A stretch of 64,000 bases of DNA from Callorhinchus milii (lineage: Eukaryota): NCBI RefSeq assembly GCF_018977255.1, contig NW_024704747.1, positions 21,266,001 to 21,330,000 of the forward strand, given 5' to 3'. A program made the position numbers and the translations under genes. This document shows positions 1-64,000 of this stretch, in pieces (position 1 is the first letter of the stretch; each line of letters opens with the position of its first letter). The notes below the pieces were generated by a model. That model was not told the DNA's origin. It saw only the letters and a program-made list of their open reading frames with translations, and did no database searches.

Positions 1-2223
1 AGATAAAGAGGATGTTCTGGCACTCTTGCTGTAGTGGAGATTGAAAATAAATATTAAGTTCAGTCAAAATTCAAGATGTCCTTGCATAATAATACACAAA
101 TCATGTACGATGCACAATATAAACTGCTGAAGTTCATAGGGCTACCAAATGTCTGGCAAATCTTATGAAAGCCCTGTCGATGATGAAAGAAACAAATTTG
201 TTCTTCCCCCGACTCTGGCCTATGCGTGACATCTGAGCTGAGCAATGCAGTCGAATCGCCTCACTCTCACCTTACAGATCCCTCCATCTCACTTAATTGC
301 CCCCTCCCTGCCTCCTTCCCTGCCTTCAAATCCGATCTAAAAAATTCTCTTTTACTGCGCCTTTTGACATCTCCCTCCTTCACCTCTTACTCACCCCTAT
401 TTCCCACTCCATTCCTGTAAAGCTCTGTGAGATGTTTTTCTACATGTTAGACTATATAAGTGCTGTTGGAGTTGCTAGTGATATGTGTTGCTTCAGATCC
501 TAGACATATCCCAGTCAGCAAAACGCACCAACATAACCACAAAATGCCTGCCTGGTGTGGGTGTAAAAATAACACACTGCTTTGGTTGATCAGTGGGAAG
601 ACTGCTGACCCAATAACCCAAAATCTCACTATTTGTTGTCTGTTGCCAATGTCTTGGAATTTTGGACCACGGCCCATACCAATGCCATTGCCAAGAGGAT
701 AAAACCTCCTCTGTTTGACAAAGCTGCCCATTTCTCCAACCGGTTTTATCCTCTGTGCTCACGATGGGTCAGTTACTCAGCAGCTTCCCGTCACTTTGTC
801 CAGCCTTCCTTCCCCCAGCCCCCTCCCCACTCTTCCCCACATCCCTCCACCAGGAGTTCGATGAGCCAACAGAGGACATGACCTCAAAAAGTAGGTGAAA
901 AAGGGTTAGGATTGAGGCAAGGATGGATTTCTTCTGGCGGATGGCCATGACAAGTCAGAGCGCACTGTTATTCCTTATATGAAAGGCACCGTGTGAGCGC
1001 AAGCTATTGTTGTCTTACTCCAACCTTGGATCCTTGATTCAATCAATTCCCTCACTGCTTAGCAAGGTCAGCCATATAGTGCCACACTGAGGCATCTCAG
1101 AGGCAAAGTGCTGAGTGTGAACGAACGGAGAGGTTAATAAACTGGCACGGTCAGCTAACACAATCAGCCTCAACTCCTGCAGCCCATCAAGCAGGGCAAG
1201 TTGTGACTCATGACCCTCATCTGATGTCTGTCATCTTGTGACAAAGGATACTGGAATCTGATGTCTTGTTAGTTTCAGCAGCAGCCTCTTGTTTCCTCTC
1301 TGATGCCTATCGTCTTTGCCTATTGTTTATTTAGCTCTCCAAAAAACATGGAGTGGACGTTTGTACTGCTTTTGATGCTTTATCTTTCTGGATAGCCCAA
1401 ATCCCATTATCTGGTGGTTTATATTAAAAAACAGACTTGTTTACACTATCTTTAGACTGAGGCAAATATTACATTGTGTTGTATAGTGCAGGGAAACTTG
1501 TCTCAATGTTTTGCAAATATTTTGATTGGAATTGCATTGTTTACACCATCAACAACAACAACAACTTGCATTTATATAGCTTTATATATATATATCCTGA
1601 TATGAAAGGTGCTATACAAATGTAATTTGTTGTTGATAATTCTTAGAACACTGAAGGCTACTCACGTTCAGATAGATTCAACTTCTTAATATTCAAATTC
1701 TACAAAGCTCAACGGCAAAATTTTACCAAAGGCTTAACAGAGCGGAGTGCTTAGACCAAAATAAACCGTATAATGAAAATGATAATCCTTGCATTTGATA
1801 TAACCCTATCAAGTCAGGAGGACATCTCAAAGCACTTCACAGGAGTAACTGTAAAGTGTAGTAACGGTATATTTTGGAGGTGAATGTTGCAGCCAATTTT
1901 CACAGAGATTGTCCCACCAAACAATCATGAAGCATAGAATCAAAGAAATCTGAAGTGCAGCAAAAGGCCATTCGGACCATCGTGCCTGTGGAACCTGGGA
2001 TCATAGGATCACAAGAGAGATAAAAGGTCTGAGTCTGGAATGGCTCTTTGAGAGATGACAAGGAGGTGACCATTAACTCGCAAAACACAGACATTCCACA
2101 ATCTGTCTCATTTAACTGATTTTTCCCCACAATCCAACAGTTGTCTAACCATTTGGCAAATTTTGTTTTCACATAAACCTAAATTACATCCAGCACAGGT
2201 TTCCTAGTTTAGTTCTGTTTTCA

Positions 2224-2556
2224 ATTTTGCAAATGACCAGCGAACATGAGGCGAAGTAAGTGTTTTTGTTTGTCTCTGCGGAGTTACATTGGGGCATCTT
2301 TGACCATGTTTTGATATGTCCAGAGTCAAATTAGTTTTTATTTTAGTTGGCAGCAAGATGGGTGCAACCTGTAGCCTCTCGGTATCTGAAGGTTTATTTT
2401 TTAAAAGCCTGAAAAAAACACCAGAGTAAACAGGAAAAGGAGAGGGAGAAGGTGGACGTTTCTTTTTCAGATACAGATGCTAACGGGTCAACAAGGGTCA
2501 TATGATTGTGCTGAGCGATAATATGACTCCTGCCCTGACTTGTGTGGGATATCATG
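2224..2556 (+). repeat. Inverted segmental duplication, left copy block A (partner 36455-36849)
   Basis: Shared strings such as tgcaacctgtagcctctcggtatctgaaggttta and atgactcctgccctgacttgtgtgggatatcatg occur reverse-complemented at 36455-36849. Confidence 0.92.
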
Positions 2557-3269
2557 CTTCGGGGAGACCAACACTGTTTTTTTGTGCTGGAAGGTGAGAA
2601 GGTGAGAAATTAATCTGCAAAGGGTGAGGAGGGGGCATTTAATAACAATAAAATAATTATTGCATTACATAGAGCACCTTTCACATCAGGGGGATGTCCC
2701 AAAGCACTTCACAGGATATACTGGAAAGTGGAGTGACTATGTCCCCTCCCCTGACCTGCCCCACCAACCCACCATTGGTGGGCCAGCTTTCAGTCCATCT
2801 ACCCCCTCCCCCTGGAAACGCTATCCATCTACTCCGATTCGCACCTGGCCTCCCCGTCAATAAAACTTAAGGCCTTAAGATCTATCTCATCAGCCATCTC
2901 ATCCCCTCCAGGGTAGGAATGGGGAATAGCAGGGGGGTGACCGAAGGCCCAGCCAAGGATTTAGGGAGAGAGTTCCAGATAGCAGAGGAACAATAGTTGG
3001 GCAGAGGGGCAGGGGACATGGAGCAGGCCAGAGCTGAGAAGGGGGAGTATTTGATGGTCTTTCAGGCCATCGTCCTCATCTCCCAAAACAGTTAACCTGC
3101 ACTGTAATTAATTCAGTGCTTTTGCATTGCACTGAGTAAAACCCTTGATGATATTGCTTCTGTTGCAGTTTCTGTGTGGTTGCTAAATTTTAAAATTAGT
3201 GACTTTTCACCTTTTGCCATCAGAAAACGGTCATAAAAGATGGATATTTCTGCCAACTTCATAATGCAT

Positions 3270-3760
3270 GTGAGATAGTCTCCCGTGTGAGATGGGCCGC
3301 TCTCTCCTGTACGTTTCCACCGTTAAACCCGGCCCATCTTCTAACCACAGTCACACCTGTTTAGTTTGGAAGGTGTTGGGATCATGACCATTCGTGTGAC
3401 TGTCGGAGCCAAAACCTCAGGTGAAACAAGACTTTGTTGTGCTGTGCCAATTGGCCTGGCCCTGGTGTTTACCCTGTTTAGTAAAGGACAGCGATAAAGG
3501 GTGCACCTTGTCTCATGCTACTCTAAGTGCGAATGCTGCTTTCAGACACCAGAGTGCTTGCCCACCAGGAGCCGAGTGGTGTGACTGGGATAAAGAACAC
3601 AGGAAACGGCTTAGACAAACGACAGTAACAACCTGGAGCCTGACTGACCGCTCGGTGTCCCAGTCTCGGTCACCAGTTTGTAGCAGCTACACTGCCTCAC
3701 ACTGTTCCAATGGACTCACGGGTTTTCTGATGGGCAGAGTGCAGTGCACTCCTCCCCTCA
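3270..3760 (+). repeat. Inverted segmental duplication, left copy block B core (partner 35861-36358)
   Basis: Near-identical reverse complement, about 12 substitutions and 3 small indels by eye. Confidence 0.97.
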
Positions 3761-5601
3761 ACCCACTGGACTAACTGTGGAGCCTGTTACCCTGGATGTT
3801 CTGATGCCCTGGTAACACTGAGATGGAGGGCAAAAGTCTCAAAGTGAACATGCCTTGCACAATAGTTTTTTAAATCGTTCACTTATTTAACCAGAGTTGA
3901 CAGCTTAGGTATGTGAGAGTGATAGTCCTTATAAAGCTATTCTCTCCTGGTGCTCAGTCTGGAGTTTCCTAGGTCCACTGCGCGTCATTTCTGAACAGAT
4001 TAATGACCGGACGTTTGCTGATCTGAAAGCTGCCACTGGGAGCTGCCCAAGAAGTCCAAATGGGTCAGACATTCCTAGCTGGACAAGCAGCGGGAAGCAT
4101 GCCAGGCTGTGCTCTCACTAATAATACTATATTCAGAAAATGCTTGACAAAATACCTGGTGAACAAAATAACAATCTCCTGCAAAAAATAGCTATTTTAG
4201 GAAGTTCAAACATATTAAGAAAAGTAACGTTCATTCATCTGTGACATAGTAGTATTATTGGTCTGGCTGACACATCATTAAAAAACATTCAGAAATTACC
4301 TCTAGAGAGTGATTTAAACTAATGACATAATAATAATAATCCTGACAATCCTGATATTGCGCTTTTCACATTGGGAGGACGTTTCAAAGTGCTCACGTGA
4401 TTAACTGTAAAGTGGCGTGACTGTGTTTTTTGTGGGCAAAAGCAACAACCAATTTGCACACAGCAATGTTGTACAAACAAACTATGTGGTTTTAGTTGGT
4501 TAACTCCAGCAGAACCCCAGTGCACACTCTGGGGCCCTAAGCCTTCATGCTGACCAACCTGTGCCTTATAGTCTCCGGAATCAATTTTTTTCCTTCTTTG
4601 TAAATGAAGGAAGGAACTTGCACTTTCTTAGCACCAGATCACATCAAAATATCCCAAATTGATTAATCCTGTCAGGTAGAGCCATTGCTGTTGTTGGCAG
4701 TCAATTTTGCTCCTAGCAAAATAGTCATCACGTAGATGCCTGATTTATCTGGAGGATTGTTAACCAAGATATGGGAAAGAACTGCCTTCTCTTTACCAAC
4801 AGCGTCACTTTAACATCCACCTGAAGAAGCAGATGTGGTTTAAGGCCTCTCTAAAGAACGTGTCTGCTTCTTGCATTTTTTTTGAAAATATATATTTATT
4901 TATAAATATAATATTTGGAACAACAGAAATCCAAAACAAACACAGCGAGCAACGTCTTCTGTTACAATATTTTTCCTTTCTCCTGATACATTCTGCTGTC
5001 TACGGTACATTCCTTCACCGCACATAGGTTGTGCGCACGGTTTTTGGGTCGTTCCCTTTAAAACAGCTGGGAATCGCCCCTGTGTACACCTCATCCATGT
5101 GTGCGCCCACACACACCCCGATAAGGCTCAATTGCCGCTTCTGGAAGATGCCCGGATGTGCACCATACGGGCACATGTTTACCCTACATACATTTTCGGG
5201 ACGCTCTCCACGGTTACATCTCGAGTGTTCTTCTGAACCCTTACGTTTCTTTCACTGCCTGCTATCCTGAATGTACATAGGCAAGAGAGCAACCGGATTG
5301 AGTGCTGTGGAGCAGTTCAGAGCCTAACAGGCCAGCTTTCTTGTTTACTTTGCAGATAAGTTGCAGCTTCGCTTCAGTGCTTTGTGATGCTCAAGCCATA
5401 AACTCCTAGATAAAGCACAGCACTACATTACTCATTTGTTATCAGCTTGTTTTATTTCCTGAGGAACAGCACTGTTCCTCTGTGATAGTATCGGGCAGAG
5501 TCAAATCAAATGGCAAAACTGGAGCAGGGCTAAGCAACTGAATACTGTTGGAGTCTTGATGCCATATGATACTCCAGCTCCTCAGTATCATAAGCGCTAA
5601 A

Positions 5602-5920
5602 CTAATAATAAAAATAAATAATCCTTGCATTTGATATAGCGCTTTTCACGTTTTCTAGACGTCCCAAAGCGCTTCACAGAATATACTGTAAAGTGAATTG
5701 ACTGCATATTTGTGGGTGAACGCCAATTGCGCACAGCAGTGTCCCACAAACAGTCGTAGATTGAAAATGACCAATTTATTATTGTTTTGTTTTTTTGGAG
5801 GGATTATTATTAGGAGTGTGGAGTAAGGAAACTTGCCCAAGGTTTCGCCCTGTCTGGATTTGAACTCAGGTCTCTCGCTTGCAAAGCGAGTGCTCTAACC
5901 ACTGAGCTACAGGACTCCAC
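5602..5920 (-). mobile_element. tRNA-derived SINE, full length, short subtype
   Basis: tRNA-like head (GTGGAGTCCTGTAGCTCAGTGGTTAGAGCAC A box; GAGTTCAAATCC B box), L2-like 3' end, (TTA)n tail. Confidence 0.92.
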
Positions 5921-8431
5921 AGGGTAATGAAAAGCCCGAGTGGGTGGGGGGGAGTTAGCTGATGTGGAAGATGGCAAGGAATGGGAACAGGAAGAAAACA
6001 TAGTAGCAGAAGCGATGTGGATTATGGGATAGGACAAATACTTTGATACTAATGCAATTCCCTGGAGCAGAGAAGATTCACAAGAGATCCAGTAGGAGCA
6101 TTCAGAATGGCCATAGGGTTAATAGTGGAAGATTATTCCCACTGGTTGGTGAATCGGCACCCAGTGGAACCAATGAATAAAACATAAACTCAACAGCATT
6201 GTTCAAAACATGAAGTGTTTGAGGTTGAAAGAAAGGTTATTCCCAGGGTTAGGGGTTAACAATGGCCAACATATCCCCTAAATAAAATTGGTCACTCACT
6301 CCACGGTTATTTGTGGGACTTTGCTGTGCGCAACTGGCTGGAGTGTTTTGCCCCCAATATACACGGTCAATCCACTTGACAGTAGATCCTGTGAAGTGCT
6401 TTGAAACATCTCGACGACTTGATAAGGCTGTATATCAAATGCAAGTCTTATTATTATTATTATTATTATTATTGTCATTATCATCATCTGCATCCTGTGG
6501 AGCGCTTTGAGATGCCCTCCTGTCGTGAAAGACTTCATATCAAATGTAAAGATTACTGTTTAATCGCACGTTTTTCACATAGGATGAACATCTCAGAACA
6601 TTTCAAAGAAAGATCTTTAGGGAGAAATTGCACCCGAGTCCAGATTCACCCCATTTGTAAACAGAGCATTTTACAGTGTCCAGAATGTACTTTTTTTGTA
6701 GGCAAATTCAACAGCCATAATGTGCACATCATGACCCCAAAAATAGCCATGAGATGAATCATCAAGTTATCTGGACAATTGTTGGTCATGACACCAGGAG
6801 AAACACCCTTCTCTTTCCAAATCATACTATGGGATCTTTAACATCCACCTGCAGGACAGATAAACAAAACCTCAGTTTATTATCTTGTCAGAAGTATGGC
6901 ATCTCCGATCATGGTCCTGCAGTGGAGTTCAGCCTGGAGTAAGAGCTCAGTTTGAAAGGGTTAATTGGGTTTCTCTCATCTTATGCTGTTAACTCAGTCA
7001 GTTGAGGGCCTGGATGCATCAAATTCTTTCTGATAGAATTGGAGGAATCTTCCAAATTCCAATTGTGTAAGCTCTGAAGTTCTGTGCACGAAATGCGACA
7101 GGACAGCTCTTAGATTCGCTACTGAGTTCACAAAACTCCTGGTTATGAGTAAAAGGGGTAAGGTAGAGGTATGAAGATGCCCATGGATTAACTGTGGCTG
7201 AACAGCAGAGGGAGAGAGAAAGAGAGAGAGGGCAGGTGGAACCTAGCTATGAAAAGCTGGCTCTGTGCAATGGTGCGGAGGTTGCCTCCAGATGTTTATT
7301 TACACTGCCAGCGAAACTGAGGGATACGTTTACAATGCATGGGATATGTCGGCATCACACCACATAACTGTGCCAAGGCCAATTTCGGGTCACTGCTAGT
7401 TCAGGGAACAGAGGCAGGACTTCTTGCTGTATGTACAATTGCGGGCTATCAGGAGAAATTTGCGACACATTATGTCTGAGAATTAAATGTCGCAAATTCC
7501 CTTCCTATATGTCAAGGTGCCTGAATGTGCCACCCACTGGAAGCAATACTTTTGAACATCATCGCATTCAAGCCCTGTACATTAGTAGATACTATCTGAC
7601 TCACTGGGTGCATCCTTCACTGTATATACCTTACGATTCTCCACTTTAGGACTTTGCACTCTCACCATCCAGGCTGACACTCCAATGCAGTGCTCCAATG
7701 AGGGTCAGTGTATTGTTCAAGAAATCTTTTGGAACAAATGTCTTTTGGATGAGACATTCTGGTCCTGTCTGCCTGTTCAGGTGGATGTTAAACATCACAT
7801 GGCATGACTTGAAAAAGAAAAGGGAGTTTCTTCAGCTGATTTTTCACAGCACCCACCTCTTTTCGAACAGCGCTGTGGTGATTTTTGAGGTCCACCTGAA
7901 ATAGGCAGATGGCACCTCAGCTTAAAGTGTGTATGAGGAATGTAGAGACCAGTGTACATTTAACACTTAGCTAAATACAGTAATTGCCACACAATCAAAC
8001 CACTGTTCCTTTTACTCATAAGCAGGAGTTATGTTAACACAGTATCTAAGAGCTGTCCTGTCGCACCACAGGCAGTGGGATATGGGACCCAATGCAACAT
8101 ATGGTCCTGATCTTGTTCTGTAGCCAACACTGAGGAAATAGTTTGGACCTTATTTGCACCCAATTTCCAACCTGGTATGAAAATTGTGTTTTATTGGCTT
8201 TTGGTGTGGTTTTGAAAGGAACGTAAATGACGCATAATTAAAAATGTGGATCCACATTTCATTTCCGTTTCAGAGTCACTCTGATTCTCTTTCTCTCTCT
8301 CTCACCTCGTTCAAGGCACATGTCAAAATGTACTTGTTTGACCGTGCTTTCGATCATCTTTACCCTCCGCACCCTGATGCAAGATGGCAGAAAGTTTAGT
8401 TCAGGGATTCAGGCAGAGAGTTCCAGAGTCT

Positions 8432-8775
8432 TAATAATAATAATAATAATCCTTGCATTTGATATAGCGCTTTTCACATCAGGAGACGTCCCAAAGCGCT
8501 TCACAGAACACACTGTAAAGTGAATTGACTGTATATTTGTGGGCAAACGCGGCAGCCAATTGCGCACAGCAATGTCCCACAAACAGTCACAGTCATTGAA
8601 AATGACCAATTTATTATTGTTTTTGGTTTTTGGAGGGATTATTATTAGGTGTGTGGAGTAAGGAAACTTGCCCAAGGTTTCGCCCTGCCTGCAATTGAAC
8701 TTAGATCCTTCACTTGCAAAGCGAGTGCTCTAACCACTGAGCTGCAGGACTCCACACTGAGCTGCAGGACTCCAC
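8432..8775 (-). mobile_element. tRNA-derived SINE, full length, with tandemly duplicated 20-bp 5' end
   Basis: Same consensus as 5602-5920. actgagctgcaggactccac occurs at both 8736-8755 and 8756-8775. Confidence 0.92.
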
Positions 8776-9462
8776 TAAGTCTTGTGACTTAGTGGCTGAA
8801 AGCACAGCTGCTGATGGTGGAGCAGAGGGGACGAGGGACATGCAGGAGGTTGGAACCAGCTAAGCGAAGGGATTTGGTAGAGGAGTGGGGTAAATCCATC
8901 TGTGTGGATTCATACAGTCAAAATGCAGAGAGAGAGAGATGTTACCACAGCAACCCTGCTTCTATATTGGCTGGTCTGCTAACCTCATCAATGCACATTT
9001 TGGTCCTTTGATTATTATACCACATTCCTAAGAAGGTGAAATAGAAGGGAACTGGTTAGGTGAATAGTCTCGTTGGGAGTCTTGACAAATCTCACAGCTC
9101 ACCAAGCGGAGAGAGGCCAGCGTTGGCCTCAGGTATTCAGACACCAGACCGCAGTGAGTAAGATTATCAGAAACAGTCATTACTGGTTATTTGGTTATTT
9201 GATCTCCCAGCTCTGTAATGTGATCAGCTGAAAATGTATTTAAATCAATTAGACAGCATGATGCAGCTGTCTGGAATGGTGGTGTGGGAGGAATAGATAA
9301 ATACATTACTTACTTTGGTTATAAACCTTTGTGATGCACCACCGCTTCCACCCCTTCCCCCGCCCCACCAGGGAACATCAGGGAACATTGGTCTTTGTAC
9401 TCAGGTCTATGGCAAGTTACTAAACCGGATGCTCCCTCCTGCCCACAGCTAACACCAAGCTA

Positions 9463-10250
9463 GAACAACAACAGATTGCATTTATATCGCGTCTTTCATG
9501 TCGGGAGGATGTCCTAAGTAGCTGGACAGTCAAGGGTTTGCACCCAAGCTGGAGGTTGGAATCCAGAAGGGTGGAGGGCAAAGGGGTGGTGGGAGTGAAA
9601 GGATGACTGAAGCTACGGTCATAGAGGAAGATCTTGAGATGGGCCTTGAATGAATTACGGGATGGAGTCTCAGAGTGTGGAGGCAGTAAGGCTGAAGACT
9701 CAACCGCCAGCAAGCGGAGGGAGCAGGCAGGTGAATAAGATTTTAGTAGGTCGCAGAGGTAGGGAGGAGCAAGACCATGGAGAGCTTTAAAAGTGAGGAT
9801 GAGCATCTTGAACTCGATCATCTGGAGCAAAGATGGGGATTATTGGCTCAGGAAGCGTGGTGCAGGAGAGAGCGCGAGCTGCAGAGTTCTGAATAATCTA
9901 CATCTTGTGAAGGGAATAGTTGGGAAGTCCGACAAGCAGCGAGTTAGCATAGTCAAGCCTGGATATAATGAAAGCATGGATGAGGGTCTTGGCAGCCTGA
10001 AGGGAGAGATACTGCCAGAGATAGACAATGTTGCGGAGGTGGAGGATGGCAGAAGGGATCATGGCATGGATGTGAGTTTTAAAGGACAGTTGAGGCTCGA
10101 ATATAACATCAAAGTTCCGTACTGGCTTAGTGAGGCGGAGAGTGCATCCAGAATTAGTGATACTGTCAGCACCCGAGATGAGGGTGCGCTGACAGGAACC
10201 AAGCAGGAAGGCCTCTGTCTTGTCTAGATTCAACTGGAGTAGAAAGTTTT
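9463..10250 (-). mobile_element. L2 LINE 3' fragment with degenerate RT C-terminus
   Basis: Translations LQLNLDKTEAFLLG...AKTLIHAFIISRLDYANSLLVGLP and FKMLILTFKALHGLAPPYLCDLL are L2 ORF2 hallmarks. (AAC)n tail present. Confidence 0.92.
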
Positions 10251-12949
10251 TGTCTTCAATGTTTGATAAAGCTATTCTCCAGTTCTTATGATAAATGAAA
10301 TTGGTCGTTGACTTGATGGCTGTAAGTGGGACATTGCTGTGCGGAAATTGGCTGCTGTATTCACCCAGAAAATACAAAGTCTACAAATTTATGATATATC
10401 CTGTGAAAGTTTGATGTGTCTTCCTGACGCGAAAGGCACAACCTCAAATGTAAAGACTATTATTATTATAAGTACAGTATCCATCATAGACTCAAATCTT
10501 TTACATGTTTGACAAACAACAGCACAAAGAGATTCACAAGGGAATAACCCAGACAAACAGCACTTATAAACCATTAGTCACAAAAGTTCAACGAGGTCTG
10601 AAATTTACAGACATTTCATAATTAACACAAGGAACACATTAGCAAACGTCACAAATTTCACCTGATTCTGTTACATCCTGACAGCTCTGCCTGATTCATG
10701 ATTAATTTCATTGGATGGTTAATGGTGCAAGAAGCATTAGACTCAGAATTCCACCTAGTCCCAGCCTGTGCTACTCTTGTCTTAGAACTTCAGATCACAG
10801 AGAATTGTAGAGAATTCTTACACTGAGTAATAATCTGCAAGCTGTTTTTCCACAGTTCTTACAAGGAAACCGTTTGAATCCACCTGAAAGAGGCAGTGAA
10901 TTTAAGAATTTTCCACAAGTGCTCCCCATTTTTGAGGTGCTTGCAAAATGCACAGGGACTACACTTTGCAGTATATCCTGTGCAGCGCTTTGAGATGTCC
11001 TCCTGATGTGAAAGGTGCTGTATGAAACGCAAGGATTATTATTGCTAATATTATCTTAATTTTTAAGATAAAATGGTCTTACAGGCTAAGACGAGGTGGA
11101 ATCCCAGGCCTGTTGAATTTACCAAAAGGAACAACCCTTTTTCAGCGTCGGTATTGGAGAATGTGGCTTATGAGATGGTGAGGATCAGAGCAGCCAGGAT
11201 TAGCAGTCACTGTACAGCAATAGCCATTCTGAAGTGGAAGGAGAGTCATCAGATGAACTGTACTCCAATGCTATGCCATCAGAGTGAAAGCCCTGCTGGC
11301 TCTTGATTTACAACAACAATTTACATTTATATTGTGCCCTTCACTTAGGATAACATCTCAAAGTGCTTCACAGTTGGTGGGGTTGGATGCCAGCTACGAT
11401 AACAGAGCGATGATCATCGCTGGGGTCGAAGAGGTGGGGTTTAAAGGATTTTCATGTGGAATTTGAAGATAGATAAGGGTGCAAGATGGAAGGATGGAGG
11501 CAGAGAGTTCCAGAGGTTGGGGGCATAATGACTGAATTCTCGACCACTGCTTTGCTCTATTTATGCAACATTTCAGTGTCCAGAATTTGGCAAATTCTCA
11601 AACACAGCTTTAATTTTGAAATCTACAAAACCTTGTAGATGTCGCAAATGTCGCAAATTAGTTCCCAATGTAAAACCCTTTTGGAAATGGCCTGCAGATG
11701 GACTCTTGTATGTGATAATTCTTGTACAAATTTAAAAAAATCCCAAATGAAAAGAACATATCCTCTGGGGTCTTGCAAATTCATCAATCAAACACAATGT
11801 CCAAACATAGCAGATTAGGTGGAGAAAGCCTGTCAAAAATAGAGTAAGAGGAGCCTTTAAGATTTATTTTGGTTGTCACATTGTCGTCGGGCAAAATGGC
11901 ACTTTTGTACATTAGTAGCAATAACAGGCAGCCAACTCACTGCCAGAATTTGTTGCAGCGTCAGGGGAAGGGTGTGGGGGGAAAGAAGGGGACAGATACA
12001 CAGTAAACCATTGAACCATTTATATTTACAGTAAACTATTGCTCCCAGGATCAACAGGCGGAGGTGACCGGGAGTTTATTAAAACATAAGGCACAGGATA
12101 TTCTTACATCATACTGGAATAGATAAGAGTTGTCTTGCTTTCCCCAGTTCCATGACCTGGCATGTTTATATGACAATCGCTGGAAACAGCAGATGAGAGA
12201 TTGAAGGCTCCACATCAATTGGAACTTTGTGTATGGTACAACGTGATATGTGGGTCTGTGTTTATTAACAAGGAGACAATTTCAGGATCCACAACTTGAA
12301 CTCCAGATCTTGCACACTACAATTCTGTACAAACCCATTCATTTCTTCAAGCCACTTAATGGTCCACCCATAACCATGGAAGCTGAAACATCTTCCAAAT
12401 TATGTCTTTCTGCTCCCTGATAGTCTAATGAGATGTGTCGGGTATTGTGTGTGTATATGGTTGTGAACGTGGAGGTGGGGGCTGTGATTTCCAGGTGGTG
12501 TGAAGTATACAATACCATTGGTTTTGCCTCATTCCACCCCCTTCCACCCCCACCCATCCTATCAACTGTTATCCCTTCACCCCACCACTGATTGGGAAGC
12601 CACTATGCTCCTGCTCTTTGCAACTCCCTCCCAACCTGCCTACCCGTTTCAATCTCTTCAAAGCATTTGGTTAAATGTTGCTTCTGATCAGATCGCCCAT
12701 CCTGCTTAAGACGTTGTAAGTGTAGCTGAACAAAATCACTGTTAATAGGGTGACTTAGTATAAAAAATGTTAAAGCGGCCAACAAGTTACTTATTGGGGG
12801 GAGGGAATTGGGAATATAATAATAATAATTATAATTATAATAATAATAATAATAATAATATTCCTTGCATTTGATATAGCGCCTTATCACATCGTTGAGA
12901 CGTCTCAAAGCACTTCACAGAATATTTTGTAAAGTGTGTATTTGTGGGA

Positions 12950-13118
12950 GAAACCCACCTGGGTCTAGATTTTCTTGAATTCATCCTTAACCTTAAAACC
13001 AGTCTGTAATAGAAACTTATGCCATCTCAATTAAGACTGAATTTTTTTTTAAAAATTCAAAATTCTGGACACTGTGATGCTAAGAAAATACAGTAAATCT
13101 CGACCCAGGTGGAATTTC
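12950..13118. mobile_element. MITE-like element with ~23-bp imperfect terminal inverted repeats
   Basis: gaaacccacctgggtctagattt (12950-12972) pairs with aaatctcgacccaggtggaatttc (13095-13118). Related ends lie at about 6620, 49365 and 52155-52180. Confidence 0.6.
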
Positions 13119-15439
13119 AACCTCTTGTGGTTACAATTCCCTCTCGGCGCTATGCAGATCGCTTTTGACAATGTCAGTCGCTAATTGGATTTCTCATTAA
13201 AGTTAAACATTACCAAAGACAGGCGCTGTTCATTACACTGAACGCAGTTTCCACCCCTCTGCCACACACACACGAGGGGCCCATCAAGTTATACGGTTAT
13301 GTGGAAGCACAATGTTCGTGCCTTTTTCAAAATCACATCTTAAAATAGGAGTTGCTCTGAATTGTCCATTGTTTATCACACGGAACAGGGGAAATTACTC
13401 TGATGGAAGGTAATGAAAAACAAGCAGGCTTGTCGGGAGCTGATCAGAGCCTCCAGAGGTTAATGAGAAAGATTAAGCAAACGGCAGATCTGTGGTGAAG
13501 GTAGGCTTGTGTGTACCATGCACACAGAGGATGATCTGTCACAAAGGTCCATGTGTCGACGTCACTTTGCCAAATGAGAAGGTTATGCAGAGTTTATTCT
13601 CCTGATTCATTCTCACTCCCATCAGTAACGCGTCAACAGTGACAGCAACAGCCTGACAGATAATTTACGTTTCAAAATCACATTGTGGTCTAATGTATGG
13701 TGATCAAGCAGTAAACCCACCGGTGTATAAATATAGGTGTCTGTACTAAATACAGACAACTATTATATATTGCAATATGTGTACATTGATACACACCACC
13801 ACAGTATAAATACAAGTGTGTAAACTGATACCCGCTCCCAGTATAAATACAGGCCTTGACGCATGCCTTTGGGTACGGTTATTGCACTAATTCCAGTCAA
13901 CATCGCAATGTAGGTGCTGGCTCATAGAAGTTGGCAGTGATCTTGGGTTGCATTAGAGTCATTTTTCCCAGACTCATTTCATTTGGAATATTAAAAAAGA
14001 TAGTTCAAACATAGTCTGGAGTTTAAAATCGGGACCTCTCCCCTCCCAACCGGCCATTGTGCTTCTATTCCAGTACCTAGGTGAGTTGCTGTGAATTGGT
14101 GCTCGAGGCACAGAAAAGGATATAGTGGCAAATGATCAGAAAGAGAAGTCTCACTCCACATGATGTGGGTGCATTGCTTCCTTCTCTTTCTGATCACACC
14201 CCTGCCACAAGCACTGAGCCCTTTATTATCCAGTGTGAACGCGTGACCATTTTGTGTGTTTAAATTTCAGTCTCCTGCTGGATTGGGTGCAAGCATCTGC
14301 AAGTAGTATTGCCTGATGTCTGGCTGTACAGAATTGAATCATTGCACTGACAGATTCAGAAATGTGTGCGCTACATATGTAAAACCACTGAAAAATACAG
14401 GAGACTGTAACATCAGAAGTGACAGGGGGCATATCAGGTGCAGACAAGTGGAAAATAATAGCTGAGGTGCACACAAATGAGTGATGGCTTTGGGGAAAGT
14501 GTTCTGGATGGGAGATTAGTGCATGTGTAACTAATATTGCGTCAAAACTCAGCCCCAGTCAAAATTGCTCATCGTGAAGTCGAGTCATTAAAAATGGGAG
14601 GACTGGAAATAGGAAAGCTTCAATCAGAAACCTGAAAAATATTAAATTCTAAATGCCATAACTGTCCCACCATTATCTTGGGCTTTCCTACTCTTCAATT
14701 CAGCATGTGAAATGTGTCCGCCCACCGAATATTTGTGGGCAAAACGTGGCAGCCAATTGCGCACAGCAGTGTCCCACAAACAGTCATGGATTGAAAATGA
14801 CCAAGTTATTATTGTTTCGTTTTAGAGGGATTATCATTAGGCATCCGAAGACCTTCCTCTTTGACCGTGCCTATGGTCAGCTCACCCCACCCCTGGTTCA
14901 GCATCAGGTTCTACCACTGTTAAGTGCTCAAAGTCGCTACCCTACTTGAAGGGCGCTATATAAATGCAAGTTATTGTTGTTGAAGACAGCAGCCAATTTA
15001 TGCATAGCAATGTCCCACAAACAGCCATGACTACTTAGGCGATTCTGGACTTGACTGGTTCTCCTGGTTATGTTCTAATAGAGAAACAATCTGAATCTAC
15101 TGAACAAAGTACAGAAGAAACAATGATTATCTGTGAGAGACGCACAGCCAGGGACTGGAGATATCTGCGTGGGAGAGAATACATCCAATTAAATGGTGGC
15201 GTCTGCAAGGCAAGGCACTCTGTGCTGAGATCAAAAGGGTGTACACAATAATGATCGGCTTAAAGTGTGTATGTGGGATTCTGAGACCTGGTCAAACAGG
15301 TCAGGAGATCTAGCTAATGAATCACAGCCCAAAATCCAGTGCAACACTCAAACAAAGCCTTAATACCATTGTATATTTAAGGACTTGGTAAAGGCTATTA
15401 AGGAAACAATTGTGCAAAGGTTAGCAGCTGAGAATCTAG

Positions 15440-15850
15440 TTTGTGGCTCAATTGGTAGTACTCTTGTCTCTGAGTCAGAAGGTTGTGGGATGGGGGTTCA
15501 AGCCCCATATCATATCGTCTAAAATGACATTTGAATGAACTGATGGGGGAAGAGCTGCATTGTTGGAGATGCTGTCCTTCATATGGGACATCAAGCCGAA
15601 GCCCTGTCTGCCAGTTCAGGTGGATGTCAAAGGTTGCATAGCAATTCTTTCAAAAACAGATGGGAGTTTCTGTCTCCCAGTGTCTTGGCCAATAATCCCC
15701 TGAATAAAATTGGTCACTCTGTTTGTGGGACAATGCTGTGCCCAACTGGCTGCCGCCTTTCAACCACCAAATACGCAGTATATCCTGTGAAGCGCTTTAA
15801 GACATGTCGACAATGTTACAAGACACTATATCAAATGCAAGGATGGTGAT
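15440..15850 (+). mobile_element. Deu-domain-type SINE, diverged
   Basis: tRNA-like head gtggctcaattggtagtactcttgtctctgagtcagaaggttg..ggttcaagccc, Deu-like core gttcaggtggatgtcaaag, shared L2-type 3' end. Confidence 0.75.
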
Positions 15851-18800
15851 GATTCTTATTATATAAGTGGAAGCTGTTGTTGATGCCAATTGAAGGCATT
15901 GGAGAGAATATTGCAGTAGTATTGCAACAGCCTAACCCCAGAAAGAACTTGGGCTCACAAGAGCCCTTGCAAGGTTTCAATGGAGTTAGAGGAATTGATA
16001 ATGTATGAGGTTAGACATTTAAAATCCAACAAGGCTGTTGGTGTTGATGGAAGTGATGCAGAGTTGTTGTACTCCCAGGGTGAAGTAATTCTTGAACTGC
16101 AAAGGATTTGAGACTGGGATTACTTTCCAGGAATCTGGATGAAATCAGCCTTGGTTCCATCCCGAAGAAAAGTAACATTGAAACTTAAGAATTACAACAT
16201 CAATCCCCTGATTCTCTGAGACAAGCCCATTTTGACTGGGAATAATTTCAGAGAAACTGAAAGAAATTGCTAAATAGTTCTTGACAGCAAATCCTACAGA
16301 AGCCAAAATTTAGCCTTACAGCAGTCTAAAGAATGGAAATCCAGGTCAGGAATTAGTAATTTAGCATCAGAGAGGGATTAACACTTTCAAACCTACTGAT
16401 AACTGCAGCACGATGAGAAGCAGAAGAATGTAAGTCAAAACAGCAGCAAACTTCCCTCTGTCCCTCGTGAAGTGTTTGGCCTTTGCTTAACTTTTTCTGA
16501 TGGCAAGGCTAAGATGATGAACTCACTGACTGAGCATCAATCCTCATTCCACCTCTTTGCATGTATTTTGCCTCATAGTGCAACTAGAATTGCATTCACT
16601 CTGTCCAAACAAGTTGTTTTCTTGGTTTGGTTAGTCGGGTATCTGATATGTACTGAATCCCCATCACCATGTTTAAGGGGATCCAAACCAAACCAAACTA
16701 GTGTGAGCTCCATATATGCATGGAAATTTCTGCTTGTCTGGAATGGAGTCCACACTCTTTCCCCAGAAAAATATATCCTGCTTGAGTAGTAGCCACAGGT
16801 TGGCAAAAGATAGGCTGTTGGTTCCCCAACGAGTGCATTAGGCGTACTGCTGGAGTTTAACCAACAACAAGATTACATTTGTATAGCGCCTTTCACATCG
16901 GGAGGACTTCCCAAGGCACTGAAACCAGGTAAAACTGTGCAGCCTGCTACCATCAGAATTGGAGCAGAGTGCAATGGCAAAAGCCATTCTCTCAACAAAT
17001 GATCATTTGAACCGAAATTCAGCTTGATGTTACGTGCAGCACCTTTGGCAATGCATAATTATAATAGGGAAATTAGCAGTTCGATTAGCATAGAAATCCA
17101 AAGCATAAAATAACATTTAGCCCATCATGTCAATTTCCAGTTTCCCAATGCAGCTGTATGTAATGCCAATTGGAATTTCAGCCCAATTAGAAGAATAATA
17201 TCAGATGAGGTTTCTCCTGATAAGAGGCCATGTTGTTCTAAACATCAGATAACTAGCCAAAAATTGCAACAAAACAGGACAACACAAGCTCTTGAAAAAA
17301 AAAGCAACTCTTATCTAGCAATGTGAAGCAACGTACAGTACAAAAAACTGCACTATTAGGTCATTCAACCCTTGTGAAATATCTGTGAAATAAGACAAAC
17401 CTTGTGCAATACAGTTTAGTTTTTCATCTACATTCCAATGCAAGCCAAGAGAACACAAAATGCCCTCTTTAATAGTCTTAACATACATCTGTTGCCAAAA
17501 GGAACACTGCATTTAGGCAACCCATCTGGCACAGGTACAAGCCTTAAAGGTCTGGGAAATGGTTTGAACATTTTTACTTCTGGATAAACTTCACACAGAC
17601 TAGAGTTCATTCCTGTAAGGAAATGACCAGGTTGCTACTTTCAGACATCAACGTTGATCAAAGGTGGGAATACAATTTCCTAACGTATGATCTATTTCCT
17701 AATTCTCAATGTAAGCGCTCCCTGTCCCATGTGAAAGGCTCTATATAAATGCGAGTTGTTGCTTTCCATTGTGTACGCTCTAGGGTTCAGTCCCTTATGG
17801 GTTATTTTATATTTCTCAAACTTCACCCAATTCATAATGAAAGAACCAATAGCGTAGTAGACATCAAGACAATTTATAAACATGAGATAAGCTTGCTTTA
17901 ACTCTGCGTCTCAGCAACAGATTCTCATCGCCTACAAAGTTCATGGACGTTACACTTTACAGTAACTCCTGTTGAGTACTTTTAGATGTCTCACTGATGT
18001 GATAAGGCTCTGCATCAAATTCAAGGTTGATTATATCATGCGCTCAGCTGTACAATGTTCTGGTCAGGCCGCACCTGGAAGCCTGTGTGTAGTTGGTCAC
18101 CCCAACAAGACATGGTGCCCAAGACCCTGGTTTTAAGGAGAGCAATGAGGCAGATTCTCAATATTAAGAGAAAGGACCAGAAAACTGCGACTCCTAAAAC
18201 GAGATGATTCAGAAGTTATTTTGCAGTTATAACTTCTAGAGGTTATTTTAGCATGTATCTGACACAAGTGGAAATCACTCTCCATAGCTAAGAATATCAA
18301 AACCAGACTATGAGAGTTCCACCTACACATGGAAAATTCCCTGTGCTGGAATGGAATGTATATCCTCTCACTGAAGGGACGCACCCTGCTTTCTTAATTC
18401 CGGAAAGTATTAGAGCACGGGTTGGTGAGAGGCAAGGCTTGGGGTCAGAGTGAAGTTTAACCAGCTAAAGCTGCATTGCTTGGCATTGGGGACACTGTCT
18501 ATCAAGCTTCCCACTGCTTTTCCAACTAGGACCACATTATCTATCAGGGCTTTGGCATGTAGGATTAACAAGAGCCAAGTGCCAATGATTGGTTTGTCAA
18601 GGGGCCAGGCTGGCTGGTGGAGTACTGCAGACCTCTCTGGTTAAAGAACTACTGCAGAAATCAGTTCTACCCACACTTCTGTAACTCACTGGACTAAGGC
18701 TCAACTCAGAGCTCAAGCAGCATGACCCACATCTGACACAAACACAACAGAACCCAACAGGCAAATAGAAGTATTTTGTCCATGACTTAAGGATTATTGA

Positions 18801-19539
18801 AGAATTTGATCACACTCTAGTCATTCCTAGAATCACAATTAGTGGGCTAGGCAAGCTTCAGCACTGTGTTGGGGTGGGAGTCTCTCTGTATGAACCAGTA
18901 GGGTTCATGAAGTCAATGCACTATATGAGCTGTGCTGGAAAATGGACTATTTATCTTACTGGCTAACTTTGCGGACAACTTCTTCATGACTGCTGGCTGT
19001 GCTTGTGAAAAATGTCTCCATATGAATATAATGAGATAATGTCCTGTTTCAAAAATTGTGCTGCCCACACTTTTATTTTACTGCAGAATTACAAAACCTT
19101 CTGGCTGAAATTACTGGCAATGTCTTGTAGCTAGTTTAGAAAGTTTCTCCATGTCTGGTCTTAGTCCTCTGTATGTTGTCATCTTAATTAAGTCTGTACG
19201 TAGAGAACAGTGTCTTAGTTTGGCTCAGCTGTTATACTCTCACCCCAAGGTCAGAAAGTTTGAGTCCAACACCAACACTTGAGCTATTAGTCTAGTATTG
19301 AGGGATCGCTACACTCCTTGCCTTTGTTCAGTTGAGATGTTAAAATTAAAGTCCTATCTACCCATTCTGCCTTCTGCCAAAGAACAATGAACACTGTTGT
19401 GTCCTGTTCAGTATTTAAATAAATAAAAATCATTGCATTTGATCTAGAGCTTTATGACGTTGCCCATATCTCAAAGCACTGTGTAGGATTTACTCTTGAC
19501 TATATTTGTATTTAAGCACTCCCAAGATGCTGTGCAACT

Positions 19540-19900
19540 TGAAGGGCGCTATATAAATGCAAGTTATTGTTGTAGGGAAATGCCACAGCTAATTTGTGCA
19601 CAGCAATGTCCCACAAACAGTCATGAAGTCCATAACCAATTTTTATCTGGGGGAATGTCAGCCAGAATACCTGGAGAAACTCTTCTCTTTTCAAGTAGTG
19701 CCACAGGATCTTTAACTTTCCCTGAACAGGTAGATGGGATCTTGGTTTAACGTCCCTTAAGGAAAGCACCTCCAACAATGCAACACTCCACCATCGGTGC
19801 ATTGGAGTGTTAGCTTAGATAGATGATATTGATGTGGGGCTTGAATCTCATCCCACAACCTTCTGACTCGGAGGCGAGAGCGCAAACAACTGAGCTAAAC
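19540..19900 (-). mobile_element. Deu-domain-type SINE, diverged
   Basis: Reverse complement of the same head (acaaccttctgactcggagg) and core (ggatctttaac...ctgaacagg). Confidence 0.75.
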
Positions 19901-20339
19901 TTGATTCTCAGCTGCTAACTTTTGCACAAATTTTCCCTTAACAGCCTTTACCATCCTCTTAAATATTTAATGGTCTTGTGGTTTTGTTCGAGTTTGCACT
20001 GGATTTTCAGCTGTGTTAGTGATTCATCCGCTAGATTTCCTGTCTGTTTGACCAGCGTTATATTTTCACTGACCTCAATGACCAGAGCTATTCAAAGCCT
20101 ACATTGTTAATGCAAAGTGGAATTTCATGCACAACATCTGCAACATCTGTAAACTGCTTAATAAAGTGGAAAGAAAAATGCCTCCAGTTTTCAAGATACA
20201 TCTGCCAGAATCATACTTTCACTGTTACCACATCTCTGCCTTCCCCGGTGAGTTATTGCATCCTTCACTGCCCCTGTGTACTGTGCCACACTATTTTACT
20301 GGGTTTGAAAAGAAAGAAGGCAGTGAGGCAATTTGATGA

Positions 20340-20575
20340 GGTAAGATAATGGATGATTGTCCTACTTGCTAAAGGGATCCATTGCAAGGGGGTCATAGCC
20401 TTAAAATCAGATCCAAGACTGTTGGAATTGAGTTCAGGAGGCATTTCTTCATACAGAGGGTTGTGACGATGTAAAACTATCTGCCCGAAAAATCTGTAGA
20501 GATGGAATCAATAGGATGCTTAAAAGAGAGATGGACAGAGATTTGGGTCGTATGAATTTAAAAGGTATGGCAAAC
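20340..20575 (+). mobile_element. CR1 3' fragment, diverged
   Basis: aggggtcatagccttaaaatcaga...aggcatttcttcatacagagggttgtg motif. Confidence 0.7.
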
Positions 20576-21002
20576 GATCAGGGCAATAACTTGCATTTAG
20601 ATGGTGCCTTTCATGTAGAATAATGTCTTGAAATACTGAACAATGGAGGGGTTGGATTCTGAGCAATGGAGAAGGGGGAGAGGAAGGTGACCATAGGTGT
20701 GGACAAAGAGTTAGGTATTCAAGTGGGATTAAAGATAGATAAAGAGAGAAGGCAATAAATTGGCTCACAGGCAAAAATATCTTCTGTTCCTTTTGCCCTA
20801 TGCTCCTATGAGTGTCTGTGTTACTGACCAAACTCTGTAAATCTTGACCATGTCTTTATGATCTATGTATTCCCTTCACAAAGGAAGGTATATATTTGAC
20901 GGTGGTTTTGTTTTGTTGAAGCTGTCCCTTTGAGAAATGGCCATCTCAGAGAAAGTCCTTTTAAATGCATTTTAAATGAATCTGCTTCAATCACCATTTT
21001 GG

Positions 21003-21240
21003 ACAACAACAACAACAAAATTACATTTGTATAGCGCCTTTCACGTTGGGTGGACATCCCAAGGTGCTGGACAGTCAGAGTTTTGGACCCGAGTTGGGGG
21101 TCAGGATTGGGAGGGCAGGGGGGGAAGCAGGGTGATCGAAAGCATGGTCAAAGAGGATGGTCTTGAAGGAGGCAAGGGAGGAGGAAAGGCCGGAGGGACT
21201 GTGGGATGGAGTTTCAGAAGGTAGGAGCAGAGTGGAAGGA
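21003..21240 (-). mobile_element. L2 3' end fragment
   Basis: (AAC)n + catttgtatagcgcctttca tail; ASFKTILFDHAF-like translation. Confidence 0.8.
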
Positions 21241-21244
21241 AGCC

Positions 21245-21420
21245 CTCCACCAATGGTTTCTACCCTCTGGGTGAAATAGTTCCTCCTAAATTCTCTTTCA
21301 GATCCCCTAGTGTCTATTTTATATTTGTGTCCCCTGATTACAGACTCCCTATCAAGTGGGAACAACCTATTGGCATTTGGATACACCATTGAAAAGGCAA
21401 TCATCACGCTGAACCTTGCC
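21245..21420 (-). mobile_element. CR1 3' fragment
   Basis: RLFPL...RGHKYKI...RRNYFTQRV translation. Confidence 0.8.
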
Positions 21421-21944
21421 TTTGGCAGTGGTGCAGATGACATACGTTTCAGAGTAGCTTTTAACCTTCTCCATATGTGGGAGAAGCCGCAGTGTCTGCT
21501 CAGTGAGGCTGTCAGGCAGTTTTGCCCGCTGTGCAAATCAAGAGTTGCAACACAGCCCCTGGGAGATGAAGAGCAATGGTTTCCAATTGTGACTGTCACT
21601 TGTTAGGAATTTGATTTGTAATCTGAATGGTTTCTAGTCCTGCGTTCACTGCAGCATGATTCTCTGACACCAGGTTACTTCAAATGAAATGTAAGACTTG
21701 CCAGATCCCCTGTTCTCAAAAGACCTGCTCGTCTTCAGTGCTCGCTGTTCACTGATGAGCACATCTGTTTTCTAAGCCTCAGAATGACCTGGTAAACCAG
21801 TACTGAGCTCACAACAGCTTGCAACAAATAACTTATTGTCTGTTAACTTTAGCCTGGTGGGTGGTGGTGATGGGGATGGGGGGGTGTCACCATAAAGGCT
21901 ATGTGACCTTTTGGTGCTCTATATGGGACTGTCCAAAACAATCC

Positions 21945-22375
21945 AGATTGGACCTCATTGAGGTGTATAAAATTTTAAATGGAATTCAAAAGTAAACCCA
22001 GATGAATACTTTGCACCACTACACAATGCAACAAAACAGTGGAACAAGAGGACATAGGTTTAGAGTTGCTACGTGCAATTTCAGGGCAGACACCAGGAAG
22101 TTTTTTTTTACTCAAAAGGTAATTAACAACTGAAACAGGTTGTCAGGGGGTGGGGGGGTAGGGGGGTTGAGGCTGGGAAACTGGACTCATTTACAAAACA
22201 ACTTGACTTTGTGATGGGATACAACATCGAAACAGACCATTCGGCCCATCCAGTCCGCGCCAGTGTTTACACTCCACATGAACTTCTTGGTCCCCTCTCT
22301 TTTCCCCATCTATTCCCTCACCCCTTACTTATGTATCAAGTCTTCTCTTAAATTCATTGATGTACATTTGGCTTA
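21945..22375. mobile_element. CR1 fragments (both orientations)
   Basis: gacctcattgaggtgtataaaatttt...acaagaggacatagg (+), then ccattcggcccatc CR1 tail (-). Confidence 0.65.
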
Positions 22376-23151
22376 AATGTGAGGGCAAAAACAGGCTCAT
22401 GGGCTAAGACTAGGTAGAATTTCAAGCCACTGAGATGCACTTGGTAAAGTTTGGCCAAAGGAGACTGGAACATGAAGCTCTGCACCCCCTCTCAGATATT
22501 TCAAGGTCACCTTTGGAGCTACCGCGCTCAACAGGCTCTACATTGCAGTCAGTCCCAAAGTCTGTTACGATAGTCTAGAGTTTGGGAGTGGCATTGCCTC
22601 CTGTTAAAGGCAAAAGGAATTGCAGCATTGCTTCTGCCCACAAATACAGTCACTCCACTTCACAGTAAATCCTGTAAAGCACATTGGGACATCCTCCCGA
22701 CGTGAAAGGAGTTATACAAAATGCAAGGGCTATTATTATTATTATTATTAAAACCTCCAGTCTGTGAAGTTAGCACAGGTGAAAATGCTCAAGTCCCATT
22801 GTCATTGTCTCGTCCCATTTCGCTGCCTGAAAGACTTTCAGAGAGAATCACATTTTTCCGCTTTGGTCCAAACAGGAAAAAAAAATCCAAAAAGCATGTT
22901 AGAACTATGTCAAACAGTTTCTGAAATGAGATCAGCATCCTGGCTTGGACTGCCTTCCTGGTAACCCATTCCAGCTGTTGACTGCACCCTGTGCAACTTT
23001 TCATGGGTGGGAGGGGGGGAAGTGGGAGAGAATATCTTTCTTCCCTCTGTTTTCCTCTCCGCAACAATGCACATAGAAGAATTACCAGTAACAGCTGGAA
23101 ATGAATTCTGTCTGTAAAGATCACATGATGTAACATGACAACGGCGATGAA

Positions 23152-23467
23152 ATAATAATAATAATAATCCTGGCATTTGATATAGCGCTTTTCACGTCTT
23201 CTAGATGTGTCAAAGCGCTTCACAGAATATACTGTAAAGTGAACTGACTGTATATTTGTGGGCGAAACGCAGCAGCCAATTGCGCACAGCAGGGTCCCGC
23301 AAACAGTCGTAGATTGAAGTGACTAATTTTTATTGTTTTTTTTCTTGAGGGATTATTATTAGGCTTGTGGAGTAAGGAAACTTGCCCAACATTTCACCCT
23401 GCTGGGAATCGAACCCAGGTCTCTCGCTTGCAATGCCAGTGCTCTAACCACTGAACTACAGGACTCC
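23152..23467 (-). mobile_element. tRNA-derived SINE, full length, short subtype
   Basis: Same consensus, with head, body and tail present. Confidence 0.92.
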
Positions 23468-24184
23468 TCATGACATGTTAATGAAATGGGACAAGTTGAC
23501 AAGATGAACAGGCCAGCCTCTTGCAAATGTAAATGCATTTCCCCTGTTGGATGGGAAATAAATGAACAATACTGGGATATAATCCAGTGACTATTCTGAA
23601 GGAGATCACCTGGGCAAGATGGATGCAGACAGTCCACACAGCACAGTTTTAGTGCCTTTACCAAGTTACACTGAGTAAATATATGGGCGAACTGGGGACT
23701 CATTAGCAGCACTTAGACGAAAGGTCCCGCCGTTTACATTTGAAACCACAGTCTGCAGCATTCCTTCAAGAGCTGACATACATCATATGGAGAATTATTA
23801 CAGATTTAGAGTGCTATAAATCAGGCGGGGAAATAAACTACAAGAGCAAAGCTGGAATGGTTTAAAAGTTATCCGAACCTGGAGATTTTGTTACAGGCTA
23901 GTTACCAGTCATTTCCCGTTGCTTAAAATATACACAGCTTGTTTTCTATTAAAACATTCAAGACTTGTTCTGTGAACAGTGACAGTTTTGCATTGTGAAA
24001 AGGGGTGATAATGAAGCATCCTTCTGATGTAAGTAGCTGGTGTCAGCAAAAGATTACATGGTTGTCATAATATCAGCTGACAGGAAGAGATCAGTTTACT
24101 AATCGTCCATTTATCCTGCAGAGGGTTAAAGTAATGTGTCTAGTCTTGGAGTTAACACTACAATAATGTGTCTATTCCTGAAGT

Positions 24185-24510
24185 TAATAATAATACTAGT
24201 ATTCCTCGCATTTGACATAGCACCTTATCACGTCTTTGAGACGTCTCAAAGCACTTCACAGAATATACTGTAAAGTGGATTGAATGTATATTTTGTGGGT
24301 GAAACCCGGCAGCCAATTGAACACAGCAGTGTCCCACAAACAGTCTTGGATTGAGTGACCAAATTATTATTATTATTGAAGGGATTATTACCCCAGAAAA
24401 GCGATCCGCCAATCACCAAACACCTACTTACTTGCTAGGTAAACAGAGGCATGTGGAGTAAGGAAATTTGCCCAACGTTTTGCCCTGCCAAGGAATCAAA
24501 CCCAGGTCCT
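24185..24510 (-). mobile_element. tRNA-derived SINE, long subtype, 5'-truncated
   Basis: Contains the extra ctctgtttacctagcaagtaagtagg block and the shared 3' body. Confidence 0.85.
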
Positions 24511-25229
24511 CTCTCTTGCTTTTCTGTTAACACTACAGTGATGCACCTATTCCTGGAATTACCACTCGTCTGAGGGATAATAATACCCCATAATACACTG
24601 CTCACTAACGTTAGTGCATGTTTCATCCCATGTGAGCCAGCAGCAGGTGTTAGACGCCAGGAAAGATGTACAAACGTTTGTTAAAGAAGAGTGGAGGGTG
24701 CTGCGGAAGTTATCTCACAAGCTGGGCGGTGAGCGGGAGAGTCACACGGGGCACATAAAATACAATACTGAAAGTACGTGGGAGAACTCCAGTCTCCCAC
24801 GTACATTCGGTCTAGTATGTGGGCAACTCAAGTTCTGCCCAGAATGTTGTATGGGAGGCATTCATGTGGACAGCGGAAACTACATTGATCTCCTAAAGAC
24901 TGGCCGAAGAACATCGCCATCTGAAAAGTAAAGCTTCACCATTTGGGTCAGCAGTGTCTAGAGGCAGTGACCTACAGCAACGCCAGGCTAAGAGAGCTCA
25001 GAAATCAAAGGAATCAAGTTACAGCAGGCTGTGTATTAGGGAACAAAAAGACATTCCTGAAGTGAGTGATAAGAAACTGGTGAACCAACGCAAACGATTT
25101 AAACAGTAAAAGATTCAATAACTTTGTGAAACACAGAGTTCGTGCAGATTCTCCAGACTGACCTAGATAAACCAGGCCCTCGGGCTGTGGTCACATACTT
25201 GCTTTATCAGTATATCTGCCGTACACCCA

Positions 25230-25635
25230 TATACATAGCCATATATATATACACGTACATACACATATACACACTACCCGTATATATATATAAACACCAA
25301 TACAAATGCTGTTCATAAAAGCATCCATGTATGCATAACCAGACACCTATACTATACTGCACATATACATACCTCTATATGCATATATAATAATAACAAT
25401 GGCACCTTATTACGTCTTCAAGTCGTCTCAACGTGTTTCACGGGATATACTGTAAAGTGAATAGACTGTATATTTTGTGGGAAAAACGCGGCAGCCAATT
25501 GCGCACAGCATTGTCCATCAAACAGTCGTGGATATATACTCCCATGTGTATATATAGATATACTATATATATATTTTGTATAAATGATACCATAAACCCT
25601 CAGGGATACACACATGCACACACATACACACACGA
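25230..25635. repeat. (TA/CA)-rich low-complexity sequence around a SINE fragment
   Basis: Runs of atatat, acacat and tatata. Confidence 0.7.
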
Positions 25636-26159
25636 GAATCAATCTGCCATTAAAGATATGGGAGCAATCTTTCCGTCTGTCTGTCTGTCTGTCCATGTAT
25701 CTATGTGTCTCTTTCCCTCTCGATCTCCTGATGCTGGCTGCTCAGAACAACCAAGTGTAGGTGTATATTGTGTGCGAGATGAAGTGGGGAGGGCTTCTCA
25801 CAGTGACTTGGGTCTCTGGGCTTTTCTGCACTAGAGCTTGAGAGCTTGAGGTACAAAGTTAGTGTGAAGCTACTGACTTGCACAGTAATGGGCAGAGTCA
25901 TGAAAATGAATTGCCTACAAGATCGTGGGCTGCTGGTGTCAATCAACATGTACTTTATCGAGAGAAAATTGGACCAGAAATAAATCCACTCTTAAAAAGT
26001 AGCCTTAAAATGTCAAAAGAAAGTTGATATATAAAACAGAGATATCTATTTCTCTCCCGAAGTCAGGCCTGTAATAGCAGGGGCAGTAGAGGCATTCCCT
26101 CACTCTGTGAACAGGCGGTTGTAATGAGACACTTGCACACTCCTACAGCTACAGCAAAT

Positions 26160-26530
26160 TGCACTGCGGAGAGAAGAAGCGTGCGAGCTGAGCGGCCAGC
26201 CTCTCTGCTCCACTGATCAAATCCATAATGTATATTCATTAGCAGCTGCGCTCACCCTCTCCCACTCCCTCCCCCCACCTCTCTCTCTCTCTCTCTCTCT
26301 CCTGCTCTTTACATTCTCACGAGGCTTCCTGACATTGTGTGTACGCGTAACTCGACACCGGGCTGTTGTTTTTAAACCGGTCATTTCCAAGACAGTGAGT
26401 CGGTCGGAGTCCGCGTCACGTGGAGCACGTCTACACCTGATGGCTACACAGACTGCTGCTTCCTGCGGGCTGTCTGTGAGCTGCCTCACTGCCTCCGGCC
26501 AAAGGTCCCCAGATAGCCGTCTATTACCAC
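26160..26530. promoter_or_regulatory. CpG-enriched promoter- or enhancer-like region
   Basis: Dense CpGs, (CT)n 26281-26300, GTCACGTG E-box 26415-26422, CTTCCTG ETS-like sites. Not similar to any repeat in this window. Confidence 0.5.
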
Positions 26531-26859
26531 TGGATTGATGGCAGCCAGGTGTGGGCTGAGTCAGCAGACTCCAGGGCACTATTTACTAGAAATCTGCTTA
26601 AACGCAGATAACACGCTACCTTTCCGTGCTGCCCTCAACTGCACTATTTAACCCCGAAACAATCTTCAACGCAGATAACACCCTCTCTGTCTTTGTAACC
26701 CTCATCTGCACTATTTAACCCCCGAAGCACCTTTGCAAGAATCGTAAATGCAACACTTGAAGCCCCGAACCTCACCCAGTCTCAGAGCATTTTGCCTTAA
26801 GATTTAAAATCGCGCAGGACAGAGGAAATTTCCTGCATTCCACCTTAGTAATGTATCGT

Positions 26860-27235
26860 ACTGGTTAGAGCACTCGCATCACAAGCGAGAGAATCCGGTT
26901 TCGATTCCGAGGCAGGGCAAAACCTTAGGCAAGTTTCCAGAAACTTGTTTACCTAGCAGTAAGTAGGAACCCGGTTGTTAGTTAATTGGTGGGTCGCTTT
27001 TCCGGGGGTAATAATCCCTTCAAAAAAATCAAATAACGAATAGATAATAGATAATAATAATAATTTGGTCACTCGATCCACGACTATTTGTCGGACACTG
27101 CTGTGGGCAATTGGCTGCCATATTTCACCGACAATATACAGTCAATTCACTTTACAGTATATTACGTGAAGTGCTTTGAGATGTCTTGAAGATGTGATAA
27201 GGCGCTATATCAAATGCAAGGATTATTATTATTAT
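26860..27235 (+). mobile_element. tRNA-derived SINE, long subtype
   Basis: tggttagagcactcgc...ggtttcgattcc head, gtttacctagcagtaagtaggaacccgg block, (TTA)n tail. Confidence 0.9.
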
Positions 27236-27599
27236 AGTACAAAAATAGGTAGATTTTGAGACAAACCTTGAACACCTTGATGTCATCAGCAAATGTCATT
27301 ACTTTACACTGGGTCTGGGAATCCAGGGGTTAATGTTGGTTGGAAACATCAACTGATTTATACATATATATATATCAAAAATATCTTTTACCCTCTGAAT
27401 GATCCTTTCTGTTTTGCAGCAAGGTTAATAGTAATCTATGAAGTGCTTTGAGAAGTCTTGAAGACGTGATACGGCGCTATATCAAATGCAAGGATTATTA
27501 TTATAATCCTACTTTCAGAGGAGTGTGGCTACCGTCCATTGTAATATTGTTCTGTTCCTCCTTATAGTCCACATTAGCAAAACCACAAGGGTGGGGGGA

Positions 27600-27895
27600 A
27601 CGTGCATTGTCAGGAGGTGGGCATTTGGCTGAGACATTAAAACCTATTTGCCTGTTCAGGTGGACGCTAAGGATACCCTCGGTACCTTTTGGAAAGATAA
27701 GCGAGTTTCTCTTGGTGTTCCAGCCAACAATCCTCCAAATAAAATTGGTTATTCACTTCATGGCTGTTTGTGCGGATTGCTGCGTGCAAATTGACTGCTG
27801 CATTCGTTTACAATCAGTAACTACAGTCCTTTGTAAAGTGCTTTGAAACTTTCTCCACAAGTTTTGGCACTGTATCAAATGCAAGGATTATCGAT
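27600..27895 (+). mobile_element. Deu-domain-type SINE fragment
   Basis: gcctgttcaggtggacgctaagga core plus 3' body. Related fragments lie at about 6700-6950, 7660-7930, 43320-43625, 48090-48470, 49070-49200 and 53930-54250. Confidence 0.72.
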
Positions 27896-30800
27896 ATTTT
27901 TATTGTATTCCCGGTTGCCTTGAAATAAAGGCAATTTGGAAAAAACGCAATTGCATAAGGTGCCTATAAAGCTGTCATTTTGAAATGTTTAGTAAACCTG
28001 CAAATGCCAAGTGCAGAATTTAAAGCAGCAGAAAGCGAGGCTAAGCCACTTTTATGAGGAAATTGGATAAATATTTGAAAAGGAAAAATATAAAAGGGTG
28101 TGTAGAGGAAAAGGCAAGAGACTCTTAACTTTTAAGGCTGTTCAACCATCGTGGATATTCAGCATAAAATTTATTCCAGTTTATAATGGAAGTTACTGAA
28201 CTTGAGTGAATTTGATCATAACAGCCTGTGTAATGCAAAGAGGAGACAGGAAGTATCCCAGTCTTTCACCACTAGCTGTTTCTATAGGTCTTCACAAATC
28301 CTTTTTATTTTGACTTATTTTGCCTCTCCAGCAGATTTTAGAGATTGAAGCTGCACCTTAATCTTTCTCAAGCTCAAATTCATCGTCTCCATCTCCAAAA
28401 CAATCCCTCTCTTTCTCTGCATTAGTTGGGCACAGTTCCATTTTGAATACTTCTAACAGAGGATACCTGGGATTCCTCCTAACGTAACCTGTAAGGCCAT
28501 TTTTGTCTTCAAATTTAAGATCGCAAGGAATTGTGAATAATTCTTAAATGCATTCCTGTCTTTGGAAGCTGATTCTTTTTAAGAACTGTGGAATGCCCGG
28601 TTGACAAATTAAAACTGAATTTAGGAATTTTCTACAATTCTTTTTGCCAAGGCAAGACAGTCTTAACGGGCTAAGATGAGATGAAATTTAAGGTTTAAGA
28701 CTTTGGTGCGTCGGTAGTCGGAAAATATCTTGTAGATAAAGGGGGAGGGGGAAGAACATTGGGTTACACCAGTGATTTATAACTCTACTTTTCATGCTTA
28801 GGCTGCTTTTGGAATAAAATGCTCCCACTGGGGTAAGACTCCTTGGAGTAAAGTGGAATAGTCTCTGTAACTGCCTATGACAGTCTATATTTCTTCACCT
28901 AAACTGCTGCTCACCTCATTGTCTTAAACCATTAATCTTACAATGGGAAATGCTATTCGGCTGTGTTTTTCCATTACATTTTACAAGGCTTCACTGCGGT
29001 TGCTGTAGCCTTTGGTGTTGACCAGTCGTCCCTGATCCTGTTCAATTATACAGTGAAAAATTATAGCTTATGTTCTCAATTCTCACATGCAATAAAGTGG
29101 GGGAGGGGAGGGGTGTGTTTTACTCATGCTTAATGGCACCCGGGGAGGTGATGAGAACAGATCAACTGTTCTACACTATTTCTGCTGCTGGCCTCATCTA
29201 AGCAGAACAGTCAGGCAGGTCGCAAGGGGATGTAGCAACAGACAGAATATTGGTGGATGCCATGGGCGAATGGAGTAGGAGTCAATAGTCAATAGGCTGG
29301 GAGGAGGGGTGAGGAGGAAACACTATAGGTTGGCAGAGCTGTGCCCAACAAGAAGTCATAATAATCATCCTTGAATATACATAATGTCAGGAACATCTCA
29401 AAATGTCTGCAAAGTGTAGTGACTGTATTTGTAGGTGAATAGGGCGGTCAGTATTTGGATAGAATCCCTCTTCTGGGAACTAAGATTGCATGGAGTGACA
29501 TTTGGAGTGATACAGCGCAGAAACAAATCATTTGTCCCAACTAGTCCGGGCCAGTGTTTATAATTCACACGAGCCCCTTCACCCCTACCCCCCCACCCCC
29601 CCACCTTTCTATTCCTCTCTCCTACATCCCTTTTTGTCTGCTTCCTCATATGACTAGAGGAGACTAGGTCTGAGCCTGACCAGCCTATGTACAGTGCTTC
29701 CAGGTCACCTCTTGTCCCACTCCATTTGACTACTGACTCAGGCCCCATTACGCTCTTCCTACACCCAAGTAATATCTTGTCAGGTGCTGCATGGCCCCTG
29801 GTGACCTGCCTTCCGTCTACAGAAGTTATTGTGTAGCTTTTCTGCAGAGCGGATGACGTTTTTCACACAGATAGTGAGCACAACCTTGCACATCTCAGTC
29901 AATATTTGCCATGGATATTTCAGACCACCTTGAACGCTGATCTCCTGAACTCTGACCGTGTCCCCCCACCCACCAGGACAATTGCTGAAGGCATTAGTGA
30001 CAGAGTGCGTACATTTGAGCAGGAGCTTGGGGATCATGTTCGTGGGGACATTCAGGGCAAACGAGCTGATGTTTTCTCTCACAAGATATACAGTCGCTAC
30101 ACTTTACAGCAAATCCTGTGTAACACTTTGAGACATCCTCCGTACATGAAAGGCGCTTTAGCAAATGCGAGAATTAATTATTATTATTATATTATTTTGA
30201 TGATGTTGGGTCTCTCTCCTGAAATACACAGGCCTCAAAGACAAAGATCTATCAAAGCCAGTGCAGGTCTGCAGTAGTACAAGGGAAATTTGGAGATGTT
30301 GCCAAAGCCCTGAAGTGTATGGAGCAGCCCTGACCAGTTCTGCACTGCACTGTTTCTCTTCCTTCTTTTCATTAAGTGAGTTTGAATCGTAGATCATTTT
30401 GATGATTGCGAATTAGCTTTCTGTTTCTCGTGTTTAAACTGAGACTGAGATAAATTAATCAACATTGAGACAAATACACAGACACCAGACTTGGCAGCGA
30501 TTCCCTCTGAAGCCCTGCAAGATGGTTAGATGTCGTAGGCAACCATATCGACTTCACAAATTGTTCCTTCCTGAGGGAACTGGTTCACATATATAGAGCA
30601 ACATGGATGCAGTAATTTTGATACTACCCTCAGCTCTCCTGCAATTATTTCAAGCCTGCAATCTTGTTCAGAGAATTAAGGAATCACAACAAACCATTAC
30701 ATAATAGCTGAAATGCTGTTAATCTGATTATTAGGGTGAGATGTGACTATATTAATCTAACTCTAATTTTTCTGCTTGTTTTATGATGTACTAAAACCTG

Positions 30801-31039
30801 GGTGATTTAAGGGTGGAATATCTATGCCTTGGCTAGTTACTTGATTGGTCACAAATCTGTCACATTTTTACTCTACATGTGCAAGTGCTGTCGGCTCCAC
30901 TATATGATCCCCCTTCTAAGTCCCCACCTAATTTTGTTTCCCTGTCTTCAAAGTCCTTTCAAAAAAGTTTGCCTTTTTGACTGTGCCCTCAGTCACCTTC
31001 CCCCTGCTTCCCACCCATGCTCAGTGTTCTGCACAAGAT

Positions 31040-31280
31040 CCCTAGATTTGATGCTCCATCATAGCATCAAACTGCTTTTTAAATAAGTCCAGTGACTTGG
31101 ATTCACCCACTCTTCCTGGCAACCTATTCCACTTGTTAATTTCCCTCTGAGTAAAGAAAAACTTGGTGTCAGTCCTGAAATTGCCCTTTGCAAGTGTAAA
31201 CCTGTGTCCTCTTGTTCTACTGTCCTGGTGCATCGTAGAGGATTATTCTGGGTTTACTTTTCCAATCCCATTTACCCTTC
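31040..31280 (-). mobile_element. CR1 3' fragment
   Basis: RTRGHRFTLAKGNFRTDTKFFFTQREINKWNRLP translation. Confidence 0.85.
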
Positions 31281-31869
31281 ATGTAAAGCACTTTTGAGTC
31301 ATTCTCATATGTGAGAGGTACTCGATATACTTATGTTATGTACAAGTTATATCCCAGTAACTAATGAGCTATCCAACACTCCGAGTAACTACATTTGACT
31401 GATGCCTGATACTGGCAGTATTACTTGTGAAGCACTTTGAGCCATTTCAATGGGAAGAATTAATAACATGCACAATCTTTCTTTGACTTTCTTCCTGAGG
31501 ATTTCTGACTATTTCCTTTCTACGTTGATAACGTGACCTAAAGTGCAGTGTAGGTGTAACAAGAAACAGTCCTGGAGTGTTGTCTGGGTAATCACAGTGC
31601 CTCAGACAGCAGAGGCTGAAAAGATAATGACCTTGTCTAAATATAATAAATAAACTGCTTTAATCTTCACGGGCTGACTCCATCAATCTTGGAAAGGTTA
31701 CCGACCGGCGTGTTTAAAAACATAGGAGGGATGCAGAATGTAATGAGAAAAGGAGTTTGAGTCCCATCAAAGACACGTGCTTAAACTGCTACAAACTGAG
31801 ATCAATAAATTTATATTTCCATTGGTTCACCCTTTACCTGCCAGTATCAGGCATCAGTCTTAATTGTTT

Positions 31870-32268
31870 GTGGCGTCCTGTAGCTAAGAGGTTAGAGCAC
31901 TCGCCTTGCGAATGAGAGGACCCGGGTTTGATTCCCGGGCAGGGTGAAATATTAGGGAAGTTTCCTTACTCCACACGCCTCTGTGTACCTAGCAGTAAAT
32001 AGGAACCCGGTCATTAGTCAATTGGCAGATCGCCTTTCCGGGGGTAATAATCATTCAAAAAAAATAAAGTAATAATAATAATTTGGTTACTCAATTCACG
32101 ACTGTTTGTGGGACACTTCTGTGCGCAATTAGGTGGCTCGTTTCTTTTACAAAATATACTATCAATTCACTTTACAGTATATGCTGTGAAGCGCTTTGAG
32201 ATTTCTCAAAGACGTGATAAGGCGCTATATCAAATGTAAGGATTATTATTATAATTATTATTATTATT
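31870..32268 (+). mobile_element. tRNA-derived SINE, full length, long subtype
   Basis: Head gtggcgtcctgtagct...ggttagagcac, internal block and tail present. Confidence 0.92.
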
Positions 32269-32963
32269 TACAATAAGCAGGCTGTGCTAACAGTATCCAC
32301 AGATCACCAGTGTTCAGTAACAAACTTGTGTGCTTGTCTGTGGCTTGATTTAGGCACAGGTAAAGAATGACAACTTGCACCTACGTAGCATCTTTCACAT
32401 AGGATGGTGTCTCGAAGCACTTGAGCAGAACTGGGAAAGTGAGTATGGGGGGTTGGAATAGTAGGGAATCTTTTCTGTGAAGGTCCATTTATTACCTGAC
32501 ATGTACTCATACGCACTTTCCTACAGGGATGACAGGATAGGAGAGGTGATGCTGGCTGGTTTCCTTCCCCTCCCCACCCCCATTGACAATAAGGCTAACT
32601 GTGCCTCCACCACTGCCCCAGCTAAGATCAGCTAACTTATTGCACACTAGGCAAGATACCAGCTCCTAACCAAACCTCTTCCCCGCTGCCAAGTGCACTG
32701 ACGTTACAGAGTTTAGTTTGTACCTGCAGAAGATATTATACATTCCTTGTCCCACAGGAACTCTGTCCACCTCACACCCACAAAGGTCCAGAGCACCACA
32801 GCTTTGCTGAATTTTTAGCCACACAGACAGAGGTTGTTAGTTACAGAGCCCAACAGAGCAGGAACCCGCAAACCCCCTCAAACAGCAATGCCAATCCCCT
32901 GACACAGCCGTCAGCAAGAACCATAAAAATCTGCAGCACAGAAAGAGGCCAATCAGCCAACAA

Positions 32964-33330
32964 TCCTGTAGCTCAGTGGTTAGAGCACTCACCTCGCACG
33001 CGAGACGACCTGGGTTTGATTCCCGAGCAGGACGAAAGGTTGGGCAAGCTTCCTTACTCCACATCCCTCTGTTCACCTAGCAGTAAGTAGGAACCCGCTT
33101 GTTAGTCGATTGACAGATCGCTTTTCCAGGAGTAATAATCCCTTAAAAAAAACATTTGGTCACTCAATCCACAACTGTTTATGGGACACCGCTGTGCGCA
33201 ATTGGCTGCTGTGTTTTGCTCACAAAATATATAGTCAATTCACTTTACTGTATATTCTGTGAAGCGCTTTGAGACTTCTCGAAGACGTGATAAGGCGCTC
33301 TATCAAATGCAAGGATTATTATTATTATTA
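32964..33330 (+). mobile_element. tRNA-derived SINE, full length, long subtype
   Basis: Head tcctgtagctcagtggttagagcac, internal block and tail present. Confidence 0.92.
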
Positions 33331-35860
33331 TAGATAAAATTGGTTGTTCACTTCATGTCTGAATGTGGGTGGGATATTGCTGTGCACAAATTGACCACTG
33401 CGTTTTCTCTACACAAAGTCACTACACTTTACAGTGAATCCTGTGAAACATTCTGAGGTATCTTCCTGATGTGAAAGGCGCTGTATCAAATGTAAAGATT
33501 ATTAATATTATGACAGTCCAGCTAGTTTCAGACAGAGTGTAACCAGCTTAACTCTCACATTATGACTTTGAGATGCAGCTACATTCAGGGCGATAGAGCA
33601 GTTCCCCCACATTATATCAACGACATGGCCAATTCCGGTACATCTTATATCTCCTTAATACTCTCACTGGCCATAAGGCACCACAGGACTCAGCGTCACC
33701 TGGTGTGGAACAGTGACTGAGTGGCTGATTGACTTGGTGATAGCTTGGGAGTGTCAAACGACTTACGGTGCAGATGTGTTCTTAAGATAAAAGAGTCTCG
33801 GATATGATGTTATCCCTCACAGTCGATAAAAATAATTTATCTCACATGTAATATGTCTAGACTGGTTACCGACACGAGGAATGTCTCATTCTTCTGAGTC
33901 CTCATATCAGACCATAAGACAAGGCGAGAAAAGGTAACAGGCACCGAATCTCCTTCCTCCAGCAGATTATCTTCGCCATCAAGGCATCCGCCTGTATTTT
34001 GAAGTAACCCTGTCTTTGCCTGTGTTATTTGCTCAATGGATTATTTCCATCCATTTCTTTTGTGAAAATATTCTTCCTGACATCTGTTCCAAATCTCTCT
34101 CTCTCTGGCTTCCTCCGTCTGCGCTCTTCCTGTATGTATCCGGGCTCACTTTGAAGTCAACTACTGCTAGGTTTGTCCACAAAACGGGAACGGCACTTCA
34201 AAGCAACTGATCATGTGAAGCGTTTCAAGACATGTCTATGTTTATAAGATACTTTATTCAAGGCAAGAATTATTATGATAATAGTCTGGCGCTATCTGTA
34301 CCTCAAAATACTCGGTACACTTCAAGCGATATACTCCAAAGTGCTCCGAGACACTGTTCCACGTGAAGACCCTTATATATTGTCAATGCAAGTTGTGGTT
34401 GAGATTTCCTTTTTTTCCCCTGGACTCTAATCTTTGATGCCCATTCTTTTTATACTGCGCTTTCATTGGTAGTCTTTTTGCTCTTTTCTGCTGCTGGTTT
34501 ACCTTTCGTTATGTAGCTGTTATTTCATGCAGGCGTAAACTCCAGGGGTATCCAAGGTAAATCTCCAAGTGGGTCGAGACTCTGTTCTGAATGAAGGGCT
34601 CTAATTAATGCAAGTCATTGTTGGTGTTATAGGAAAAGGGGCAGGTAAAGGGGACTGAAAAGATTTTTCTATAAAAGAGCCAGCACAGACAAAAAAAATG
34701 GCTTTTTTTCTGTGCTGTAACGGTTCTGTGGGTAGAGCTTTGGTCCATCTAGTCTTTGTGGATTGGGGACCAAGACTAGCTCTAGTTGTGACTCTGCTTC
34801 TGACGGCTCCGTTGCATTGTAAAGCCCCAATACCAACCAGTAAAACACAAGCATTAAACAGCAAACCTTTGGTATAACTTCTAATTCCTCCTTATTGAGC
34901 ATCATATTGAAGGATAATCCTTGCCTTTTTTTCCAGAGTTGGGATAAAACCTCACAAGTAAAAGCTCAGAGCTGTGAAACCGTTCCCCAGTTGTACAATA
35001 CATGGTGTTGATGACCAGTCAGTATACATCGCATATATGAGAGCTTCCATCAGCAGAATAATAGCCAGCTAGACTCAGACATCTCTCGTTGGGAGCTGAG
35101 AACTCACCATATGCACAATTAATTACACTCATATCAGATCTTTTGTTTCAGAGTATCTTGAGTGTAAATCAGAAGTTAGTGACGTCTGGTTTTGTATTTC
35201 TCTGACCAGGTTATTGCTGTAAGGATTGTGTGTGCTGTGCCTCACACCCCTGCATCATGTGACTGTTTACTCTCCATTTGAATGGAGGACAACGTACAAT
35301 TCTTTACCAGTCTCACGCCTCAATCTGTGTTTGTCAATTCCCCGTCACAGTAGATAAGAGACTCAGATGGTCACATCTGCCATTGGCTCTTTGATATCTC
35401 AACACTCAGAAATCCTCATGGTCTTAATGATTAATGATCCAGTTTAGACTGAGTCACTGGAGGAGGTTCTTGAAGATAGAAGGATCGTTCTCAACTCAAA
35501 CTGAACCTGCCGTAGCTCAACTCTGGATTAGGTTACACCCCGGGTTCAGTCAGGCTCTGGGTTTAGCAGCAAGGCTGCTATAAACCACTCGTTGCTCCTC
35601 CGCTGAAGATACTGAGGAATGATTCTGTATCTGCTGAGCACATGACAGTAGCTCAGCCATATGTACATTCCTCGCGAGTCAGCCGGTGACAGTGAGTGTT
35701 GGCAGCCTGTGCGGGAGGTCACAGCAGAGCCTGATCTTGGAATCAGGGCCATTCGAAGAGCAAGAATCACGCTTCATTTTTCCTCCATTCTGCGTTTCAA
35801 AGTGACCATGATACCAGGCCGACAGCATCTCCATGGTATCAGCCTCCAGACAGCCCTGGA

Positions 35861-36849
35861 TGAGGGAAGGAGTGCACTGCACTCTGCCCATCAGAAAACC
35901 TGTGGGTCCATTGGAACAGTGTGAGGCAGTGTAGCTGCTGCAAACTGGTGACCGAGACTGGGACACCGAGCGGTCAGTCAGGCTCCAGGTTGTTACTGTC
36001 GTTTGTCTAAGCCGTTTCCTGTATTCTTTATCCCACAGTCACACCACTCGGCTCCTGGTGGGCAAGCACTCTGGTGTCTGAAAGCAGCATTCGCACTGAG
36101 TTAGAGTAGCACAAGACAAGGTGCACCCTTTATCGCTGTCCTTTTACTAAACAGGGTAAACACCAGGGCCAGGCCAATTGGCACAGCACAACAAAGTCTT
36201 GTTTCACCTGAGGTTTTGGCTCCGACAGTCACACGAACGGACATGATCCCAACACCTTCCAAACTAAACAGGTGTGACTGTGGTTAGAAGATGGGCCGGG
36301 TTTAACGGTGGAAACGTACAGGAGAGAGCGGCCCATCTCACAGGGGAGACTGCCTCACACGGGACACAGTGTACGTACAGCAGAAGCAACCATTGTGTTC
36401 CCTCTGACATGAACTGAAGACCAAATAGTCCCCAGCACAACCATAACCTCTGACCATGATATCCCACACAAGTCAGGGCAGGAGTCATGTTACCCCTCAG
36501 AATAATCACATGACCCATGCTGACCCCTTAGCATCTGCAGATCTGCTGTCCGGCGTGGAGGCCACTACATAAATCCAAGTTGTTGTTGCTGTTGTTTAGG
36601 AAAAACAACATCCGCCTTCTCCTTCTCCTTCTGCTTTTCCTGTTTACTCTCGTCTTTTTCTGGCTTTTAAAACATAAACCTTCAGATACCGAGAGGCTAC
36701 AGGTTGCAGCCCCATCTCGCCGCCAACTAAAATAAAAGAGATAGCTCGACTGTGGACACATCAGAAAATGGACAAACCTGCCCCCAATCCTCTTTGTTAT
36801 CTCAAGACTTTTCATTATTATGCCTCACGTTCGCTCGTCGTTTGAAAAT
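35861..36849 (-). repeat. Inverted segmental duplication, right copy (blocks B and A)
   Basis: Reverse complement of 3270-3760 and 2224-2556. Confidence 0.96.
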
Positions 36850-38459
36850 AGTATATATTTAAGTGTTGTACTATTCTTTTGCAGGATTTAGTTCTGCTGG
36901 GTACATTTGGAGGGTGTCGAGGGTTGGTGAGAGTTCATACACATACAGGCATCAGTATGAATATCCTACTTACTGCTCCCATTTCATATGGCCCCATCAA
37001 CTCAGGCCTGCTTCCCCTCCACTCTGCCTGACCATTTAGAGGGTGGGGGGGGGCGGGGTAGATTTGCTTTTCATCGCTTTCCCACTCCCACCCATCCCAC
37101 TTTCTGTAAATTCTTCTACTTTGCTAGCTCCCTCCCTCTCAAAACCCATGTACAACGTTCCTCTCTCTTTGACACCACCTTTGTTCACCTTCTGCTTATC
37201 TCCCACTTCCCCCCAACACACACACACACACACACATCTCCCACCCAGCTCTGGTTCCTGCTGTTACCATAAACTGCTTTGAGACTCTCTTATTGAAAAA
37301 ACATTAAATGTAAATTGCTATCCTTTGAGCACAGTGTGTGGTCCTCGTGCGCTCCCCTGTGGCCAGCTAAGGGAATGTTAAATATCCAATGACACTTAAA
37401 AAAGAGTTTTTCCCAGTGTTTATCCCGGCCAACAATTCCCCAGATAAAATTGGTTATTCACTTCACAGCTGTTTGTGGGGACATTGTTGGGCGTAAATTG
37501 GCTGCTGCATTTGCTTACAAATGAGCGCTAAGGGAACATTTCACTGATGTGATAAAGCATTGTATCCAGTGCAAAGATGTGTTTCATTGTTATGAAGGAT
37601 TCAGCTCAAGAATGCTCCAAATCATTCATTCATTGCCAGAATGATCAGAGATCTGGAAACTCACTTCACTGAGCTCCCTGAAGAGAAAACTGAAGTTGAT
37701 CAGATAATGGAAAGAGACTGGAATAACTGGGGAAATAAAAAGGATTTAGAGGGCAGTTCTGTATATAAATGTACCATTAATCTCTCTCGCCCTGTCCTCC
37801 CCTTATAACGTCATGTCAGTTCCATCAGGCCTATCTCGTTTCTTTGTTAATGAATAATATATCATTGCAAGTGCTTTTTTTCTCATGAGTGCAAATTCAC
37901 TGGCAATAATGTGCAACAAATACATGGAAAACGAACCAAGACCTTTGGATACAGGATAAGTCTGATCTGGGAGGTGGAAAAATATTGAAGATTAATGGCA
38001 GTGACAGGTACTTATGGTGCTTATGTCAGTCAATATCTTCCTCATACCCTACTTACACTGCATCGATCGATCTCAATGTATTTGGTTGGCATGGCAATTC
38101 CTACATGAAGCGTTGTATCTGTGTGCATCTGTGGGTGAGATACAGGCAGCATTTTATTTTGTCAGACAAGTGTCTGACACATGCAGAAACCCATCACTGT
38201 GCTTACGAGTATCCAAACCAGACAGATATGCATTTCGCCGACACCCGGAAATTTCCCTGCATCTGGAACAGAAGGCGCACTCTCTCCCCAAAAGACATGC
38301 CCTGCTTACCCAATTCTGGGGAGTATTAGGCTCAGGTTGACAAGAGCCAAGGCTCGAGGCTTCCAGAATTTGCACTGAGGTAACAGATGGAGACTAACTA
38401 ACTAAAACTGCATGGCTTGCCATCGAGAGCACTGTCTGGCAAGCTTCCCACTGCTTGTA

Positions 38460-38675
38460 GTTCTCTCGACTCTCTACCCCCTCCTCGCTCCCTCCCTCCC
38501 TTCCCTCCCCTCACCCTGACCATTTCCCCCCTCCTCGCTCCCTCCCTTCCCTCCCCTCACCCTGACCATTTCCCCCATGCTCGGGTCCCGACCCAACTGT
38601 CCAGCGCCTTGGGACGTCCTCCCAACGTGAAAGGCGCTCTATAAATGAAATCTTGTTGTTGTTGTTGTTGTTGTT
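38460..38675 (+). mobile_element. L2 3' UTR and tail
   Basis: ctgtccagcgccttgggacgtcctcccaacgtgaaaggcgctctataaatg followed by (GTT)n. Confidence 0.85.
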
Positions 38676-40059
38676 TGACTTGCAGGGTTAAGAGCAGCAG
38701 AGTGCTAGTTGCATTACTGTCAGTTGAGTGTGCTGGGTGGATGGGGTTTCGAGCAGAGGAAAGAGATGGAATATTCAGTGGAGTTTTAGATGTAAATATT
38801 TAGCCCTTCACGGGATGCATTGCTTGTTCTGGAAAACTTATGGCATGGCAGCTTGCACCATCTCTTGGCCACCTTCAGCTACTGCATTTATGTATGTGGT
38901 TTGCGTGCTGCTGTGCGTGTTGATTTCATACCATCGATCTGGTGGCTGGTACAGCCCAGCGCTGCTCAGGAATAAAAGTCGCGAGCCGTGGTTTCTAATG
39001 AGCCTGCAGCCCAAAATTCCACCCAATTTTAGCCCTTGAGACCAATATTGCCCCCTTAATATTGAGGGTGTGTCTAAATTGTGCAGAATTGTGGGAGGGA
39101 AAATATCTTCAATCCAGTTTTAACTTGAAAGCCAGTTTTGTAACAATAACAATTTGCAATTGGCTGTCGCATTTCGGCCACTAAAAAAAAGAATCCACAC
39201 TGCAGAATATTCTGTGAATCGTTTTGAGGTGTCACAAAGACAGAAGATAAGGTGCTATATCACATGCAAGGTTTATTATTATTATTAGATACATCTGATC
39301 ACGTCTTCGAGATGCCTAAAATCACTTCAGAGTAAAATGTGCGGTGACTTGTATTTTGTAGGTGAGCCTTTCGCCAGTTCTTAAAGGGAAATCAGCTTCT
39401 AAATTTAGAGCGAACTGATGAATTTTCCACAATTCTGAGCAATTTAAAATTTTTGAGAGAAACCAGTCTCACAGCCCACTCTCGTGAGTCTCTCTGAGAG
39501 TGAGCTTGCAGAGATTTATGCCCCAGGGAATTTCTTCTGCCCTGGGACCTGACATACTGGCATTGGCACTTGCGCAAAGCTGAGTAGCTGATGCACAAAA
39601 TACAAAGTTCTGGAAAATCTATCAAGAAAAGCACTGGCCAGATTCCATCTGCTGCTACACCAAAATACCCAGCCACTCCACTTTACAGTAAATCTTGTAA
39701 AGAGCTTTGAAACGTGAGGAGTGCGGTATCAAATGTAAAGATTATTTTTACTGTTAAACCCACATGCGAAGACGCAGAGTGAAAGATACAGCCAGGGGCT
39801 GACTCTCAGACAGAAGGATTCCAGACCCAGTCTCGGCACGTTCTGCTGCTCAGGATAGTTCAAAGTGGCGACGTGAGGAGCTGTCAGTTTCACTGAGTAC
39901 ATTTCATGTGAAAACCAGTGTCTGATCGTGGGAGAGAGAGAAAGGGGAGAGGGGGGGGGTGATTGGCTAACTCACTCAATAGTAACAATCCTTACATTTG
40001 ATACAGAGCCTTATCATGTCGTCAGAATGTTCTAAAATGATCCTGTGAAGGCCTTAAGG

Positions 40060-40575
40060 ATGTCAAGGCCTTGGAGAGGGAGCAAAGGAGATTTACCAGA
40101 ATGATACCAGGGATGAGGGATTTCAGTTGTGTGGAGAGACTAGGTAAACTGGGATTGTTCTCCTTAGAACAGAGAAGATTAAGGGGAGATTTAATAAGAT
40201 TTGTTCAAAATTATGAGGTGCTTTGATAGAGTAAATAAGAAGAAACTGTTTCTACTCTTGGGTGGATCAGTAACCAGAAGACACAGATCCAAGATAACTG
40301 TCAAAAGAACCAGAAAGGAGATGAGTTGCGGAGAAGTTTTTTTTAATGCAGCAATTTCTTACGATCTGGAATGCACTGCCTGAAAGAATGGTGTAAGCAG
40401 ATTCAATAACACCTTTCAAAAGGGAATTGGATATTTACTTGAAAAGAAAAAAATTGCAAGGCTTTGGGGAAAGAGCGGGTGAGTGGGTTTAATTGGAAAG
40501 CCTTTCAAAGAGCCAGCGCAGGCACGATGTGCCAAATGGCCTCCTTCTGTGATGTAATTCTATGATGCTATGACC
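40060..40575 (+). mobile_element. CR1 LINE 3' fragment, antisense, just downstream of the MREG stop
   Basis: LGLFSLEQRRLRGDL..FKIMRCFDRVNKKKLF...TRRH is the CR1 ORF2 end. 3' tail ctatgatgctatga. Confidence 0.9.
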
Positions 40576-40726
40576 TACTGCTGAATGTAGTGACATCCAT
40601 CTGAACCAGACTGTGTGTTTTGTGGGCGCCTGTGGATCCGTGTGTCCAAGCTCAATATATATTATGCAATGACCAGCTCCGTAGTCTGCTTCCCTGGCTG
40701 CTCAGTGCGGCCCACAGTCAGAAACC

Positions 40727-40828
40727 TCAATCGACTTCGCCCATCGAATGGTACTCGATGTTTCTGGAATATCTCCTTCTAGCCTTCGCAAAGAAGTCTT
40801 CTGCTGCGTCCAGGGAGATGAGTCGGTC
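40727..40828 (-). CDS. MREG: Melanoregulin(-like) terminal exon 5 (DRLISLDAAEDFFAKARRRYSRNIEYHSMGEVD*)
   Basis: Acceptor ...ccattgacag, 102 nt including TGA. Matches human DRLIALDAAEEFFKLARRTY. Confidence 0.95.
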   Translation of the reverse strand, partial: DRLISLDAAEDFFAKARRRYSRNIEYHSMGEVD

Positions 40829-41039
40829 CTGTCAATGGCAAAACATTTTTCTTTTTAACACTCCCGGCGCCGATCCTGAACTAACAGGTGGTGTAAGAAC
40901 CAAACCACCCTCCCCACCATAAGCTGGTTTCTACTGTAAGACCTGTCCTACAGTCACCTCCCCCTTCCCCACTTCTCTCTACTCAGCATCCCTCCCACCA
41001 ATGTTAAGCGCTCAGAGATGTTGTTCTACGTTTAAGCCG

Positions 41040-41271
41040 AGCAGTAAGTAGGAACTCAGTGGTTCGTCGATTGGCGGATCGCTTTTCTGGGGGTAATAAT
41101 TCCTTCCAAAAAAAATCCACAACTGTTGTGGGACACTGCTGAGAGCAATTGGCTGCCACGTTTCGCCCACAAAATATACAGACAATTCACTTTACAGTAT
41201 ATTTTGTGAAGCGCTTTGAGACGTCTAGAAGACGTGATAAGGCGCTATATCAAATGCAAGGATTATTATTA
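41040..41271 (+). mobile_element. tRNA-derived SINE, long subtype, 5'-truncated (MREG intron 4)
   Basis: gcagtaagtaggaac...gggtaataat plus the shared 3' body. Confidence 0.85.
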
Positions 41272-41522
41272 TCTCAAAGTGCTTTAAGATTGGCTTTCAA
41301 TTCCAACTCACGTTCGTTTGCGCTGCGCTTGAAGACATTTATTTTACGTGACAGAGAAAGGCACCACCGAGATCGAAGGTCTTATTAAGTAACATATTGG
41401 GAGAGGCAGCTCAGTCACAAATCTGAATGCCTGAAGAGATATTTCAGTCTGGAGAAGCAATTTGAGATAACACCAAAAGTGATACATTTAGTCTATTCCC
41501 ACACAGCATGGCGCTCACTCAC

Positions 41523-41683
41523 CAGCACGTAAAGATATCTCTCTGGCACCTGACGTCCGTTCAGGAAGATGTTAGTTTCTCTTGCTAATTTCTGTAACAT
41601 TTCTTGGGATCTTGGCAAGTTCTGAGTGTGCATTGTACTAGACTTGGACACACACAGCAGGGTGTCTGCTTCATTTTGAAAAC
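41523..41683 (-). CDS. MREG: Melanoregulin(-like) exon 4 (GFQNEADTLLCVSKSSTMHTQNLPRSQEMLQKLARETNIFLNGRQVPERYLYVL)
   Basis: 161 nt, acceptor ...ttcccag, donor CTG|GTGAGT. Matches human GFQKEADSLLSV...EMLLKLAEETNIF...ERYLFVV. Confidence 0.97.
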
Positions 41684-41814
41684 CTGGGAATCGATATCAG
41701 AATTAATAACTTTTTATTGCCTTTCATTGTATCAACCGCACAACTACTGCAGACAGAGTACGCGCACACACAAGACACTGGACTGGGGACAAGAACAATG
41801 TCAATGAATATTAC

Positions 41815-41905
41815 CCAGTTCTTCTAAGATCCTTTTCCAACGGTTTCTCAGTTCTCTCCGAGTCTGTCTCAAAGTGTGTATGTCGTAGTTAAGCTTCTGC
41901 CACTC
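41815..41905 (-). CDS. MREG: Melanoregulin(-like) exon 3 ([30 protein letters not shown] + 1 nt)
   Basis: 91 nt, acceptor ...cacacag, donor G|GTAATA. Nearly identical to human [31 protein letters not shown]. Confidence 0.97.
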
Positions 41906-42804
41906 CTGTGTGAATAAAGAGCTGTAGTTATTGCTCTACATTTCAGCACTCCGAGACGCTATCCTGTGTGAAGGATAAAAGCAGGTTCTTGCTGTTGTGA
42001 TTGCTCTGTCTCAATGCACATCCAGCACAGGGCACGAACTGCCTTTCATTCTACCTTTACACATACAGTGACTTCCGGCAACTTTGACACCATCTCAAAT
42101 GCAAAGAGAAATAGAAGGGAGTTTCTCCTGGTGTTCTGGCCAACAATCCCCCAGATAAAATGGCTCATTCACTTTGTGGGTGGTTGTGGGAACTTGCTGT
42201 ACACAAATTGATCGCTGGCAGGATTTTTCCCACCGACAACACTGCCACTGCACTTAGCAACATTTTCCTGTGAAGCGCTTTATTGAGATATTCCGACGCT
42301 GTAGACACTGGATCAAACTAAGGGATTATTATTATTATTATCTTTAGAATCATTATAACCATTCTTATTGATGTAGAAACAACCCTTGAGGAGAACTGAC
42401 CTCATAAACAAGGAGTGGGTAGCCATGTTCTGTAATGTCATTAGTTGAATTGAATTATCTTTCACCTCCCTGCACCCAGTGTGTTAAGTGCTGGGTGCTT
42501 CTCTGGAGGATATTTAGTGCTTCAGACAAGACTATACAGCTCAAATCTTTACACTGCAGCTAAAATCAGTACCAGTCTGCAGACCCCCTACCCCACCCCA
42601 CTGTGAACTCCACCTTACCACCCAACTCCGCTCACTCTTTGCCAAGCTAACTAATAATAATGATGTTTGCACTAAGACGTCTTAAAGCATATCACAGGAT
42701 TTTACTGAAAAGTGTATTGACTGTGTATTTCATAGGTGAAAGTGGCAGCCAATTTGCACCACATAATGTCTAACAAAGAGCCATGTTGTGAATGATTGAT
42801 GTTG

Positions 42805-42832
42805 TGGGGGGCGGGGGGGGGGGGGGGGGGGG
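42805..42832 (+). repeat. Poly-G tract (MREG intron 2)
   Basis: About 27 G residues with one interrupting C. Confidence 0.9.
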
Positions 42833-44269
42833 CTTATTTTTGCTAGCCAGGACACCACGAGAAACTCCTTCCTTCTCAACTTGTTAAGAAAACATATACT
42901 TGTACTTGTCTCTCGCGGAACATAGTTTTTTTGTTGAACAGCTCATTTGCTCAGGAGCAAGTCTAAACTCTCGTGGCGGTACATGTCACCCAGTGCTATG
43001 GAAACCAAATCTATAATGCCATGAGTTCCCAGCAATGTGGACAGTTAAAGTGAAAGAGGACATTGCATTTTTCTTTGAAATGAGGAAACTACAGTATAGG
43101 GCACCATCTAAAAAGCAGTTGGAGGGTGGGGTGGAAGAAAAAGAGAGAGGAGGGGGGGGGCAGGGGAGGATGAAGCAGTCCTGGTTTGAGGACACATAGC
43201 TAATGTTATTAAAGTCTACATAGTTGGCATTTCATTGTTGTTGGTAACCAGATGTGCATCTCACTGTCGGTGTCTTTCTCCTTCAACCCCGCACCCCCCA
43301 TTTATAAGTGTAAATGGGTGTTATATTCTGCCGTCCTTCAGACAGGATATTAAACCAAGGCCCCCATCTGCTTGTTTGAATGGACGTTAAAGATCCCATG
43401 GCACTATTCGAAAAGACAAAGGGGTTTCTCTTCTGCTGTTCTGGCCAAAAATCCCCCAGATAAATTTGGTCATTAACTTCATTGCTCTGTGTGGGACATT
43501 GCTGTGCACAAATTGGTGCTGCCTTTTCCTACAAAATACAGTCACTACACTTTACAGTATATTCTGTGCTTCTTTGGGATATCCTCCCGACGTGTAAGAT
43601 GCTATATAAATGCAAATTGTTGTTGTTGTTCAGATGTCTGCTTGAAGTGAAAGATACAATATGAAATGTAAGGATTACGGTTATTACCCACTTATGCAGA
43701 GTTCCAGCAGCGGTCACAAGCCAATTTTTCCCACCTCCCTCGCCTTCAGCTCCAGGTTAGAGCAGATAACTCAGCAGTGTAAAAAAATGCAGAGTAATTG
43801 GGCATTTTGGGACAAAAAAGTATTGACATTTTTATAAGATTCGTCAGAGGATTTAAGTACGTGAGCTTATCTTAGTTACAATGCGGTTACTATTCACCAA
43901 GCACAATTCTTATAGTGTAATTTCACTTGCTGCTTTCTTTTTCTCTCTCTCCCTCCCCATCTCTCCATGCAATTTACTGAGAGAAGTGTGCACTTACATG
44001 CCTGAATGCATGACCGATTCCTTGACAAAAATGGATTTTATTGTTAAATCAGCTTTACCCTTGGCGAAAGGCACAGTGGTGTCCAGCCAGGCAGTGCTTC
44101 TGCAGGGCACGAAGGCTTTGTCCATGTGGTGTTAGAAGAGAAAGCTATTGCAGAGTCCGATTTACAACTTGGTGACTCAGCATTCCCCATGCCCCTCACA
44201 TTCACAGGGACAATAGTTGACCTATTCCTGGTGAAATATTAACCACAGATAACCACAGCAGCATATCAC

Positions 44270-45350
44270 ATCAGATGGACGTTTCAAAACGCTTTACAGG
44301 ATATACTGTAAAGTGATTGTATTTGGTAGGCAAATGCTGCAGCCAACTTGAACCAAGCAATGTCCCACAAACAGCCATGAAACGCATGACCAATTTTATC
44401 TGGGGCATTGTTGGCCAGGAAACTGGGACGCTGGAAAACTCCCTTCCCTTTTCAAATAGTGCCACTGGAACATTAACATCCGTCCACTTGAACAGGCAGA
44501 CGGGAACTCGATTTAACGTCTCATCCACCGATGCCACCTCTGACAATGCAGCACTCAACAACAACAACAAGATTTCATTTATAGAGCGCCTTTCATGTCG
44601 GGAGGACGTCCCAAGGCGCTGGACAGTTGGGTCGGGACCAAAGCAGGGGGGATATGGTCAGGGTGAGGGGAGGGAAGGGAGGGAGCGAGGAGGGGGGTAG
44701 AGAATCGAGAGGGGAGCTGAAGGCACGGTCAAAGAGGAAGGTCTTGAGACCGGCCTTGAAGGAGGAAAGGGAGGAAGCAAGGCGAAGGCACTGGGGGATA
44801 GAGTTCCAGAGCCTCAGGGCTGAGAGGCTGAAGGCCCGGACACCGATGGAGGGCGGTTAGGGCGGGGGATGTGGAGCAGACCGGAGCCGGAGGAACAGAG
44901 GGTACGGGCAGGTAGGTAGGGGGGTAGTAGGTCGGAGAGGTAGGAGGGAGCAAGGCCGTGAATGGCCTTGTGGGTGAGGATGAGGATCTTGAATTCGATC
45001 CTCTGGGGGATGGGGAGCCAGTGGAGGCGAGCGAGGGTGGGAGTGATGTGGTCGCGAAGCCTGGTGCGGGACAGTACACGAGCTGCAGAGTTCTGAAAAA
45101 CCTGCAGCTTGTGGAGGTCGGCGAGGAGAGAGTTCCTATAGTCCAGCCTTGAGGTGATAAAGGCGTGGACCAGAGTTTCAGCAGCGTGAGGGGTGAGGTA
45201 GTGCCGTAGTCTGGCGATATTCTGGAGGTATACTCCCCTCTCTCATTTTACTGAGTGTCAGCCTGGACTATAAGTTCAAAGTCCGTTGTGGGGCTTGAAA
45301 CCACAACCTTCCGACTCAAGTGGTGGGAGTGCTACAGTACCATATGAGGC
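44270..45350 (-). mobile_element. Deu-domain-type SINE interrupted by an L2 insertion (MREG intron 2)
   Basis: The SINE 3' part (44270-44557) and 5' part (about 45231-45350) are collinear across the L2 at 44558-45230. Confidence 0.75.
44558..45230 (-). mobile_element. L2 LINE 3' fragment
   Basis: (AAC)n tail, GC-rich L2 ORF2 C-terminal sequence (reading e.g. [23 protein letters not shown]). Confidence 0.9.
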
Positions 45351-45521
45351 AGACTGACAAGATTTAGGATAAGACTGAGATGAATAAATACTGCAGATTT
45401 TCCAGAAAAGGAGGCCAGACCAGGAGATGAAGGGCATGAACCAATGGGGAGACATTAGAAAAGTAATTGGACACTAAATTTATCTTAAGAAAAAGACCTT
45501 TCACCAGCTGTCAATGTGCAC

Positions 45522-45820
45522 TATAATAATAAAATAATAATAATCCTTGCATTTGATATAGCGCTTTTCATGTCTTCTAGATATCTCAAAGCGCTTCACA
45601 GAATATACTATAAAATTAATTGACTGTATATTTTTGTGGGTGAAATGCAGCAGCCAATTGCGCACAGCAGTGTCCCACAAACAGTCATGGATTGAAGTGA
45701 CCGATTTTATGATTGTTTTTTTTCTTGAGGGATTATTATTAGCCGTGTGGGGTAAGGAAACTTGCTCAAGGTTTCGAACCTGGTCTCTCGCTTGCGAGGC
45801 AAGTGCTCCAACCACCGAGC
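45522..45820 (-). mobile_element. tRNA-derived SINE, short subtype (MREG intron 2)
   Basis: Shared consensus with a partly deleted head. Confidence 0.88.
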
Positions 45821-46507
45821 ACTGATTCTATTTTGTTCTGGTTAAACAAAATATCATTGGTCGGTACTTATTAATCGAGTGGTACTTTGTGATGGAAAAG
45901 TAACATTTAGAAAATAAACCCATTACAATAAGTGGTTCTTAAATTAAAATGACCTTATCACCGTTCATTGCAACAGCCCCTAATTTCTGGTAGGCTCTAT
46001 ACTTTACTAATTATCTACACACACAATACAGAATTTCCTGCATGTTAACTGCGCTTTACAGCTCCATAAACCCTACTATAATGGTCTCACAATTATCATG
46101 CATCAAGGGTAGCAGGAGCAGGCATCCACATTGAAAGCCACTATGGACTGAGTTGGGATGAGCTGCAATGAGAGGCTGGGTGGAGGGGTTTAGGGCCAAT
46201 TTGATTGAGGCATTTAAAATAACGAAAGGGATTGACAGGTTCGATAGTGGACAATGCTTCACTGTTGTAGAGGGATCCATTACAAGGGTGGCGTAGCCGT
46301 AAAGATCAATTTTACTGAAAAGTGTAGAGACTGTGTACTTGTAAGTGAACATGGTAGTCAATTCTACTCACAGCAATGTCCCATATCAGCCAAGAAGTGA
46401 ATGACTGATTATATTTGGGAAATTGCTGGCCTGAAATTGCCAGGTTCCTGCGAATGAAATGAGAAGGGCCACCTGCCTCCTCCCATCACTAACTGCCATT
46501 CACGAAC

Positions 46508-46670
46508 CTCAGAGTCTTTGTCAGTCTCGTTTCTTTTCAGGATCAGGCTGTACAGTTCCCGGTCGTCATCGGCCACGATGTGAGAGGAGTCATGGGGCGT
46601 GCTCCACAGGTTCCTTTCGTCGTTCCTGGGGCTTTCCAGCTGGCTGCTGTAAGATCGTCTTCTGGCATTG
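46508..46670 (-). CDS. MREG: Melanoregulin(-like) exon 2 (..[54 protein letters not shown])
   Basis: Polypyrimidine acceptor cttctctcctctctcag, 163 nt, GT donor. [21 protein letters not shown] corresponds to human NLWSMPHDVSHTEADDDRTLY. Confidence 0.95.
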
Positions 46671-46781
46671 CTGAGAGAGGAGAGAAGCAGCGACACTCTG
46701 AAGGTTGCATGCAGTCTGCTCTCCTGATAACCGACCACGCTTTAGAGAAGCTAAGAAGAATTGGCTTTAATAATAATTGGC

Positions 46782-46985
46782 TAATAATAATAATAATAAT
46801 AATCCTCACATTTGATATAGTGCCTTATCACATCTTCAAGACAGCTCAAAGCGCTTCATAGAATAGACTGCAAAGTGAATTGACTGCATATTTTGCAGGC
46901 AGGCGACACACGGCACCGAATTGCACACGGTAGTGTCCCACAAAGAGTCGTGGATTGTGTGTCCAAATTATTATTATATTTTGAA
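46782..46985 (-). mobile_element. SINE 3' fragment (MREG intron 1)
   Basis: (AAT)n followed by cctcacatttgatatagtgcc and the shared body. Confidence 0.8.
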
Positions 46986-48589
46986 GGAATATAAAGAATA
47001 ACCCAGAATTAAAACATGCATTTACATAGCAATATCCCTTCCCGTAGGACAACATCTCTGCCCGCTTCACAATGACAGCAACAGGCGCTAAGCAAGGGAG
47101 AGGGGAGAGGGCAAGGGGGAACGTGACGAGGTTTGATCAAAGAAGCAGGTTTTAAGGCAGGATTTAAAGACAGAGAGTGGAAAAGATGAAGAGACAGAGT
47201 AAAGGAGCAAGTTCCAGAGAGGTAAACGGTGTACAATCTGAAGGCTCAACCATCGGTGGTAGCACAGAGAGTGCAGAGGGAACGCAGCAAACCCAAGTTA
47301 GCTGAGCGATGGCCAGCAGAGGAATGGAGTCGGAGAGGGTCAGAGAGATGAAGATGCTAGTGCATGAAGCAATTTACAAGTGAGTGTGAGAACCTTGAAG
47401 TTGAAATATAGATAAGTGGGATATAAAGCCACTGACACATTGAATCTATAACACTAAGCCCTGTAATATCTACTTATACACAGACGTGATAGCCAGATAC
47501 CCAATGCAGCGAACAAGCTACTCAAGGAAAGGGTGGAAGGAGGAAGCAATGCAAATTTAGTTACTGATGGCATTTATCCCATCACCTGATTAATGAAACC
47601 CATGATATGTACAAAGGAGCGAGGGCGGGGGGGAGGGGAGGGGCGGAATGTGATCTGGCAATGCTGAGAATCTAAACTGGATCTTATTCCTAATCTATGT
47701 CAGGAGGAGTCACTAATTTGCAAGGAATTCAGGTCAACATTATGACTCCAGTAAAATGCTGACTAACACACCATGAAATTACGAGGTTAAGTCGACGCCA
47801 AGTCATCGAGTGGGGCAAAGATACCAGGCAGCTGAAGGAAGCTTCCCTTATGTTTACAGCGCCTGATAACTACCAGCATTAAAGTTCGAGCTGTTTGTTT
47901 CAGACAGAGGTCTTTTCAACATATCACATGTGTGCGTGAAGCCAGGATAATATCTGTGGCATCAGAACAGATTTTTTTAAAAAACTGAAGTCACGGGGCA
48001 TAAACATGTTAAGAAAAAAGTCGAGATTTTTAAAAAATCTCTTGAGTCTATCAGAAAAGTGGAGAGGCAGAATCGTTTGGAGGTAGAAACTTTGAGCTCA
48101 CAGTCCAAGCTGACACTCCAATACAGTCCTGGGCAAGGCTGCATTGTCAGAGGTGCCAACCTGCGGATGTTAAAGGTGTTAAACAGAGGTTCTGACTGCC
48201 TGTTCAGGTCGACATTAATATCTCCTGGCACGACTTGAAAAAAAAGAGAATGGAGTTTTTCCCGGTGTCCCGGTCAACAATCCCCCCAAATAAAAATTCG
48301 TCATTTGCTTCACATTTGCTTGTGGTATATTGCTCTGTGTAAATTGGCTGCCTCGTTCAACCACAAATACAGTCACTGCACTTCACAATAACATCTTCTG
48401 AAGCACTTTGAGACATCTGGGTGTAGTGATATCATTCTGTATCAAATGCAAGGGTTATTAATTAACACTTTATTATTAATTAAGCTGAACTGGCTCCAAG
48501 GAGACATGCCTGGCAATGGAATGTCAGAATCAAGCCAGACCTCTGTGGCAGTCTTGGTAATCCGGTTTCTGAGCCAGTCGGGTCTGCGG

Positions 48590-49050
48590 TATTCCAGGGC
48601 ACTGCTGATGCCAGCACAGCCAGCCTGGCTCATCAGCAGGACCTGGAAGGGGAAACCAAACACTGGGGGTAGGGAGTCTTCCTACTCAACTCCTGTTAAC
48701 CCTGCAAATCAAAACCCTAACGGGTAGGGTGGACCTAGCTGGACAAGCAACAGGAAAGCTTTCCGACAGCAAAATCAATGGCAAGCTATGCGGTTTTAGC
48801 TGGTTAGACTCCAGCAGTAACCCAACTCACACTCTGGGGACCCCAAGCCTTGACTCTTGCCAACCTGCGCCTAATACTATCCAGAACTAGTTAAGCAGGA
48901 TGAGTCTCTCCAGGGAGAGAGTGTGCATTCCGTTCAAACAATCTATCTCTGGGATTTCCATATGTAGGTGAGGTACATGGAAATCTCAGCTTGGTTTGGA
49001 TACTTTTAAGCTTGGTGATGGGTTTCCACACGTGTCAGACACCCGGCTGA
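48590..49050. repeat. Unclassified ancient dispersed repeat (longest copy)
   Basis: Homologous to about 4040-4110 + 4480-4580, 16630-16790, 18290-18660, 38160-38460 and 53470-53560. Confidence 0.7.
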
Positions 49051-49739
49051 CCCAAAAAAATTGTTGAATAATGCCATGAGATCTTTAACGCCTGAGCAGG
49101 CAGAGAGTGCTTCTGCTTAATGTCACATCTGAAGGATGGCACCTCTAACAATGCTCACTCAGTACTGCACAAGAGTGTTACACTGGACTAGAAACTCAAA
49201 GCATCAGCTTGGCTGGGTTGGTAGCACTCTCACCTCTGAGTCAAATAATCATCAGTTCAAACCCCAGCATAGGGACTGTGGGCTCACAGTCGAATCATTA
49301 GAAAGTGCTCGTTAGCATTAACTACCATCCTCCTTCCGATCCGAGCAAGTTAACAATTCATCTAGGAGAAATTACACCCAGGTCTAGGTTTACTTTATGT
49401 TTTTAGTATTTCCAAGTGTCCAGAAGTTCGTAAATTTGGGGAAAACACAGCCTTGATATTGAAACCATTTTTTTTCTTTAAGTTCCTTTTATGAGCCACA
49501 GAAAATTAGCTTCAAAGTTAAGACTGGATTTAACAATTTCCCGAAGTATTGCATACTCTAAAAATCTAGAAGAGTAAATAATACAATAACAACAACAACA
49601 TGTGTTTATATAATGCCTTTCATGCAGAATTTCGCCCACAAATATACGGTCAATTCACGTTACAGTCTATTCTGTGAAGCGCTTTGAGACGTCGAGAAGA
49701 CATGAAAAGCGCTATATCAAATGCAAGGATTATTATAGC

Positions 49740-50220
49740 ATAGCGTCTTGGGGCGCTGTATAGTGGCAGGGTTGGATGCCAAGAAATGGAGAAAGTGAAG
49801 GGGGAGGTGACCATTGGTGCAGTCAGAGGTAGGTCTTAAAGTGGGATTTAAAGCGAGAAAAAGGGGGGAGCGGTGGAGGGATTGAGGCAGGCGGGTCCAG
49901 AGGTTAAGGTCATTGTGGCTAACGGCACAGCCACTGATGGTAACACGAGGACATGGGCAGAGGAGAGGGATATGAGCAGCTCACAGATAGGGAGGTGCTA
50001 GGGAGTGCAGAGATCTGTACACAAGATTGAGGACCTAGAAGTTAATCCTTCCAGTGACGAGGAGCCTGGCAAGGATTGGGGTAATGGGTGTGCGGATTTT
50101 GGTACGGTGAGGATGTGGGTGGCAGAGATTTGGATGAGCTGGACCTTATGGATGGTGGTACTGGGTGGGCCAGTGAGGAGGGCGTTTGAAAAATCACCCT
50201 CGTGTTTGATGAAGCACCTC
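49740..50220 (-). mobile_element. Diverged L2 fragment (MREG intron 1)
   Basis: DFSNALLTGPPSTTIHKVQLIQISATHILT is L2-like. A similar fragment lies at about 47000-47410. Confidence 0.72.
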
Positions 50221-50713
50221 ATCACATCTTCTGGGTGGTGGAGGGGGGAAGGGGAAGCATACCTCAAAGCACTTCACGGGATATACTGTAGTGTGTAGTG
50301 ACCGTGTATTTTGTAGGCAAAATGTGGACGCAGGTGGAATTTCCCTCCTCGATTGGCGGATCTCTTTCCGAGGATAAAAATCTCTCGAAAAAAAGTCACT
50401 CAATCCACGAATGTTTGTGGGTCACTGCTGTGAGCAATTAGCTACCGCATTTTGCCCCTCAAAAATACACAGTCACTACACTTTACAATATGTCCTGCGA
50501 AGAGTTTGAGAGGTCTCAACAACTTGATAAGGCACTCTATCAAATACAAGGATTATTATTATTATTATGATGATTGTGATTATTATTAAGACAAAATCAG
50601 CCTTGTGATAAAACGCTCGTAAACCACAGTGCAGTCCTGACTGTCGAGTGTGTTGGTACACTGACTGCTATCACTGCTTAACCCCCTTTCCCCAACATTA
50701 AACTTTGCCTTAC

Positions 50714-50799
50714 CTGATCAGAAGTTCCTTTTCCTGCGTTTTGTCCACATCCAAACACTTAAAGCAACAGATCGCACTCAGAAAGTCCTTTGACTCCAT
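50714..50799 (-). CDS. MREG: Melanoregulin(-like) coding exon 1 (MESKDFLSAICCFKCLDVDKTQEKELLI + 2 nt)
   Basis: ATG at 50799, 86 nt, donor CAG|GTAAGG. The Cys cluster and EKELLIS match the MREG N-terminus (human, from memory: ...VCCCCGCEC...EKEPLVS). Phase 2 joins exon 2. Confidence 0.88.
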
Positions 50800-51300
50800 T
50801 GATCTTTCGAGTGAAATAAAAAAACACACACACACACACAAATCCCTCTCAAATTCCTTTGGAGTGGGGGAGAAGAGAGGGAGAGAGAGAGAGAGAGAGA
50901 AAAAAAGTCAGCAAGCACATAGGAACAGTAGCTGGAAGTTTGGGAGTCCCAACTCTTTGAAACCTGCCTTCACTTGCAGTTCAAGGTCAGTGTCAACTGG
51001 ATCATAAACTCCCACTGGGACTGCATTTGTGTTTTGAAATTACTTAAAGTAAAACTGAAAAAAAGATCCGTGGCAGCATTTACTGGTGTAAATCCGATTG
51101 GATCACCACTATCTCTCCTTCTGAGTTGCTCTTCTCTCCCCTGTCGATCAGATTTTACGCAGAGCGCAGACGCGTCGGGGCCAAAGTGAAACCCAACAAA
51201 GGTCACAAAACGTTGCAACCGATTGAAGGAGCGATGGTGAGTTATGCTGTCAAGAAGGCTGCACAACAAGGTTTAATACAAACCACTGCACCCACCCACC
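50800..51300 (-). promoter_or_regulatory. Putative MREG 5'UTR and proximal promoter
   Basis: Unique sequence directly upstream of the ATG, with local CpG enrichment (about 51140-51235), a (GA)n tract and nuclear-receptor half-sites (AGTTCAAGGTCA 50978-50989; AAAGGTCA 51198-51205). Confidence 0.55.
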
Positions 51301-54300
51301 CCTCTCTCTCGGTCCAAGTTCCAGCTTTCAGGGGGAAAAAAAAATTAAAGCCTGACGAAAATAAATGAACCTGTTCTTCAAGGTTTATATGAGACCCAGA
51401 AATTGTACAGGTGAGGATGAGGGCTGTTAACCCTGTTCCCGGGGGGTGGGGGGGTAGTGGGGGTGTGTGTGTGTGGGGGGGGGGTGATAATCCCTTCAAA
51501 ATAAATAAATAACATTATTTGGTCACTCAATCCACAGTTGTTTGTGGGGCGATTGTGCGCAATTGGCTGCAAAATATGTCCAGTCGATTCACTTCACACT
51601 ATATTCTGCGAAGATCTTTGAAACGTCTTAATGACGTGAAAAGGCGCTATATCAAATGCACGTATTACTGATATTGTATTGCCAAAAGTATCCTTTCCCA
51701 CTTACTGCAACTTGTTAGTCAGTGATGTTGCCATTAGATAGGACGTGGAGAAACACTATTGGAATTCCTTGTTTAAAGGGTACTTTACAATATATCTTAT
51801 TGCCTTCACCTGCTTACACTTACCAGATAAGAGGGCGTTTGCAGACTTTGCTCCATTAAGGAACTGTAGTTTATTTGGAAAAGGCTTATGAAATCATTTT
51901 CCTCACAACTCATGCAGTCTGTTTTATACCTAAAGGTTGTTTGTAAAGTTTAGCAGAAGTTTTTAAACAGTATAATCTTGATCTACTCTGCATGTGTAGT
52001 GCTCAGAATTTGACAAATTGTTGAATTCCTTCTCAATTTCAAAGTCTTTTTTTCTCTGTAGTTCTTAAACTTGCAGAAAACCAGCTTCATAAGTAAGACT
52101 GGACTGTAAGAATATGCCAAATTTTGGACACTCCAAAATGCTATGTAATCTGAGTAAATCTAGACCCAGGTGGGATTTCTTTCCAGTGGTTCCTTATCAT
52201 ATCGGATGCATTCTAATCCAGTGCATGTTAATTTGTTCCCAGGTTCACTGACCTAACATCGATACTGAGAACAACTGTGATTTGATGTCAGCGTAGGGAG
52301 GCACAGTGCAAGAATACTAAATGGACAGTCTTTACATGTTACAAAAAACTCTGAAATGTTTTGAGATGCTTGGACATGATAAAGCGCTATTATCAAACAC
52401 AAGGATTGTTATATTAATACTGGCCCAACAGGACGATCTATTGGGAAACAGCCGTGGATGGTTCCTAACAAGCGGTTTGGATTGTAAATACTTAGAAGTG
52501 CTCGACAGTTGCTTAGCACTCACCAGATCTCACTTGATGGAGTATTGGAGTCAGTTTCGAACTCCCAAGTTTAATGATATTTGGACCTTGGTGGACATCA
52601 GATGACGATTCACCAGATTAATATTTGAGTTGAAGGGGCTCAGTGATGATGAGAGGCTCGGTAGACTGGGATTATTGACTGAGGTGAAACATCTCATGAT
52701 CACCCACATCAAACATCACATGACTATCACCCAAATCCTCACCAGGCTTCATTGCCTCCCTCTACAAGTCTATACACAGTATACAGACCTGGATCACGTC
52801 CCCTTACAGTCTCTACACAGAATACAGACCTGGATAATGTCCCCTTTTAATTTTTTTTACAATAAAATCAGGTGTGGTTCTGTGAGTCTCTCTGAGATTC
52901 CTTAGTGAATGAATCCACTTTGACTCCAAAACATCTAGGTTATCAAAACTGAGCACAAAGTTCCATATTGTCGCTGAACCAGTGCTGCGTATAAGATTAG
53001 CTCAGCTTGTTTCGAGGGTTTAATCAAATCACATAGCATGATGAAATGCAGCGCTTGTTTACAAAACAAAGGCAAGAGGACACCATCTGGGGGCCAGAAC
53101 TATAGGCGCCCACATAAACATAGGCTGTGTCCTGTTCTTTCTTCTCCAGAGCAATGAAGAGCATTGGCCAGATGTTTGCTTTCACGCCATGTTAGTAATT
53201 AGATTTCAATGTATTCTGGGCAGAGAAGGCTCAGCAGATTCTTATCATTGAGAGCTCACGTATAACACCATCTGCAGACCCAAAACATCATTGCTTGTGA
53301 TTTTTAATAAGCTTCAAAAATAACTGGTAAACAATTTCTCCGACTGTGGCATGACTCTATCGCATCAGTAACTGAGATTGCCCATGTTCATGCCTTTAGC
53401 TCCAACAGTAACCTCAATGCACTGCTGCACCTAAAGGCACCAACACTGGCAATTTCAGAACTTCAGAACACTGGGGAACCCGAGCCTTGGCACCCAATAA
53501 TTTCTGGGATTAGATAATCTAGGTGGATCCTTCTGGGGAGCATGTCCTTATGCTTCCCATCAGCTCTGTGAAGCATTTTGAGGCATCTCTCAATGTGAAG
53601 TAGATCAAAGAGACAGGTCTTGAGGAGGCCTGTAAAAGTGCAAGGCTTTTCCTTCTACGCTTGTTCCAAATTCACTGCCTTTTCTTCAACACACGCAACG
53701 CAAGGTTGCAGATGTGGCCAAAATCTGGGGAGATTCAAAAGCAATGGTCACAAAGCAACCGTTGGGATCATGGTTGATTTCAGCCAGTTTATTAGTAAAA
53801 CCCCATGATCCAGAAGTGGCAACCCATAGTCCTATCTATTGCCTCCACTTCATTTTTGCTCTTTCTACAACATAGGCCACAAACCAGCACCTACGGCAAG
53901 TGGAATAGATTCCGTCATGGTGGCACTGATAGGCATTGCTGGCCTTTCAATGAGATGTTAAACTGAGTTCCCATCGAGCTGTTCAGTTGGAGATCATGGG
54001 AGTTAAAGATCCCTTGGCCTTACTCGAAAAGAGAAGTGAGTTTATTCCAGTGTTCTTGCCAACAATCATCCAAATAAAATTAGTCACTCATTCCATGGCT
54101 GTTTGTGGGAAATTGCTGTGTACAAATTGGCTGGCATATTTGCTCACAAAATAAACACGGTCATACAACTTTGCAGTACATTCCATGAAGCACTGAGACG
54201 TCTCGATGACGTGATAAGAATAACAAATGCAAGGATTTTACTATTATGATTCAAGGTACTTGAAAAAGAGAAATATTAAAGAGCATGGGGAGTAGAGCAT

Positions 54301-54769
54301 GATAGTGGGATTTGATCAGGGTGCTGGTGTAGAGAAAACCAAGGACGCAAAAAGCCCAGTGCTTCAGTTTCGTGCTGTAATATTGTATGATTGTCTGATG
54401 TCCTGCAGCACAGGACAGAGAGAGCGAGAGAGAGTAAAGCTCCCTCTAACTTCTCCCGCCGGGCATTCTCAGGTCAGTGGCCACACACAGACAGACAGAA
54501 ACAGTGTAAAGAACCAGCACAAAGAGAAAGAGTAAAGCTCACTCATCCTTGTCCCACTTAGGCAACTATGTTGAAAACAACAATATAAGCGGAATCATTT
54601 GAAATTAAATTGAAAAATTTGAATACAACAACAACAAATTGCACTTTATATAGCACCCAGACGTCCCAAGTCAAGGGTTAAGTTAAGTTAAGTGTTCGCA
54701 CCCGACCAGACTTTTGAAAACAATATAATTTGAATCATATGAAATTCAATTTTAAAAAATACTGTGTTG

Positions 54770-55400
54770 GCAGACTCTGACCCGAGCAACTATACTGAAC
54801 CAACCCATCAGACATTGACTCTCACAAGCTACACTGAACCAGCCTGGCACTGTATCTCTGCAACTGCACTAAACTAACCCCGACAGACACTAATTTGATG
54901 CATACTGATTCAGCCATGGTAGACCCTAACCCTCAGTGGATACACAAAAGCATCCTGGCACACTAATTGTATCCATACTGATCCAGCTCGAATAAGCATT
55001 GATTGCTGTGATAGAATCAGCCTTGGCAGACACTCTCACTCAGCAACTGCCCGTAACCCATCCTGGCAGACACTAATTGTGCAGCCAAACTGAACCAGCT
55101 CTGGCACACACTGATCTCAGCATCTACACCAAACCAGTGCTCTCAGATACTGTCATGGCACATGCACTCATCTTAGCAGTTATACACAACCAGCGTGAGC
55201 TGACACTGATTCTGCAGCAACATTTGAACCAGCCCTGGCAGCCACTAATTTACAGCCCAACTGAACCAGCCCTTGTCACACACCGACTCTCAACAGCAAC
55301 ACTAAACCAGCCCTGGCGGAAAACTGAACCAGCCCTGTCTGACACTGACTCACAGCAACACCACTGAACCAGTCATGATAGAAGCTAATTTGTAGACCTA
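54770..55400. repeat. Degenerate minisatellite, core ACTGAACCAGCCCTGGCA..CACT
   Basis: More than ten diverged units of roughly 35-45 bp. Confidence 0.8.
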
Positions 55401-55889
55401 CACTAAACAATGTACTTCAGGCCACTTAGGATGACACTTTAAAAGTTTGTTAAACCCCAGTTAAACTCAAACCCTTTCAAATTTCTCTTTAAGATATTCA
55501 TATTAAAATTGTTAGCAGTGCTTTTCCCTCCCTAACCCCGTTTTCTCTCTTTTTCACTCTCTCTCTCACACACATTCACACACTCTCTCTTATGTATAAT
55601 TATTTTTGTTGCTTTTCCCCCCCTCAGAGCACCCACCAAAAGCTCGAGCATCAACTTACTGTTAATTTTGATTTTACACATGCAACTCTTATATTGGCCC
55701 AGTCAGGGCCGGATTCAGATTCTTAAGGGCCCCTCTAAGAGAAAGAGAAAGAAGCAAACAAATTGTAGTTTTTTTTAAATACTTATATTTCTAGCTTATA
55801 GTTACAGGAATAAAACTGCCATAACATTTGAATTGTTTTCTTACTGTATGCTGTTTCAGCATCACTGCATCAGCACCAGGTTTCCCTAG

Positions 55890-56065
55890 TAATTTGTCAC
55901 TCAATTTACAACTGTTTGTGGGACACTGCTGTGCACAATTGGCTGCCACATTTCGCCCACAAAATATACAGTCAATTCACTTTACAGTATATTCTGTGAA
56001 ATGCTTTGATACATCACAAAGACGTGATAGGCACTATATCAAATGCAAAGATTATTATTAATATT
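55890..56065 (+). mobile_element. SINE 3' fragment
   Basis: ctgtttgtgggacactgctgtg...tatcaaatgcaaagattattatt. Confidence 0.85.
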
Positions 56066-56246
56066 ATAGTGCACACTGACAGCGTTGTTTGGACAGAGCC
56101 TGTTTCAGACTGCCCCACCGACTTTGAGAGGGAAGACAGTTTACATTCAAGAAACATTAAGATTGCTTTGGAGGGAGAAAACATTGCGGGAAACATAATA
56201 ATACATTTATCCCCAGTCAAAATATATTTGAACCATAAGTTCAAGT

Positions 56247-56582
56247 TGTGGAGTTCTGTAGCTCAGTGGTTAGAGCACTCGCTTTTGCAAGCGGGAGACC
56301 TGAGTTCAATTCCAGGCAGAGGGCGAAACCTTGGGCAAGTTTCCTTACTCCACACGCCTAATAATAATCCCTCCAAAACCAAAAACAATAATAAAAATTG
56401 GTCATTTTTAATCTACGACTGTTTGTGGGACATTGCTGTGCGCAATTGGCTGCCGCGTTCACCCACAAATATACAGTCAATTCACTTTACAGTGTGTTCT
56501 GTGAAGCGCTTTGGGACGTTCTCCCGACGTGAAAAGTGCTATGTCAAATACAAGGATTATTATTATTATTATTATTATTATA
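56247..56582 (+). mobile_element. tRNA-derived SINE, full length, short subtype
   Basis: gtggagttctgtagctcagtggttagagcac head, B box gagttcaattcc, long (TTA)n tail. Confidence 0.93.
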
Positions 56583-56777
56583 AGAAACTGTAACTTTCCC
56601 CATAGAAAATCATGTTTTGTGAGAAATATGCTATCTTATATCTTCATTTTAGGGAGATTGCCACGCTGGTTGATGACGAAACTATGAAGTGCTGTAATAA
56701 CCCTTCCCTTTTCTGTTACTGACAATGTTTGTCTTGATATCTGTGTATTATGGGAGAAAGAACTACAATATATAATG

Positions 56778-56803
56778 TTGCAATTGATACACTAGGTGGC
56801 ACA
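56778..56803 (+). promoter_or_regulatory. Candidate CTCF site
   Basis: Core acACTAGGTGGCAC preceded by a TGCAAT upstream-type motif. Confidence 0.45.
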
Positions 56804-57107
56804 CTGCTGGAAAATATATGTCAATGATTCAAGGCTCAGCTCCCATAGATATGACAGGCTGACACTCAATTCCTTGGCTCACACATCAACGATGACCACT
56901 TGGGTGCGTAGCAAAGGCCTAAAGAAAGTTAACCCCGTATGATTCGTTGTTATCAGGAGAGACGACGAGGGAAGAGAAGTAATGAATGTCAGAGAATATA
57001 ATCTGGATTGCCGTTGCAATTTGTGTTCCTTAGTATGAATGAGTTATTTCTATAACACAATTACTCACTTACACTAGAAGCTATAATTCACCACTTTGGT
57101 CATTTGA

Positions 57108-57520
57108 TTAATAACAACAACAACAAATTACATTTGTATAGTGCCTTTCATGTGTGGAGGACGTCCCAAGGCGCTGGACAGTCACGAATTGGGACCCGGG
57201 CAGGGATTTGGGATCAGGAGGGGTGGAGGGTAGGAAAGTAAGGGGTAGGAGGGTGACCGAAGGCACGGTCGAAGAGGACGGTCTTGAGAAATGCCTTGAA
57301 GGAGACGAGGAAGGGAGCAAGGCGAAGGGACTGTTTGATGGAGTTTCAAAGGGTTGGGGCAGAGAGGCTGAAGGCCCGACCGCGGATGGTGGGGAGGGCC
57401 GGGCGGGGGACATGGAGCAGGCTGGAGCCTGCTGAGTGGAAGGAGCGGGCAGGGAGATACGGGGTTAGCAGGTCACAGAGGTAGAAAGGAGCAAGGCCAT
57501 GGAGAGCTTTGAACACAAGG
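57108..57520 (-). mobile_element. L2 3' fragment
   Basis: (AAC)n tail and homology to 44558-45230. Confidence 0.88.
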
Positions 57521-58989
57521 GAGGATAGTTAGTAGTTGGTCATATCACATTTGATAAAAGTTTTGAGCCCTCACTGGGTACATAGCAGGTAACAGAATCT
57601 CCCTGCAAGCTTTGTGGGGTGTGACACAGCTCAGGATGAGCACTGCCACTATCCTCCAGCCCACATCTTGGACACATATCCAATACACATTCCAATTACA
57701 GCTATGTATACTGTCTTGCCTTTTGCGTTTTTTGGGGGCCAAATATAGTTGCAAAAATTTGCATCACACAAAAAAAAGGGATATTTTCTTGTATTTTCTG
57801 CAAATGTAAAAACATTGCATACTGAAAAGTCTGCATTGCCTGTGCATTCAATTACAACACAGGAGCCATTAAAATAGGCAAATTAACTTCCAGGACCCCA
57901 ACCATAAGTGCCCTTGCCACAAGACGATCTATACATCGGCAAACAGGCAGTAACAGTTCAGGCATACGAGCAGACACCTCTTGTTTTTCACTGATGTGAC
58001 CCACTTTAAGAACGAACAGCCCTATTTCTAGTAGAGATTGGCCTACAAACCCTTGTAAAGTAGGCTAGTCATGAATGCTGGTTAGACTTTAATCCTATTT
58101 TTGCAATATCCTTCCTCATTGTGGATTGAGCTGAAGTGAATACACCATGTTATCAGTTGTGTAATAACGTAACGCCTCTAATACCTACAGCTTGTATTCT
58201 GGCACTTTCAACAAATTCAGATGGTTTCATTATCAAATTTAACACTTAAAATTATCATAGTCATTTTACGTAGCTAAATATATTTTCTTTTGAACAACAT
58301 GTAAGCAACATATAATACATGGGAACGCTAAATGCATTTATGTCTTTTATACTGAGACTTGTAACATTCTACTTATAATGGTGTCAGCCTGGCTCAGTTG
58401 TTCACATTCTTGCTTCGAAGTCTCAATGGCGGGACTTTGAACTCACACAGTGAGGCTGCTATTCCAAAGCATTGCTGGGGTGTGCTGCAGTATTGGTGGT
58501 GGTGCTATCCTCTGCCAAGTATAGTGACTGTAGGCAAATGCACAATAAATCCAAGCAGTATTAAGTTGCAGCTTAATAACATATTCATTAGAGGAAAATT
58601 TTGTAGCAGTCGTGAAATAAATATTTCTGGATTCATCAAGCTGAGGAAATTAGAAATTCTGATAAACTTTATTTTCCATCTTCAGAGCATGAAGCTGTTT
58701 TAATTGAGGAGCTTGAGTGAGCTGTTGCTATGGTGAAAACGGGTTTTCCTCAAATTCACTTCTCCATCCTGTCACACCGACACGATATCCCTCGCTTGAT
58801 CTCTATATCACAAGCATTTTTGCTTCAATCCAGTTGGTTGCAGTAACAATGAAGAATGAAGTGACAATTCGGCGTATTTTCTGTGCTGTGGTAATTTGTG
58901 CTGTACTAAGTTAATTCAGTCAAAAGGAACAGTGTTATATTAATAATATAATGGCAATAAGTTGATCTTAATGTGGAGTCTGTTCTTCC

Positions 58990-59315
58990 GTTCAGCGGGC
59001 TCCGGGCTGCTCCATGTCTCCTGCCCGACCCGCCCTACCATCAGTGGCCGGGCTTTTAGCCTCTCTGCCCCCACACTCTGGAATTCCATCCCACGATCCC
59101 TTCACCTCGCTTCCTCCCTTGCCTCCTTCAAGGCCGGTCTCAAGACCCTTCTCTTCGACCGTACCTTTGGTCTCCCTCCCACCTCTCTGCCTTCCCTCAC
59201 CCCTACACCATCCCCCCTCCCCCATGCTCGGGCCCCGACACCTGACTGTTCAGCGCTTTGGGATATCCTTCCGACATGAAGAGCGCTCTATAAATGTCAT
59301 TTTGTTGTTGTTGTT
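58990..59315 (+). mobile_element. L2 3' fragment
   Basis: GRAFSLSAPTLWNSIPRSLHLASSLASFKAGLKTLLF is the canonical L2 ORF2 C-terminus. (GTT)n tail present. Confidence 0.92.
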
Positions 59316-60357
59316 TTTGAGTCTAATGTAGTTCAGTTATCTCTCCTGGAAGATACATGTTTGTTGAGATCAGGTAAAGGACAGCATTTGTCTAGGTCTT
59401 CCCGTGAGTAGAAATAAATTGTGTTCTTGTAACCACAATATTTTATCTCGCGTCTTTTATGTTCAAAATGTTGTGCTCTCGTCATGGAAGTTTTCCAGTC
59501 AGTTTTAGAATGCAGGGATAATTCCTAGACAGTCTGTGGAACTCGGATAAATAAGCATCTAGTAATCATCGTATTTACTCACTCCAAAATGCTGATGTGA
59601 ACAATGACTGAAAATCCCTCAAACAAATGAATATTGTCCAGTCTTAGCACTTTACCAAAGTGGAGTTAAAGATAGTGAACAACTGTTTGGGTAAAAATCA
59701 AGATCAGCATTGGTAGAGATACAAAGAATATTTTGAGGGTCAAGGGATCAATTAGGAGATGAGTTAAAAAAAACTAACACAACAACTTGCATTTATATAG
59801 CGCCCATCACACTGGACTGCGTCTCAGAGTGCTTGACACAAAAAGGATGAAGATCATCATTTGGGAATAAAAATGTATTGGTCTCCATCAATGTGTTACT
59901 TTTATACTCCATTTGAATGACCATTTATAACTTTACCATAAACCTTTATTAGTGACCCCTTTATTCCCCTATACGGTACAGAGACCAATGTAAGCAATAT
60001 TCACTAGAATAAATAAATGCATTCTTTAATCTACAATTAATTGCTGCAATGTTGTGTAGGAATGGAAATTTGAGAATGTTTTCACATTTCTTACAGTTCA
60101 ATAGTATGACTCCATTCTACAGCCTTTAGATAACTTGCAGGTTTATTAAATTCCTAAAAGTGATGCGATATAAGAAAAAGTCATCGTGTTTATTGTGTGT
60201 TGACTGTCTTTTATTTGAAGCCTGAATGTAAGATTACTTTTTTTATTTACCTAAAATACCTGACTTCCTATGGTTACATTGATTTACGGGACTTTTTGAG
60301 AAGCTTTTTAACTGTATATTCAGAACAAAGAACGTTATTAAAAGCATCCTTGACCCT

Positions 60358-60678
60358 TAATAATAATAATCCTTGCATTTGATATAGCGCTTTTCACGTC
60401 AGGAGGACGTCCCAAAGCGCTTCACAGAACACACTGTAAAGTGAATTGACTGTATATTTGTGGGCGAACGCGGCAGCCAATTGCGCACAGCAATGTCCCA
60501 CAAACAGTCATAGATTGAAAATGACAAATTTATTATTGTTTTTGGTTTTGGAGGGATTATTATTAGGCTCTGTGTGGAGTAAGGAAACTTGCCCAAGGTT
60601 TCGCCCTCTGCCTGGAATTGAACTCAGCTCTCTCGCTTGTAAAGCGAGTGCTCTAACCACTGAGCTACAGGACTCCAC
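60358..60678 (-). mobile_element. tRNA-derived SINE, full length, short subtype
   Basis: Near-identical to the 8432 and 56247 copies. Confidence 0.93.
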
Positions 60679-62171
60679 TTCAAGACATCTGAAACAAACA
60701 CTGACAATTCCAATGAGTCTGTGGTGTTTAATGTATGTCAGCAGTTTGTTGTGTTAGTTTATCATCTGAATCTATTTTCACCCCTAAAAAGAAGCAGAAT
60801 TTCCCCAGACAGACAGAAAAGGAAATGAGCAACAGATATAACGGCACATTTTAGATTTCAAATGGAGATGTGACTGATGAACCTTGTAGCGTGCTAGATG
60901 CAGGAATTGTCTTCTGATGAGAGTTATCCAACTGTATCCCATTGAATCATTGAAAAAAAATTAGGTAAAAAGATTTCAGTAAATCTGCAGCCACTTTTTA
61001 CAGTGATAATGATAGTACCAGGAATGCATAAACCTATACACTGAAATGTAATGGGCCAAATTGTTGGTAATACTGACAGACCTCCAATATCCTGCCCAAG
61101 CAGTTTATGTGTAAGGCCAGACAGTAAATGTCAGCAGCTTGCTCCTCTGTTAGTGTGGGTTGGTGGGTATAAGTCAGTTACCGCAGAAACCAGAGTCTGG
61201 AAATTTAGAATATATAGAATAAAACAATCTTCTAAACACTCATCCCATGCACAGAAGTAGAAACTAACTTTCCCAATTTTAAATGTATCCCTTTCTATCC
61301 ATTCTTGATTATTACTTAAATGACCAAATTATTTTTGGGGTACTGGTGTTATGTTGCTTCTCAAAGGAGTTTTTTTTTTAAATACGCAAACTATATTTTT
61401 CCTGCTCTTTTGTTTTTATTGACTCTCAAGGGAATGCACCCTTGAACTATTAAAATGACACTTTTTTCACTGTCGGTTTGGGAACTGCACAATTGAGAAG
61501 AAATGCGATCACTAATGCCTTTCTCAGCATGGTTGTTGCACTAACCTTGATAAATATGCAACTTCCGTGTTAAGCATACATAAAAGTCAAAGGACATTTC
61601 TATGGCTATCATATCAATTCCATTTCAGCTGGGTGGAGATTCATTTTTATTAGTGTAATGGTTCTCACAACACTGATATATTAAAGTATCTCCTGTATTC
61701 TCTGATCCCTCAGATACTAACCATAAAATATACAGTCAATTCACTTTACAGTATATTCTATGAAGCGCTTTGAGATGTCATTTATCTTCTTAAAGCTTAC
61801 ACTGCAATTAGGAAGCATTTAGTTTTTCACGCCTATCCCCATACTTCCCGTCGCACTCGATCAAACAGATTTTTCAAGAACTCAGAGAATTTATTTACCA
61901 GTAGTGAAAGGTGGAATCAAATGGCACAATCGTGGGACTTGAAATTTGTGTTGACCAACCGCATAATTTGAACTACTGATTTTTTAAAACAAAAATTCCT
62001 GTACCTCCTACCCCTAGAACTTCAGGTTTGTGCCTCTCCATCACAAGTCTGTGATCAACCCAGTTGTGGGAGATGTGTTCAAGTAACCATCAGCTGTAAA
62101 AACTGGTCAGGAAATGAGTGTTGTAACCAGTAGATTGCTTGCATACCTCTAATTATGATGAGTTTAACATC

Positions 62172-62295
62172 AATAATAATGAAAAATAATAATCCTTGCA
62201 TTTGATATAGTACCTTATCACGTCTTTGCGATGTCTCAAAGCACTTCACAAAATATACTGTAAAGTGAATTGACTCTGTATTTTGTGGGCGAAAC
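62172..62295 (-). mobile_element. SINE 3' fragment
   Basis: aataatccttgcatttgatatag tail. Similar short fragments lie at about 6270-6475, 12820-12945, 14725-14840, 25400-25530, 27435-27505, 49630-49737, 50330-50585 and 51480-51670. Confidence 0.85.
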
Positions 62296-64000
62296 ATGTC
62301 ATTAAATGTTAATAGCTTTTTCTTTATATGAGAATATAAGATAATGACAACGAAATTACATTTGTATAACTTGTATATAAGATTATATTAAACAATTATA
62401 ATGTTTCTCATGTCCAGACAAGGTATTTAATATGATTGCCGCTTAATTTGAGCAAGATAAAAATCTTGTGCTTGTTTTTATTGCCTGGATTTACTTTTAA
62501 AATAATTGCATATCCTTTTTTAGAACAGTCTTGCTGCATGCCAATAGTATTTGAATTCTTTGTATTGAGTTCCAGCCAAAGTTCATTTTTCCAATCTATA
62601 TCTACAATAATATATTGTTTTGTAATGCAATATATAAAGCCTATAAGATATACAAGTGAATCATTGGGTCTTAGTGAGTCGACTGGGTAGCTGCTGTTGC
62701 ACTTATAAAGCTCAGTCCCCGGGGTATTATTTGATTTTAATCTGAAATTGAATTGTACAAACATGACTGAGCCTATTTCACAGTAGTTTCCAAACAAAAT
62801 ATAATTCAAGATTAGACTAGAATAATTGTAGACAAACTTTCGATTCTATTCTGTTGTATTTTCCTCACAGTGAAAGTTGGCGAATTACCAGCCCAGCTGA
62901 TCCTTCACTTGATCCAGCTTTGCTTTATATAACCAAACATCTGTTGTTTATTAATAGTTATCCAGGTAATAATTAAAGCATTTGAATACTGTTCAGTACA
63001 AACATCATTCTTTGTAACTCCCCCAATATATTATGTCACTATATTTGTTTCAAATTGGTGGAAATTACTACAGCATCATACATGTATAAATTAGAAGCCA
63101 GGACTGTACTTGTGGGGCAATTTAAAATTTCTCCTCCTTAATTTCTTGAATTGTCATACCCAGCTAAGATGTAGGTAAACATGGGAGCTTCTCAGAGACA
63201 GCAACAACAACAACTTGCACTTATATGGCACCCTTCGCGTGGGGTGCGTTTCGAGATATCCAGCAATGGTACTTTGTAACTGGCCACCACTAGCAGGTGC
63301 TCTGAAATTGGTCCTGGATGATTTCATCTCAATGGCTCCCTAGCTGTGAGAATCTGGTATTTTGTTCACCTTAGCTATCTCTTCTTTTTGATGCTCCAGG
63401 TGGGGTCAGCCTCTTGTGTGTATAAATCATGGACATGTAGCTGAGTGTTTTTAGTAAATGTGAAAGTGTTGGGTCGAATAGCAATTCTTTGCTGGCGGGA
63501 GGTGTTATTCCAAATGCTTTCCCAACCAATGGGTCTAAATATGCCTCCTTGTGGACCAACCAAGGACTGCGTCAAAGGAGATGTCAACTAGCTGGACCAG
63601 CCCCTTGAATGATGTGGATGTTTAAGATGAACATGAACAAGGGGAGAATGGATTGGGAGAGTGTTAGGATGTCAAAATGCTATTTAATCATGTATCATGA
63701 CTTATGTATTATGCTGATCCACTGCTGTATAACTATTGGTATGTCGCATGATTGATCACACATACATAGTGCACACTACATGTTGTATGAACAGCTGGGG
63801 AACTTGTAGCAGAATCCTGCGTCAAACACAGTGGGATCTAACTTGAGAGATTTCCAAATGGAATCCTAAAGAAGGAATCCCTGTTGGAATTCCCAATGTG
63901 TGGCAACTCCGCTCGGAAAGTAGATTGAATTGGCTGACAGAACTTTTGTGCAGCGGCTTAGATTCCTTATTAAGGAATCCCATTGAGAAATATGAGATTA

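What the first reader, a model, noticed from the sequence alone, without database searches (positions are those of the whole stretch)
2224..36849. Long-range inverted duplication with a near-identical non-coding core
Seen: 3270-3760 is the reverse complement of 35861-36358, with about 12 substitutions and indels of 1, 4 and 2 nt, so it is not a conserved reading frame. The flanks are also homologous but clearly more diverged (2224-2556 vs 36455-36849; 3760-3850 vs 35760-35860). Different sequence lies between the blocks in each copy: about 700 bp including L2 pieces on the left, about 100 bp on the right. Inference: this is an old duplication whose core is kept homogeneous by gene conversion or purifying selection. 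The inverted pair could also act as recombination breakpoints that flip the ~32 kb between them.
Basis: partly seen in the sequence, partly recalled or inferred. Interest (0 to 1): 0.7.

Follow-up and report, generated by a model that had tools for sequence, protein, structure and literature searches.

The report
Twin inverted elements upstream of fibronectin
Two opposite-facing copies of a 1.6-kb non-coding block lie 32 kb apart between the fibronectin (FN1) and MREG genes of a cartilaginous fish; they are likely an old duplicated enhancer whose 490-base core is likely kept about 97% alike by one copy overwriting the other, a known process, and no flipping of the DNA between them is shown.

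Summary
3269-3760 is the reverse complement of 35861-36359 (480 of 492 aligned bases identical; indels of 1, 4 and 2 nt). The flanks match at 74-89% in separate blocks, divided by spacers that barely align or not at all. The genome holds only these two copies, and contigs from other individuals carry both, so it is neither a transposon nor an assembly error. The pair lies in the FN1-MREG interval, 34-36 kb and about 68 kb upstream of the FN1 start codon. Core identity starts and ends within about 20 bases, and the core carries common polymorphisms (4-5 sites in 991 bp against 12 in 977 bp of unique flank), more than pure constraint predicts. Gene conversion is therefore the likely homogeniser. 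The small flank blocks keep a FOX:ETS-type motif and a perfect DR4 nuclear-receptor element in both copies, which suggests enhancer modules; these motifs were found post hoc and are untested. No protein, Rfam family or transcript was found. A hairpin in one block is a weak miRNA lead. Inversion is plausible but untested. Verdict: a new instance of a known kind; modest interest.

The parts
2226..2290 (+). Left copy, outermost block
   Evidence: 77% to 36785-36848; beats 300 of 300 shuffles
2291..2452 (+). Left copy, module 1; 35-bp identical run; holds the FOX:ETS-type motif GTAAACAGGAA at 2426-2436
   Evidence: 88% to 36621-36784; motif in both copies and nowhere else in 404 kb scanned
2474..2556 (+). 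Left copy, module 2; DR4 element (GGGTCA-n4-GGGTCA) at 2485-2500; also folds as a hairpin (2480-2550)
   Evidence: 89% to 36455-36537; DR4 half-sites unchanged, 2 of 4 spacer bases changed; folds
2557..3268 (.). Left spacer, 712 bp, with a high-copy repeat piece (2639-2738) and two L2-like pieces (about 2740-2909, 2915-3047)
3269..3760 (+). Left core, near-identical block
   Evidence: 97.6% to right core; two copies in G000
3761..3817 (+). Left inner flank, old homology
   Evidence: 74% to 35809-35860
3818..35808 (.). Interval that a crossover between the cores would invert; repeat-rich, no gene found
35809..35860 (-). Right inner flank
35861..36359 (-). Right core
36455..36537 (-). Right copy, module 2 (DR4 at 36511-36526; hairpin)
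36621..36848 (-). Right copy, module 1 (FOX:ETS-type motif at 36637-36647) and outermost block
39263..40829 (-). Context: last exon and 3' UTR of MREG, ending about 2.4 kb from the right copy
   Evidence: MREG exons; RNA contigs cover 39263-40829

Best explanation
This is an old inverted duplication of a 1.6-kb non-coding block upstream of FN1, likely a cluster of enhancer modules, whose 490-base core is likely kept near-identical by gene conversion between the two copies. Shown: two copies only, inverted, 32 kb apart, in the FN1-MREG interval, present in other individuals, block-wise identity with step edges, polymorphic core. Inferred: (1) the duplication is old, because spacers and edges have diverged 25% or more; (2) the short modules (83-160 bp) are too short and diverged to pair efficiently and are held by selection on factor-binding sites; (3) the core is long enough to pair, so break repair on the other copy erases differences faster than they build up; (4) indels and repeat insertions cut the short modules off from that process. 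A crossover instead of a conversion would invert the 32 kb, probably with little effect because no gene was found inside.
For: Copy number 2 (control repeat 4499 candidates). Identity in 40-column windows rises from 0.5-0.6 to 0.9-1.0 at about 3269 and falls from 0.95 to 0.6-0.7 at about 3760. Core polymorphism 5 sites in 991 bp against 12 in 977 bp of unique flank (Fisher p 0.09 for a difference). If constraint alone explained 2.2% divergence against 25% at the edges, about 1.1 sites are expected; P(>=5)=0.005, P(>=4)=0.025. At 3543 and 3551 the left copy reads T,T in 4 of 4 other individuals while the reference left copy equals the right copy: a candidate converted tract. Three indels among 15 differences, and a CA/TG pair at 3514-3515 that looks like CpG decay on opposite strands (inference). 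GTAAACAGGAA and DR4 kept in both copies (shuffle p 0.000-0.008); AAACAGGAA is the endothelial ETS:FOX motif in PMC5295818 (passages). Pairing needs a few hundred bases and is broken by insertions (PMC3924837, passages).
Against: No orthologue from a second species was available, so the standard four-sequence test of concerted evolution was not run. No derived allele shared by both copies was shown. With the 12%-diverged modules as comparator the polymorphism test is not significant (P 0.08). One core site (3556) rests on a single contig of depth 4, and one (3598) on contig ends. T,T could be two new mutations. Clustering of differences is not significant (p 0.07-0.13). The motifs were picked after looking, out of 23 scanned; sparing of the 12 DR4 bases has chance probability 0.19. 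The core itself shows no convincing motif enrichment. No chromatin or reporter data.
Confidence: 0.58

Rival explanations
1. Functionless duplicate under neutral concerted evolution: an island of conversion shrinking from its edges, possibly one recent overwrite of 490 bases, with the motifs being chance.
For: Outer and inner edges are the most diverged (77%, 74%), as erosion predicts. Core polymorphism is not significantly lower than in flanks. Motif evidence is post hoc.
Against: Modules at 88-89% sit directly beside spacer that hardly aligns (16 and 51 of 300 shuffles as good), so something held them while the spacer decayed. Identical runs of 35-36 bp inside them are borderline unlikely (p 0.04-0.06).
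Confidence: 0.18
2. Both cores are held by very strong purifying selection alone (a duplicated ultraconserved element), with no exchange between copies.
For: Core polymorphism is about 2.4-fold lower than flank (5/991 vs 12/977). The element lies upstream of a developmental matrix gene.
Against: Common variants and three indels in the core; excess of polymorphism over divergence; step edges.
Confidence: 0.1
3. A pair of non-coding RNA genes: module 2 is a microRNA precursor (unchanged 3' arm, changed loop) and the core is part of its primary transcript.
For: Both copies fold as one hairpin on the same strand (-26.0 and -24.1 kcal/mol, z -3.7 and -1.7), with an A-U to G-C double change in the stem. 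All 9 differences fall in 2484-2522, none in the following 34 bases.
Against: The differences preserve structure no better than random ones (p 0.07-0.38). 20 of 3808 non-repeat 75-base windows give a comparable hairpin. No Rfam match. The whole core folds no better than shuffles (z 0.04 and -1.75). The DR4 and its facing half-sites would make such a hairpin anyway.
Confidence: 0.11
4. Transposon copies or termini, or an assembly artefact.
For: The window is about 30% repeats; the genome search warns that counts are lower bounds.
Against: 2 of 2 candidates only; no third copy in 404 kb by profile search. Left-type and right-type contigs with the same copy-specific letters in 3 of 4 other individuals (X1, X2, X4; X3 lists only left-type), and a contig with the right copy's short spacer in X2.
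Confidence: 0.03

Closest known systems
Concerted evolution of duplicates by non-allelic gene conversion (Fawcett and Innan, PMC3924837; passages read)
   Same: Close duplicates, a few hundred bases of high identity, ended by indels and transposon insertions at the edges.
   Different: Examples in the passages read are coding genes; here the substrate is non-coding. Shared polymorphism and the cross-species tree are not shown.
Human polymorphic inversions between inverted repeats, e.g. HsInv0209 (PMC3961182; passages read)
   Same: Older inverted duplicates (7 kb, 94%) holding a short near-identical island (782 bp, 99.9%) that is the likely breakpoint; recurrent inversions of similar size.
   Different: Arms here are 1.6 kb and 74-89% outside the core; core 97.6%; no second orientation observed.
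FLNA-EMD inverted repeats of eutherians (Caceres et al. 2007, not held; known through the Discussion of PMC8327919)
   Same: Long-lived inverted repeat flanking tens of kilobases.
   Different: That spacer holds two genes and is X-linked; here no gene was found in the spacer and the age is not established.
Saccharomyces flip/flop region (PMC9731477; abstract and outline only)
   Same: Inverted repeat continually homogenised around a 24-kb segment.
   Different: 4-kb gene-containing arms, both orientations shown.
FOX:ETS endothelial enhancers (motif as described in PMC5295818; passages)
   Same: AAACAGGAA, here as GTAAACAGGAA, kept in both copies upstream of FN1.
   Different: One site per copy; the 9-mer occurs 12 times in 404 kb scanned; no activity data.

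Membership tests
Duplicates under concerted evolution by gene conversion | Two paralogous copies with a tract far more alike than its homologous flanks, with sharp edges | tested here: met
   97.6% core vs 74-89% blocks; step edges
Duplicates under concerted evolution by gene conversion | Copies cluster by species rather than by position | not testable with these tools
   No second species found; G000 has no relatives held
Duplicates under concerted evolution by gene conversion | Shared polymorphism or converted haplotypes | tested here: inconclusive
   Reference left copy equals right copy at 3543 and 3551 where 4 of 4 others differ; direction cannot be polarised; contigs drop alleles
Inverted-repeat-mediated polymorphic inversion | Inverted repeats with several hundred bases of high identity | tested here: met
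   492 bp at 97.6%, longest identical run 101 bp
Inverted-repeat-mediated polymorphic inversion | Both orientations exist in a population or between species | not testable with these tools
   Only short-word contigs were available; none listed spans a whole core with both flanks
Duplicated conserved non-coding element / enhancer | Conserved in other vertebrates | not testable with these tools
   No vertebrate genomes searchable; no copy within 140 kb around the MREG paralogue on C23
Duplicated conserved non-coding element / enhancer | Factor-binding sites kept while neighbours change | tested here: inconclusive
   FOX:ETS-type motif and DR4 kept in both copies, post hoc; p 0.19 for DR4 sparing
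Duplicated conserved non-coding element / enhancer | Open chromatin or reporter activity | not testable with these tools
   No such data
Transposable element | Dispersed copies, or terminal repeats around element genes | tested here: not met
   2 copies; no Pfam family over cut-off in the interior ORFs scanned
microRNA precursor (module 2) | Stable single hairpin kept in both copies | tested here: inconclusive
   Hairpin and one compensatory pair in the stem, not beyond chance
microRNA precursor (module 2) | Processed 21-23-nt reads from both arms | not testable with these tools
   No small-RNA reads; no Rfam family
Protein-coding gene pair | Shared open frame with homologues | tested here: not met
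   Frameshifting indels; no homologue; two hits are summed weak matches to repeat proteins

The most novel reading that the evidence does not exclude
A fibronectin vascular enhancer was duplicated in inverted orientation hundreds of millions of years ago and has been kept as synchronised twins by conversion ever since, with the 32 kb between them flipping repeatedly; with the similar pair noted at the endothelin-PHACTR locus, this would make conversion-locked twin enhancers a recurring regulatory design in cartilaginous fishes.
Probability: 0.12. Interest if true: 0.6.

Novelty: new member of a known kind. Interest (0 to 1): 0.28.

Why it matters
If the reading holds, it is a compact natural example of gene conversion acting on regulatory DNA rather than on genes: any change in one FN1 enhancer copy would spread to, or be erased by, the other. 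It also warns that high identity between paralogous non-coding blocks can mimic ultraconservation or a recent duplication. It marks two testable candidate enhancers for FN1 in a cartilaginous fish. The processes themselves are well known, so the surprise is limited.

Tried and rejected
RNA gene: no Rfam or tRNA match at either copy; whole-core folds no better than shuffles. A 10-bp stem with a 30-nt loop at 3290-3339 scored z -5.2 in one of 198 windows but has no differences between copies to test. Protein: no Pfam match over cut-off for the two core ORFs, no homologue, and P0001/P0002 are summed weak hits to tandem-repeat proteins. Expression: no RNA holder listed for the core, and 4 RNA-guess runs gave depth 0-0.4 over the right core while covering MREG; not evidence of silence. 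Other species: none listed; two exact-word scans of metagenomes found nothing; weak nulls. Third copy: none near the MREG paralogue or in 264 kb around the window; a 2-mismatch hit on C2 forms no hairpin. A larger ancient palindrome: the nested inverted pair 21976-22217/31056-31274 is a high-copy repeat, and no other nested pair in order was found. T-box-like word enrichment in the core: 18% of random windows have an equally repeated 6-mer. Contig depth ratios as a sign of converted haplotypes (left:right 4.0:9.4 in X1, 14.5:8.1 in X2, 7.8:5.7 in X4) and mosaic contigs: too noisy, since these contigs drop alleles. Literature: no paper held all terms; one search listed 7 papers, none on this element by title or abstract start. 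The supplement of PMC3964593 returned 0 hits even for common words, so its microRNA list remains unchecked and may bear on the hairpin. Earlier scan notes held nothing near this place or like this sequence.
Full report
Observation. A self-comparison of the window finds one long low-copy inverted match, 3269-3817 against 36359-35809, plus two shorter ones at 2291-2452 and 2474-2556. Pairwise alignment gives 12 substitutions and indels of 1, 4 and 2 nt in the core. Block identities over ungapped columns are 77% (2226-2290), 88% (2291-2452), 89% (2474-2556), 97.6% (core) and 74% (3761-3817); the two weakest beat 300 of 300 shuffles, while 3818-3950, the sequence outside 2224 and the inner 3830-4300 do not. 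The spacer between module 2 and the core is 712 bp on the left and 95 bp on the right and aligns at best marginally (16 and 51 of 300 shuffles as good). The left spacer holds a very high-copy repeat piece and two pieces similar to repeats at 57050-57550 and 58950-59350; calling these L2 is from recall.

Copy number and reality. The window is G000:C6:21266001-21330000. The core and the flank block each have 2 of 2 candidates in the genome, both in this window. The same search gave 4499 candidates for an ordinary repeat at 73-80% identity, so it can see dispersed families. A profile search over 264 kb around the window and 140 kb around the MREG paralogue on C23 found no third copy. Contigs of four other individuals (X1-X4, one study) were laid on the left copy. 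Left-type letters appear in 4 of 4 and right-type letters (3514, 3515, +4 at 3525, +2 at 3585) in 3 of 4; X2 has a contig joining 2556 to 3269 as the right copy does. This is not an assembly artefact.

Context. MREG exons lie on the minus strand at window 41.5-46.6 kb, and RNA contigs cover its last exon down to 39263. Eleven fibronectin type I domains lie on the minus strand to the left of the window, and a signal-peptide-like first exon starts about 31.8 kb before the window. Both copies are thus in the FN1-MREG interval, 34-36 kb and about 68 kb upstream of FN1, pointing towards each other. No gene was found between them: 31 long ORFs from the window gave only MREG over a Pfam cut-off, and the RNA contigs listed in 21101-35808 are short and of depth 2-4.

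What the core is not. It has no frame shared by both copies across its length. Its longest ORF has no homologue, and two library hits are summed weak matches to repeat proteins. It matches no Rfam family and folds no better than shuffles.

Why conversion. First, the edges are steps: 40-column identity goes from 0.5-0.6 to 0.9-1.0 at about 3269 and from 0.95 to 0.6-0.7 at about 3760. Second, the core is polymorphic. From I counted 12 variable sites in 977 bp of unique, non-repeat flank (leaving out 2434 and 2473, which lie in duplicated blocks, and sites at 2653-2659 and 4171-4229, which lie in repeats) and 5 in 991 bp of the two cores (3543, 3551, 3556 left; 3567, 3598 right). The difference is not significant (p 0.09). 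If selection alone held the cores at 2.2% divergence while edges reached 25%, about 1.1 sites are expected: P(>=5) 0.005, or P(>=4) 0.025 if the low-depth site 3556 is dropped. Against the 12%-diverged modules the test is not significant (0.08). The test is rough: weakly harmful variants do segregate, and these contigs drop alleles. Third, at 3543 and 3551 all four individuals carry T,T on the left copy, whereas the reference left copy has the right copy's letters, with left-specific letters kept at 3525 and 3585 on either side. That is what a 9-59-base converted tract looks like, but two new mutations cannot be excluded without an outgroup. Core divergence is about five times flank diversity, so the last homogenisation is recent relative to the duplication (inference). 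Clustering of differences was not significant.

Why probably regulatory. The short modules are far more alike than the spacer beside them and are shorter than the few hundred bases that pairing needs (PMC3924837, passages), so selection is the simpler keeper. Module 1 keeps GTAAACAGGAA in both copies and this 11-mer occurs nowhere else in 404 kb; module 2 keeps a perfect DR4 with 2 of 4 spacer bases changed, one of 4 strict DR4s in 404 kb. AAACAGGAA is the endothelial ETS:FOX motif (PMC5295818, passages); DR4 as a thyroid-hormone or LXR receptor element is recalled. These were noticed by eye and then counted among 23 motifs, and sparing of the DR4 bases has probability 0.19. In the core only loose GATA and CCAAT words reach p about 0.02, and repeated T-box-like words are not unusual after allowing for choice. 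Enhancer function is therefore a lead, about 60% in my judgement.

The hairpin rival. Module 2 folds as one hairpin on the same strand in both copies with an A-U to G-C change in the stem, and its 3' arm is unchanged. But random substitutions preserve the fold about as well (p 0.07-0.38) and 20 of 3808 windows give comparable hairpins. The word was in no searched paper, and the supplement of PMC3964593 (main-text passages read) was not searchable in practice.

Inversion. A crossover within the cores would flip 3.8-35.8 kb. Human cases with a short near-identical island inside older inverted duplicates are known, and recurrence is common (PMC3961182, passages); see also FLNA-EMD (through PMC8327919, passages and first part of the Discussion) and the yeast flip/flop region (PMC9731477, abstract). 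The contigs available cannot phase across a core, so nothing here shows a second orientation.

Comparison and verdict. It works like a duplicate pair under concerted evolution and meets the one defining feature that could be tested cleanly; the cross-species tree and shared polymorphism are open. Searches for a description of this element found none; two papers found under duplicated conserved elements were read in passages and did not bear on it (PMC3514665, PMC3879966). Unchecked scan notes report several conversion-homogenised inverted pairs in this genome, one of nearly the same build (430 bases, 45 kb apart, endothelin-PHACTR). That lowers the surprise of this single case and is a lead, not support. 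New member of a known kind; interest 0.28.

Noticed in passing
window 2358-2429 and 36644-36715: Both copies have an ATG in good Kozak context opening a 23-codon frame that ends at the same stop; a 2-nt insertion and a 2-nt deletion cancel, so the peptides differ almost entirely (read by eye). Probably chance.
   Followed up: no
window 3290-3339 and 36289-36338: Perfect 10-bp inverted repeat with a 30-base spacer at the outer edge of the core, identical in both copies.
   Followed up: partly
window 26050-26580: GC-rich, CpG-enriched non-repeat stretch with a (CT)n tract inside the interval, followed by a diverged direct repeat at 26569-26733; possibly a promoter or enhancer.
   Followed up: no
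window 5845-5916, 23394-23465, 31874-31947, 32962-33035, 56255-56320, 60608-60670: tRNA-Ala-like hits that lie at the ends of a 320-bp repeat family; likely SINE heads, not tRNA genes.
   Followed up: partly
G000:C23:7413550-7415599: A second MREG-family gene, with three exons matched; no copy of the element within 140 kb around it.
   Followed up: partly
L013:2400-3800: Strong CpG island just right of the window, probably a promoter; gene not identified.
   Followed up: no
window 2473 (left copy): A 6-base tandem insertion with a neighbouring substitution segregates in X1 and X3 at the start of module 2.
   Followed up: no
L003, about 4350-4610: A 274-bp self-inverted stretch at 76% identity, 5.4-5.6 kb left of the window; possibly a small transposon relic.
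   Followed up: no
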